Shown here: piece after piece, positions 1-64,000 of the stretch | Layout of the letters: each line of letters begins with the position of its first letter | How positions within the stretch are numbered: the first letter of the stretch is position 1 | Assembly: GCA_026770705.1 (NCBI GenBank) | Contig: JANJGN010000042.1 | Coordinates: 3,286,001-3,350,000 of the forward strand | Reading direction: 5' to 3' | Length of the DNA: 64,000 nt | Origin: Isurus oxyrinchus | Lineage: Eukaryota | Notes under the pieces: model-generated | Told to the model about the DNA's origin: nothing | The model's database searches: none | Seen by the model: the letters and a program-made list of their open reading frames with translations, nothing else | Position numbers and translations under genes: made by a program

Positions 1-9
1 CATTCTTCT

Positions 10-300
10 CACTGACAGCAGTTTATTGGAAATAGGGTCAATAGAGCAGGTCTCATGGACAAGGTGAGCATTGAGAAGACGGAGGGGGGGAATGGTGTAA
101 TGGAGAAAAACCTAAAGGAAGGTGTGAGTTCAAGATGAGAGGGCAGATCTTTAGAGACAGTTTGTCCCGGTGGGCTAGTGGGAGGGAGAGAAGCAGCAGA
201 GGCAGCTGATCAGATTGTCTCAATCTTAGTGACAAAGAAGCTCCATGAGCTCCTCACACTTGTTGTTGGAGGTGAGGATGGAGGAGACAGGGGAGAGGGA
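10..300 (-). mobile_element. Degraded LINE (L2/CR1-like) ORF2 fragment
   Basis: Minus strand reads ..FFVTKIETI*SAASAAS.., resembling the pre-RT linker of L2-type LINEs; contains stops and frameshifts. Boundaries approximate. Confidence 0.4.
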
Positions 301-482
301 GAGCCCTTCGAAGGACACTTACTTGTATCAGAGATACTAAAAAAAATCAATATGCTGTTTAACACAAAGCGCTTCAATAACATAATTTACCCCCTATAAC
401 TGGGCTGGGATTTATTAAGATCAACAGAAACCGACCTATTGAACATGCCTCAGTCCTGGATGTGAGTAAGAGAAAAGCCCAA

Positions 483-1271
<789 letters not shown>

Positions 1272-1494
1272 GTTCAAAATCTGAAGATACTCAATTTAAG
1301 GTAAATTGAGTAACTCCATCAGATCCTGATGTGATGTTTGGATTGAGTTTCCCGACTGCAAATCCTCCCCTTCTAACACCCTGTGAAACTGATTTAAAAC
1401 AGAAAAAGGGAGTGAGAGAGAACCCACAAAAACACAAAGGCAGGTTGTGAAATTGAGCTGAATGAATCTGGGAATTTGTGGGGCCGGCAGTAGG

Positions 1495-1900
1495 AAAAAA
1501 GTGACCATGAAAACTGCTGGATTATCATAAATAAACAGCTGGTTCACTAATGTCCTTCAGGGAAGGGAACCTGCAACCCAGTCAAGGCCTACACGAGACC
1601 CTGGCCTCTATGTAGAGAGGCAGAGAGAGAGAGAGAGGGAGGCTGTGGGTGGGCGGTGGAGGGGGGGTGGGGAGTGGGGAGTGGGTGGGAAGTGCAGGAG
1701 GAAGGAAAGGGATTTTATATATTTACAACTGAACCAGGACTTTGACAGGATCCACAATGTTATTGATTTTGAATGTAATAAAAAAATCTGGAATTAAAAG
1801 TCCAATGGTGACCATGAAACTATTGGAGATTGTTGTAAAAACCCATCTGGGTCACTAATGTCCTTTACGGAGGGAAACCTGCTGCCCTTACCTGGGGATG
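1495..1900 (+). mobile_element. Two fragments of an interspersed SINE-like repeat
   Basis: The block GTGACCATGAAA..TCACTAATGTCCTT..GGGAA..CCTGC occurs at ~1500-1590 and again at ~1808-1895. Related decayed copies lie near 48800-49150 and, inverted, at 50050-50300. Confidence 0.45.
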
Positions 1901-1914
1901 GGTAATAAATGCTA

Positions 1915-4856
1915 AACAATAACAGAATTACCTGGAAAAATTCAGCAGGTCTGGCAGCATTGACGGAGAAGAAAAGAGTTGACGTTTCGAGTCCTCGGGA
2001 CCCTTCAGCAGTACTGGTTGAATCCAAGAAGACGGGTGAAATATAAGATGGTTTAAGGTGGGGGGGGGGGGAGAAGTGGAGGGGGGGTGTGGTTGCAGGG
2101 ACAAGCAAGCAGTGATAGGAGCAGATAATCAAAAAATGTCACAGACTGAAGAACAAAAGAACACAGAGGTGTTGAGGTTGGTGATATTATCTAAACGAAT
2201 GTGCTGATTAAGAATGGATGGTAGGGCACCCAAAGTATAGCTCTAGTGGTGGTGGGGGGGCATAAAAGATTTAAAAATAATGGAAATACTTGGGAAAAGA
2301 AAAGTCTGTATAAATTATTGGAAAAAACAAAAGGAAGGGGGAAGAAACAGAAAGGGGGTGGGGATGGATGAGGGTGGACAAGATCTAAAGTTGTTGAATT
2401 CAATATTCAGACCGGAAGGCTGTAAAGTACCTAGTCGGAAGATGAGATGCTGTTCCTCCAGTTTGCGTTGGGCTTCACTGGAACAATGCAACAAACCGAG
2501 GACAGCCATGTGGGCAAGAGAGCAGGGTGGAGTGTTAAAATGGCAAGCAACAGGGAGGTTTGGGTCATTCTTGTGGATAGACCGTAGGTGTTCTGCAAAG
2601 TGGTCGCCCAGTTTACGTTTGGTCTCTCCAATGTAGAGGAGACCACATTGGGAGCAACAAATGCAGTAGACTAAGTTGGGGGAAATGCAAGTGAAATGCC
2701 GCTTCACTTGAAAGGATTGTTTGGGGCCTTGGATAGTGAGGAGAGAGGAAGTGAAGGGGCAGGTGTTACATCTTTTGTGTGGGCATGGGGAGGTGGGGGT
2801 TGAGGAGTAGGGGGTGATGGAGGAGTGGACCAGGGTGTCCCGGAGGGAATGATCCCTACGGAATGCCACCGGGGGGGTGCAGGGAAGATGTATTTGGTGG
2901 TAGCATCATGCTGGAAATGGCGGAGATGATCCTTTGAATGCAGAGGCTGGTGGGGTGATAAGTGAGGACAAGGGGGAGCATATTATGTTTCTGGGAGGAA
3001 GGAGAAGGCATGAGGGCAGATTCACGGGAGATGGGCCAGACACGGTTGAGGGCCCTATCAACGACCGTGGGTGGAAAACCTCGGTTAAGGAAGAAGGAGG
3101 ACATGTCAGAGGAACTGTTTTTGAAGATAGCATCATCAGAACAGATGCAACGGAGGCGAAGGAACTGAGAGAATGGGATGGAGTCCTTACAGGAAGCAGG
3201 GTGTGAGGAGCTGTAGTTGAGGTAGCTGTCGGAGTCGGTAGACTTGTAACAGATATTGGTGGACAGTCTATCACCAGAGATTGAGACAGAGAGGTCAAGG
3301 AAGGGAAGGGAAGTGTCAGAGATGGACCACGTGAAAATGATGGAGGGGTGGAGATTGGAAGCAAAATCAATAAATTTTTCTAAGTCCCGACGAGAGGATG
3401 AAGCAGCACTGAAGTAATCATCGATGTACCGGAGAAAGAGTTGTGGAAGGGGGCCGGAGGAGGACTGGAACAAGGCATGTTCCACATACCTCATAAAGAG
3501 ACAGGTGTAGCTGGGGCCCATGTGGGTACCCACAGCCACACCTTCTATTTCGAGGAAGTAAGAGGAGTTGAAGGAGAAATTGTTCAGCGTGAGAACAAGT
3601 TCAGCCAGACGGAGGAGAGTAGTTTGCGGATGGGGATTTTTCAGGCCTCTGTTCGAGGAAGAAGCTAAGGGCCCTCAGACCATCCTGGTGGGGGATGGAG
3701 GTGTAGAGGGATTGGACGTCCATCGTGAAGAGGAAGCGGTTGGGGCCAGGGAACTGGAAATTGTTGATGTGAGGTAAGGTGTCAGAGGAATCACGGATGT
3801 AGGTGGGAAGGGACTGGACAAGGGGAGAGAGAAGGGAGTCAAGATAATGAGAAATGAGTTCTGTGGGGCAGGAGCAAGCTGAGACAATCGGTCTACCGGG
3901 GCAGTTCTGTTTGTGGATTTTGGGTAGGAGATAGAAGCGGGCCATCCGAGGTTGGGCGACTATCAGGTTGGAAGCTGTGGGAGGGAGATTCCCAGAGGAG
4001 ATGAGGTCAGTGACAGTCCTGGAAACAATGGCTTGATGTTCAGTGGTGGGGTCATGGTCCAGGGAGAGGTAGGAGGAAGTGTCTGCAAGTTGACGCTCAG
4101 CCTCCGCAAGGTAGAGGTCAGTGCGCCAGACAACAACAGCACCACCCTTGTCAGCGGGTTTGATGACAATGTCAGGGTCGGACCTGAAAGAATGGAGTGC
4201 AGTAAGTTCAGAGAGAGACAGGTTAGAATGGGTGAGAGGAGCAGAGAAATTGAGACGACTAATGTCGCGCTGCTAGTTCTCAATGAAAAGATCAAGAGAA
4301 GGTAGGAATCCAGAGGGAGGGGTCCAGGTGGAGGGAGAATATTGAAGATGAGTCAAAGGATCTGTTGAACTGGGAGAGGACTCCTGCCCAAAGAAGTGAG
4401 CCTGGAGACGAAGACGGCAGAAGAAGAGTTCAGCATCGTGCTGAGCCCGAAATTCATTGAGGTGAGGGCGTAAGGGTATGAAACTAAGTCCTTTGCTGAG
4501 CACTGAACGTTCAGCATTGGAGAGGGGAAGGTCAGGGGGTATAGTGAATACACGGCTGGGGCTGGGATTGGAAGATGGGGTGGGGACGGAGGGACAGGCC
4601 GGGGTGGGGGGTACTAGATGGGTGTTGGTGTCAATGAGTTGTTGGAACTTGTGTTCCTTAGCACTTGAGAGAAAGAGAAAAAGTTTCTTGTTGAGGCATC
4701 GGATGAGCCGAAGGATAAAATGAAACTGGGGGCACGCGCAACTTTGAAAAAGGGTACGGCGGTGCTGCTGGAGGGAGAGGTCGAGTGTGTTCATATGGCG
4801 CCGCATGGCACTGAGTGTGGATTTCAGAATGTGATGGGAACAGCAGTCCGAGAAAT
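1915..4856 (-). mobile_element. Penelope-like retroelement (RT + GIY-YIG endonuclease), 5'-truncated, frameshifted
   Basis: ORF pieces give FYLLPKIHK, FTMDVQSLYTSIP, GVAVGT..GP, RYIDD (RT) and LVYCICCSQCGLLYIGETKR (GIY-YIG). The 3' tail with a hammerhead fold ends at ~1915. Confidence 0.93.
1977..2015 (-). ncRNA. Minimal type I hammerhead-ribozyme-like motif (core CUGCUGA)
   Basis: Minus strand: AGTA-CTGCTGA-A-GGGTC-CCGAG-GACTC-GAAA-CG-TC-AACT. Confidence 0.55.
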
Positions 4857-5157
4857 CCATTCTTAATTAGCACATTTGTTTAGATAATATCACCAACTTT
4901 AACTTTAACACCTATGTTGTTGACATCTTTTGATGATCTGCTTCTATCACTGCTTGTTTGTCCCTACAACCACACCCCACTCCACCTCTGTCTCTCTCTT
5001 TCTCTCTCCCCCCCCTCCACACACCTTAAACCAGCTTATATTTCAACTCTTTCTTGGATTCAAACTCAAGTTCTGTCGAAGGGTCATGAGGACTCGAAAC
5101 ATCAACTCTTTTCTTCTCCGCCAATGCTGCCAGACCTGCTGAGTTTTTCCAGGTAAT
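4857..5157 (+). mobile_element. Penelope 3' end/pseudo-LTR fragment, head-to-head with the element at 1915-4856
   Basis: Closely similar to 12030-12335. Confidence 0.9.
5069..5107 (+). ncRNA. Minimal hammerhead-like motif (core CUGUCGA)
   Basis: AGTT-CTGTCGA-A-GGGTC-ATGAG-GACTC-GAAA-CA-TC-AACT. Confidence 0.55.
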
Positions 5158-5159
5158 TA

Positions 5160-5833
5160 TATTAGTAATACCTGTCATACCTATGTCAATGACATAACCC
5201 AGGTAAGACGCCCACAGTGACTGCTGGTACGGGACCCCAGCCATGGGGCCCATTTGCACACCTACAAATGGACTTTATACAAATGCCTAAATCTATGGGA
5301 TATAATTATGTTTTAATTCTAGTGTGTTTGTTCTTGCGATGGGTGGAGGCGTATCCCACCCAATGCAATGATGCTGTTGTTGTAAAATTGTTCATTTTAC
5401 TGCTGAAGTGATAAAGGAACTGTTGAAGGCCTTACAATGCAACCATCACCTTTCCTGCCCATACCACCCCCGGTCTACTGGAGCGATGGCAGGACAAAAT
5501 AGTATTCTGAAAAACAAACTAGCTAAATTATGTGAAGAAACCAGTTTGAAAGGGCCTGAAGCTCTACCCTTGGCGCTCATGACTATGCGCTCTCACAGTA
5601 ACTGTCTCAAGAGCTCGCATATACAGGTAGTAGAAGCTCAGAAAAAGCCCACCACTGAAGACTGCCATCAATACCAGCCCGGGGACCTAGTCCTGGTAAA
5701 GACCTTCAGTAGAAAGAACTGTTTGGAACCTCGATGGGAAGAACCTTTCCAAGTCCTGCTCACCACCCATACAGCCATGAAGCTTGAAGGATGCACTTGT
5801 GGATCCACACATCGCACGTCAAACAGACGCTGA
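5160..5833 (+). mobile_element. Endogenous retrovirus pol (integrase), internally deleted
   Basis: HNPGK..PWGPFAHLQMDFIQMP..VCLFLRWVEAYPT, CPYHPRSTG, and the C-terminal module PGDLVLVK..LEPRWEEPFQVLLTT..WIH. Stops and frameshifts present. Confidence 0.92.
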
Positions 5834-5879
5834 CCTCGGACGGAAGTGCTTGTGCAAGAACTTTAACTGAGCCATCGGA

Positions 5880-6721
5880 ATGCTGACTCTGATTTGGATC
5901 CTGTCCTGCGTGGTCCTTGCAGGGGCATGGAATACCAATTCTGTGGTTCAACAAATACAGGCCGTAGCCTTGCAAGTTCATCAGACTAAATGTTGGATTT
6001 GTACTCATTTTCCTCAATGCAAAACAACAGCTGAATTGCATGAGAGAGTGGAAAGGACCCTATCTGGTGCTGCTAACAACTCGTACAGCCCTGAAGATTA
6101 AAGGGAAGGAAGATAGGGTCCAAGCCACTCGTTGTCTGGCAGCCCTGTAGCATCAGATATTCACCCGCATCTGCGTCTCCATCGTCGTAACATCTCAAAA
6201 TCTGAACGATGCTGGATGATTGCTATCCCCTCTTGTGGAACTGTGCGTAACTCCCGAGAGGTTATCAACCTGGCAGCTGCGCTTGAAAAATTTGCCAATT
6301 CGACGGAAAATGCTTTTATTGAGACCCAGAAACAGATTTCAGACACCACTGCTGAAATGTTAGCCCTACGCCTGACAGCTCAACAAAATAGAATGGCCCT
6401 TGATTTCCTCCTAGCTGAAAAAGGTGGCACTTGTGCCATAATAGGCTCAGAATGCTGCGCCTATGTGCCTGATGTTTCTGAGAATATTATTGACCTGGAA
6501 CAGCATGTTATGGATAAAGTGTGAGAAATAAAGAAAGTTGGGGAAAGGTTGAGCAGTGTTTATAACAAGGATTCCTGGCGGGCTACAGTAACGGGGTGGT
6601 TCGCCAGTTGGGAAAGTTAGCTGCTGATGTTTTAATTGGGTTAGTTTTATTAGGTGTTATAGGGTGTTGTGCATGTGCTACTATGAGGATTTGCTGTACC
6701 CATGTATTAATGGAGCTATGA
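5880..6721 (+). pseudogene. Retroviral env remnant (gamma-type)
   Basis: Signal peptide MLTLIWILSCVVLAG, CWIC motif, immunosuppressive domain QNRMALDFLLAEKGG followed by CAIIGSECC (CX6CC), hydrophobic anchor LLMFLIGLVLLGVIG. Stops present and SU is much shortened. Confidence 0.88.
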
Positions 6722-7148
6722 CTGGAGTCACCAGTGGATTAGGAGGAGCTCCCTTTGTCCCTCAATTGATACGCACTGGCCCCAGTGAAACCCCTGGTGG
6801 GGAGAAAAAGTTTACCCTGCCAGTGATTGGCCTTTTCCTTATGGTTATGAGCCCCCTTTTGATGATGAAGATGTGATTAATCTAAAAGATTAACAAGGAG
6901 GGATTGTTGAAGAAGAAAATACATCTATACTTATGAGAGAAAAAAACTAAAAATACATGTATAATGAAATTACTGTAGAATGTCCCCAAACAGTCACACA
7001 GCCAGCACATAAATTAGCAAATCAAAGGGCCAGTGCTACCTTCCCAGACAAAGGGGCTCCGGATGTCAGATACGGTGGCAAAATCTAAGAGAAAAAAACT
7101 ATTGTGTGTGCATTGCCCAGGATATGTAACCATTAACACTATCTATTT

Positions 7149-7285
7149 AAAACAAAGAAAACTGCGGATGCTGGAAATCCAAAACAAAAACAGAATTACC
7201 TGGAAAAACTCAGCAGGTCTGGCAGCATCGGCGGAGAAGAAAAGAGTTGACGTTTCGAGTCTTCATGACCCTTCGACAGAACTTG
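7149..7285 (-). mobile_element. 137-bp Penelope tail (hammerhead + 3' end) inserted into the LTR
   Basis: Flanked by a 14-bp TSD AACACTATCTATTT (7135-7148 and 7286-7299). Confidence 0.9.
7245..7283 (-). ncRNA. Minimal hammerhead-like motif (core CUGUCGA)
   Basis: Minus strand: AGTT-CTGTCGA-A-GGGTC-ATGAA-GACTC-GAAA-CG-TC-AACT. Confidence 0.6.
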
Positions 7286-7629
7286 AACACTATCTATTTG
7301 TTGAACCATCGACATTGTCCTCTCTATTTGCTAAACCATTGACATTGTCGTGTCTAATCGTTAAATCATTAACACTGATCGCTATCCTTTGAAACCATTT
7401 GAAACTATTGTAATTGCCCAAGTTTCTGTCACGAACCTTTTGCTATAGTTATGTGTGTAAAGCGGTGTTAGTTAGAGTGCCGGCTAGCTCTGTTCTATGC
7501 TGTTGGGCTCTCTGTGATATCACGATTATAATAAAAGGCTTCCGAGACAAACCTCCTGGGTCTGAGTGTTCACTCGGTTTTTCCGCAACAATTATGTATG
7601 TAGATGTAAGAAGGAAGTTGATAAAATAA

Positions 7630-8370
7630 ATGAATAGAGACAATGTGGCAGACTGAGCTTACTGTGGGCAGGTGTGAGGGCATTCACCTTGAATCTTCAA
7701 ACTTTAACCACGGAGAAAAGAAGGATTTTAATGATACTTAATTGTCCTCTTTTACAATCATTGAAATCGTGTAGAGGGGGAGAAAATACAATCGGAATGG
7801 CGAAAGAAGGTAAGTCCTTATTGGAAGATAACTGGGACAGGTAGCGGCAAAAGTTAGGCATCAGTAGTCTGCTCAGACGGTATCTACATGAATGCATTCA
7901 GCTCTGTGCTCCTCACCACAGGCAACATAAATTTGCTTCCGAGTTAATACAGCACAGATTGACCAGCAAGATACTAGGGACAGAATATTAAATTGTGTGG
8001 AGAGGTTGCAGAATTGTCAGTTTATTCCATTGACTATAGAATATTGAAAGGAGGTCTGTTCGAGGTGATTTAGTGTTAAACTATTTGACAGAAAAATAAT
8101 TCTTCTTTCGGAGAATAAAGGATGGGGGTGTATAATATTACAATTAGAGGTAGGCTATATTTGAGGAGAAACTGAATTTCTTCCATGCAGAGGGTTATGA
8201 ATCCGAAGCTCTTCTCCAAAGTATTTGGATTTGATTCATTCAGAGCATTAAGTAGAATTACAGGATATACAGCACAGAAACAGGGCACTCAGCCCAGCAG
8301 GTCTGTGCGGCTGATTACGCTAAGTAAGAGAATGCCCCAATAACTCTTCATCTATCTTATATTGATACAA
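7630..8370. mobile_element. Highly decayed CR1-type LINE fragments
   Basis: Decayed similarity to CR1 RT 3' regions elsewhere in the window (e.g. 51930-52595). Boundaries approximate. Confidence 0.4.
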
Positions 8371-8596
8371 CCACTTCTAGTAATTCCCACAAGTTGATAC
8401 GTTTGCCCTATATATATTTTAACAAACACTTCTGTAACCCAAAAATATTTATCAGGGTGTAACCCACTTTACTCATTTCTCGAGATAAGAGACACAGCGT
8501 CTGCAAGATATCTAGCCATTATGAACTCAAATTTCTTGTCATGCGAGTAAAAACAAATTTATTGAAATGAAGACTAGAACTGTGGTTGGAGATTCT

Positions 8597-9202
8597 CACG
8601 TGTCTCAAAGGGGAAAAGGGGGAAACAGAAAGGGGGTGGGGAGGAACAACACCTCATCTTCCGACTAGGCACCTTACAGCCTTCCGGTCTGAATATTGAG
8701 TTCAACAACTTTAGGTCGTGAGCTCCCTCCCCCATCCCCACCCCCTTTCTGTTTCCCCCTTTTCCCCTTTTTTTCCCTATAAATTTTATAGATTTTTCTT
8801 TTCCCACTTATTTCCATTATTTTTAAATATTTTAAAATCTTTTATGCTCCCTCCACCCCCACTAGAGCTGTACCTTGAGTGCCCTACCATCCATTCTTAA
8901 TTAGCACATTCGTTTAGATAATATCACCAACTTTATCTTTAACACCTATGTGTTCCTTTGTACCATTGTCGCTGACATCTTTTGATGATCTGCTTCTATC
9001 ACTGCTTGTTTGTCTACACAACCACCTCTATCTCTCTCTCTCTCTCCGCCCCACACACACACCTTAAACCAGCTTATATTTCAACTCTTTCTTGGACTCG
9101 AAATCAAGTTCTGTCGAAGGGTCATGAGGACTCGAAACGTCAACTCTTCTTCTCCACCGATGCTGCCAGACCTGCTGAGTTTTTCCAGGTAATTCTGTTT
9201 TT
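8597..9202 (+). mobile_element. Penelope 3' fragment (ORF C-terminus + tail) with a short inverted 5' piece
   Basis: 8641-9202 is nearly identical to 11778-12345; 8608-8641 is an inverted copy of ~8736-8768. Confidence 0.92.
9107..9145 (+). ncRNA. Minimal hammerhead-like motif (core CUGUCGA)
   Basis: AGTT-CTGTCGA-A-GGGTC-ATGAG-GACTC-GAAA-CG-TC-AACT. Confidence 0.6.
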
Positions 9203-9450
9203 GTTATACAAACTTATCCATCAGAGACTCCGGCTGAACAGAAAATGATATTGATGCACTGCCGCACAACCATCCCATTCCCTGTGATATATTGGTACGT
9301 TAAGCCTCCAAACCAGAGCCCAAAGTTGCTGATAATGGCGTCGACAAACGGTGAACAAAAAGGTCGATTTAGAGCCGTCAGTTGAAGCTTGGATAAAAGC
9401 AGCCCCCTGACTATCTCAGCTTTGAGTCTCACAGACACTTCTGTGCTGTA

Positions 9451-9489
9451 CACACGTGTAGTAAGGGGCGACAGCGCCGTACAAAAACC
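9451..9489 (+). promoter_or_regulatory. V(D)J recombination signal sequence, 23-bp spacer
   Basis: Heptamer CACACGT (CAC intact), 23 nt, then a perfect nonamer ACAAAAACC at 9481-9489, immediately after the V end. Confidence 0.85.
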
Positions 9490-9984
9490 TCAGCTCCAGT
9501 TAGAACCGTATCTTTAGGAAGAAGAATTAATGAAGCAGATATTGACATTGGAGGATGAAGTAAAGTAGATTATAAAGAAATTGGCAGGAGGTTTTATGCC
9601 TATCTGTTTATGATTATACAATCTTTTCCACATGGAATGGTAAACCTACCCACTCAAATTAATTTTAGCTTATAACATCAACTAAGAGAAAAAGTTCGTT
9701 AAAATAACCTAGTCAACTTTACCTTCTAAAAGCTCTGTCCTGAAATTAAATATCTTCACTCCTAGGAGTTGTCGAACCAGTAAAATTAAATCAGAGTAGA
9801 ATATAACTACAGGCATATTATTCTGTGAAAGAAGCTCTTTTCAAGTTTACCACTACCAGCACTTAGAAGAGCTTGCTTATTCTAGGGTAAATATTGTTAT
9901 CAATATGTGGGTTTGTGAGGATTTCAGTGTGAGGCGACAGCTTTTGATTAATTACTTATGAATAAGTGAAATAGTATAAAATTT

Positions 9985-12347
9985 ACCCATTCTAACCTGT
10001 CTCTCTCTGAACTTACTGCACTCCATTCTCTCAGGTTCAACCCTGACATTGTCATCAAACCCGCTGACAAGGGTGGTGCTGTTGTTGTCTGGCGCACTGA
10101 CCTCTACCTCGCGGAGGCTGAGCGTCAACTCGCAGACACTTCCTCCTACCTCTCCCTGGACCATGACCCCACCACTGAACATCAAGCCATTGTTTCCAGG
10201 ACTGTCACTGACCTCATCTCCTCTGGGGATCTCCCTCCCACAGCTTCCAACCTGATAGTCGCCCAACCTCGGACGGCCCACTTCTATCTCCTACCCAAAA
10301 TCCACAAACAGAACTGCCCCGGTAGACCGATCGTCTCAGTTTGCTCCTGCCCCACAGAACTCATTTCTCGTTATCTTGACTCCCTTCTCTCTCCCCTTGT
10401 CCAGTCCCTTCCCACCTACATCCGTGATTCCTCTGACACCTTACGTCACATCAACAATTTCCAGTTCCCTGGCTCCAACCGCTTCCTCTTCACGATGGAC
10501 GTCCAATCCCTCTACACCTCCATCCCCCACCAGGATGGTCTGAGCGCCCTTAGCTTCTTCCTCGAACAGAGGCCCGAACAATCCCCATCCACCACTACTC
10601 TCCTCCGTCTGGCTGAACTTGTTCTCACGTTGAACAATTTCTCCTTCAACTCCTCTCACTTTCTCCAAATAAAAGGTGTGGCTATGGGTACCCACATGGG
10701 CCCCAGCTATGCCTGTCTCTTTATGGGGTATGTGGAACATTCCTTGTTGCAGTCCTACTCCGGCCCCCTTCCACAACTTTTTCTCTGGTACATTGATGAT
10801 TACTTCGGTGCCGCTTCATGCTCTCGTCGGGACTTGGAAAAATTTATTAATTTTGCTTCCAATCTCCCTCCCGCCATCATTTTCACGTGGTCCATCTCTG
10901 ACACTTCCCTTCCCTTCCTTGACCTCTCTGTCTCAATCTCTGGTGATAGACTGTCCACCAATATCCATTACAAACCCACCGACTCCCACAGCTACCTCGA
11001 CTACAGCTCCTCACACCCTGCTTCCTGTAAGGACTCCATCCCATTCTCCCAGTTCCTTCGCCTTCGTTGCATCTGTTCCGATGATGCTACCTTCAAAAAT
11101 GGTTCCTCTGACATGTCCTCCTTCTTCCTTAACCGAGGTTTTCCACCGACGGTCGTTGACAGGGCCCTCAACCGTGTCTGGACCATCTCCCGTGCATCTG
11201 CCCTCACGCCTTCTCCTCCCTCCCAGAAACATGATAGGGTCCCCCTTGTCCTCACTTATCACCCCACCAGCCTCCGCATTCAAAGGATCATCCTCCGCCA
11301 TTTCCGCCAACTCCAGCATGATGCCACCACCAAACACATCTTCCCTTCACCCCCCTTATCGGCATTCCATAGGGATCGCTCCCTCCGGGACACCCTGGTC
11401 CACTCCTCCATCACCCCCTACTCCTCAGCCCCCTCCTATGGCACCACCCCATGCCCACGCAAAAGATGTAACACCTGCCCCTTCACTTCCTCTCTCCTCA
11501 CCGTCCAAGGGCCCAAACACTCCTTTCAAGTGAAGCAGCATTTCACTTGCATTTCCCCCAACTTAGTCTACTGCATTCGTTGCTCCCAATGTGGTCTCCT
11601 CTACATTGGAGAGACCAAACGTAAACTGGGCGACCGCTTTGCAGAACACCTGCGGTCTGTCCACAAGAATGGCCCAAACCTCCTGTCGCTTGCCATTTTA
11701 ACACTCCACCCTGCTCTCTTGCCCACATGTCTGTCCTTGGCTTACTGCATTGTTCCAGTGAAGCCCAACGCAAACTGAAGGAACAACACCTCATCTTCCG
11801 ACTAGGCACCTTACAGCCTTCCGGTCTGAATATTGAATTCAACAACTTTAGGTCGTGAGCTCCCTCCCCCATCCCCATCCCCTTTCTGTTTCCCCCTTTT
11901 TCCTTTTTTTTCCCTATAAATTTTATAGATTTTTCTTTTCCCACCTATTTCCATTATTTTTAAATATTTTAAAATCTTTTATGCTCCCCCCACCCCCACT
12001 AGAGCTGTACCTTGAGTGCCCTACCAGCCATTCTTAAATAGCACATTCGTTTAGATAATATCACCAACTTTAACTTTAACACCTATGTGTTCTTTTGTAC
12101 CATTGTCGCTGACATCTTTTGATGATCTGCTTCTATCACTGCTTGTTTGTCTACACAACCACCTCTCTCTCTCTCTATCTCTCCGCCCCCCACACACACA
12201 CCTTAAACCAGCTTATATTTCAACTCTTTCTTGGACTCGAAATCAAGTTCTGTCGAAGGGTCATGAGGACTCGAAACGTCAACTCTTTTCTTCTCCGCCG
12301 ATGCTGCCAGACCTGCTGAGTTTTTCCAGGTAATTCTGTTTTTGTTT
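9985..12347 (+). mobile_element. Penelope-like retroelement, 5'-truncated, young
   Basis: Frame is open from at least IVIKPADKGG (10048) through RT (WYIDD) and GIY-YIG. One frameshift near 11680; natural stop at 11856-11858. Possible 8-bp TSD TAAAATTT (9977-9984, 12348-12355). Confidence 0.95.
12246..12284 (+). ncRNA. Minimal hammerhead-like motif (core CUGUCGA)
   Basis: AGTT-CTGTCGA-A-GGGTC-ATGAG-GACTC-GAAA-CG-TC-AACT. Confidence 0.6.
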
Positions 12348-12764
12348 TAAAATTTTAAATCCATGTTATTGAACAATCTTGATTTTCGAACAAATATTGA
12401 TTTGAAGAAGTTAAGTACTTACGATCCAGTACAATTTCTTAATAGTTTAGTGTGCCTTTCTCTTAACTTTTAAAAGGAATTCTCTCAGAACTCAACCCTT
12501 TGTGTCCTCAAGATGGCCGAGCTATGTCTCTGTGGTTGCTTGTCTGGGTAATGGCTTTTACAGGGGGCAAGTGTCTTCTCTCTGTAGCCTAGTGTACTAT
12601 CTTTACATTGGTAAACTTATCAGTTCCACCGTTGAATCAAGTATTGATGATCCATATTCCATATCATTCCGCCATACCACCAAACTGATGTTGTAGCTGG
12701 GAATTTCAGCACTAATTCCGTCCTTCTCTCTCCAACTCTCTCTCTTTCTCTCTCTGCCTTACTG

Positions 12765-13505
12765 CTAACTTTCTCACGATCGTGACCCTTTCCGAGGACG
12801 ATGTGGTCTCTCCAGATGCCAAGTATCTGGTATCCATGGCAGTGACAGATCTCCTTGTGATTATCAATACACTGGTATTAAGCTGTTTCTGGCTGTTTAT
12901 TTTCCAGTCAGTTTTATGTCCACCACTCTCACCTGTCGTCTTATTGTTGCTCTAAGCTTCCCTTCCAGAGACTGCTCCCTCTGGTTAACTTTCGCTTTCA
13001 CCTTTTACCACTTTCTAGCCATTTGTCACCTGGAGTTGAAAATGAAATGCTGCACTGAAAAAACAGCAGCTGTAATTTAAGCAATGGTCTGGATGGTGGT
13101 TTCTTTGATAAACATCACTTTTTATTTCATAAATTAACCTATGTATATCTTTAATAATGTAGTCTGTCTCTGGAGCATAACATTGGCATTTTATATTTCA
13201 GTTCCATGGAGAATGTTTGACTGGCTGGATTGTATTCTAACTCCATGCCTCTTCTTCCTCCTGATTTTACTGCTCAATACTGTGACAGTCAGAAAAATTC
13301 TCCTGGCAAGTAGATCCCACAGCAGACTCTGATCCTACAGAAGTGGAGAGAATCAGTTTGACCCAGAGATGGGCAGCCACAGCAAGTCTATTTTTCTACT
13401 CTCCTCCATGTCAGGCAGTATTCTCCTGCAGGAGTTGACATATATTGTGCATTTCCTGTTTGCATAAATTACAGGAAATAGCTGTTTTACCAGTTCCATT
13501 TCCAA
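12765..13505 (+). pseudogene. GPR139/142-like class A GPCR pseudogene (main exon)
   Basis: ANFLTIVTL..RGRCGLSRC..YLVSMAVTDLLVII..CTEKTAA..DWLDCILTPCLFFLLILLLNTVTVRKILLASR..DPEM. Many stops and frameshifts, acceptor mutated to TG, 3' end replaced by CR1. Paralog of 60935-61844. Confidence 0.85.
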
Positions 13506-13529
13506 ATCAATGCCCCAGCTGCCTCTCTT

Positions 13530-14700
13530 TTCCCGAGGAAGAGAATTCAAAAGTCTACTGAACCTCCTCATATTCATCTCAAATTGGAAACCCCAATTTT
13601 AACTATGCACCCCCTAGTCCTTGACTCCATTATAAGGGGAAACGTCCTCCCTGGATGCACCCGGCCAAAGCCTCAAAGAATCGTTTATGTTTCAATAAGT
13701 TCACCTTTCATTTTGCTAAACTCTAACGCTTAAAGGCCAAAACTTCTCAAGCTTTTCTGATCTGGCAAACACTTCACCTCAGGAATCAGCCTCGTGAACC
13801 TTCTCTCAACTCCTTCCAAAGTAATTATATCACTCCTTAAGTCAGGAGGTCAAAACTGCACACAATGCTCAAAACGCAGTCTCACTAAGGGCCTGTATAT
13901 TTGTTGAAACATTGCCTTCATTATACGGCTCACTCCCTATCCAATAAATGTCAACTTTCCATTTAACTTCCCAAATACTTACTGCATCTGCAAACTAGCT
14001 TTTAGTGATTCATGTAACAATAAACCCATATCGTTCTGTAACACAGATTGCTGCAGACTCTCCATTTATATCCTAATCTGCTTTTCCTTTGTTCCTGTCA
14101 AAGTGGTCAATATCACTATTTCCTACATTATTCTCCGTCTGTCACTTTTCTGCCCACTAACTATGCATATCTTTTTACAGGCTTTTGCTGTGCTGCTCAC
14201 AACTTGCTATCACTGATATTTTTGTGTCGTCAGCAAATTTAGTCACCCTATTGTCAGTCCCTCCCTCCAGGTCATTGATACATATCACAAAGAGTTCATA
14301 CCCCAGCACTGAGACCCGTTGCACTCCTTTAGTTAGTTTGTCGTCCCGAAAGTGATCCATTTTGCGGGCTCTCTGCTTACTGTTAGGTAAGCAGTCCTGT
14401 ATCCAGTTTAATGTGTTACCCTCAGTATCTCCTACCTTGCTTAGCAAGACTTTCGGTGGCACCTTTTCGACTGCCTTTTTGGAAACCTAAATACACAGTA
14501 TCTGTTCATTCTCCATTATACACCCTGCTTTTTACCTCCTCAAGGACCTTGAATACTTTGGTCAAGCACCTTTATGGCCCTTTCACAAAACATTTTTGAC
14601 TTTGGCTGGTTGTATTATGAGTTTCTGTATGCCCTGATGTTGTCTCCTGAATAATGTCTCAAGCATTTTCCCTGTGACAGATGTTAGACGAACAGAGCTA
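13530..14700 (-). mobile_element. CR1-type LINE RT fragment
   Basis: GVQRVSVLG..INDLEGG..KFADDTKI. Confidence 0.8.
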
Positions 14701-15987
14701 TCGTCCTGCTTTCTACTTTTCTGGTTTTCCTACACGCTGGGGCCATTCCAAAATCCATAGAATTTTGTTGATTGCTACAATTTCGAGCTGTCTCTGTTTA
14801 TGCTTATAATAAAGATTTTCAGTTTTTCTACTGTGTGTATCGAACCGATGTAATCTAACCCAGTTTTCTATAGCTGTAGCAAAACGTTCCGCAACTCATA
14901 CAGCCCGATAGTGTCCGATTTCATAGTTAATGTGAAACGACTCAGTAAAGCAAAGCCTTGTTTGATCGGAATAAGTATTGATCAAATTCGATTGGGAATC
15001 AGTTCTACAATAATAAATTTTCAAGACGGATTCAGAATCCCAAATTGAACTTGCAGTGTTTTTGGGTAGGGGAACTCCAGCAAATGTCAAGCACATTGCA
15101 TCGAAACTGCAAAGGCTCCTGCACAACTGTCCATAACGTTTTTTCTTAACTCACGAGTTTCAATGGAGAATTGTATAATTGCTTGAACGGGAGAATTGCA
15201 GGGTAATGGGGAAAAAAGGCAAGAATCGGGACTAATTTGACAGCTGTTTCAAAGATCCGGGCTCGGTACAATTGCCAAATGGCCTAGCACGTTGTAAAGT
15301 TGTAATACAATTTCTTGGACCAAATTCTGCAACTTTCCTAATACCTCGTTCTCGAACATGATTCCTAAAGGGAAAATAAAAAAGGTTCCGGTGTGCGTCA
15401 AGCCTGCACTATTTAAAATTTTGGCTGTTCCTCCATGTTGTTTGCTGTGGTGTGTTTCTGTAATGGATTGCTTATCGCGTATTTTTCACACGTGTAAGGC
15501 TACCTATTTGAAATCGAACAGAAATATTATCTTCCTTTGTATTGCCTTCACACAGAAAGACAAGAATGCTTCTTTCCTGGCCGGAAATGTTATCACACTG
15601 AGTCTTGTGTAATGGTGAAGGAATTTGGACGTCCAAGCTGTTTATAGAAAATTTCAAGGTGTGGTCAATGCTTATAATAACATCCACTCATGAAAGCTAG
15701 AAGCAATTTTCTGTCTGTCTATTAATGAGACGTTAAAAAATCATTTTGGATTGAGGATGTTTTATTCTTTTTACGGACAACAGATTGGACCATGCAATGC
15801 AATCTACCCGAGATTTTAATGTCACATTTTTCCATAACGTGACACTTAAACTTATTAATAGTTTCCTGCCCTAAACAAGCCACCGTGCAAGATTTTAGGA
15901 CACCGTTGTGTTTCCTGAAATCCCAGCTGTCACCTGTGAAGCCATTGAACCGGCAGGTCCGCGGGTTTTAACAAGATTGGGATGCTG

Positions 15988-16006
15988 GTGCGCCATCCTG
16001 TGGCCA
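15988..16006 (-). promoter_or_regulatory. Candidate CTCF-binding motif
   Basis: Minus strand TGGCCACAGGATGGCGCAC matches the CCACYAGRKGGCRS consensus at most positions. Confidence 0.4.
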
Positions 16007-16164
16007 CAGCAGGTAAATGAATTAAAAACAAAATGCGGAAATGCTCAACAGGACACACATTCGCAATTATCTTGAAACAATAGTCCAGGCAGCGTTTGTG
16101 GGGATACGAACAGTGTTAATATTTTAGGTCGAGAAACTTTCAGGATCAGAGTGCAGCGAGAGTT

Positions 16165-16209
16165 GATGGATGGATGGACAGACAGAAGTCCGATAGATCG
16201 ATCAATGGA

Positions 16210-16245
<36 letters not shown>

Positions 16246-16252
16246 TAGACTG
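16165..16252. repeat. Compound (GATG)n/(GATA)n/(GACA)n microsatellite
   Basis: Seen directly. Confidence 0.9.
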
Positions 16253-16925
16253 ATAAATTTATTGATGCCATCTATATCTACAAATAATACATGTAATTCC
16301 CCTCGTACGTATCATTATGTTAATTATCTTCTTACTCTGCCAACTGCCCCTGTAATGTGGCTTAATTTTAGATACTAATGCATCATGAAGAGGAATGACA
16401 ACGCTATTTCGCATTTCTTTTAAATTACCTACTAACAAGAATTGGCTGTCCGATGTTGTGCTGTGCTACAGTCTAGAGACAAGTGGTAGAAGAAAGACGT
16501 GAGGAGAATGCACAAGAATTCACTTTTCATCGGACAAAAGAGACAAATAACACACCAATCTAAGAAATGAGTGTGACACCAAGGAAATATAAAGGTAACA
16601 TGTGAAATAAATGGCCAGAGTAATTTAATGAAATGAAATAATATGTCTCATTATTCCAAAGTGAATGCTGATCTATTACCCATTTTCAGGCGTAATGACT
16701 CCTGATCCATCCAGAACCGTGCATTTTGTCAGTGACCTGCCTACTTGGAATCTTTCAATGTAAAGTGTGAAGGTAGCTTTACTCCGTCTCTCTTCAGTTA
16801 CGTATCTGAACTGGAGGGGTTTGTGGGACACTGTAAAGGGTGATTTTCCTTGGTATGTATCTCACGTTGTTCCAGATTGATAGGCTTGATTGATACATTG
16901 ATCTGATGGAAATCAAACTGAGGAT

Positions 16926-17457
16926 CACACGAACACATGCACACAAAGACACAAAGGTGCACACGAAAGCACAGACACAGTCACACAAACACAGATGCAC
17001 TTATACACACAAACACAGACACACACGTATGCTCACAAATATGCAGGTACACAATAGCACACGTGCACACACACACACGGAAGCACATTCACAGATAAAC
17101 ACACACAAACACAAACACACATGCACACACACGGACACCTATGCTTGCATACACAAACGGACACATACGCATAGACACGCATGCACAGAAACAAAGATGT
17201 ACACAGACACACACATATGCACAGATATGTACAAGTAAACACAAACACACACGCACACACACACACACACAGAAACACACAACCACACACGAATACATAC
17301 AAACACACGAACACACACATATACATACACAAATGGACACATACATACATATGTAGAAACACACACTCACACAAATACACGCATACATAGACGCACAAAT
17401 ACGCAGACCAACACAATCACACACACCCACAGTAACACACACACAAAACACACATAA
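16926..17457. repeat. Degenerate (CA)n-rich tract
   Basis: Seen directly; it is the source of spurious His/Thr and Cys/Val ORFs. Confidence 0.95.
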
Positions 17458-17789
17458 CCATGTTTGACCCAAAATGCTGACTAACCTTCAATAACAAAAT
17501 ATTAATCACCCTTAATTTACAGACTTAATCATTTTTGGTTCCATTATTAGATAATTAGTAATATCGCAACAATTTATTCTGATGAAACCAACAGCCGAGC
17601 CTCATCATTGTGAAATTATTTAAATGAAGTCCATCTGTTTCACCGAAAAGGTTGTGACTTGGGCATTCAAAAAAAAACAGAGCCAAATAATCTCAAAATC
17701 AATATTACATAGAAACCGTAGCCAAAGGCCATCAATTGCAGCAATAATAAGATCAAAACAATAACACCATAATCAGTTTTATTGTTGAT

Positions 17790-18968
17790 TTATGGGATGT
17801 GGGCTTCGCTGGCTGGGCCAGCATTTAGTGCCCATCCCTAATTGGCCTTGAGAGGGTGGTGGTGAGTAGCCTTCTTGAACTGCTGCACTTCCTGTGATGT
17901 GGCAACTGTGTGGCTACGGAGGGAGTTCCAGGAATTTGACCCAATGACAGTGAAGGAACAGTGATATATTTCCAAGTTAGGATGGTAAGTAGATTGGAGG
18001 GGATCTCTCCGGCCGTGGCACCCCCATCTATCGTCTGTGGGTGAGTTGCCAATCATACTAGTTGCTTTTTCCTGCATATTGTTTATCTTCCTGGGCCTTG
18101 TTGGAGCTACACATTCATCCAGGCAAGGGGAGAGTACACAGTCACATTCCTGACTTGGGTCTTGTAGATGGTAGGCAAGCTTTAGGGAGTCAGGAAGTGA
18201 GTTACTTGCCTAGGATTCCTAGTGCCTGACGTGCCCTTGTAGCCACAGCATTTATATGTCTACTCCGGTTCAGTTTCTGGCCAACGGTAACCCCCAAGAT
18301 ATAGACGGTGGGAGGTGGGGTGGGGTGGAGTGGGTGGATTGTCAAGGAGCGATAGTTAGATTTTTTCTTGTTGGAGATGGTACTTCCGTGGTGTGAATGT
18401 TCCTTACCACTTGTCAGCCCAAGCCTGGATATTGTCCAGGCCCTGCTGCATTTGGATATGGACTGCTTTAGTATCTGAGGAGTCATCAATGATGCTGGGC
18501 GTTGTGCAATCATCAGCAAACATCTCCACTTCTGACCTTATGATGGAAGGAAGGTCATTGATGGAGGAGCTGAAGATGGTTGGGCCTAAGGCAGGATCCT
18601 GACGAGCTCCTGCAGTGATATCCTGGAACTGAGATGATTGATGTCAAACAACCACAACCTTCTTCCTTTGTGCTCGTTATGACTGCAACCAGTGAAGTGT
18701 TTTCCCCCCGATCCCATTGATTCAAGCTTTGCTTGGGCTGCTTGATGCAACACTCAGTCAAATGTGGCCTTAACCTCATGGGCAGTCAATCTCACATCAA
18801 CTCGGGAGTTCAGCTGTACTGGCCATATTTGAACTAAGGCTGTAATGAGATCATGAGCTGAGCGACACTGGCGGAACCGAAACTGTGAGCCTCAGGGAGC
18901 AGGTTATTGATAAATAAATGCCTTTTGTTTGCATTGTTAATGACCCCTTCCAACACTTTACTGATGAT
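17790..18968 (-). mobile_element. CR1-clade LINE 3' portion
   Basis: RT remnants (..SEVEMFADDCT..) and a 3' UTR shared with 22915, 29415 and 31150. Confidence 0.8.
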
Positions 18969-20039
18969 AACCCAGGCATATTCGTCAATATTTTAATTTA
19001 CAGTCGCAGTTTCCATTTGAGATCTCCCATGAAATAATTCCATTTGAGGTCCCCCATCTTTGCTTAAACTTACAGAGCTGCCAATTGACCGGTGCCACTG
19101 GTGAGAGCTGCAGCTTTCAGGAAATATCTTTCTGTCATGAAGCTACGCCGCATACAATGCTTTATGAAGAACAAGGACTATATACAAATTGAGGCGCTAA
19201 GACACAGGATGCAAACAAAGTAAACTGGCAGAGTCATTGCATTTCATGGTCCAATGAGTGTTAACATTGAATGAGGATTGAGGAATGAGGATTTTGATGA
19301 GAATTGAAGTCAGTTTCAATCGAACTGCTCCTTACAATAAACGGCAGGTATGGGCAGGACTATGACGTCACACAGACATGCCTGTCGCTGATTGACCCTG
19401 CATTGATGATGTCACATCACTGTGCTTGGTTGTTACCCGCATTGATTCAGGAGCAGGGATCATGACCGGTTCCAACCTCTGTCCAGTTCCGCCTGTGACT
19501 CCTGACTCAGGGTTATGACCCCGAGGGAGAGAGCCCTTGGCATCTCAATGGTAGTGAGTCTGTCCAACGCTATAAAGGGCAGGGAAACTGGAAAGAACTG
19601 AGGCAGTGGTTAAGCACGAAAGCTGATTAGGGAGGAAGCTCGTCCTCAACAGTAACGTGGTAGGGAGCGGTGGTGGTGGGGAGATTAGGACAGAGAAAGA
19701 GTTAAGACACCAACATGAATTGCTGCATATAAGTCTGAGGATTTCAGAAGGGTTGTTAATTATTCCCTCCCTTTACGTTATGATATTCAATAACAAATGA
19801 CCTTGAGCCTTTACTCTAGTTTGCTTCGTGGGAAAGTGACAGCGCACCAGAGATATAATTTTGGAAGATCCTGGAATGTGAACAGAAATATGTTGCTATT
19901 CCCATAACCTGGAGACTCTGAAGGGATCTCTGACGTGACGATGAAGGGGATGGAGAGAAAACCCTGGGATGATAATCAGTCAGTTGAGGAAGAGATTGTC
20001 AGAGGGCATGAAGCAGAGAGAGAAAGAGGATCCACAGGA

Positions 20040-20690
20040 ACATAAGAGGGGGAGTGAGCCATTGCTCATGTCCAGCCTGCCCCGCCATGCAATACTATCG
20101 TGTCTGGTCATCTACTTCAATGCCTTTCCCCACATTATTCCCAAATCCCTTTTATGTCATTGGTATTTAGAGATATGTCAACCTCTACTTTAAACATACT
20201 CAATGGCTAAGCTTCTACAGCCCTCTGGGTTAGAGAATCCCAAAGATTCACAAACCTCTGGAAAAAAAAGCAACCCTCGTCTGTCCTAAGTGGATTCTAC
20301 CTTATTTTGAACTTTGTTCCTGGTTCTAGACTCCCCGGCGTGGACCAACATCTGACCTGCATCTACCCTGCCTTTCCCTTTTAGTATTTTAGTGTTGTCA
20401 TTGTACAATAATAAGGGCTCACCCTTTAAGGACGGGGGCTAAAACGAAATTCTTCTCTCAGATGGTCGTCAGTCTTTGGAATTATTTTCCCCAGGGAGAG
20501 CTGGGGGTTGGGTAATTGAATATGTTCAAGGCTGAATGAGACAGAATTTTGATCTACAAGGGAGCCACAGGTTATGACGGCAGGCGGGAAAATAGAGTTA
20601 ATGTCACAATCAGGTCAGCATGATCTTGTTAAATGGCCGAGTAGGCTCGAGAGCAAATGGCCCACTCCTGCTCCCATTTCTTTCGATCGT
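20040..20690. mobile_element. Two CR1 3'-end fragments in opposite orientation
   Basis: Similar to the CR1 tails at 56510-56900 and 52330-52595. Boundaries approximate. Confidence 0.55.
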
Positions 20691-22914
20691 GTTGCCTAAA
20701 TTCAAATCTTTGCTTCCCCTGTCTATCGTTAGGGCCTTTTAATTATCTGCCTAAAATTTCAAGCTGTGCTTCTATCCAATCCAAGTGGACGTTCAGATTC
20801 TCATCGTCCGGCCAAGATAATTAAAACCATTTCCAAAAACACCAGCAAACAATCATGCCAGGATATTTATTTTAGAGCCATTGAGTTGCAGCCCATCGGC
20901 ATTCGAAGGTCTTTCTTTCTCCCAAATCATCCCAATGCCCCAGGAATCTGAAGTGGGAGATTGTGGCATTAATGGAAATAATGGTAATTCCATTAACGGA
21001 ATGAATTAGTTGATGAATTGCAGTTAAACCCTGTAACCTACACTCAAATACTTTCTGGGACTTATACCAGGCAAATTTACACAAAGATGTGGTATTTGAT
21101 TTTTAGCAGTTAGGATTATTGATTATCTAAGTAAAGAATTTTACAATTATCGATTAATTTGCCACAACAGCAAAGCATGAGCTTCCCTAGGGTCCTCAGT
21201 TTGAATTCCATCTGACTCAGAACAGAAACGGGGAAAGTCTTGGAAGTGAATGCATTGGGAAGTTGTTTCATTACAATTTAGTCTCACAGTGTTGTGTTGC
21301 TAAGGAAAATAAATTGCAGAACAATACAGTTATGTTCGTGCAACGTTCGAGTTATATCACTCATAGCCACATGGGGTCGCTATTTCACTAGAACACGCTG
21401 GCGCAATCTCTTCAAGTGGAATTATCTGCTATCATGTGTTTCAGCCCCATTTCCCATATTATATAATGTAAATTATGCTCATTTGACAGATAGTCAATAA
21501 GCAGGCTCCTCATCGCCATCTATACAAGTGTCTCATCATTGCCAACACACGACCATCTGAATTGGCACCAGGCCTGCCGTGGTCCTCAGCTATTTGTCTT
21601 CCGGCTCCAGATTCCATAAACCCCGTTGTTTCGTTTTCAACGAGAAAAGGGAACCTTCCACCTGAGCACAATCTACACCCATTGCATCATCGAATATGTG
21701 TTCTAACACGTGGAACAGCCTTTAGTGGAAAGGCTGATAGGATCAAGTGCTATTCTGTATTGCCACCACATCTGAGCCAGCATTCTGAACCAGGCTTTAT
21801 AATGTTAGACCGGGCCTGCCTCAGCTGATGGGCTAACCCGACGAAATGACTGGATTGAAATGTTTTGTCATAAACCTATCCTTTTCAGCCACACATCATC
21901 CTACATTGGCATTTTGCAACTGTGGCCAGTGAATGGTTCTGATGATGAAATGATTGCTTTTCCATTTTCAACGTCTCCTTACAACCTGCATTTTTCACCT
22001 TCGCCATGTTATGTGCGGGAGTTCTGACGGTCCAGACTGTGCATCATCAGGTGCTGTGTGCATTCATTTGCAGCACAATTAATTAGATCCACAATCTGTA
22101 TACAAATGGGTGACATACCCCATATTCTTCAGTCCATGGTTGAATAGTGCATGTAGAAGGCAATATGTATAAAGGCCTGATGTACATGAAACTTCACCAT
22201 GTTACTGCAAGTGTAAGCTGAAAATAAAAATGTTTTACGTAATAAACAGAACAAATCAGTTCAGAATAAGTCCCTGCCACAAACGGTCAACTTTGGTGCT
22301 GGCCAATTAGTTAACTTTTAGGGAGAACAATCTATCAGAATTCTCAACGGCAACAAAGGGCTGAAATCTCAGTGGAAGAGGCAGGTTAAATTGTTCTCAA
22401 ACTAATTTCAACAGAAGTGTTAACCAAAGGCCAGGGATAGCAATAGATGCGGGAAAGGGGATACTTCAATAAGAGAAAGGGCGAGCAACTGCTTAAAGAA
22501 TCCTGCAGGGGCATTGTGATGGGTGATAAGGGTAATCATTGATAGGAGGCCATGCTGACTGGTTTCAGCCAGACCGTTTGGTGGGTCGACAGAGAGCCAA
22601 AGAGTGCGAGTCTGTTGATGTGTGGTCAAACATGTTAACTGATTGTGAAAGGAAGTTCTGACTGAGATATGACAAAGAGATCTAACTCTCATCAATGGAA
22701 TAGAAAAGTAAAATGGTTAGAAATAGAAAAAAAAGGTAATTTGTTCAATTGAAGTGGGAAAGAGAGAAAAGTGACTTATATTCATCAATGGATCATGGAA
22801 AGAGAGGGAAAGGGAATTGAATTGCTGAATTGAAGACTGGCAGAGAGGGGAAGGGAAGTAGGAATAACCGTCTTGAATTGAAGAGTGAAAGGCAGGAAAA
22901 GGAAGGCTTTTTGT

Positions 22915-23850
22915 TATTCATTCACGAGGTATAGGCCTCTCTGGTTAGGCCAGAATTTATTGCCTATTGCTGATTACCCTTGCCAATGTGCTGGTGAGCT
23001 GCCTTCATGAATTGTTGCAGTCCATGGGGTGTAGGTACACCCAGAGAACTGTGAGGGAGGGAATTCCAGGATTTTGACCCAGCCACACGAAGGAGCAGCA
23101 ATATACTTCCAAGTCAGGATGATGAGTTGCTTGAAGGGCAACTCCCAGTTGCTGGTGTCCCAATGTGTCCGCTGTCCTTGTTTTATGGATGGTAGCGGTC
23201 GTGGGTTTGGAAGGTTTCGTCTCAGGAGCCTTGGTGAATTCCTGCAGAGCATCTTGTAGCTGGTACACTTTGCTGCCACATTGCGTTGGTGGTGGAGAGA
23301 GTAAATGTTTGTGGATGTAGTGAAAATCAAGCGGCATTTTTGGCCTAGACGGTGTCAAGCCTCGTGAGTATTGTTGGAGCTGCACACATCCAGCAAGTGG
23401 GGAGAATCCTAACCTGTACCTTGTAGGTGGTGAACAGGCTTTGGGGAGTCAGAAGGTGAGTTACTCGCCGCAGGATTCATACCCTCTGACTTGCTCTCGT
23501 AGTCACACATTGTATATGGCTCGCCCAACTCAGTTTCTTGTTAAAGGTAACCCCAAGGTATTTGACATTGGGGATTTCAGCGATGGCAATGCATTGAACG
23601 TCAAAGGTCAATGGTTAGATACTCAGTTGTTGGAGATGGTTATTGCCTCTCACTTGTGAGGTGGGGATGTTAATTGCCAAATGTCAGCCCAAGTCTGGAT
23701 ATTGTCCAGGTCTTGCTGCATTTGGTCATGGACTGCTTCAGTACCTGAGGAGTGGCGAATGGTGCTGAACATTGTGCAATCAGCGAATATCTCCACTTCT
23801 GACCTGAGGATGAAAGGAAGGTCATTGATGTACCAACAGAAGATGGTTGA
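22915..23850 (-). mobile_element. CR1-clade LINE 3' portion
   Basis: Same family as 17790-18968. Confidence 0.8.
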
Positions 23851-24689
23851 ATAGAAGAGGGAACAAAAAACAGATAATTAATTGGTAGGCCCAGTAATAT
23901 TTTAAATCTGGAGAACACAGGGTTTAAAAAATCATTTATATGCTACAAACAGTAAATCAATGCGTAAATAGTTTTTGCTACCTCTTGTAAAATTAAAAAT
24001 AGGCCATTCACAGAAATATGCTTACAGTTTAAGTAGAAATGTTGGAAATGGTATGTTTTTGCAGAAAAATGTATTTTTTTTTTCTGTTTTGTCGAACTGC
24101 GTGCTTTGCAGAAGATTCTTTGCTCTTATCACCGTGTAGAATCCTGCATTTTTTTTTCATTTTTACTAATGGGAAAGAAAAACTTTGAATCAACAAATAC
24201 TGAAACAATCTGTGTTCCTCGTTGTAATATTTGCATTCGTTGATCATTATGAATCTGTTTTGGTTGGTGGGGAATTTCTGGTTACTCTTTTGTCACTAAG
24301 CTCTCTGTTGTGACCCTATTTCTGTGCTAATTTACATAAATATCCGGCCTGTTTTGCTGCGAGTTTTCTGCCAGCTGCTTATCTGTGTTGCCTCATATTT
24401 ATCTATTTTAGGAAAATCGCAGCTGCTCGCCATGAACACAAACAGATTCCAGCGTAATTATTGTTATAAGTGCCGGTCGGTGAATTGATTCAAGAAAGGG
24501 ACTAGTGCCATTGAGTTGAGGTATTATTTCTTTTCAAATAATAGGTGAGCTACAGGATGAGAGGAAAAACATGGTGCACATAACACCAGGAGAGGCAAAT
24601 AGCAGCAGAGTTAAGAATAGTTGAGAAACAGGAGGAAACAGACTGGAGGCAAATTCCGAGATACTTTGAAATGTTTGGCAGAGCACGTG

Positions 24690-27500
24690 TGCAAGTGCAC
24701 GTAGTGATGAATGGAGTTTGACTGCAGACAAAATCGCCATGTGGGGTTCTGCTATGGTGGAAGGAACAGGGAACTGACTCAATACCGGCTTGGATTAAAA
24801 ACTGAATTATTATTTCCATTATGTATCAGCAATGATGGGGAATGGAATAAAGAAGCAATGTTGGTCGAATGAAATGTTAAAGCGCTGGGGGGCGGGGAGA
24901 GGTGGTGGCGGGTTATGGGGGCGGGGGGGGGGGGATGGGGACGGTGGGGGATGATATCATTGCGTGCTCAAAGATGGATTCCATTTGGTTAACGTTAAGG
25001 AGCAAAAGAGGAACAGCTATGCTAGGATGTATACTCAGACCACCAAATTGTTGCAAGGAGATACAAGAGCATAAACAGAAAATGCTGGAAAAACTCAGCA
25101 GCACTGAAGAAGAGCCATACGGACTCGAAACGTTAACTCCTCTCTCTCCACAGATTTTGCTAGACCTGCAGAGTTTTTCCAGTATTTACTGCTTTTGTTT
25201 CAGATTTCCAGCATCCGCAGCATTTATGTGTATCTTAGATAAAGGAGGATATCTGTATGTTATTACTTTAAAAAAGAAGAAAAAAGTACACTGTTGATAA
25301 TGTGAACCTTCAATTATCCTAATTTAGACTGGGATATGATCTATACTAGGCCAAGAGAAGAGGTAATATTTTGAATTGAATGCAAGCACGACTTTACAGA
25401 ATCAGACTTTTAACGGCACAGAAGGAGGCCATTCGGCCCATTGTTTCCGTGCTGGCTCTCCAAGTGAGCATTATGACCTAGCATTGCCCTGCTATCCCCG
25501 TACTCCTTCACATTGTTTCTATTCAAATAATCATCTAATATTCTCTTGAATACGTCTATTGAACCTGCCTTCACCAGACTTCCTGGCGGCACATTTCACA
25601 TAATCAGTGTTTTTGTTCCCTCGCTCATTCAGTATGAGAACAGTGCTGGATCTGTGTCTGGGAATGAAGTGAGGCAACTGGAGCATATTTCAGTGGGTAA
25701 AGCTTTGTGAAAGAATGACCAAAATGTCAAGTTTAGAGAGGTTATGGAAAGGGGACAAACTCAATAAAGCACAAAACAAACATAAACATTAGTGAGTTCA
25801 GTGGGGATTTGACCCTGGCGCGTTGGAGTGAAAACAAAAACTGGCAGCAAAAGAGTAATTGTGGAATTGGAGGACTTCAAAGCGAAGATGATTCTGGGAA
25901 ATTGGAGGCACATTTTTACGAGGTGGAAAACAAGGGAATTCAAAGGCAGAGTTTCGTAAATAAGTAGATATATAGAGGTTAAAATGAAATGAGGAAAAGG
26001 CAGTTTTTGACAATGTTCTTTTCATATCACAATAGAAAACCAAGCTGAATCAAAAAGAATGTCGGGGTAATCTGAAAACATGAATTTCAGGGCAGTGTGG
26101 CGGGGGTGAGAGGGAGTTGGTGGGGATGGAAGGGGGGATTGGAGTTGCGGATAGTTTAGAGCAGTGAAAATATATCATTAAAATAGATTTGCTGCTGACA
26201 TAACAATGAAGCAAACCCCTTCTGTCAGCAGCAGGGCATCAAAGGATGTTTGGGCCCATTATGTCAAGATTCAGACCTTCTTGTAGAGGCAGAAAACAAA
26301 GCTCAAGCAATAAATGTCTACTTTGCATCTTTATTTGAGTAGCAAATGTTGCCAATGCAGACATAAAGATGGAAGCAACATTTCATTGGATAAAAATAGA
26401 GAAAGCGAAGGTATTTCAAGATTGTCCATCGCCAACCCTGGAAAGCCACCAACCTAAATCAGTGGCACCTTGAGTTAGCTAGGATGTAGGGGAGGACACT
26501 GTGGAGTTTCTGACCTGAAGCTGACAATCCTCCTTGTCTACGGGGATGGTGCCGCATGGCTTCAGGACTGCAAGTGTTACACCCCTGTTTATATATAGGG
26601 GAGAGGGGCGAACAAAGTAATTGCAGGCTAAAGATCCTAATGTTGGTGTAGAAAATGATTAAAGGCAATAGTCCGGGACAAAAATAATTTATATTTGAAA
26701 CAAAAGTCTGGGCTAATAAATGGAATTCTGTCTAACTGACTCGAATGCTGTGCTTTTGGTGAAGGCGTAATAAGCTTTGATAAGGACAATCTGGTTCATG
26801 TTGTCTGTATGAACTTGCAAACGTTGTTTACAAGTGAAACATTATCAAAATAAAAACTTATGATGTTAAAGAAACATGGAAACAGAACTTTCCAAACGGT
26901 TGGGTAACAGCGTACTGGTGAGCAGTTAATTTTTTTCAGACTAGAGAGCAGTATAAACGGCTGATCTGTAGTGGTCTGTATCAGGTCCACTGCTATTTTG
27001 ATGCCTATTAATAGGCTGGACTTAGGCATTCAGGGAATAACTTGAAAGTTAACAAATCATACTGACTCAAAAATGTGGTAAAGCATGAGGATTGTAAGAG
27101 TCTTCATGCGGATTTTGACTTGTCAGGTGAGCAAACATGTAACGTGTAACAATTAATATAGTTAAGCGTATATAGTGGCACATTTTGGTTGGTCGAATGA
27201 AGAAAGGCAATATTAATTAAATAGGATAAATTTAAGGAGTTCAAAAGACAGAGATGGTGTACAGACACAGATCCTTTAACGGGACTGGGCAATTGGAAAG
27301 ACATGAATAGCTTATAGGATCTTTTATTTTATTTAATAAGGGATTACAAAACAGAAGCAAGGAAGTTATGAAAAATGTTCAGAAACAATTGCGTAGGCCT
27401 TCGCTGTCGTATTGCATCCAATTCTGGACACCATACTTCAGGGCAAATGACAAGAACTTAGAGATGGTGCTGATGAAACTTATTAGAATTATTTAGGGTG
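24690..27500 (+). mobile_element. Old fragmented CR1 ORF2 with nested insertions
   Basis: Endonuclease-like ..GCILRPPN.., ..ASVTPLF.. and ..IQFWTPYF.. remnants. Confidence 0.55.
25070..25225 (+). mobile_element. Tiny fold-back Penelope-tail element containing a canonical-core hammerhead
   Basis: AAACAGAAAATGCTGGAAAAACTCAGCA is inverted relative to TGCAGAGTTTTTCCAGTATTTACTGCTTT. Between them lies CTGAAGA-A-GAGCC-ATAC-GGACTC-GAAA-CGTT-AACT (25104-25138). Confidence 0.7.
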
Positions 27501-29414
27501 AAGGAATTTCGTTCAGATGAAACGTTAGTATTCACTGCATTCAGAATAAAAACAATCACTAACCCGAAAAACCCAACATCCAGATCAGTAAATATCAAAA
27601 ACCCACAACTCCAACATCCAGACCATAAATATCATTAACCCCACATCCATAACATCCAGAATCCTCACTATCATTAACCCCACATCCCGAACATCCAGAG
27701 TCCACACTACTATTATTCCCACATACCTATCATTAACCTGAAAATCCCAACATCCAGAAACATAAATTTCATTGACCCCACTTTCTCAACATTCAGAATT
27801 GTCGCTATCACTAACTCCATTCCAAACATCTAGAATCCTCACAGTAATTAACCATGTTACCAACATTCCGAGTTCTCACTATGACTAATCCCATTCACAA
27901 CAACCAGACTCCTCACTATTACTAACACCGTCCTCAAAATCTGGAATCTGCACTAGAACTAAACTTATTCCCAACATTCAGAATCCTCATTATCACTAAA
28001 CACATTTACAACATCCAGCGTCTTCATTCTCATTAACATCGTTCCCAAAATCCATATTCCTCGTTATCATTAACCCCAATCACAACATCCAGATTCCTCA
28101 CTTACACTAACCCATTCCAATCATCCAGAATCGCTACTATCTTTGACCCCATTCCCAACACCCAGAATCCTCAGTATCACTAACACCATTCTCAAAATCC
28201 GGAATCTGCACTACACTAAACCTATTCCCAAATTTCAGGATCCTCACTACTGCTAACCCCATTCCCAACATCTAGATTCTTCACAATTTGCTGACCACAT
28301 TCACAACTTCCATATTCCTAATGATCACTAACACCTTTCCCAAGATCCAGATTCTTCATTATCATTAACCCCATTCCCAACATCCAGAATCGTCACTATC
28401 ACTGACCCCATTCCCAACATCCAGAACCCTCAGAATGAAAAATTCTATTCCCAACATGAGGAATCCTAAACATTATGAAGGAAATTTGCTACATCCCGAA
28501 TCATCACTATCATTAGCCCCATATTCCTAACATCCGGAATTCTCATTGTCACGAACCCCATTCCAAAAATCCGGAATCCTCACTATCATATATCCACATT
28601 CCAGGATTCTCACTGTCAAGAACTCCATTCCCAACATTCAGAATTCTCACTATCACTAACCCAACACTCTCAACATCCAGAATCCTCACAATCACAAACT
28701 CCAATTGAAACATCCAAGTTCCTCACTATCACTAACCCCATTCCCAACATCCAAATCTCCACTAGCACTGAATCCACATTTCCAACATCCAGAATCCTCA
28801 AAATACGAACGTGCTTCCCAAAATACAGCATTCTCACTATCACTAACACAGTATTCGCAAAATCGAGAAACCTCACCATCACTGATCCCACAACCTGAAA
28901 TCCAGAGACCTCATCAGCACTGAGCGCACAACCCAAAACCAGAAACGACATCATCACAGACCTCATAACCCAAACATCCAAAATCCTCACTACTACAATG
29001 ACAATCCCAGCATCTAGGCTCCTAACTTATCATTGAATATATTCCCAACATTCAGAATCTGCGTTATCAGTAACTCCATTCCCAACATCCAGAGTACTCA
29101 CTATCACTGACCCACAACCCAAACATCCAAAATCCTCACTATTAGTAACGACAATCCCAGCATCTAGGTTCCTCACTTATCATTGAATACATTCCCAACA
29201 TTCAGGATCCTCACGATCACTAGCTCCATTTCCAACATCCAGAATCCTCACTGTCACAGACCCACATTTGCAACATCTAGAAACTTCACTGCCACTAACT
29301 CCATTGCAAACATCCAACATCCTCTCTTCACTAACCCAATTCCCAGCATCCAGCATCCTCACCCTCACTAACCCCATTACCAGCATTCAGAATTCTCAAT
29401 ATCACTATATTTTT

Positions 29415-30345
29415 TGTTTTGTTATATTCATTCGTGTCATTTGGGGCGCCGCTGTCTAGGCCAGCATTCATTAACCATCCCGCATCGCGCTTGAGAAGGT
29501 GGTTGATGAAATGCCTCATTGAACCGCTGCAGTCCATGTTGTGTAGGTACACACACAGAGCTGTTAGGGAGGGAGTCCAAGGATTTTGACCCAGCAACAG
29601 TGAAGGAACGGTGATATAATTCCAAGTCAGAATAGTGAACGTCTTGAGCAGGAACTTCCAGATGATGGTGTTCCCATGTGCCTGCTGCCCTTGTCCCTCT
29701 CGATGATAGCGGCCATGGGTTTCGATGCTGCTGTCGAATGAGCATTGGTAAATTCCTGCAGTGCATCTTGTAGATGATACACTGCGCCTGTGCATCGGTG
29801 GTGGAATGCAGTGAATGCTTGTGGATGTTGTACTAATCAAGTGGCCTGGATTTGGATCAGTCCGATCTTCTTAATTGTTGTTGGAGTTTCACTCAGCTGG
29901 GCAAGTGAAAAGTATCCCATCACACACCTGACGTGTTTGTTGATGGTGGACAGGCTTTTGTGGAGTCAGGAGGTGAGTTATTCGCCACAGGATTCCTAGC
30001 TCCAGAGCTGCTCTCATCGCCATTGTAGTTCTATGTCAATTCCAGTTCAGTTTCTGGTCAATGATAACTCCCAGGTTGTCGATAGTGGGGGATTGGGTGA
30101 TGGTAAAGCAGAATGTCAAAGGGCATCTTTAGATTATCTCTTGTTAGAGACAATGATTGCCTGGAACCTGTGCGGTGTGAAAGTTGCTTGCTACTTGTCA
30201 GCCCAGTCCAGATCTAGTTGCATTTGTTCAGGGCTGCTTCAGTACCTGAGGAGTCGCGATTTGGTTCTGAATATTGCACAATCATAAGCGAGCATTCTCA
30301 CTTCTCACCTTATGATGGAAGGAACTTCATTGATGAAAGAGCTGT
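29415..30345 (-). mobile_element. CR1-clade LINE 3' portion inside the minisatellite (copy 1)
   Basis: Same family as 17790-18968. Confidence 0.85.
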
Positions 30346-30633
30346 GCCTCGGGAATTCTCCACTAACCCTGCTTTCCCAACTTCCAGATTCCTCCCTTAT
30401 GCTAACCACACATCCCCAAAATTCAGAATCCGCCCTATCAGTAACCCCACATTCCCAACATTCAGAATGCTCACTATCACTAAAGCCACATTCCCAGTAT
30501 CCAGAAATCTCACTATCAATAAACCACACTCCCAACATTCTGAAAACTCTCTATCACTAGCCCCATTCCCAAAAGTCAGAATCCTCAATATCACTAACCT
30601 TATTGCCAATATATAGAATCCTCACTCTCATTA

Positions 30634-30907
30634 CAATAATAAAAACAAAAGAACTGCAGATGCTGGAAATCCAAAACAAAAGCAGAATTACCTGGAAAAA
30701 CTCAGCAGGTCTGGCAGCATCGGCGGAGAAGAAAAGAGTTGACGTTTCGAGTCCTCATTACCCTTCGACAGAACTTGAGTTGGAGTCCAAGAAAGAGTTG
30801 AAATATAAGCTGGTTTAAGGTGTGTGTGTGGGGGGCAGAGAGATAGAGAGAGAGAGAGGGGTGGGGGAGGGGTTGCGGGTGTGGTTGTGAGGACAAACAA
30901 GCAGTGC
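30634..30907 (-). mobile_element. Penelope 3' tail insertion with hammerhead-like motif at 30737-30775
   Basis: 16-bp TSD ATCCTCACTCTCATTA (30618-30633, 30908-30923); core CTGTCGA. Confidence 0.9.
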
Positions 30908-31149
30908 ATCCTCACTCTCATTAACCTCATTTCCAATGTACAGAATCCTCACTCTCACGAATCCCATTGCCAATATCCGCAAGCCTCACTATCACTAACA
31001 CCACATTTCCAGTATCCAGAATCCTCACTATCAATAAACCACACTCCCAACATTCTGAAACCTCACTATCACTAGCCCCATTCCCAACTTCCAGAATACT
31101 CCCCATTACTAACATCATTCCCAACATCCAGAATTCTCACTGTCACTAT

Positions 31150-32110
31150 TTTTATTTATTATTATTCATTCATGGCATTTGGTCATTGGTGACTAGGCCT
31201 GCATTCATTAACCAACCCTAATTGCCCTTGAGAAGGTGGTGGTGATCTGCCTCATTGAACCGCTGCAGTCCATGTGATTTTGGTACACCCGAAGAACTGT
31301 TAGCAAGGGACTCCAAGGATTTTGACCCAGAGACATTTAAGGAACAGCGATATATTTTTCCAAGTCAGAATGGTGAGTGGCTTGAGTTGGGATGTCCAGG
31401 TGCTGGTATCCCCATATATCTGCTGCGCTTGCCTTTCTGTATGGTAGCGGCCATGGGCTTAGAAGCTGCTGTCGAAGGAGCCTTGTTGAGTTCCTGCAGT
31501 GCATCTTGTAGATGGTACACAGTGCTGTCAATGTGAGTCGGTGGTGGATGGACTGAATGTTTCTGGATGCTGTGCCAGTCAAGTTGCCTGTTTTGTCTTG
31601 GATCGGGTCCAGCTTCTCAAGTATTGTTGGAGCTTCACTCAACCAGGCAAGTGGCGAGTATCCCATCACACTCCTAACTTGTGTTTGTAGATAGTGGACA
31701 GGCTTTTGTGGAGTAAGGAGGTGAGTTACTGGTCGCAGGATTCCTAGCCCCTGGCCTGCTCTTGTTGCCATTGTAGTTCTCTGTCAATTCCAGCTCAGTT
31801 TCTGATCAATGTTAACCCCCAGGATGCTGGAGCGAGGAATTCAGCGATTATAATGCCGTTGAATATCAAGCAGCATGGTTAGATTCATTCTTGTCAGAGA
31901 AAGTCATTGCTTGGCATTTGTGTGGTGCGACGTTTGCTTTCCACTTGTCAGCCCAGTCCAGATCTAGTTGCAATTGTTCATGTGCTGCTTCAGTACCCGA
32001 GGAGTCGCGATTTGGCTCTGAACATTGCAAAATCATAAGTGAACATTCTCACTTCGGATCTTATGATAGAAAGAAGGTCATTGATGAAAGTGCTTAAGAC
32101 GGTTGGGCCT
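31150..32110 (-). mobile_element. CR1-clade LINE 3' portion inside the minisatellite (copy 2)
   Basis: Shares diagnostic deletions and junction with 29415-30345. Confidence 0.85.
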
Positions 32111-34844
32111 CTGAAATTACACACTAACCCCACTTTCCCAACTTCCAGAATCCTCCCTATCGCTAATCCAACAATCCCAACATCCAGATTCCAGTCTCTT
32201 GCTAACCCGTCTTCCAACTTCCAGAGTCCTCACTATCACTAACTCCACGTTCCCAAAATCCAGAATCTCACTAGCACTAACATCACATTCACAATATGTG
32301 GAATCCTCACTATCAGCAAACCACACTTCCAACATCCAGAATTCTCAAAATACCTAATCCCACATTCCCAACATCCAGGACCCTCACTATCACTGACAAA
32401 GTCCCAAGATACAGAATTCTCACTGTTACTAAACCACCCTCCTCACATGCAGGACCCTCACTATCACTACCCCCACTTCCCAACATCCAGAATGCTCATA
32501 ATCAATAACCCCACGCTGCCAAATTCTAGAATCCCCTCCATCACTGTCCCTGCATTCCCAATGCCCAGAATGCCTCACGATCGCTAACAAAGACTCCCAA
32601 CATCCACACTCCTCACTATCACTAAACCATACTCCCCACATGCAGAATCCTCACTGTCACAAACCCGACGCTGCCAACATCCAGAACCCTCTCTATCACT
32701 AGCCGCACACTCCCAACATCAAAGCCCTCAGCATCACTAGCCCTACTTTCCCAATATCCAGCATCCTCACTATTACTAACCCAGCAATCCCATCACCCAG
32801 AATCATCTCTAACACTAACTGCATTCCCTATATCCAGAATCTTCACTGTCATTAAACCAACATTCAAAATCCTCACTATCACTAACCGCACATTCCCAGC
32901 ATCCAGAATCCTCACTATTACTAACCCCACATTCCTAAAATTCAAGTCCTCACTATCACTAACCCTATTCCCAAATTCAGCGCCCTCATTATCACTAACC
33001 CCATTCCCAACATCAAGAACATTCACGATCACTAACCCCACACTCCAATCATCAATAATCGTCACTATCAGTAACTCCACACTCACAACATCCAGAATCC
33101 TCACTATCACTAATCCCGAACTCCCAGCATCCAAAACGCCCACCATCGTATCCCCGCACTTCCATCACCCAGAGCCCTGATCGCTAACCTCAAACATCGT
33201 CACCCAGATAACTCACCCCTCGGCCGCCCCACCTTCTCATTACTCAGAGAGCTTATCATGAATAACCCCAGCCTCCAACATCAACCTCCTTCACCATGAA
33301 GCCTCCCAAATTTGTAACACTAGGAATCCTTTTTGTTACCAGTCACTCAGTTTTCCAATATCATTCATACGATTTATTATCACATATCGCCCCCAAAAGT
33401 GAATCTCCTCAAATTATCGTCGTACCTGGAGCCTCATGAGTGAAGTATCTCTGTCGTGCCACACAGGCCGATTAGTATTCTTTTCTCTATGAGCTAGAGC
33501 CAGAATTTGAACTAAGGTCCATTTTCCCTTCCTAGGAACACTCTATTTCACTAACTTCTACAATTATATTAACTCTAAACATTGTGGTATTGTTACTGCT
33601 TTCAAGGCGCTGATCACTCAGAATCCTTTCAGCCTCCAACAATAAGTCTGATACTCAGGGTCTCCGCTGAACTGCACGCTGCCATAATCCAGAGCTCTCT
33701 CAAATTCTTCATGCTCCTCTTTAGTCGCCTAGATTCTTACCCATCATCCAAACCCTCGCTGCCATTGTCCAGCCTCCACTCAGTCACTAATATCTATACT
33801 GCCATCTCGTACAAACCTGTTCTGCCACTGCTTGGAGCAGACAGATGGTCCTGGGAAACAAGGAGCATTCTATTCTTTAGCAGATCGTTCGGTAGGATAT
33901 TTAATTTCTGCACAAACTACTAAGGCGACCAGGTTCTCCTTAATTACTATTTGTCACTCAAGACATTTGTTGCAATGCAGCCGGATAATCGGCAGTATGA
34001 ACTCTGTGAAGTTAGGCTTTGAATCGGACTCTCTCCCTTCTGATTGCCAGGTAGAACCGTCCTAGCAAAACCTTGTGGACTACCACAAAACAGGCTTAGA
34101 AGGGTTATTGTACTTATCGACCCTGAGAAATGTTAAAGGGAGATAACCCAATGTACATTAAAGAATATTGGTAATTAGAGTTAAATGTGAAGTGATTGGG
34201 TTACTAGGTCTGTGACAGTGCGAGATCAGCTGGAGATGTTCTCTGTAATCTCCTTCGATCACCTCCTTATCATTTCCCAGGGATGTTTTTTAGTCTAAGA
34301 TCCCCGGTTATCTATTTCTACACTTACAATTAAATGCCCGCTTATATTTCTCAAATTCGAAATAATCTTCAATTAAATAAATGTGAACAATATTTTCTGG
34401 GTTTGAGATGGAGCAGAGGCAGCGAATTAATTCAGGCTAAAAAGATAACTGCGCTGTCTTCTTTCTAATTTTATTCAGCCAACATCCTGTTTTTCTGCTG
34501 CTGTGCAAAACCACAGGCAGCGTGTCCTGCAGTAAATCAATACACAGAGCTTTATGTACCGGTTGCAGCCTGCACCTGGCAGCACGCAGCACCGGCCTGA
34601 AAAGCTATGTGCTGAAGTGTACGTCTATCATTTTATGTCAGAATTAACAATATGAAGATGATTTGTAGCATTGAAAATGAACGGAACTGTTTTGGATCTC
34701 AGCAAATGACAAGGACCCCGCCGTTCTCATTCTTTAGGTCCCTCTGTCTTTTGTTCCTCTTTGCTTCTACTTGCATCGACAGTCTAACACAATCTCCTGT
34801 CTATCTCTCTGCCTCACTATCTGCCGCCACCTCTTTCTTCTTCT

Positions 34845-34858
34845 TATCTATCTATCTG

Positions 34859-34916
<58 letters not shown>

Positions 34917-34975
34917 CATCTATCCAACTGTCTATCTCCCTATCAATCAATCAACCTATCTATCTCCCTAACTAT
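34845..34975. repeat. (CTAT)n microsatellite within a CT-rich tract
   Basis: Seen directly. Confidence 0.95.
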
Positions 34976-35586
34976 CTTTACCTCTGTCTTGCGGTCGGTT
35001 TCTCACTCTGTCAATATTTTCTCCCATCTCTCGTATTCCATCTCTCCTTGCCTCTAGCTCTGCTTTCGTCCTCTTTCCTTTCTATCTTTCTGTTAGCAAT
35101 CCCTCTACTGATTTTCATCCCTTTCTCTCGTTCTGCATCCAAACTGCTATTTCTGTCTTTTCTTCCTCGCTAGGTAGCTCTATCTATGTTTCTGATCCTC
35201 TCTTTAACCATCTAGCTGACGCTCTGTGTGCACCAGTTCTCTGTCTATTTCTACTTTTATCTCTCTGCCCTTTAACTTATTGTCACATCCCTGTGTCGAA
35301 TATTTCAATTGAGTTCATATCCCATTTGTTCTAAACTGGTTAAAAATAACTTTAAATTGAGAAAGCAAAATGTAATTTCCTGTCTTCGATTTTAGTTTAT
35401 TATTTCCACAAATGGGATTTCTAGATTATTATTCCGATGTCTTTCTGCATCACAACCTTTTGTCTTTGCAGATATGACTCCACCTGCTTTTCTGTCCCCC
35501 CCTTGTTATCTGTACCTTCATGTTATGGGCACGAAACCCCACACTTAGGACACTTTTCTCTGCTTTTTGTCCAAACAGCGCTTTGA

Positions 35587-35665
35587 GGCTGAAAATCGAC
35601 TTCGGTAGAGGTGAATCCGTCATTACCCGATCGATGGCGATTACACACTGGTCAATTTTCCACCC
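35587..35665. mobile_element. Small hairpin, MITE-like
   Basis: GGCTGAAAATCGAC..GTCAATTTTCCACC with inner GTGAATCCGTCAT..ATGGCGATTACAC imperfect inverted repeats. Confidence 0.4.
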
Positions 35666-36639
35666 TGTGGAATTCCATACAGAGGAAATGCGGTGGTTTT
35701 AGATAACTGGTGGTCCATTCAATACCGCCTGATATCCCACGGCCTGCCTCCCCCTCACTCCACGACCCCCCAACCAACCATCCCCCAACACACCCCCTCC
35801 CCGCGCAATCAAACCTGAATTTAACGTGAAACATATAAAGATGGTGGGAATGAATAGCTACTATATCTGTCTGGAAACTGTACATCGCCAGGTCATGAAC
35901 TTATCATTAATTTTAATAGGTGGTGAACCATGACTTCGGGGTATAAAATATCTTTGTTTGTTCCCAGCCCCGAAACTGAAATTTCCGGGCTGGATGTTAA
36001 CTAAGCGAACTCCAGGAGATCATGATATCCCATAATAAAAACAATCAAACTCCCCATGTGCCCGATCACATCAAAACATCAATGACCTGCTGACTCGGGA
36101 AGTTGTAGGAATTAGGGACATTACAGCAGAAGGGAGCAGAGCTGTCTGTTTTACTATGGACATTGCCACACTCTGCTGGCGAAGAAAGTGTATTACACTG
36201 TCATCAGTGCAACGTGTTCGTTCATTCATGGCCATTAGCTTCATCTTATCCAGCTATCTCGATCAGCATATCGATTCAAATTTCCCACAATAATTTTCAT
36301 GGGGGAAGGTGTCCATTAAAGAGGGGATTTCATAGACTTAGGAGAAAGAAGTGAAAACATTCCTGAAGGTGAAATTCCTGAGGAGGTTTCAGGGGGACAC
36401 TTACAAGAGAAATTAGGTAATTACAGTAATAATGGACGAGATGCCGTTGCTGGAGGTGAACGGCGAGGAAAAGTAGACTGAAGGGGTAATCCAGTGCTCC
36501 ATGAGATTTATTTAGTATCCAATCTGATCCTGAGTCTCAATTTTTAATGGAGCAAAAAATGGCTTAAAAGTAAGAACTTCATTTCAGTGTTTGCAAGAGG
36601 GCACCACAGCCCACTCTGTATCATATACATATAGATAGC

Positions 36640-38210
36640 AACAGTAATCTATTCCTGTAATAGCCCTCAAATTAAATATCAAGACTCCATCACTTGATAA
36701 AATTCACGTTAAATGACCAAAAATCCAATTATTTAACATACCTCAGAGCAATTAAGCAATGTCCCATTGATGTTATATCCCTCACTTTAAATGATAAATA
36801 ATTCATTGGTGAATTATATCACGTTTCAAATGAACAAATTCCAATCACTGTAATATAACTCGCAATAATTGAACAATAATCCATTTTTCATACTTTTCAC
36901 ATTACATTAATAATGCTTCCTAGCAACAATATATCTCAAATTAAATAAAGAATAATCCATAAAGGTAATATCAATCACATTAAATGAACGGTAATTCATT
37001 GTAACTCTGTAACTCACAAGAAATGAACAATAATCTATTGCTCTGATATGTCTCACTTTAGAGGAACAATGTTGCACTGCTGCAATACTCATATATTAAA
37101 TGAAAATGCATGCCATTACTGCAGAGTCACAATTAAATGAATAATAATCTTTATATTTAATATAACTCACAACAAATATTCAATAATCCATTTCTGCCAT
37201 AATCTTGACATGCAATTAATACTAATCAATTGTTGTCACATATCAGACGGTAAAGGAAAAATAATCCAGTGTTGTAGTATCCCTCACATTAAAAACAATA
37301 ATGCATTGCTGCAATATAACTCATTTTAAATGATGAATAATCCATTGCTCCGAGGCAGCTTACATTAATTGATCAATAATCCACTCCTGTAATATTCCCC
37401 AAATTAAACGAATACTAATTCCTTGCCATAATGTACAAGGCTTTAAAGTAATCCTGATTCATTGCTGCAATGCATGAAACGAACAAAAATCTAGTGCTGT
37501 GATACCCCTTACCTGAACTGAATAATCTATTCCTTTAATAAACTCACTCCAAAGGAGCAATCACTGTAATATCCCTGAAATGTAATGAACATTACTTCAT
37601 TTCTTCAATATGCAACATATTAAATGCACACTGATCTATTGCTCAAATATCCCTTATAATAATTGAAAATAATCATTTTTTGTAATATATGTCATATGAA
37701 ATGAAAAGTAATGTATATATTTGATATCCCTTGCGTTAAACAAGCAAAACTCTACGATTGAAATATCCTCCAAATTAAATGAACACTGACGCATTGCTGT
37801 TGTATACCACAAAGTACTTGAACATTAGTCCATTAGTTTCAGGTGCAACATATTAAGTGAATAATAACCCATTTCTGTATTATAGCACACTTTATTTAAC
37901 AACATTCCATTGCTGGAGTACAGCTCACATAACATGATTTAGTTATATATCTGTAACACCCCTCACATTAATGAACAATAATCCATTACTATAAGAAGCT
38001 AATAATTTCTTGTCGCTTTATTACCCCTCACGTCAAACGAATAGTAAATTATCATCTTTTCTGATATACTTCACACTGAATGGGAAATATCTCAGTGTTG
38101 TAAGGTATCACAGATGAAATGAATAATAATCATTCATTGTGACATATTCCTTACATTCCAAGGGCATTAACCGATTATTACATGTAAAGTTAATAACATT
38201 CATTGCTCTT
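36640..38210. repeat. Highly degenerate ~39-bp AT-rich minisatellite
   Basis: Consensus approximately AAATGAACAATAATCCATTGCTGTAATATCCCTCACATT; period visible at 37021/37060/37098. Confidence 0.85.
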
Positions 38211-39526
38211 TTAAGAGTCTGTCTTGTGTTTGCTTGTCGTATTCCTCGAGATATCTTTTATTCGTAAAGGTTAGGTGTGGAAATTGGAATCACCCTGTTT
38301 GGTTTTGAGTGAACGTGAATAGTATGTATGCTTCCCACTTGAAATTTTTCATAAATGATTTGAAAGTTGGCCATTTCCTTGTGCTTTATTTTTACAGCAG
38401 CAGTGCCCCTAAGAATTACTTCTGAAAATAACCTGAGTCGTTTTTTTGCCCAGAGTGTTAGAAATGAACGCAATAATGTGTTAGTTTTCATTCACTGTCA
38501 GCATCAAGCTCAGCTTTTAGCGCTGAACCAGTTATGCGGCTGCCGCCTCAGTAAGCTCACATGCCCAGGCAGATCTGTCGTGTTTGTGTATTTGCAGCTT
38601 TCCTGAGTGCAGCTAGAGTGTTAGCAAGTTGATTTTACTGACTTATATCTTTTACAACTGATCGGGAAGGCAGACAAACCACACTTGCAAAAAAACATAT
38701 AGTTTGATTGTTTTTTTGTTGTAGTTTGTCAAATAATAATGTAAATACCACGTTAATCTGCAAAACTAACCGAACTATCAGGTCCAGGGGAAGAAATGTA
38801 ATTCGATTGGTCAAATGATATAAACAAACACGTTTACAAAAGGAAGGAATTTTTTTGGCCCATCGTGTGCGCGCTCTCCTGGAGAAAAGTAAAGTGACCC
38901 CGAGTACTGCTCAGTCTCCTCATCTTACTTTGTTTAAAAATGGATTGAAAGGTGCATTAATATCCACCTCAGTCGCTGCCTGAGGTGAAGAACTCTACTC
39001 TGTATTGCAAATATATTGGGGAAAACGTCGTTTTGCTATCGCAATATCTTTCATTAAAGCAGAAGTACTATCTGGCACATTACAGAACAGGAGTAATCCT
39101 CTACAAACAACTCTACACCTCTTAGCGTTCAGTGAGAGACAGAATTGATTTTCTCCATTGTCATCCAATCTCTACAAACACTGTTACTGAGAATTAAGAA
39201 TCAATTTGTTTCAAAAGTGAAGCCCATGGCAGCGTGGATATTGGTTGGGGGACTGCAAGCAGGTAGTTGTGGTAAATGGTTATTTTAAGGCAGGATGGTA
39301 TATTTTCTTGATTGGAACAATTAGCAAATAAAGCAAATTAAAGGGAATTAAATTAATACAAATTAAATAAATTAACAAATCAAATAGCCAGGTAATCCCT
39401 TAAAGGGACAGACTGGAGGGTATGTGCGAACAAATTTCCGAAATTGGCAGGCGGATTTGAGAAGGCTGCAAAAAAGACACAAACGGGCCTTGACTTTGAA
39501 TGCAAAGACAAAAAGGTAACAAGGGA

Positions 39527-40092
39527 AAACAAAAACAGAATTACCTGGAAAAACTCAGCAGGTCTGGCAGCATCGGTGGAGAAGAAAAGAGTTGACGTTT
39601 CGAGTCCTCATGACCCTTCAACAGAACTTGATTTCGAGTCCAAGAAAGAGTTGAAATATAAGCTGGTTTAAGGTGTGTGTGTGGGGGGCGGAGAGATAGA
39701 GAGAGAGAGAGGTGGTTGTGTAGACAAACAAGCAGTGATAGAAGCAGATCATCAAAAGATGTCAGCGACAATGGTACAAAAGAACACATAGGTGTTAAAG
39801 TTAAAGTTGGTTATATTATCTAAACGAATGTGCTAATTAAGAATGGATGGTAGGGCACTCAAGGTACAGCTCTAGTGGGGGTGGGGTGAGCATAAAAGAT
39901 TTTAAAATATTTAAAATAATGGGAAAAGAAAAATCTATATAATTTATAGGGAAAAAAAAGGAAAAAGGGGGAAACAGAAAGGGGGTGGGGATGGGGGAGG
40001 GAGCTCACGACCTAAAGTTGTTGAATTCAATATTCAGACCGGAAAGCTGTAAGGTGCCTAGTCGGAAGATGAGGTGTTGTTCCTCCAGTTTG
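39527..40092 (-). mobile_element. Penelope 3' fragment with hammerhead-like motif at 39590-39628
   Basis: Nearly identical (inverted) to 11771-12347; core CTGTTGA. Confidence 0.92.
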
Positions 40093-40232
40093 GAATCACA
40101 GAATAACACAATGCAGAACAGGTCCTTCGGCGCATGGAGTCTGCAATTGCTATTTTCACAATCGGTATAAATTTTAATTTCCAAGTGTCCACGGGTTTCG
40201 GTCTGTTGTCCAGTTCTCTTCCCATCAAATGA

Positions 40233-40293
40233 ATTTGCATTTTTGAAGGCGTGTTGCCGACAGCCAATAAGAATCCTTAGTTTGGGATATAAA
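40233..40293 (+). promoter_or_regulatory. Ig light-chain-type promoter
   Basis: Octamer ATTTGCAT 40233-40240 (light-chain orientation), CCAAT 40264-40268 and TATAAA 40288-40293, upstream of the leader ATG at 40380. Confidence 0.8.
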
Positions 40294-40379
40294 TGGGTCG
40301 CACCGAATTTTTGCCTTTGCACTGACAGTAAGAATCTCAGGCCCAGCTTGTCAATCACTGCGCGTGCCTCAGTGTAACC

Positions 40380-40425
40380 ATGGACACAGTTTATATGATG
40401 CTGCTCTTGCTAACGTGTTTCTCCA
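40380..40425 (+). pseudogene. Ig light-chain-type gene, leader exon
   Basis: MDTVYMMLLLLTCFS followed by a phase-1 donor GTGAGT; the 123-nt intron ends TTCTTACAG. Confidence 0.88.
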
Positions 40426-40548
40426 GTGAGTATAACGTGGAGCTGATTTTGCTGTAAAGATTTAAAAGTGTATTGACCCAAAACGTTCCGTGTGCCTTTA
40501 TCCTTTACCTTAGGCCTGAACTCATGACTTTTACTCTGATTCTTACAG

Positions 40549-40909
40549 GTGTCTGTCCACTTCCCGAACTGCTCCAAGCCGAAACTGCCTCTGCCGTCCC
40601 AGGAGGGTCCGTCACCTTAAGCTGCTCGGTAAAGAACAGAGATATCGGGGATAGATGGCTCCGTTGGTTCCGACAGAGGCCGGGGAAGACACCGGTTTGG
40701 ATCCTGACCCATAAAAGCACCGATGATGGAGGCGCCCTGCTCCGAGGCTCAGGGTTCACCGACTGCTTCGCCCATTCTAGAGACGACGCAAAGAAAAGTT
40801 TCTCCCTCACTGTCAATCAAGTGGAGCTGAAGGACTCGGCTGTCTACTACTGCTCGCTTTTTGATTCTGGACAGGTATTTTGGCAAAGGTACAGAGTTAC
40901 ACGTAGTGG
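40549..40909 (+). pseudogene. Germline-joined VJ exon of an Ig light-chain-type gene (J out of frame)
   Basis: PGGSVTLSC..WFRQRPG..FSLTV..DSAVYYC, then with no RSS or intervening DNA TTT GGC AAA GGT ACA GAG TTA CAC GTA GTG G|GTAAGT (FGKGTELHVV), shifted by +1 nt relative to V. Confidence 0.92.
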
Positions 40910-41215
40910 GTAAGTAAATATTGAGGCCGTGCTTGTGTTAAGGGAAGATTTTAGATTGCAAAATATTACACAATGTTGCAACAGTCATTGTGAAATAACT
41001 TCACAAGCCCGACACGACGGCAATATTTCCTTTAGTGCTTGAGATACTCGGCAGTTGGTATTTTATTAGTTGAAAAAAGGTGAACTCGGTGATCGTTCGG
41101 CTGAGACGAGGCTAAGCGTTAACGTTGCTCCAATAAAAATTATTGTCAGGAATGCAGGAGCATTCTCAACTTCGCGGGATACGAAACAAAGAGTCCGAAA
41201 TTCTTTGGATTCCAT

Positions 41216-41397
41216 GGGGTAAAAATCGCCTTAGGTGGTGGCGGAAACGGACTTTATCAGATAGGCCGCACCTTTTACCCAGCGGCCAATAGTCAGTTGC
41301 CTTGTAGCCAGTGGAACTAAATGTCAGGGGCTGCACTGAACCAGCGGCCTCACCGATACGGCCTGATTTGCGCCACTGCCAAGGCGGATTCCTATCC
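41216..41397. mobile_element. MITE-like element with ~45-bp imperfect terminal inverted repeats, in the J-C intron
   Basis: Left end GGGTAAAAATCGCCTTAGGTGGTGGCGGAAAC versus right-end reverse complement GGATAGGAATCCGCCTTGGCAGTGGCGCAAAT. Confidence 0.55.
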
Positions 41398-43585
41398 TTA
41401 CCGTGCATTGTGGTGAATAGTAGGCGATGTTTGATGGTGCTAATCTCTATTCATTATTATTGGACGATGTTTGTTATTTCTGGGAGCTAGTTGGTATTGC
41501 CGTGTGAAACTGGTTAAAACTGGACCATATTTTAACATTGAGTGACACTTGCTATTACAGGATATTTATTTCCGCAACGCCTGAGCAATCTATCTTATTA
41601 CCACCACTCATCAATTCTACATCTATTTATGCTCACATAGCCATATGCATTATTGCTCTGGGGCGTAGTGCCAGCGGCGTGAGGGGGCAGTTATTGTTTT
41701 GTGGCTGAACGGTGCATAACCAACAATCACAATTCCTTCAATGAATGTATTTTCCGTCACTTCCATATTAATGCATTGGCTCGAATAACGAAAAGCGTAT
41801 ACCGTAGGATAAACCGAAATTGATCAGAACAATAGAATCTTTAAATCTGAACAGGTACAGCTACCAAATATTAAATCACCCGATCTTTAATTTATTGGCA
41901 AACCGTATAATTCAATGTCTAAATTTCCAGACATGTTAAGCATGAAGCATAATTTTTTAAAAAAAACATTAGTTGTCAGTAAGTTATAGGATTTGAAATT
42001 TCACTTTTTACTTCTGTTCTGAACTTGTATTTCGGCTCCATTTTTCTGGTATAAGCGCATCGAGAACATTGACCTTCTTGGCAAATATTACATGAAACTG
42101 CAGACCTCTGCCATGATCATTGGAAAAGCTCATTCGTGTCAATCAGTATTTATTAAAAAAAACCTAGACGTTATTGTACCTTAAGTTGCAGGTTAAGACA
42201 GTGGGACAGGGTAAGAATGAAATAATTTAATTGTGATATTAATGGAATGGAACACTGAGTATGATGTTACTGCTTACACAGAGGGCCGTTACATTCCCTC
42301 TTGGTATAATTTCTGTTGTGTCAGCCATGGTTTAGTTGTAGCACTCTGGCGTTTGAGTCAGAAAGTTGTGGGTTTAAATTTCCTACAGTACAACATTGAG
42401 AAAAAATGTATTTAATTTGGAGCTGCCATGTATTATTTTATTTTAAACCATAAACCATTAGTTTAGAGCGGAGCTCCGAGGCAAAGAAACGTTCAAATAA
42501 GAATGTGCAATGTTCCACGTATGAACATCATCATCAATAGGATTAATTTCAGAAAATGACAATGATTCCGAAAAAAAGTTTCAAATTGCCACCGATTGTT
42601 TTTTGTTCCGACGGGGAAGAATTGCTCTCATTTCAGTGGAGGGTGGTGGGATATAGATGGGCTATAGATGCCTTTTTCTTCGATCCATGGCAGTTCAAAG
42701 CCCAGTGAATGCCCAACTTGTCTTTGAATGCAAAGCAGGGAACATATTCTGGGGTGCATTTCCTATTTTAATTCAAAAAGTGACCCGTGCAAATACTTCC
42801 CCCACAGTTCAAAGCATGAATAATATTGCTGAAATTTTATTTTTCTTTCAATTGTTCCTGATGCTAGTGATAAGTGCTAGAAAATAGTCATTGTCGGCCA
42901 TCATTCAAACAGCTCCCGATACTCAGCTCCACTAACTGCATGGACAAGGATATCAGGCGCTGTGTAGAAAGGCCGGTAGAATCAATGCCGTCTGTATTGT
43001 TCCGCCGCCTGGGGCGAATTTATAGCCAAATTCATTGCAAGACATTTTGATACTGAAGTGTAGGTCAATCAGTTGGATCTTGCGCTGGAGAGCTCACTTC
43101 TGGTTAGTTTTTTTTAAAGTTAGCGCATGATAATTTTAATGTGGTTAGTGCAAAAGTTTCGATCTTTCCAACAATAAAGTGCTGTATTTGTCGGTTTGAA
43201 TGTCAGAGCTGCAGATTAGAAATTATCTAATTTTCCGCGATAGAGAAATACAATGTAATCAATTTCAGGGAAAATAAATACAGGCAATGCTTCTTTTAAT
43301 GATTCACATTTTGGCCATTGGCTGTAGGTACGTTTACAAAAAAATAAAGGCGCTCCTCCTGAATAAAAGGTAGCAGCTGAGGATATTACACAAATCAATT
43401 TTTACAAAAATGCACAAGGCTTGATGTGCACTGATCTACAACACACCGAGCGGCTGCGCTTTCAGCTGGAGTGGAGCAGAATCAAAAGCACATTGGGTGG
43501 AATACGTTTTGTAGAACAAATAAATGTGACAGCGGCGATGACTCTGCTTGTTTGTACTGCTGGCAGATATTTGGAATATCTGTTT

Positions 43586-43671
43586 GGGAGTTCCCCAATA
43601 TATAACAGAAAATGGAAAATTCCCCTTTTATTTAGCAAATTGTTCACACCAAGCAATTCGAGGAATTTTCC
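43586..43671. promoter_or_regulatory. Cluster of NF-kB-like sites in the J-C intron (candidate intronic enhancer)
   Basis: GGGAGTTCCC(C) 43586, GGAAAATTCCCC 43614, GGAATTTTCC 43662; CAGCTG E-boxes at 43374 and 43463. Confidence 0.4.
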
Positions 43672-43989
43672 ATCAAACTATTGTGAAAACGAAAAGATAT
43701 TGGCGAAAATGTTACGCGGTGATAGTAAATAATGGTGTCGTAGCATTTTGAAATAATTTAATTTTGAACATAGTGGGCTACAGAGCGAAGGTGGCCTATT
43801 ATTATTCGCCCTCAATGAACCAAAAATTTACCTACGCAGTGTGGGACTGAGTCACGTCGACAAGGCGGGTAGGAATGGGGTTGGTCCATTTCCTGTGAGC
43901 CACTTGGTTATTACAACAATCCGGAAGCTTGTTTGCCTCCAGCGTAATTGAATTCAATTCCTGAAATTGTAATGGTGTGATCATAAGCC

Positions 43990-44410
43990 CATAACTAAGC
44001 CCACCAGAGAAGCAGGACGGGAGTTCTGTGGACAGACTGTAAATCCGGGGGTTGTTTCCTTAGAGCAGCGACGTTTATGGGGTAACTTAATGCAGGTATT
44101 CAAACCATTAAGGACTTCAATAGCGACAGGAAAGTCGGTATTCACGGAATACAGATATAAAGCGAATGGAAGAAGAACCAGAGCGGCCATGCGGGATTTA
44201 TTTTTCTTTTTATGCAACGGTTTGTTGTGATCTAGAGGGCTCGGATGGGAGGACGGTGAAAACAGATTCAGTAATAACTTTCAAACGGGAATGGGATGTA
44301 TATTTGAGTGGACACTATTACGGGGCTAAGGGAAAAGGGTACATGACTGAGACAAGATGAATAATTATTTGAAAAGCCGGCAGAGGCACTGATGGACGCC
44401 TCATTCTGTG
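43990..44410 (+). mobile_element. Decayed CR1 3' fragment
   Basis: ..GLFP*SSDVYG.. region and tail resemble the other CR1 3' ends in the window. Confidence 0.5.
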
Positions 44411-44509
44411 CGGTATTTTCCGAAGGTCTATGATAACCATACCGTTAAGCTACAATAATAATGTCTCTTACAGTGACAGTCCATGTCATCTATGTACCAT
44501 CTGTTGCAG

Positions 44510-44830
44510 ATCGTCAACTACAGGTGCCATCACTGGAATTGTTTCCGCCTTCGCGCCAGGAAGTAACTTCAGCTGAAACAGTGACGCTGAGCTGTCTGAT
44601 TCGGGGCTTCTATCCAGCTTTCGTGGAAAGCGCGGGGCATTGAGACGCAGAGCGGAGTGTCCACAAATCTACCTAATCTTGAGGCTGACAACAGCTACAG
44701 CATCAGCAGCTACCTGAGGGTCCCTGTCAGCTCTTGGAACTCGAAGGATCACTACTCGTGTCTGTTCCGATACACGTCTCAGGACACTCTCGTTCAGAAA
44801 TCCATCAGCTTGGACACCTGCAATCGCTAA
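44510..44830 (+). pseudogene. Ig light-chain-type constant (C1-set) exon, frameshifted
   Basis: Phase-1 acceptor TTGCAG, then DRQLQVPSLELFPPSRQEVTSAETVTLSCLIRGFYPAFVE, a deletion removing the core Trp, then GIETQSGVST..DNSYSISSYLRVPVSSWNSKDHYSC..KSISLDTCNR*. Near-terminal Cys retained. Confidence 0.92.
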
Positions 44831-44907
44831 AGACCGGCTATTAGTTCAAGCCAATAACTCCTGAGTTTAATTTCAAAGCGAAACGTGGCGGTAATCTCGG
44901 CAGATTT

Positions 44908-44913
44908 AATAAA
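44908..44913 (+). terminator. Polyadenylation signal
   Basis: AATAAA ~78 nt after the C-exon stop; a second at 45188-45193. Confidence 0.55.
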
Positions 44914-45349
44914 TGTATCTGACCGGCACGAAGTTTTAATTTCCTGGCTAAATATTTGTGACATTGTAAACAGCAGGAATTATACATTTTAGAATTGCTT
45001 TTTAATTTTCTCGAACAATAACCAAAGTGAGAATAACCTGTTGTATATTTAAGATGCCGATGATTGTTTCTTCCTCTGCATGTGAATTGTAAGTGAGTTT
45101 TTCAAACGAATGGGGTTCGATTGCTTAAATTATGTGTAATTAGAAAGCGATTAAACTGCCAGCCTCAATATTTCGCAGCTTTAGCAGAATAAAACTTATG
45201 CTTTCTCGTCCCTTGAAGTAACCTGAATTCTTTGCATTCCTATATTGAAACTGAATCTCTGCCCTAAGTTGCCCAATGATTCTGGGGAGCCTTCATCGAC
45301 ATTTTCCTTTCTTTGTTCTGGACATAATCTTGTACACGTTTTGTTTGTA

Positions 45350-45726
45350 TAATATAATGAGGGGCATCGACAAGGTGGATAGGGATTAGTGGTTCCCCTT
45401 AGTTGAAAGGTGAGTCACGAGGGGACATGAGTTCAAGGTGAAGGGCAGGAGGTTTAGAGGGGAGGGGTGGGGGTTGTGTGGAAAAACCTTTTTACCTGGA
45501 GTGTGGTGACGATCTGGAATGCACTACCTGGGAAGGTGGTGGAGGCGAGTTGCCTGACAGCCTTTAAAAAGTACATGGATGAGCACTTGGCACGTCATAA
45601 CATTCAAGGCTGTGGGCTAAGTGCTGGAAAATGGGATTAAGTAGGTAGGTCAGGTGTTTCTCATGTCGGTGCAGACTCTATGCGCTGAAGGGCCTCTTCT
45701 GCATTGTGTTATTCTGTGATTCTGTG
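45350..45726 (+). mobile_element. CR1 3' fragment with tail
   Basis: ..IMRGIDKVDRD.. and an ATTCTGTG-repeat tail. Confidence 0.75.
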
Positions 45727-46399
45727 AAAATAATGAGTGAGTTTTGGATAATAAGGGAAATTTCAATCATCGCTACATCGGTAGGTCGAAGTGTCGAATC
45801 TCTTGAGGGCACCACTGCACAGAAGCAACAGAGCAGCCTTTCCCCTTCCACGAACTCCCCCCCGCCCAACTGCAGCACCACGTTCCCCCGCCACCCCCCG
45901 CCCCCCAACGCCGCTCTCCTCCTCTCCTTCCCCCCTCGTCTTTCTGAGGACCTGTGCCTCTTCGATTAGAATGTACTTCTTATTCCCTCTTCAATGCAGA
46001 CAAGTGGGAAGACTTTGCGCTTCACTGCCTCAGAGTTAGAGATACACAATCTTGAAGCAAGTCATTCTACCTCCATGAATTTACCAAAACTAAGGAGAAA
46101 CTCTGCATTTCCAATGCTGAATTGGAAATCCATCTTGTAATTATGTCATGGAATAAAATTGATATAACATAGAAGTAAACAATGTGGTCACACAGGCCCC
46201 GTGAGAGCAAATCAGCTGGTCCCAATAAAATAATAGAATTATTCTCATTAAAATGTTTGTACCTATCAATCAAAATGCACAATATTAGAAAGTCAAATTG
46301 CCTATTTATCACAAGATGTATTTGGCCTTGACGAGCCTGGCATCAATGGGACAAGCCTGAAAGAACAACGTGTTTCTGCTCAAAAACTAGTATTTTTCA

Positions 46400-47010
46400 T
46401 CGAATCGCAGAAAATGTATAGCACAGAAATCGTGTTTGCTCCGGCCAAAATATGAGCCATCCATCCTAATCCCACTTCCCTGCATTTGGCCCGTAGCCCT
46501 GCAGGTTACAGTGCTTGATGTGCATATCCAGACACCATTCAAATGAACTGGGGGCCCTTGCATCTACTACCCTTTCAGACAGTGATTTCCATATCACCAC
46601 TAACCTCTGGTTTTAGAAATTCATTATACTCCACTCTAATCCTTCTGCCAATCGCTTCAAAGGTACGTCCCCTCGACACTTAGCTCTCTGCTAAGGTAAA
46701 TATGCTCTTCCCATGCACTCTATCAAGATCCCGCACAATTCAAACCTCCCCTCAGCCTCCCTTGTTCCACTGAGAAAAATCTTAGCCTATCAAACATTTC
46801 CTCTTAGTTGCATGTTTTAGAGTCTTCGCAACATCCTCATAAATCTCCTCTGGACCCTCTCTAGTGCATTTATACCCTTTCTGTAATGAGGTGGCCAGAA
46901 CTGCACACAGTTCTCAACTTGTGGCCTAAAGAATGCTTTATACAGTTCGAGTATTTACCCTTCTATCTTACAGTCTATACTTCGTCTAACAAAGAGAAAG
47001 ATTCCAAATA
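46400..47010 (-). mobile_element. CR1 3' fragment
   Basis: ..LRTVCSSGH../..ALERVQRRF.. remnants. Confidence 0.7.
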
Positions 47011-49329
47011 TCTTCTTGAGCCGAGTTGCGCTCAGCTGACCGAGAATCGAAACTGCCTCTCAGTGGCTCCACAACCACAAGAGCACCATGGAACCTAAGG
47101 CAATTTCTCGAATGAAACCTTTGAATGTCCTGCTTTCCAAAACCAATTAACCCAAATGTCTTTTGTTAAATTAATTCATGCACTCTGACTAATAACAAAT
47201 TCAATTGATCCTCTGTTAACACATCTCCACAACCATTTCATCAACCCCCAGACCCTATAATTATTTGATCTTAATATTGCATTAAATTATCCTGAACAGT
47301 GGCACGAAGCTTCCCTCCCGTAGCAGATCAGAGAAACCAAACCACATTTGTTTTCTTTCTTAAAAACCTTATAGCTATTGAATGTCCATTTTTTTCATCT
47401 TTATCAGTTCCAGACCTCTAATGAAAAACAAATCCTGTTAAGTCTTTTCAGAACTGTCATCTCTCACCCCTCATTATGCCCTAGAGATTTGCGACTGCTT
47501 GGGTACATTGTCATTCAAGTCTTTCAAAAGCGTTGTACAAAAACATGCACAATCTTTACATCCCCTATGACTTCCTATAATGTTATTATTCCGTCCTCAC
47601 ATCAAATCAATTGAAACCAGTAGAACTATTCTGTTCCATTTTGAAACAAATTTAAATTTCGGAGGGGTGGGGCAGGCACGGATGAAAAAACTCATCTAGT
47701 CCAGTCGCATAGAACTCCTCCAGCTGCGACCTCGACCGCTTCCTGATAGATGGAACTCCAGGACATCCTCTATTCTCCAATCTCTGATCTCCTGATAGAT
47801 GGAACTCCAGTACATGCTCTCTTGCACAAGCCCTGACATAATCTCTGATACAATCCCTGATTTTCCTGATAGATAGAGTTGCTGGATATTCCCCTTTGTA
47901 CACTGCATCCTGAAAGAGCACTGTCATATATTTTCTATTCTTTAATTTTATATATTTATCCATGAATGCCTCCGGCTTATCTTTTCCCTGATTTCGGTGT
48001 GATTTTCTTTAGTTTTCGATGATTGGAATATCTACCTTTCAATTTATAATGTTGTCACAGAGGTTCCAAGTATTTCCACGTTGTTAATGCGTGGGTTCCT
48101 GATCCAGCAATTTACCACACTTTCCCGTGATTTTCCATTACTTAATTCCCGGTCCTGTAAATAATCATTCATTTCAGATCATATAATGCAACAGCAGAGG
48201 GTGTGATTTTATTGTGGAAAAAAACACAATCATTTATTGTCATTTATTTGCTCCCACCATTGCTGGAGTTAAGAGTGATTGAGTTTTTTTTGGCAATATT
48301 GCTATTGATTTCATTCATATCTAATAATTTCATTGAGTAAGGTGATTTTATGGTTACACCATGTAAAGATTACTCAGAAAAGAGCACTTCTTGCCTTAAA
48401 GGCGTTCATGAGAAGATCTGGTTGACTTCGTCATTTTTCTAAAGAACTCCTAAGGGAACAACTGCCCTGTTCAGTGAAAATGTTAAATGATGTAATTGAA
48501 AAATTGTCTTAATCAGTGTTACCATTCTCACCAAGAAAACTTTTGAAAAACCTAAAACAGACTATTATAGCATTTTCTATCAAATTACAATCATTTTAAT
48601 TTTTATTCGTTCAATTTCTGTGACAAGTGTCACCAACTCACCCTATTCAGAACCTTTAAGTTGCTCAAGGCGCTTCATGTCAAAGGTTTCAGCTCAAACT
48701 TTACAATAAGGCAATGAGTGGGCTACAAAATAAACGCTCACCACCCTGTCACAAAGCACAATGAATCTGGTTTGGTGTCTTGAGTCACTGGGATTTGGGG
48801 AAATGGTGGTGGAGTGGAAATGTAAAAAACTGAACCAGTAATACCGAACGCCATACTGATGCTTAGGGAGCACGGGGTCAAAGCCCACCACAGGTGGCTG
48901 GTGGAATTTCAATTCAATTATTTAATAAACAGAAAAAATAATTGAAACTCATCTCTGTACTTATGTCAGTATCACCGTAAAAAGAAAACTTCTGGTTATG
49001 TAATGTTATGTAAGGGAGGGAATTAACTGTCCATACCTGTTCTGACCTAGATGCAGCTTCAAATCCACAGCAATGTGGTTGAATTTGAAATTCCCTCTGA
49101 AGTGACCCAGGAAACCATGAATTCGGATCAAGTTGTTACAAGAAAGTGAAAAGGGAACACAACCGGTTGGAACACCTGGTATCCAATTATGTAGCGGAGA
49201 TGATGAAAATGTCATGTAGCAAGACAACGAGGATGGCAGTTATGTATTTTAAACCTACATCAGCTCCTAACAGTGGCATAATAGTCAGGTAACAGATTTT
49301 GCTAAAAGCACAACAAGGATCAGTACTCC

Positions 49330-49770
49330 CTAAAAGCAAAACATAAGAACAAGTTACAGTTTGGCCCTGTGGGAGGAGGTGGGTTGAGCATGGCAGAGTT
49401 TATAATCTGAACTTGTTGAATTCAGTGTTGAATCCAGAAGGCTGCAAAGTGCTGAGTCGGAAGATGAAGTGTTGTTCCTCCAGTTCCCCAATCCAACCGA
49501 AAGGAACAGCACTTTAACACTATCATTACCACCTTCGTTGTTTTGTGTCCATGACACCTTTGACAAATCTCAGCTGATCTCCCAGTTATTCCTGACCTTC
49601 TCTTTTGTTCCAAGTGCTTCACCCCCTCTCTTCAACAACGTAAAACTAACCATATTTCTACCTCTATTCAGCTCTGAATAGTTGGATGGGCGTGAACAGT
49701 TAACTCTATTTCTGTCTCTACAGATACTGCCAGGCTGGCTGAGTGTTTGCAGCATTTTTTGTTTTCTTAT
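49330..49770. mobile_element. Old Penelope-derived bipartite element with inverted parts
   Basis: Minus-strand ORF end (..LEEQHFIFRL..LNTEFNKF) up to ~49485, then a plus-strand tail with a decayed hammerhead at ~49673. Confidence 0.6.
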
Positions 49771-50399
49771 ATATTTTAGATAATCTCTATCAACTGTTAT
49801 TTTTCATAAATGGCAGAACTTTCAGGGATCAGCAAGTCTCCCACCATTTATCATTGGGGAGCTGGACATTTATCACATGTTTCCATGCACAGATATCTGC
49901 CCCATCGCAGGGAGAGGAGAGGCGTTCTAGAAGGGGCAAAGCTGCCCCCCCCCCCCCCCCCCCCAGTTTTATTTGTACACCTTCATGGGGTGTGGAAGTC
50001 AGTGGCTATGCAAGCATTTATTGCTGAACCTAATTGCCCTTGTTCAGCGGGAATTTAAGAGTCAAACGCATTGCTATGGGTCTGGGGTCACATGTAGGCC
50101 AGACCAGGCAAGGACAGCAGATCTCCTCCCCTAAAGGAAATTAGTGAATCACATGGATTTTTATAGCAATCAGCAATGGCTTCATGGTCACCTTGAGGCA
50201 TATAATGCCAGATTTTTACTGAATACAAATTTCACCATCGGCCCCGCAGGATTTTAAGCAGGGTCTCCAGAGCATTACACGGGGGCAACTGCAGGACCAC
50301 TATGCTACCACCTCCCGTTCATCGAGGCCACCCTTAATGCCCTTCTCTGTGCAGATATGATAGATGTGGTCAGTTTATGTCGAGCGCTTTGAAAAGGAC

Positions 50400-51571
50400 G
50401 AAGTCCAGGCAGAATCATATTGCATTGGAGATGACCGATGGGGTCAACAGTGTTTACCTGGTGAGGAGGACTTGGCCCAGTGCCATAAAAGGATCAACAA
50501 CTTCGTGAGATCTGATGCGGGTAGTTAAATCTCAGCCTTACACACTTGGGGAGGCAGAGGTTTGCCTATGCCTTCGCTAAGTATTTTGGGTTGTTTCTGA
50601 CCGTCGTGGTCCAGCCCTGGTCTATTTCCTTCACGGAACTACAGCAACCTGAACCTCCCCGTGTTCTGTTCTCCATCTCCATCACCCATGTGATTCTCCT
50701 CCTCCTATTCCTACTCTCCTCCTCCTCACTGGAGGTTGACTCACCAACTGAGGCAACAATCCCCATCTGTCTTTGACACTTTTCACCCCAAACCCCTTGT
50801 TAGTGGATTGGAAAATATTACATCAAAAGGGCCCTCCGCATTAGAGGAGAGTTCTCCTCATGACAAATATACCAAAGGTTTCCCTCTTCACCCAAATGAG
50901 CACTTCCTGAAGTCAATAGAATTTGAACTGTAAAGCTGAGGCGCTGCAGCTTTAAAACCCGCCCAAACAAGCATCACCTTAAAAAGAAAAGTTTTCCCAA
51001 CTGTGCAAAGCCTGGCCCTGAAAGCATAAAATTGCCTCCTGACCGCATTATAGCCGTGAGATGGGTAGTTAACAGCTGAATTGTCTTTTACATTCATATT
51101 TCAGTGATGCGGGTGGGGTCCCGAATTTTGACCCGCCGGGTGCAGTGTTCCTGGAAACCGGCTCGGTGATGTCATAAACTGTGTCAGACGTCATCGCGCC
51201 CCATCATATGATCAATCAAGCAATAAACGCCTCCAATCTGGGAGCGTAAAATACAGCCCCCTCAGCGGCGGTGCAGAGGAGCTTATGCCGCCCCAAGGGT
51301 TTACAGGCACAGATGTATCTACCTGCAACTGATCTCATGACGCCTTTGAGCTTTTTGTTGTACTGGGGCAAGTTCTCATTGCCACGTTAGCACCGTTGAC
51401 CTCGTGGACCACGAGTCTGCCTGGGCTTCCCGTCTTCCCACCGCTGGGCATGAGCCGATCACCTCGATCACATGCTACATGCAGGTGGGGACCGAGACCG
51501 GCCTCATCGAACCTGGAGGAAGCTTTTCCCTTGATAAAACACCATTTCCCTCGCTCCGATGGCGCAGACAA
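50400..51571 (-). mobile_element. Possible decayed PIF/Harbinger transposon (Myb/SANT-like ORF plus transposase N-terminus)
   Basis: 51330-51560 reads SRFDEAGL..DRGDRLMPSGGK..VNGANVAMRT/QYNKKLKGVMR, resembling Harbinger Myb/SANT proteins. 50766 starts MGIVASVGESTSSEEEE. TIR-like GGGGCTGTATTTTACGCTCCC at 51241-51261. Recognised from memory only. Confidence 0.3.
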
Positions 51572-51699
51572 CTACGTATGGAAATATGCAATAAATGTTG
51601 ACAGATCATTGACAGAAAGTGAGAAACTTATTGATGTTTTAAAATTCTGCCACCTATGCAGATTTAGACGATTGGCAGAGATTAGCCAAAATTTAATAT

Positions 51700-53345
51700 G
51701 AGAACTGAAAAAGCTGGAAACTCTCTGTACGTCTGGTAGCAATAGTGAAGAGAGAAATAGTGTTAACATTTGGGGTCCGTATGACTCTTCTTCAGAGGTG
51801 AAGAGAGGTAGAAATGTGCTTGTTTCCACTGCGGAAGAGAGGGGCGGGGCAGGTGGAGCAAAATAGAAGGTCAGGGATAGCTGGGAGCTCAGACGAGAAA
51901 TGACAAAACGCCATGCACACAACACATACAGGTGCAGCAAACACATAGGAAGGCTAATGGAATGTCGGCCTTTACCTTAAGAGAATTTGAGTGCAGAAGT
52001 ATTGAAGTCTTGCTTCAATTGTATAGAAGCTTGGTTAGACCGCAACTAGAGTGCTGTGGGCAGTTTTGGTCTGCTTACCTTAGGATGGGTATTATTGCCA
52101 TAGAGGGAGTGCAACGAAGATTCGCCAGGCTTCCTCCTGGGTTTGGGGAACTGTCTGATGAAGAGAGGTTGAGGAAACTGGGCTTGTATTCTCTAGAGTT
52201 TCGAAGAAAGAGAGGTGATTTCATTGAAACCTACAAAATTCTTAAATGTATAGACAGGGTTGATGCAGATAAGATTTTTCCCTGGTTGTTGAGTGTAGAA
52301 ACAGCGGTCACAAATTCGAAATTAGGGGGATGCCACTTAGGATCGAGATGAGGGAAAATTTCTTTGTTCAGAGGGTTGTAAATCTTTGGATTTCTCTACC
52401 CCAGCGGGTCGTGAAACCTTAGCAATTCCATATGCTTAAGGTAGAGATTGACAGATTTCTCATTAATAATAACATAAAGTGTTGTGGAGATAGTGTGGGT
52501 AAAAGCCATTGAACTGTTCGGTCAACCATGATCATATTGAATGGCGAAGCAGGCTCGACGGGCTGAATGGTCTTTTCCTGTTACTATGTTCCTAAGACAG
52601 AGTGGTAATGATAGTGATAAAGTCTAAGGTAGGTGTTAATGCTGATGTAAAGGTCAGATGGCAGAATGTGTTACTGACAGGTCAGCGTCTGTGAAAGCAA
52701 AGCGAAAAAACAAGTTACAGATTTGCCCTGTGGGAGGATATGGTTGGGGAAAGAAATCAACATGCAGGTCTGAAGCCATGAACTTAGTGTTAAGTCCAGA
52801 AGACTGTAAAGCACCTAGTTGTAAGCCTTATCTTCTGATTAGGCACTTTAAAGGCTCCTGGATTTAACATTGAGTTCAACAACTTCAGACCATGCACTCT
52901 GCCCTCTATTTTGATACTTTTACCACACCCACCCCCTGCCCTTTTAGAGACGGTTAGAGGGCCGTCTCTAACATGTTCCTATGTTTTGCTTTCACATAGC
53001 ACGGAACCTTGTTCTGCTGTTATCAATTCTGCTATCTGACATTTATGCCATTATTGGCACCGGCCTTAGTCTTTAGCACTACCATTGGCTTCTGTACATG
53101 GCATCTTTGTCAAATCTCTCTTGTGATCCCCACTATCTCTGGATTCTACTTTGCTCCACCCCCTCGCTTCACCAGTGTAAAACCCATCGTATGTCTACCG
53201 CTATTTAGTTCTGAAGAAGAGTCACAGGATCTCAAAACATTCTCTGATTCGACCTCCGCAAATGCTGCCAGACCTGCTGAGCTTTTTCAAGTATTTTCTG
53301 ATTTTGTTTTTAAATTTCAGATTTCCAACGTCCACAGTATTTCAC
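51700..53345. mobile_element. Palindromic ORF-less Penelope derivative (two inverted tails), left arm interrupted by CR1
   Basis: Minus arm 51700-51922 plus 52596-52830, plus arm 52830-53345. Decayed hammerheads CTGAAGAAGAGTC at ~51783-51795 (-) and 53211-53223 (+). Confidence 0.7.
51923..52595 (+). mobile_element. CR1 3' fragment
   Basis: LLQLYRSLVRPQLECCGQFW..YEERL-type..RGDFIETYKILK. Confidence 0.88.
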
Positions 53346-54834
53346 TTTTACTTTAGCCATAAATTAAATTGGCTTATCTGTCCAGACTGGAAAATGCACA
53401 AATCGTCATCAGATACAAAAGATGCACTCGGGAGACCATCCGATGGTTTACCTGACACTGATCCGTGCCAAGGGGCCCTTCAGCGTGTTGGACCTTACTT
53501 TATTTTGAGTCATGATCTGCAGCCTCAGAGACCGGACATGCCTCCCTTCACCTCTCATTTGGCAGGATGACGCTCTGTAACCCGTCCTGGGCGCTAACTG
53601 GTTGCAGTTACCATGCTATTATGTGTGCGCTGATGGCGATTCTGGAAGTTGAAACACAGCTGAACACAGCGTGCAGAACCTTCCACTGACGTGCAACAGT
53701 AATATGCAGTCAATTGTGTCAGTAAGTCTCTCTTTAAAAGTGCTCAAGTAGCCATCCAATCAATGTAGTGCAGCAGTGTATACCTAAGTTCACAATTAAC
53801 ACCCGGTAGGCAATCTGCGGCTTTGTCTATGTTATGCATGAATTCACATCACCTTGGATACAGGTTCTATCCAACACCCTTGTAAAACTCAGAGACCAAA
53901 GTACACTTTTAGTAGCCTTCACCATCCGCGTTCCACGAGCAGCATTCCATTGATAAAAAGCAGCTGACAGGCCCATCACCTGAATGTGCTGGGTTGCTTT
54001 GGATGGACGCTATCCTGAAGTCACACAAACCAACAGGCTGAGGTGCCTCAAGATTCCAGGTTTGTACCATTGACTTCAGCAGAACCTTGGGCACATCACT
54101 TTGCAACTGATGGACAAGAGAGATGCAATTTTGGCGATACACTGGTCCTACTTAAAGATCCAAGGAGCTTAATTTCTGGTAAGGCATTTCCCCCCGAAAC
54201 TCTTCAGTGTCTTTTGAAGGATTCTGAATTGATTTTTAAGGGAGGTTGGTGATTTTGTGTGGATGTGTTGTACTTCATAAAGGTTGCATGAAATTTGGGT
54301 TCAACGGCAGAAGAACCATTAAGATTACAGCAAAACTGGTAGGACGTAACAGCGATAGAGGAGAGGGAAGGCTCTGTTCAATACTCTCTTACAAATTTGA
54401 ATTTGACACCTCCGCTCTTTTCACTGATGGGAAGCAAGCTAAAGCATCGAGCATACCGATGTGTCCTTAGGTTTGTGATTTGCTCCATAACGTCCCCTCC
54501 AGTTCCTTGACTTGGCGCTCTGCAACAGAAGGTGTATGGTTTGTTTTGGGGCAGCCCCCTGTTAGCAGAAACACCACACGTGTTGCCACTGCAAAAGAGC
54601 AGTGCTGAAAAACGCTAATCAGAAAATTGAATATTGTTTGTTTTCCTTATTTCCCAGATATTCTAATGCGTGGAATAATTATAACCTCCTGTGAATTTCA
54701 TTCTTCCCTCATTACTTACGTCAAACGTATATTGTTTTATTCATTGTCGTATGTTCTCGTCCCTTAATAAACATGCGATACATTTTGCCTTTTACCATGA
54801 TGACATCCAATCCAATCAATGACATCCAATCAAT

Positions 54835-56505
54835 GTAGTCCTAGTCTCTCCTATTAAGGGAAACATCTTCCCCACTTCCACTCTATCCAGGCCTTTTAGT
54901 ATTCTGTAAGTTTCAATCAGATCCCCCCACATCCTTATCAACTCCATCGAGTATAGACCCAGAGTCCTGAATCATTCCTCATATGTTAAGCCTTTCATTC
55001 CTGTGATCGTTCTCTTGAACCTCCTCTGGACCCTCTCCAGGACCAGAACATCCTTTCCTGAGATACGGGTCCAACATTGCTCACAATATTCTAAATGTGG
55101 TCTGACCAGAGCCTTATGAAGCCTCAGCAGCACATTCCTGCTTTTATATTCTAGTCCTCTCGAAATAAATGCCAACATTGCATTTGCCTTTCCAACTACC
55201 GACTCAACCTGCAAGATAACCTTAAGAGAATCCTGGGCTCGGATTCTCAAGTTCCTTTGCACTCCAGATTTCTGAATTCTCTCCCCATTTAGAAAATAGT
55301 CTATGCCTCTATTCTTCCTACCAAAGTGCATAACCTCACACTTCCCCACATTGTATTCCATCTGCCACTTCTTTGGCCATTCTCCTAACCTGTCCAAATC
55401 TTTCTGCAGCCTCCCTTCCTCCTAAATACTACTGTCCCTCCACCTATCTTTGTATCATCTGCAGACTTAGCCAGGATGCCCTCAGTTCCCTCATCTAGAT
55501 CACTAATATATATAAAGTGAAAAGTTGTGGTCCCAACACTGACCCCTGCGGAACTCTGCTAGTCACCAGCCATCCTGAGAAGGACACCCTTATCCCCACT
55601 CTCTGCCTCCTGCCAGACAGCCAATCTTCTATCCATGCTAGTACTTTGCCTCTAACATCATAGGCTCTTATCTTACTGAGCAGCCTCCTGTGCGGCACCT
55701 TGTCAAAGGCCTTCTGGAAGTCCAAGTAGATAACATCCATTGGCTCTCCTTTGTCTAACCTACTCGTTACCTCCTCAAAGAATTCTAACATATTTGTCAG
55801 GCATGTCCTCCCCTTGATGAAACCCTGCTGACTTTGCCCTATTTTACCATGCAATTCGAAGTATTCTGAAATATCTTGCTTAATAATGGACTCTAAAATC
55901 TTACCAACAACCAAGGTCAGGCTAATCGACCTGTAATTTCCCATATTTTGCCTCACTCCCTTCTTAAACAGGGGGGTTACATTATCGATTTTCCAGCCCT
56001 CTGGGACCATCCCTGACTACAGTGATTCCTGAAAGATCACCACTAACGCCTCCACTATCTCTTCAGCTATCTCCTTCAGAACACTGGGGTGTAATCCATC
56101 TGGCCCAGGGGATTTATGCACCTTCAGACCTTTCAGCTTTCCTGGCACCCTCACCTTGTTAATGGCCACCATACTCACCTCTGTCCCCTGACTCTCTTGA
56201 ACTTTGGGAATGTTACTTGTGTCTTCCACCGTGAATACTGACGCAAAGTACTTATTCAGTTCCTCCGCCATTTCTTTGTTCCCCACTACTACTTCTCCAG
56301 CGTCATTTTCCAGGAGCCCAATGTCAACCTTCTCCTCTCTTTCACCCTTTTTATATCTAAAAAATCTTTTGTAATTTTTTTTATATTATTGGCTAGTTTA
56401 CCTTCATATTTAATCTTCTCCCTCCTTATTTCTTTTTTAGTTGTCCTCTGTTGGTCTTTGTAGGCTTCCCAATCCCCCGGTTTCCCACTGCTCTTCGCCT
56501 TTCTC
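54835..56505 (-). mobile_element. CR1 ORF2 RT region, relatively young
   Basis: SPGPDGLHP, NYRSISLT, YLDFQKAFDKVPH, VPQGSVLGP, LVRPHLEYC. Confidence 0.92.
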
Positions 56506-56509
56506 ATAA

Positions 56510-59500
56510 GGAAATAATAAATATGAGCAGGAGTAGGCCATTTGGCCCCTCAATCCTTTCCCGCCATTCAGTAAATCATGGCTGATCTGTTCAGGCTTCA
56601 ACTCTTCTTTCGTGCCAGCTCCTCATAGCCATCAACTCCTCGATATTTCAAAAATCTGTCTACCTCCTGTTTAAATACTTTCAGTGATCTAGCCTCTATA
56701 ATGCTCTGGCTAAAGAATTACAGACATTCACTTCCCTCTGAGAGAAGAAATTCCTTTGCATCTCTGTTTTTAATATGTGTCCGCTTATTCTGCAATTATG
56801 TTCCCTAGTTATAGATTTTCCCACTGGTGGAAATATCTTCTCAACATCAATCCTGTCAAGCCCCCTCAGAATTGTACAGGTTTCAATAAGATCATCCCGC
56901 ATTTTTCTAAACTCTGATTAATAAAGGCCTAACGTGTTCAGCCGCTCTAGATAATCAACCCACCCATACCAGGAACCGCCCTAGTGAATCTATTTTTAAC
57001 TGCCTCCAATGCCGGTATATCCTTTCTTAAATACGGGGGCCAAAACTGTGCACAATACTCCAGGTGCGGCGTCACCAACACCCTGTATAGTTGTAACAAG
57101 ACTTCCCTATATTTTGAACTCCAACCCCTGATAAATACAGCCAAAATTCTATGTGCCTTTTTAATTATTTGCTGCACCTGCATGCTAACTTCTTATGTTT
57201 CAATCTCAAGAATACCCAGATCTCTCTGTGCTGCACTTTTTTGGAGTCTCTCTATTTAAACAATAGTCTGCCTTTCGAAGCATGACCTCGCACTTTACTA
57301 CATTAAACTCCATCTGTGAGGTCTTTGCCCACTCAGTCAGCCTATCTGGAAACCCCTTGCAGATTCAGTCTGTCCTCATCACAACATGCCTTCACACTAT
57401 TTTTGTATCATCAACAAATTTGGGTACATTCACTCTTGCCCCTCCTCCGAATAATTAATATAGAAAGTAAATACTTGGGGCTCTAGGACTGATCATTGTG
57501 GCACTCCACTAGTTTCATATTTCCAACAGTAAAAATACCCAATAATCCCAACTCTCTGTCTTCTGTGTGTTAACCAATCCTCGATCCATGCTAACATATT
57601 ACCTCCCAATATCGTAGACTCCTATCATGTGAAATAACCCGTTATTTGGCACCTTATTGAATGCGTTCTGGAAATCCAAATACAGCACATCTACTGGTTC
57701 CCTTTTATCAATCCTGCTTTCTTTATCCTCAAAGAACTCTCTCAAATTTGTCAAACATGATTTCCCTTTCACAAAACCATGTTAACTCTGTTTAACTGCA
57801 TTAAGCTTTTCTAAATGCTCTGCTATTTCTTCCTTAATAATAGACTCAAGCTTTTCTCAATGACAGATGTCAGGCTGACTGGCATATTGCATTTGGCTTT
57901 TTGTCTCCCTCTCCTTTTGAACAGGGGCATCACATTAGCAGTTTTCCAAACCACTGGGACCCTCCCAGAATCCAGTGAGTTTTGGAATATTTCGACCGAT
58001 GCCTCCAGTATTTCTGCAACTGCTTCCTTTAAAACCTTTGGATGCAGGCCATCAGGTCCTGGCGACTTGTTTGCCTTTAGGCCCATTAGTTTGTCAAATG
58101 CGTTTTCCTTCCTGATAGAGACTTACAAAATCATTCCTTCCATTAGCTCCTCGATTGTCTGATATATTTTGGATGTTTATCGTGCCCTCCACAATGAAGA
58201 CCAAAACAAAATATTGATTTAAATTACATGCGATTTCCATATTCCTCGTTATCAACTCTTCAATCGTATCCTCCAAGAGTCCCACTCTCACTTAAGTGAA
58301 ACTTTCTCTTTATATACCTGTAGAAATTCTTGCTGTTTGTTTTTATAATTCTTGCCAAATTAGTTTCATAATCAATTGTCTCTCTCTTCATTATCTTTTT
58401 AGCAATCTGTTCTTGGCTTCCAAAAAAATTCCAATCCCCTCACCTACCACTAGTTTTCACCAATTTGGACGCCCTAGGTTTTGACTCGATGCTCTCTTTG
58501 ACCACCTTTGTTAACCGTGGGTGGTTCATCCTTCTCAAGTCCTTTTTTTTGCCAGGGATAATTCTTTGCTGAACGTTATGAAATATGAGCTTTAATGTTT
58601 GCCACTGCTCATCCACTGACCTTCCCCTTAGCCTATTTTCCCAGCCCTCTTTAGACAACTCGTCTTCATACCTCTGTAATTCTCCTTATTTAGAAAGTCG
58701 AAGTCCCTTGAATATTGGGTTCCCAATCCTGGACAGGTTGCAACTACATCTCTGTAATAGCTATCAAATCATATTCATTTATTTCTATTTGTGCTTTCAA
58801 CTCAGCTATCTTGTTATAAATGCTGCAGGAATCCAGCTAAAGAGCCTTTTGCTTTGACTTCTCACCATTATTGCCCATTCTGGTTCTGATTTCTGCTGCA
58901 CTCTTCTGCTTATATTTTCTGCCCTTTCTTGTTACACTTTGATTATCGTTCACCTCTTCACTGCTCTATACCTCTGCTGTCTCGTTTATTTTTGATTTTT
59001 AAACTTCTCTTCAATTGATCCATACCCTACCCCCACCCCTCCTAATGATTGGTTTAATATCCCATCAACAAACCTAGTTATGAGATTTTCCAGGGCAATG
59101 GTCCCAATATGGTTCAAACGAAGCCCATCCCAACGGTACAGCTCTCTTCTTCACCTGTACTGGTACCAATACCCTAATCAATTGGAAACCATTTCTCCCT
59201 CGCCAATCTTTGAGCCACTCACTTATCTCTCTAATCTTTTTTTATCCAACGCTAATTTTCACGTGGCTCAGGTAGTGATCCGAATGTTATTTCTTCTGTG
59301 GCGCTGCTTTTTAATTTAGCCCCTATCTGCTCGTAGCCCCTCAGCAGCTCTATCTTAGTGCGACCTATATCTTTGGTTCCTACGTAGACCACGACAACTG
59401 GATCCTTCGCCTTCCACTCCAAGTTCCTCTCAGTCCAAAGGAGATGTCCTTAACCTTGGCACCAGGGAGGCAACAGAGCAATCTTTCAGGGCGTTCTGTC

Positions 59501-60000
59501 TTTACTGCAGAGAACAGTATCTATTCCCATAGCTATGCTATTCCCTATCAATAGCTATTTTCTCTTTCCTCACTGCACATAAAAAGCGTTCTGTACCACG
59601 ATGTTGTGGGGTCTGTTCGCTCATCCTCAATGCAGTTTGTGCCCACGTCCACAGTGGGAGCAAGAACCTTTTACCTCTTGGACAAGGGACTGGCTGAAGC
59701 TCCTCCAGAGCTAGATTGTGGATCCCTGAACCTGCCCCGTATGCAGCCACGCCCTCCAGTCTCTTACCACGGTCCAGATTTAAAGTAATTAATCTAAGAG
59801 GTGTGACTGCCTCCTGAAGCACAGTATCGAGGTAAAACTCCCGCTCCCAGGTGTGTCACAGTGTCTGCAGCTCAGACTCCAGCTCATCAACTCTGTGCTG
59901 AAGTTCCTCGAGCAGCCAACATTTATTACAGATGCAGTCACCGGGCATCATACCAGCGACCACCAATCGCCCATACTATAGCTGCAACACATCGACTGCC
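56510..60000 (-). mobile_element. Long older CR1 with ORF1 (zinc finger/coiled coil/esterase-like) and internally deleted ORF2
   Basis: ORF1 reads CICNKCWLLEELQHRVDELESELQTL and CCLPGAKVKD..VVVVYVGTKDIG. ORF2 reads NKSPGPDGLHP and LVTPHLEYCAQFW. 3' tail at ~56510. Confidence 0.85.
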
Positions 60001-60193
60001 CAGCCAACCCTATTCTATTCAATTAATTAATTTGGATGTTAACTATTTTAAAAGTAAATTTCTAAACTTTACTCTTCAGCTCTTGTAACATTTAAAATAT
60101 TTGGCCAATCAAACCACACATTGGAGGAATTCCCACCAATCACATACCTCTTTTCCTTTGATGTCTCACTTCGGCTCTGACAGGAAGGAATAG

Positions 60194-60415
60194 GTCCTCC
60201 TTTCACATTCCCCTCTAGGTGTTGCAGACTGCCTGTCGCAGGGTCTTCCTCTCACACTCTCCTTTAACTTCTGCTGACTGCTTGTCACAATAACCTCCTT
60301 TCGCACTCTCCTCAAGGTTCTGCTGACTGCCTGCCTCAGGGTCCACCTCTCACACTGACCTGTAGGTGCTACTGAATGCCTGTCCCAGCGTCTTCCTCTC
60401 GCACTCCCCTCTGAG
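60194..60415. repeat. 49-bp tandem repeat, ~4.5 copies
   Basis: Unit starts at 60194, 60243, ~60292, 60341 and 60390. Confidence 0.85.
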
Positions 60416-60934
60416 AGACTTAACTAATCCCTTCCACTAGTTACATTCCTATTACATGTATGCACACAAGACAGTGACACAGCTGTGTGGGTGCGTGTCG
60501 GTGCTTAGTAAAAGGGGTACAGTGCATGGAACAATAAGCATTCCAATTTCAGAGCGTATTCTACCCTCGTGATCCAATCTCTACTCAGGCGGGATATTGA
60601 GATTCCTTCATTTGACAATTAGAATTCGTATACAATGAGAGATGAGAGGCCAGACTCTCTCACCCATATTACTCTAGTGATAGTGCGGCGCCCGTGAGCT
60701 GTGAGAATGAACCAGGTTTGGGTCACAACTGGTAAAAGAACCAGAAACTGACCGAGAACACACTGCAAAGCTGAAATATGTGGTGATAGTTCCTTATACA
60801 ATTTTAAAATTACACAAGGGGCAAAAATTGTGAAGAGAGTGACTTTGTACCTGCGAAAAGAGGCCAGTTGTTACATAGAGCTGGAGAACAAACAAATCAG
60901 TTATTATGTGCCATTCGTGTAGGATTTACCTTTC

Positions 60935-61844
60935 TCATAATTTAAATAACTTAAAAATTAAACTGAGTAGATATTTCACCCTATTTATTAACTCCTCTCT
61001 GAATTTACTCTGGCTCCCGGCAGAAATAAAAGGATTGATGCAGGAACTGAAAAGTTTCAAGATAAATCCACTTTCCTCCAGAATGAAATTTGATTCATTG
61101 AAATTGGAACCAGAGAAATAAGTAACTCTCGCAATTCTGGTGTAGAGGAAGATTATAAAAGTTAACAAATATAATGTGATGAAGTTGCCTGAAATGGTGA
61201 AGAGTAAAACAATGGACGTTCTCCTCTTCTCCATTTCTGGGTCACACTGATTCTCTCCATTGCTCTGGGCTCGGAGTCTCCTGCGGGCCCGACTGACCGC
61301 AAGAATGTGCTTGACAGTCAGAGCATTGAGAAATAAAATCAGAATGGACGGGAGACAAGGGTTAAAAATGTGAAGAATCCAGTCATATGTCACCCAAGAA
61401 GGTGATGTATAAAATATGCCTTTTATGCTGCAGAACCAGGGTACATTGTGAATTGTGTGCGAAGTTTCATAAATAAAATACAAGAAGGAAGTTATAAAAC
61501 AGCTGATTGCACAGACTGTTCTGATAACCAGCGCTGCCGCCTTCTCGGTGCAATATTTTATTTTCAACTTTTGACAACAAATGGCCACAAATCTATCAAA
61601 GGTGAAAGCGACCGTTAACAGTGCTGAACAACCTAAGGCTGCATAGTTGAAGATAGAACGGAGACTGCAGAGCGGTCTGATGGCCAGAAACTAAATGAGA
61701 AATAAATACCAGTGATCCGGTTTAATATCACAGAATTGATAATGACCATGAGGTCCGACACGGCCATAGAAACTAAATAGTAATTGATGCACCTGGAGAG
61801 ACCGCATCTTCCTCGAGACAGGATCATAGTCACTGCCAAGTTAG
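60935..61844 (-). pseudogene. GPR139/142-like class A GPCR main exon with a single frameshift
   Basis: Intact phase-1 acceptor, ANLAVTMILSRGRCGLSRC..MAVSDL.., a 1-nt deletion near 61686, then open through FTFDRFVAICC..CINPFI..KFR to the stop at 60935. Confidence 0.88.
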
Positions 61845-62209
61845 CTGTAAGAGAGAGTGAGAGAAATTGAGTGAGAGAGAGTGTCTTTATCAATTCTTGG
61901 GAACAGCAACGCTATTGGTTGAAACACAAAATGATATTCATTTTACTGGTTTCTGTGTCAAATATCCTGCTTTGCAGTTGATGCTGTTTAGAAATTGTCC
62001 TTTATGCGACAGGAACGTCTCCTGTGATTAAAATGATAAATTATGTTTCGTTTTAAAGTAGGAAAGGGCAAATACCTAATAAATATAAAATAATGCATTG
62101 AAACATGGAGAACCAAAAACCAGTCACAAACACCTTGTATCAAACGTGGGAACGCCACACAGAGAAAGGAAATGGCATAAATAACGTTTTAAAGGTGTTA
62201 GGAATATGG

Positions 62210-63235
62210 AGAAATATAGAAACGAGGAGCAGGAGTAAGTCATTGCGGCAGTTGAGCCTGCTCCGCCATTCAATATGATCACAGCTGATCCCCTATCTCA
62301 ATGCTGTACTCCTGCGCTGGCCCTATACCCCTTAGCATCTTTAGAGCCCAGAGATCTACCATTTACCTTCTTATATATATTCAAAAACCTGGGCTCCACA
62401 GCTCTCTGTGGCAGAGAATTCCATATGTTCACCACCCTTTGATTGAGGAAATTTCTCCTCTTCTCAGTTCTAAATTGTCTATCCCATACCCTGAGACTTT
62501 GACCCCTTGTTCTAGACTCCCCAATCAGAGGAACTATCATACATGCATCCCGTCTATCCATCCCTGTCAGAACTTTATATGTTTCTATGAGATTTCCTCT
62601 CATTCCTCTAATTTCCAACGAGTACAGGCCTATTCGGACCAAGCTCTCCTTATACGACAATCCTGCCATCCCAGGAATCACTCTGGTGAACCTTCGTTGC
62701 ACTCTCTCTATGGCAAGTATACCCTTTGCCAGGTAAGGAGACCAAAACTACAAACAATTATCCAGGTGTAGTATCACCAAGGCCCTGTACAGCTGCAGTA
62801 AGACATCCTTGCTCTTGTCCTCAAGCCCTCTCGCAATGAAGGCCAACATACCATTTGCCTTCTTAATTGCTTGTTGCACTTGCATGTTTGCTTTCAGTGA
62901 TTAGTGTGCAAGGACACCCAGACCCCTTTGTACATTAATATTTCCGAGTTATTACCATTTAAATAATTCCCTGCCGTTCTGTGTTTCCTACAAAAGTGGA
63001 TAACTTCACAGTTATCGACGTTATACTGCATATGGCAATTATTTTCCCACTCAGCCAACCTGTCAAGGTCGCCTTGAAGCCTTTTAATAATCTCCTCATC
63101 GCTCACATTCCCACCGAGTTTCGTGTCGTCAGCAAACTTGTAAATATTAATTTGGGTTCCACATCCAAATCATTGATATATATTCTGAATAGCTGGGGCA
63201 CAAATACTGATCCCTGTGATACTCCGCGAATTATA
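62210..63235 (-). mobile_element. CR1 3' portion
   Basis: GVSQGSVFVP..YINDLD, QRRFTRVIPGM..RVVNIWNSLP. Confidence 0.88.
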
Positions 63236-63446
63236 TTTAAATAATTGAAGAAAGAGACCGCAAAAGATAAACTAACAAGAAGTTCAGACCAAAACGTATT
63301 TTTACAACGTATTATGTCCAGCTGGGTTCGAGAGGTGGCCTCGCTCTGTGAATTACTGTAAAATGACTCACTATTGGAAAGCTCCACAGCCTAGCTGTAT
63401 AAAAATGATCCTCAGATAGAAAGCCACGATAGGGCAATTCATAGTT

Positions 63447-63735
63447 TCAGACTATTAGAGATTTTGACGAGCCACAATAATAACTCCCAGCGCCTCTCCT
63501 GGCAGTTGCCTGGGATCTCCGTGGTCGACACGGACCCCCAGAGCTGACAGATGATAAGGTCTCTTCCCGTTAAAGACCCCTTCAAGAATGTAACTCCACT
63601 TTCGTGCTGCACTGTACTGTCAGGATAAATTTCGTGATATTGCAATTAAAACTTTTGTATCAGATGCGAGAAGTGCCAGCAATTATGTCGGCACAAAATA
63701 TAGAGAGGAAAGATTGAAGGAGTTGTCGCCACATT
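63447..63735 (-). pseudogene. Possible highly decayed Ig C1-set constant exon
   Basis: Across frameshifts: NVATTPSIFPLYILC..KVLI/CNITKF/YPD..SGVTFL..ETLSSVS/LGV..CQ. Truncated at its 5' end by CR1. Confidence 0.35.
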
Positions 63736-64000
63736 ACCAGAAGGATATGGAGGCGTTGGAGAGGGTGCAGAGGAGGTTTCCCCGGATGCTGCCTGGTCTG
63801 GAGGTTATTAGCTATGAGGAGAGGTTGGAGAAACTCGGATTGTTCTCACTAGAGCGACTGAGATTGAGGGGCGATTTGATAGAAGTTTACAAAATTATGA
63901 GTGGCATGGACAGAGTAGATAGTCAGAAGCTTTTTCCCAGGGTGGAAGAGTCAGTTACTAGGGGACATAGATTGAAGGTGAGAGGAGAAAACTATCAAGG
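63736..64000 (+). mobile_element. CR1 3' fragment running off the window
   Basis: KDMEALERVQRRFPRMLPGLEVISYEERLEKLGLFSLE. Confidence 0.9.

Follow-up and report, generated by a model that had tools for sequence, protein, structure and literature searches.

A 64,000-nucleotide stretch of the Isurus oxyrinchus genome (the window) contains repeated copies of a hammerhead-like motif in which the A at position 6 of the CUGANGA core is replaced by a pyrimidine. These copies raise the questions of whether the replacement is the norm of a Penelope-like element (PLE) family or a peculiarity of one locus, and whether a motif so altered is likely to act as a ribozyme.

Hammerhead motifs in the window

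The initial annotation had described seven such copies, none with A at position 6, together with three older copies reading CUGAAGA. All seven were recovered with position and strand as claimed (Table 1), six with U6 (CUGUCGA in five, CUGUUGA in one) and one, at 1977, with C6 (CUGCUGA); CUGAAGA was confirmed at 25104 (+), 51795-51789 (-) and 53211 (+). The 5069 copy lacks G16.2, giving the triplet AUC and a broken palindrome; the 7245 copy differs in the loop, and the 1977 copy differs in the loop and also has a mismatched pair in stem I. The U7 of the 39590 copy is probably CpG decay of C7.

Table 1. Hammerhead motifs and associated element parts in the window (pLTR, pseudo-LTR)
Feature	Position	Strand	Remark
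Older, broken Penelope-like copy	1914..4866	-	bears C6 hammerhead
Minimal hammerhead, C6-U7	1977..2015	-	member of older amplified C6 sub-lineage
Minimal hammerhead, U6-C7, G16.2 lost	5069..5107	+	inverted pLTR piece 4855-5164
Minimal hammerhead, U6-C7	7245..7283	-	short solo copy, starts a few bases 5' of stem I
5' pLTR (ORF end, ~400 nt non-coding, hammerhead, tail)	8642..9221	+	96% identical to 11779-12364
Minimal hammerhead, U6-C7	9107..9145	+	5' pLTR, same partial tandem as 12246 copy
5'-truncated Penelope-like ORF: RT, CX4CX2C linker, GIY-YIG-type endonuclease	9970..11778	+	Pfam RVT_1 E 2e-07
3' pLTR	11779..12364	+	
Minimal type I hammerhead, U6-C7	12246..12284	+	in 3' pLTR; C3 12250, position 6 12253, predicted cut after 12280
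Conserved tail 3' of predicted cut site	12281..12348	+	copy ends at ~+97 from C3, or ~35 nt on (+132)
Older relative, canonical A6-A7	25100..25138	+	
Minimal hammerhead, U6-C7	30737..30775	-	single stem II mismatch
Minimal hammerhead, U6-U7	39590..39628	-	in pLTR 39526-40092
Decayed older relative, A6-A7	51761..51799	-	
Decayed older relative, A6-A7	53207..53245	+	

The motif comprises stem I, stem II with a G10.1-C11.1 pair, an extra nucleotide after A9, an NUH triplet and, as in PLE minimal hammerheads, a palindrome at 15.1-16.1. The core departs from canonical CUGANGA in having U or C for A6; its other identities are canonical (C3, U4, G5, G8, A9, G12, A13, A14, A15.1-U16.1 and H17), and 94.6% of alignment cells are paired overall (98.6% in stem II). 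As described in the available part of Cervera and de la Pena (2014, PMC4209133), PLE minimal hammerheads share the sense-strand position in both pLTRs, the short stem I, the extra nucleotide between 9 and 10.1, the G10.1-C11.1 pair and a palindromic 15.2-16.2 in the place of helix III. The descriptor given there fixes A6, and U3-A8 is the only core variant that this part names, whereas more than 80,000 exact-descriptor copies of the shark motif carry U or C at position 6. The Penelope identity proposed earlier is supported, all seven copies being minimal type I hammerheads in PLE pLTRs.

Chance does not account for the motif: with position 6 left free, a generic descriptor of minimal hammerheads matched 49 times in 1.37 Mb, 44 of them U6, and never in three shuffles. 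An Rfam scan of the copies returned no hammerhead model match at E up to 5, and predicted folding of the monomers did not surpass that of shuffles (z -0.2 to +1.9). With A6 as with U6, the best dimers from cofolding lay 3.5-7.3 kcal/mol below a partial dimer model that comprised the ACGU duplex and both stems II but lacked stem I, so that thermodynamics does not discriminate. Stem II shows two-sided covariation when compared with a sister A6 family, in which two of its pairs are swapped (AGGUC/GACCU; of the 45 short-loop rows in the matches listed, the first 100 of 945, 34-35 have it). Stem I showed no two-sided covariation against that family among the matches listed, and inside the lineage two-sided change was found in 0 of 9 pairs.

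The host element

The host appears by its motifs to be a Neptune-type PLE, with a linker shared with Nematis. The ORF in the window has a frame shift near its C-terminus; an intact relative elsewhere in the genome, a tandem of three U6 units, carries a 918-aa open frame from the first Met with the motifs DKG, YIDD, VYCI..YIGET and RFAEH. Between RT and endonuclease, at residue 784 of this frame, stands CPRKRCNTC, which fits the CX2-5CxxC linker of the Neptune/Nematis clades. The RVT_1 match and the frame motifs together give the single ORF of EN+ PLEs, with RT plus a GIY-YIG-type endonuclease at the C-terminus, and the copies show the corresponding layout of partial-tandem pLTRs, inverted 5'-truncated copies and an optional 30-40-nt tail (3' ends at ~+97 and ~+132). 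The same protein arrangement, linker and copy layout are reported for the Neptune clade in the available part of Craig (2021, PMC8557442); the shark element was assigned by its motifs, which leave some room for Nematis.

Position 6 across the genome

The exact 31-mer occurs 60,876 times genome-wide with U6 and 138 times with A6, and the reversed 31-mer not once. Among the A6 matches listed (first 100 of 138), 49 are A6-C7, or ~68 extrapolated to all, and an identical T-to-A change located in the loop has 91 genome matches; the A6 count is no higher than neutral mutation yields, so there is no amplified A6 revertant. All 48 copies with the younger loop are U6 in a sample of 137 stretches of 10 kb, evenly spaced. 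When C3-A9a was left free, source-level polymorphism appeared at position 6 only (45 C, 55 U and 0 A among the matches listed, the first 100 of 1,471). The family consensus at position 6 is therefore a pyrimidine, and the alternative that the family reads CUGANGA and the seven copies are atypical of it is ruled out by both the tally and the sampled copies. The commonest hammerhead-like motif in the genome escapes searches based on CUGANGA.

Order of changes

The tree of 99 pLTRs is a ladder running from A6A7 through A6U7 and U6U7, with a C6U7 branch, to U6C7, and path lengths after the A6U change range from 0.36 to 0.77. On this tree, A6 changed to U once, and a lineage path of about 0.4 substitutions per site separates that change from the youngest copies. 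The C6 sub-lineage was amplified after the change. C6 as a private mutation of copy 1977 is ruled out: C6 is present in 47 of the matches listed (first 100 of 1,553), and one clade of 12, partly chosen for C6, contains 11 C6 members. Near the motif, just three sites distinguish the late A6U7 from the early U6 groups: position 6, a base in the loop and a base in the tail. The sampled copies number 9-11 for A6U7, 10 for old U6 and 36 for U6C7; the expansion came long after A6U, and A6U as trigger of the burst is unsupported. Of the single, recently mobile lineage proposed at the outset, the U6 copies do form a family that was amplified. The C6 copy at 1977 (90.7% identical to the 12246 element in the ORF region, ~81% in the pLTR) belongs to an older sub-lineage, and the core change predates the young burst. 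Tens of thousands of copies of this shark element were amassed after the swap of a core letter.

Constraint on the motif after A6U

Between the oldest and youngest U6 groups, none of the 13 other core columns or 8 stem I columns changed, and one of 10 stem II columns did, from A-U to a G-U wobble that keeps the pair, as against 76 of 347 upstream columns (22%). For core and stems together the binomial P is about 0.005. Restricted to the 13 core columns, it is 0.04, or 0.11 conditional on five changes, which are all the changes on which the conservation argument rests (N7, 10.2, two in loop II and H17) and which lie where hammerheads tolerate change. This five-column set was recovered from unselected copies alone (10 vs 33 copies), and four of the five changes fall inside the 7 of 38 columns left unconstrained by catalysis (P 0.002). 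The hammerhead block changes in 5 of 39 columns, compared with an upstream median of 7, and 31% of upstream 39-column blocks are as conserved. The adjoining tail is equally conserved (1 of 33 columns changed), so the core could be held by a constraint that is not catalytic and that the tail shares. On balance the pattern of later changes leans toward a core that is still constrained.

Copy ends and reverse transcription

Copy 5' ends show no peak at the predicted cut site (+31), near which 1 of 65 young and 4 of 75 older copies end; 62 of the 65 young copies extend 5' of it, and older A6 copies also mostly run through. Copy ends therefore do not separate U6 from A6, and neither age class shows a cleavage mark in them. 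Instead, 5' ends and inversion junctions cluster at -15 to +14 around C3 (33 of 65 young copies), a cluster older than A6U, and in a second species the best-supported joints among those listed coincide with the base that opens stem I (87 and 76 reads).

The 3' ends at ~+97 and ~+132 are likely to mark starts of reverse transcription, the tail being a putative start region by these ends and by comparison with PAc (Poseidon) of Anolis carolinensis (Frangieh 2024, PMC11167929). According to the available part of that report, PAc has its hammerhead near the 5' end, as in the shark element, and two internal RT start sites matching two 3' ends (body and tail), a shark-like arrangement. Its main template is uncut RNA, in which the shark element may resemble it. 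PAc requires C3 as well as G8 for cleavage, and its hammerhead and start codon overlap, whereas the shark motif lies ~170 nt before the first Met and its protein has a Neptune-type Cys linker. Given this comparison and the separate conservation of the tail, the RT recognition signal that the initial annotation had suggested for the hammerhead is more likely to reside in the tail downstream than in the core.

Activity of position 6 variants

A natural A6C hammerhead cleaves slowly but detectably (available parts of PMC3088659 and PMC7151607), and A6C retains good activity in Mn2+ (PMC7151607). This hammerhead, from phage Bcep176 (Perreault 2011; Naghdi 2020), has likewise lost A6 with the remaining core intact; as described there it is one phage copy with C rather than U, whereas the shark change passed through many retroelement waves, with U6 and C6 both amplified. 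CUGA mutants have low activity, and pairwise mutagenesis gave no rescue within CUGA except for a 3-8 swap (PMC9901934). In the available part of PMC11167929, the Anolis hammerhead requires its protein in order to cleave, and inactive mutants remain able to insert in vitro. Natural A6C and slow Penelope hammerheads are thus already published. Published A6-variant activity concerns C6, U6 not being separately reported in the literature covered. Our search, with Lünse 2017 and some supplements outside its reach, found no published natural U6 hammerhead. The Lünse et al. collection reportedly holds about 150,000 PLE hammerhead variants, and U6 may be among them.

Function of the U6 motif

We put at roughly even chances the reading that the U6 motif is a ribozyme that cuts much more slowly but has its core shape maintained by selection, in an element that likely transposes from uncut RNA. 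The source lineage swapped A6 for U once and kept multiplying. Stems I and II would form, two motifs could pair via the ACGU palindrome, and the element's protein would start reverse transcription in the tail, 66-101 nt past the cut site. A cut in the 3' pLTR would separate this start site from the coding RNA, so slow cutting would cost the element little, and rare cutting, perhaps protein-aided, would keep the other core positions fixed.

It is possible, if rather unlikely, that the motif no longer cuts and is kept for another job at the RNA 5' end, as a promoter or initiator element, a protein-binding fold or a boundary at which reverse transcription stops and inverts. The clustering of 5' ends and inversion junctions around C3, the joints of the second species and the conserved tail all fit such a role, as does the proliferation of Naiad PLEs without canonical hammerheads (available part of PMC8557442), but the 5'-end cluster predates A6U, and a promoter or plain hairpin predicts something other than changes confined largely to catalytically free positions. 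A monomer hairpin predicted for old U6 (-9.2 vs -6.8 kcal/mol), in which U6 can pair with A15.1, also favours it; C7 and C6, however, each weaken this hairpin again, which argues that the hairpin is not what was kept and rules out selection of U6 for a new helix. A neutral relic with too little time for decay since A6U would account for a hammerhead block nearly as variable as the upstream median, yet we consider it improbable given the ~0.4 substitutions per site of lineage path elapsed and the single change, pair kept, in 31 core and stem columns. Less probable still is a fully active variant compensated by the dimer, by the additional A that follows position 9, by a metal (Mn2+, for instance) or by the element's protein. 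The activity of A6C in Mn2+, the protein assistance seen in Anolis and the intact remaining core speak for it, but no compensating change accompanied A6U in the late A6U7 to early U6 comparison, and the pairwise mutagenesis is against rescue inside CUGA.

The purpose of Penelope hammerheads is itself in question, with slow cutting, dead mutants that insert in vitro and one PLE clade that does without. A broader reading of the sequence pattern, which we regard as doubtful, is that in a vertebrate retrotransposon a hammerhead has become either a switch gated by protein or a 5' signal that does not cut. The pyrimidine at position 6 would then silence spontaneous cleavage, leaving full-length RNA usable as template, and the preserved core would mark where reverse transcription ends and flips; if so, the shark series A6, U6, C6 would record, in nature, how a ribozyme moves from one job to another. 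Because the alleles A6A7, A6U7, U6U7, C6U7 and U6C7 form an ordered natural series in one background, each source having left many copies, the question of purpose is testable with 40-nt RNAs.

A possible intron with its end at the stem I AG, like that of Penelope in D. virilis, was also considered. Older copies carry a pyrimidine tract and YAG, but the upstream part of the pLTR yielded no conserved donor.

Position 6 of the hammerhead core

In the Isurus oxyrinchus genome, the commonest Penelope-like element (PLE) family has a minimal hammerhead whose core position 6 is U (U6). The initial annotation had placed seven copies of this hammerhead, none with A6, in the window (starting at 1977, 5069, 7245, 9107, 12246, 30737 and 39590). 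All seven were confirmed at these places, six with U6 and one (1977) with C6, and the three older copies that it had contrasted with them (25104, 51789 and 53211) do retain CUGAAGA. A genome-wide tally extended the pattern beyond the window and gave U6 as the norm of the family. In the 4.98-Gb genome, an exact U6-C7 31-mer was matched 60,876 times, its reversed control not once, and the same word with A6 138 times; 49 of the first 100 of these 138 were A6-C7, corresponding to about 68 overall. As a yardstick, the equivalent T-to-A change placed in loop II had 91 matches, and A6-C7 revertants therefore occur at the level of mutation. Broader exact descriptors had 76,181 matches for U6 with GGGUC, 4,203 for U6 with GAGUC, 3,639 for A6 and 1,771 for C6, the last with a word of slightly altered form; such exact-word counts are too low for old copies. 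A sample of 137 evenly spaced 10-kb stretches contained 140 copies, 85 of them covering positions 3-7; U6 was present in 48/48 younger-loop copies, and the 37 older copies had A (27), U (9) or G (1). A second species has the same family in its raw DNA reads (80,634 aligned), with no other letter at position 6 among the 40 rows listed of 137. An RNA run labelled as a coral metagenome contained 37% of the element's words, with 318 contigs matched, probably because fish nucleic acid was carried over. The repeat itself, CR1-like fragments and an immunoglobulin V segment would fit a cartilaginous fish as the source of the genome.

The motif is built like the minimal hammerheads that Cervera and de la Pena described in 2014; the accessible text of their study names U3-A8 as the only core variant, whereas the variant position here is 6, and two supplement files of that study lack a CUGU or CUGC core. 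In its accessible part, Li et al. 2026 (bioRxiv 10.64898/2026.07.22.740005) includes one chondrichthyan and does not use the words 'catalytic core', and the accessible parts of PMC3846280 and PMC11014351 add nothing on position 6. No natural U6 hammerhead was found in the literature searched, although Lünse 2017, known through a citing review (PMC6765202), may list such variants. U6 is a new variation on a known motif. The result is genome-wide and testable, and agrees with indications in the literature that the hammerheads of Penelope elements cut slowly and are not needed in vitro.

The element

The hammerhead strand is the coding strand, and the motif lies towards the 3' end of each 580-bp pseudo-LTR (pLTR). 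An Rfam scan did not recognise the motif copies, and single-strand folding was no better than for shuffles, as expected of monomers that lack helix III. Elsewhere in the genome, a three-unit tandem (locus L191, period ~3.35 kb) has U6 in every unit. One unit contains a 918-aa open frame, counted from the first Met, in which the motifs DKG and YIDD are accompanied by a CX4CX2C linker and an end of GIY-YIG type; the hammerhead lies ~170 nt upstream of this Met. According to the accessible text of PMC8557442, a linker of this type marks Neptune or Nematis. At another locus (L056:1500-1640), a short hammerhead-plus-tail unit stands in direct tandem, which would give a ready-made dimer with its two motifs ~100 nt from each other.

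Features of the window
Feature	Position	Strand	Remarks
pLTR pair	8642-9221 and 11779-12364		96% identical; flank RT frame with RVT_1 match
Broken retrovirus-like pieces	5372-6524	+	Integrase C-terminal domain (PF18697) and envelope (PF00429) matches
Immunoglobulin or T-cell receptor V segment	40458-40913	+	V-set, E 4e-14; adjoins 39590 pLTR
C2H2 zinc-finger repeat array	500-1270	-	84-bp period
Degenerate tandem repeats	27500-33200 and 36750-37900		37-bp and 39-bp
LINE fragments	51881-56385, 62298-63998		CR1-like, judged from translations
251-aa frame	60935-61690		Resembles a G-protein-coupled receptor; DRF-like motif

Order of changes and conservation

A tree of 99 pLTRs, mostly gathered by pattern search, formed a single ladder, as did one of 85 copies: A6A7, A6U7, U6U7 with GAGUC and GUU, U6U7 with GGGUC and GUC, the C6U7 branch to which window copy 1977 belongs, and U6C7. 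Many short nodes had support <0.9; median terminal branches agree with the order (0.18, 0.067, 0.058, 0.035 and 0.015). The A6-to-U change is a single event at path length 0.36, the tip lying at 0.77. When the C6 branch was searched by its marking flank and any letter was allowed throughout the 5' core half, position 6 was C in 45, U in 55 and A in none of the first 100 of 1,471 matches. Changes at other positions were scattered (10 in total, at most 3 per position, hand count). The big expansion is the final, U6C7 step (36 U6C7 copies in the sample vs 10 old U6), so the data do not support the A6-to-U change by itself as its trigger.

Living copies were compared pairwise, 10 old against 22 young U6. 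Differing columns numbered 0/13 in the rest of the core, 0/8 in stem I, 1/10 in stem II and 76/347 upstream. The five changed motif positions (N7; pair 10.2, A-U to G-U; two loop bases; H17, U to C) are all ones that hammerheads tolerate. Since our search words had left these positions free, we ran the comparison again with unselected copies, 10 against 33, which recovered the identical five changes. No two-sided covariation was seen within the lineage (0/9 pairs). A separate, older PLE family in this genome, with a canonical A6-U7 core and a 3-nt loop, has stem II AGGUC/GACCU, in which two pairs are swapped; AGGUC starts 35/45 short-loop rows among the first 100 of 945 matches (hand count).

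Copy ends and a proposed working of the motif

Counted from C3, the first core nucleotide, 3' ends peak at ~+97 and ~+132, or 66 and 101 nt past the predicted cut site, matching the two internal RT start sites of an Anolis element (PMC11167929). The 5' end falls at -15..+14 in 33 of the 65 young copies and near the cut site in 1, and the cut site is read through in 62/65. Older copies, whose alignment ends are less reliable, behave similarly, with 26 of 75 ending at -15..+14 and 4 near the cut site. Copies of both ages cross the cut site, and templates were therefore uncut or rejoined both before and after the A6-to-U change.

RNA from the upstream pLTR would carry one motif near its 5' end and a second ahead of the 3' tail, the conserved stretch downstream of the cut site, which the element protein likely binds and where it would begin cDNA. 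Because cleavage of the 3' pLTR behind GUC would separate this start site from the coding RNA, we propose that fast cutting opposes transposition and that the element tolerates a slower ribozyme. Hammerheads that lose A6 are known to become slower, though not always inactive: the accessible text of PMC3088659 gives a kobs <0.1 per min for Bcep176 A6C, and PMC7151607 gives 0.004 per min in 1 mM Mg2+ and 0.31 in 1 mM Mn2+. A pairwise screen (PMC9901934, accessible text) found CUGA mutants to be poorly active, without rescue. Full compensation for the loss of A6 appears very improbable.

We give about an even chance to a ribozyme that is slowed but still constrained. Four of the five changes lie inside the seven free columns of 38 (P 0.002). 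Against continuing selection, the core columns alone give P 0.04, or 0.11 in the repeat on unselected copies, 31% of upstream windows are equally conserved, and so is the tail (1/33 columns changed). A neutral relic appears unlikely; a dead fold kept for another job is a real, if lesser, possibility.

Signals at stem I

In U6 and older A6 copies alike, the start of stem I is where 5' ends accumulate, together with junctions of head-to-head inversions (for example, window 7245-7290 and locus L192:4188). Among the inversion joints listed for the second species, with 220 more beyond the listing, those with the best support fall on the first stem I base. The pile-up may mark a transcription start, with an initiator-like YYAGTT, or an RT stop. 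Older subfamilies also have a 3'-splice-site-like pyrimidine tract plus YAG that ends at the stem I AG (-24..-3, window 12226-12247), with 85-91% pyrimidine vs 72-73% elsewhere in the pLTR. No upstream splice donor was found for this acceptor-like site, which erodes in the young family. A donor-like CAG/GTAWTT at +80 (window ~12330) is present from the A6U7 stage onward.

Follow-up and report, generated by a model that had tools for sequence, protein, structure and literature searches.

Mammalian TCR V orphons are non-functional V segments that retain an RSS, lie away from J and C, and are found on another chromosome or outside the locus. In known shark chains of mixed type, an IgH V is carried on TCR delta, and the V-delta that supports the NAR-TCR immediately follows a NAR-TCR V(D)J cassette. 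The closest described setting is the antigen receptor complex of four elasmobranchs, where IgH clusters are interspersed with TCR alpha/delta-type V exons (Flajnik et al., 2025; PMC12227049). As far as the accessible text of that paper goes, its Table S1 tabulates the interspersed TCR alpha/delta Vs, including pseudogenes, together with a light-chain gene listed as sigma-prime or sigma, and the catshark has a single TCRa/dV between IgW and IgM, with TRA/TRD C on an unplaced scaffold. Penelope insertions, in the portion of PMC3846280 that is available, possess inverted and direct arms, short target duplications and an ORF coding for RT and GIY-YIG.

The stretch analyzed here, hereafter the window, covers 64 kb of the unplaced contig C42 of Isurus oxyrinchus (C42:3,286,001-3,350,000). 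It contains what is very probably a displaced TCR alpha/delta-type V pseudogene located in a field of IgH clusters, split by a Penelope element, multiplied by segmental duplication and likely functionless. Like the mammalian orphons, this segment is a non-functional V with an RSS away from J and C, but its copies probably reside on the same chromosome as TRA/TRD. It shares with the elasmobranch complexes the presence of TCR alpha/delta Vs, pseudogenes among them, between IgH miniclusters, as well as a light-chain gene in the same complex, and it differs from them, as far as the available text of PMC12227049 shows, in the roughly 20-fold amplification of one dead V lineage in duplications and Penelope-bounded tandem arrays. 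Since TCR V exons among IgH clusters are thus already published, the setting itself is known, and the solitude of the segment, as seen in the initial annotation, is neither supported nor surprising. A literature search, with subscription papers on shark TRA/D mostly outside its scope, returned no description of the displaced V family or of its amplification.

The V remnant, identified by trees, frame reading and the Pfam V-set profile, occupies positions 9203-9450 (+) of the window, the first of which (9203-9216) constitute the 3′ target-site duplicate of the Penelope insertion. Its frame reads VIQT..MHC..IYWYVKPPNQSPKLLI..GRF..KSSPLTISALSLTDT, so that the framework motif string reported after VIQT is present, as is the CACACGT-23-ACAAAAACC that follows at 9451-9489; no ORF of at least 100 aa runs over the remnant, in agreement with its reported absence from the ORF track. 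The V-set match is modest (E 0.0012 over 57 aa, below the family cut-off). The first Cys and the Trp are in frame, and the second Cys is present but out of frame. Two lesions on which the initial annotation was silent are an in-frame TGA at 9383-9385 and, relative to the paralogs, a 10-nt deletion between 9439 and 9440, because of which the terminal CAV is out of frame. The complete framework (Cys, Trp and second Cys in YxC) is found in paralogs L025, L052 and L053 and in the hypothetical protein GCB75380.1 of Scyliorhinus torazame. Of the leader, open frame and intact RSS expected of a functional V, the window copy has a deleted leader region, a TGA, a frameshift and a damaged heptamer.

Assignment to the TCR alpha/delta type is borne out by trees that group the window V with a family of the TRA/TRD locus, apart from the IgH, IgL and TRG Vs. 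These trees were built without TRBV sequences (none was recovered, and the likely TRBC contig, C2826, held no V) from 48 of 76 rows kept after removal of near-duplicates, or from 43 rows once five more had been dropped, namely a duplicate, three long or misframed rows and one VJ copy. Among the Vs of the same genome, the window V, L018, L021 and L025 form one clade (100/99), whose sister family has two of its members, L156 and L184, on contig C242 (98/91 with 48 rows, 98/98 with 43 rows). With outside sequences, the window V joins GCB75380.1 and a Logan protein (100/97), with the sister family next (97/90). GCB75380.1 is 67% identical to the window V over 86 aa and is likewise an unrearranged V followed by a heptamer-like read-through but, unlike it, keeps its frame open and has both Cys as well as the Trp; the Logan protein, 52% identical to the window V, is also open. 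The presence of such open-frame relatives inside the clade indicates that the window V family is old and distinct.

Other searches were less discriminating. Four multi-domain antibody constructs head the PDB matches of the sister family (L156/L184); its best single-domain matches, which come behind them, are human TRAV12 chains. PDB searches with a displaced V or with GCB75380.1 returned antibody light chains or multi-domain constructs that do not classify the V, the Atlas matches mix alpha, beta, gamma and IgH names, and a protein homologue search with the L025 V gave no match. As an observation on the sister family itself, L142-L162 (C26:23.9-40.2 Mb, C242:276 kb) seem to have an unsplit leader, 15 of the 16 distinct members presenting an in-frame ATG and a hydrophobic stretch directly before the V with no conserved acceptor, in contrast to the split leaders of the Vs L097, L183 and L186.

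The signal that follows the V is a damaged 23-class RSS (9451-9489, +) composed of a heptamer minus one base (9453-9458), a 22-nt spacer and a consensus nonamer (9481-9489); re-read two bases earlier, it becomes CACACGT-23-nonamer. A single site in the window fits CAC-N27-ACAAAAACC, and 2 of 100 shuffles contained a match (mean 0.02). Where L021, L024-L026, L052 and L053 read CA-CACAGTG, the window reads CA-CAC-GTG, a comparison absent from the initial annotation, and the inherited heptamer has therefore lost one base. CACAGTG is intact in the seven loci read (six distinct places), whereas each of the 20 near-identical copies combines CAC-GTG with a 22-nt spacer. A paralog on C26 with CACAGTG-23-ACAAAAACC places the 3′ RSS in the 23 class, the window copy being shortened by one base; in a six-copy group, the five examined have CACAGTG-22.

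Whether such a site is of any use to RAG was assessed with a scoring matrix built from 25 intact 23-RSSs of the same genome (leave-one-out), which took the place of a RIC score. The window RSS reached 11.6 bits, below every one of the 25 (12.9-28.4), with a heptamer score of -3.8 against a minimum of -0.4, and is the best-scoring of the 2081 CAC sites in the window. According to the available part of PMC10536018, the CAC of the heptamer is required, an absolute need does not extend to positions 4-7, position 6 is preferably T, and CACNYRY ranks as the most disfavored class; the window heptamer, with C-G-T at positions 5-7 and hence no T6, belongs to that class. The earlier suggestion that the RSS may still be a RAG substrate thus stands as a weak possibility, CAC and nonamer being kept, yet a disfavored one. 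It could be taken further: with the V dead as a gene, its RSS would remain a live substrate and some 20 copies would give rise to breaks or trans-rearrangements across the IgH field. The CAC, 23-nt spacer and consensus nonamer of the 9451 register and the partial dispensability of positions 4-7 speak for such activity, as does the trans-rearrangement of IgH V with TCR delta described for this region in the available text of PMC12227049. The lowest score of the set, the disfavored heptamer, the loss of the proximal upstream region from the window copy and the absence of a J-like partner within 60 kb, in a scan for V and J, make it improbable. No RNA data set was listed as containing the V, and no joint at the RSS appeared in three presumed-RNA runs; among the four runs compared with L020, X1 yielded two low-depth contigs, one of them crossing the RSS unrearranged, and X8 and X11 left the V of L020 uncovered. 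At most, the site would serve RAG as a weak cryptic RSS, any joint there would yield no protein, and the signal is likely too damaged for use.

Upstream, the native 5′ flank of the V gene extends over 7286-8603 (+), including the GDS codons at 8588-8596, and is 97-99% identical to the flank of nine other copies. It had been proposed that removal of the Penelope insert restores the N-terminus GDSVIQT. In the uninterrupted paralogs L018-L020, GDS is located upstream of VIQ at a distance of some 470 nt, and AG*TD precedes VIQ; because of this spacing and of a 945-nt loss in the window copy, the restored N-terminus is a chance join. Undeleted interrupted copies such as L133 show the native 470 nt followed by two pseudo-LTRs, one inverted and one direct, that are bracketed by 14-bp target duplications. 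By comparison with L133, the window copy has lost 945 nt comprising the leader region, the start of the V and most of the inverted arm, a loss shown by none of the other copies followed. It left a scar at 8604-8642 (unoriented) made of a 3-nt filler and the last 36 nt of the inverted arm, 8607-8642 being the inverted repeat of 8735-8770. The direct pseudo-LTR of this first insertion (8640-9202, +) is 96% identical to the terminal repeat at 11779-12364. In L018-L020, a leader-like stretch ending in a stop precedes the V, and L019 and L020 have an in-frame leader-like ORF before the V and also an acceptor-like CAG; no candidate for an upstream leader exon was found in L021 or L025.

A second, 5′-truncated Penelope element (9985-12347, +) codes for RT (RVT_1, E 2e-7) and GIY-YIG (E 0.001, below cut-off) and has an 8-bp target duplication. 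Having target duplications of their own, 14 and 8 bp, the two elements inserted independently of each other. In L022, L023 and L027-L030, which account for eight partial matches, the V is split by yet another Penelope insertion at the equivalent of window 9349-9362.

Genome-wide, a DNA search with a 318-nt query returned 35 matches, all scored: 20 full-length at 98% or more, eight partial at 99% or more, six at 78-80% and one at 83%. The segment, described as alone, is so only in that no other TCR-type V lies in the window and 60 kb either side; it is one of these 35. The 20 near-identical copies are spread over six contigs, with C38 holding the most, and every one carries the TGA, the frameshift and the shortened CAC-GTG heptamer, together with either a second stop or the loss of the leader. 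Penelope interrupts 17 of them, which are on average 99.6% alike over 395 nt; the three uninterrupted copies (L018-L020) are 97.9-98.2% identical to those 17. Ten of the interrupted copies form two five-copy tandem arrays with periods of 3140 and 1981. The former equals the distance between the direct pseudo-LTRs (8640 to 11779), which suggests unequal crossing over. The native 5′ flank is shared at 97-99% by all nine copies followed upstream, and by a tenth, partial one; C100 matches the window region at 97.7% over 100 kb and C326 at 95.8% over 45 kb, and in the three places examined a Penelope end marks the limit of the shared block. The copies were thus spread by segmental duplication, of at least 100 kb in the pair followed, rather than by transduction, with the caveat that some copies on unplaced contigs may be alleles rather than paralogs.

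The arrangement could also be read as Penelope having carried the V and its RSS as cargo between pseudo-LTRs and spread them by retrotransposition, for the unit of inverted pseudo-LTR, pseudo-LTR, V-RSS, RT ORF and pseudo-LTR resembles the captured host gene in the available part of PMC3846280 and forms tandem arrays. Inverted and direct arms, duplications of 8–14 bp and an RT and GIY-YIG ORF are indeed common to both; unlike there, the host segment has not been transduced. The native 5′ flank is common to 10/10 copies or arrays followed, both Penelope sites are empty on C326, each insertion has its separate target duplication, and the copies are restricted to eight contigs, of which C26 is the only large chromosome. 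Transduction of the V was accordingly rejected and the cargo reading, already largely refuted, is hardly credible.

Three other features of the window may be recorded here. An ORF at 5372-5830 (+), inside the duplicated block, contains a retroviral-type integrase C-terminal domain (MLVIN_C, E 1e-12); a class A GPCR frame at 60935-61687 (-; 7tm_1, E 2e-15) has relatives in the vicinity of the V paralogs on C26 and C42; and a long array of diverged short repeats, 65-76% alike, occupies 27,500-33,200.

Because the TGA, the frameshift and the heptamer loss are also present in the uninterrupted copies, they are older than the Penelope insertion. Run X3, from organism B, covers L020 without a break over the insertion site and with no difference listed at the lesions, so the dead uninterrupted form is present in that organism too. 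Record 22 of the same run includes a low-depth contig, about 90% identical to L020:1707-2010, whose 11 gap letters are as many as the 10-nt and 1-nt deletions add up to; a paralog free of both may be present in organism B. The dN/dS of the displaced copies is 0.91-2.95 (six pairs) versus 0.48-0.73 for intact array Vs (six pairs), with 1-7 synonymous differences per pair.

A germline-joined light-chain-type gene, overlooked in the initial annotation, lies 31 kb from the V at 40380-44830 (+), with its leader at 40380-40425, VJ exon at 40549-40909 and C exon at 44510-44830. In the window copy, J is frameshifted by +1 and C lacks 11 nt. Among named proteins, the closest relative of the gene is a “lambda-1 light chain-like” one from Chiloscyllium (69%), with which it groups (100/95), and it groups weakly with 12-RSS light-chain clusters on C36; it is possibly the “IgL sigma-prime” of PMC12227049 Table S1. 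The VJ is found 29-32 kb downstream of the V in nine blocks and the C exon in 12 copies in the genome. An intact copy is located at C326:546,657-551,346, and run X1 contains a spliced light-chain contig with neither frameshift. Selection for this neighboring gene as the driver of amplification is unsupported, C being frameshifted in five of the six copies read and intact only on C326. Other single-exon VJ genes without RSS occur at C2:3.53-3.61 Mb, C783:148 kb and C1:233.9 Mb (L088-L090, L100).

The wider surroundings place the V outside the main V array in a narrow sense, as had been proposed. No other TCR-type V or J-like segment exists in the window and 60 kb either side (184 kb), and the TRDJ-C-TRAJ-C region is on C242, which carries V segments, an IgH-like V, seven J, a C exon, 83 J and a second C exon, i.e., a TRD-then-TRA layout (one spurious J row was dropped from 91). 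The TRDC and TRAC labels are based on this architecture because profile and PDB searches gave no clear identity: a Pfam PF09291 search found no TRAC, and a PDB search with the 3′ C exon of C242 gave weak IgH matches only. With no V or J within 60 kb upstream, the segment does not have the placement of a NAR-TCR supporting V-delta. IgH C exons are numerous on C42 and C38; on C42, those listed closest to the window V are about 0.6 Mb to either side of it. From their sequence features, L101 and L104 are presumably IgM-type C exons; that of L105 is IgNAR-type, with 4q9c as best single-domain match, and could also be IgW.

Contig C26 carries a copy of the family at 5.96 Mb; its TCR V array begins at 23 Mb, and across C26:23-40 Mb the TCR Vs are interleaved with IgH C exons. 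This interleaving, as in Table S1 of PMC12227049, and the 8.9 kb that C38 and the start of C26 share at 99.4%, would suit an ordinary in-locus pseudogene at the far end of a very long TCR alpha/delta V array that is interleaved with IgH. That is very improbable, given that the sole family copy on C26 lies 17 Mb from the first array match, that the 184 kb around the window V hold no other TCR V and that the displaced paralogs examined have one TCR V neighbor. Among the best 150 of 431 candidates scored, the 33 best protein matches of the family all fall outside the C26:23-40 Mb array, inside which identity is at most 42%; as only the best 150 of 431 and the best 150 of 1204 candidates were scored in the protein searches, an array member could have been missed.

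The displaced pseudogene has less decayed relatives. L025, L052 and L053 (C131:351,825, C38:4,767,326 and C42:1,738,782) have an open leader-like and V frame, a 4-residue gap after CDR2 and a CACAGTG-22-ACAAAAACG signal, with a second TCR V about 8.5 kb upstream in the two examined. The family could be imagined as marooned among IgH clusters with these three copies still rearranging, long-range to TCR J/D or to IgH D segments, to give TCR-V-on-IgH hybrids, the reverse of the known shark chains; this is doubtful and seems unlikely.

The displaced, duplicated pseudogene can be accounted for as follows. An old V family would have come to lie in the IgH-cluster field, where one lineage may have decayed through stops, the 10-nt deletion and the heptamer loss. 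Penelope would then have inserted into the V and 0.8 kb downstream, after which the block with the light-chain gene would have been duplicated. The two five-copy tandem arrays are likely products of unequal crossing over between the direct pseudo-LTRs, and the window copy would have lost its 945 nt last.

The locus is of modest import, as an example of the way in which block duplication disperses TCR V pieces among the antibody clusters of shark antigen-receptor regions, with Penelope repeats likely serving as breakpoints and array seeds. One genome preserves the dated steps, from empty site to insertion, array and deletion. The locus would weigh more if the open-frame paralogs were used, for TCR V segments would then be recombining from inside the IgH field.
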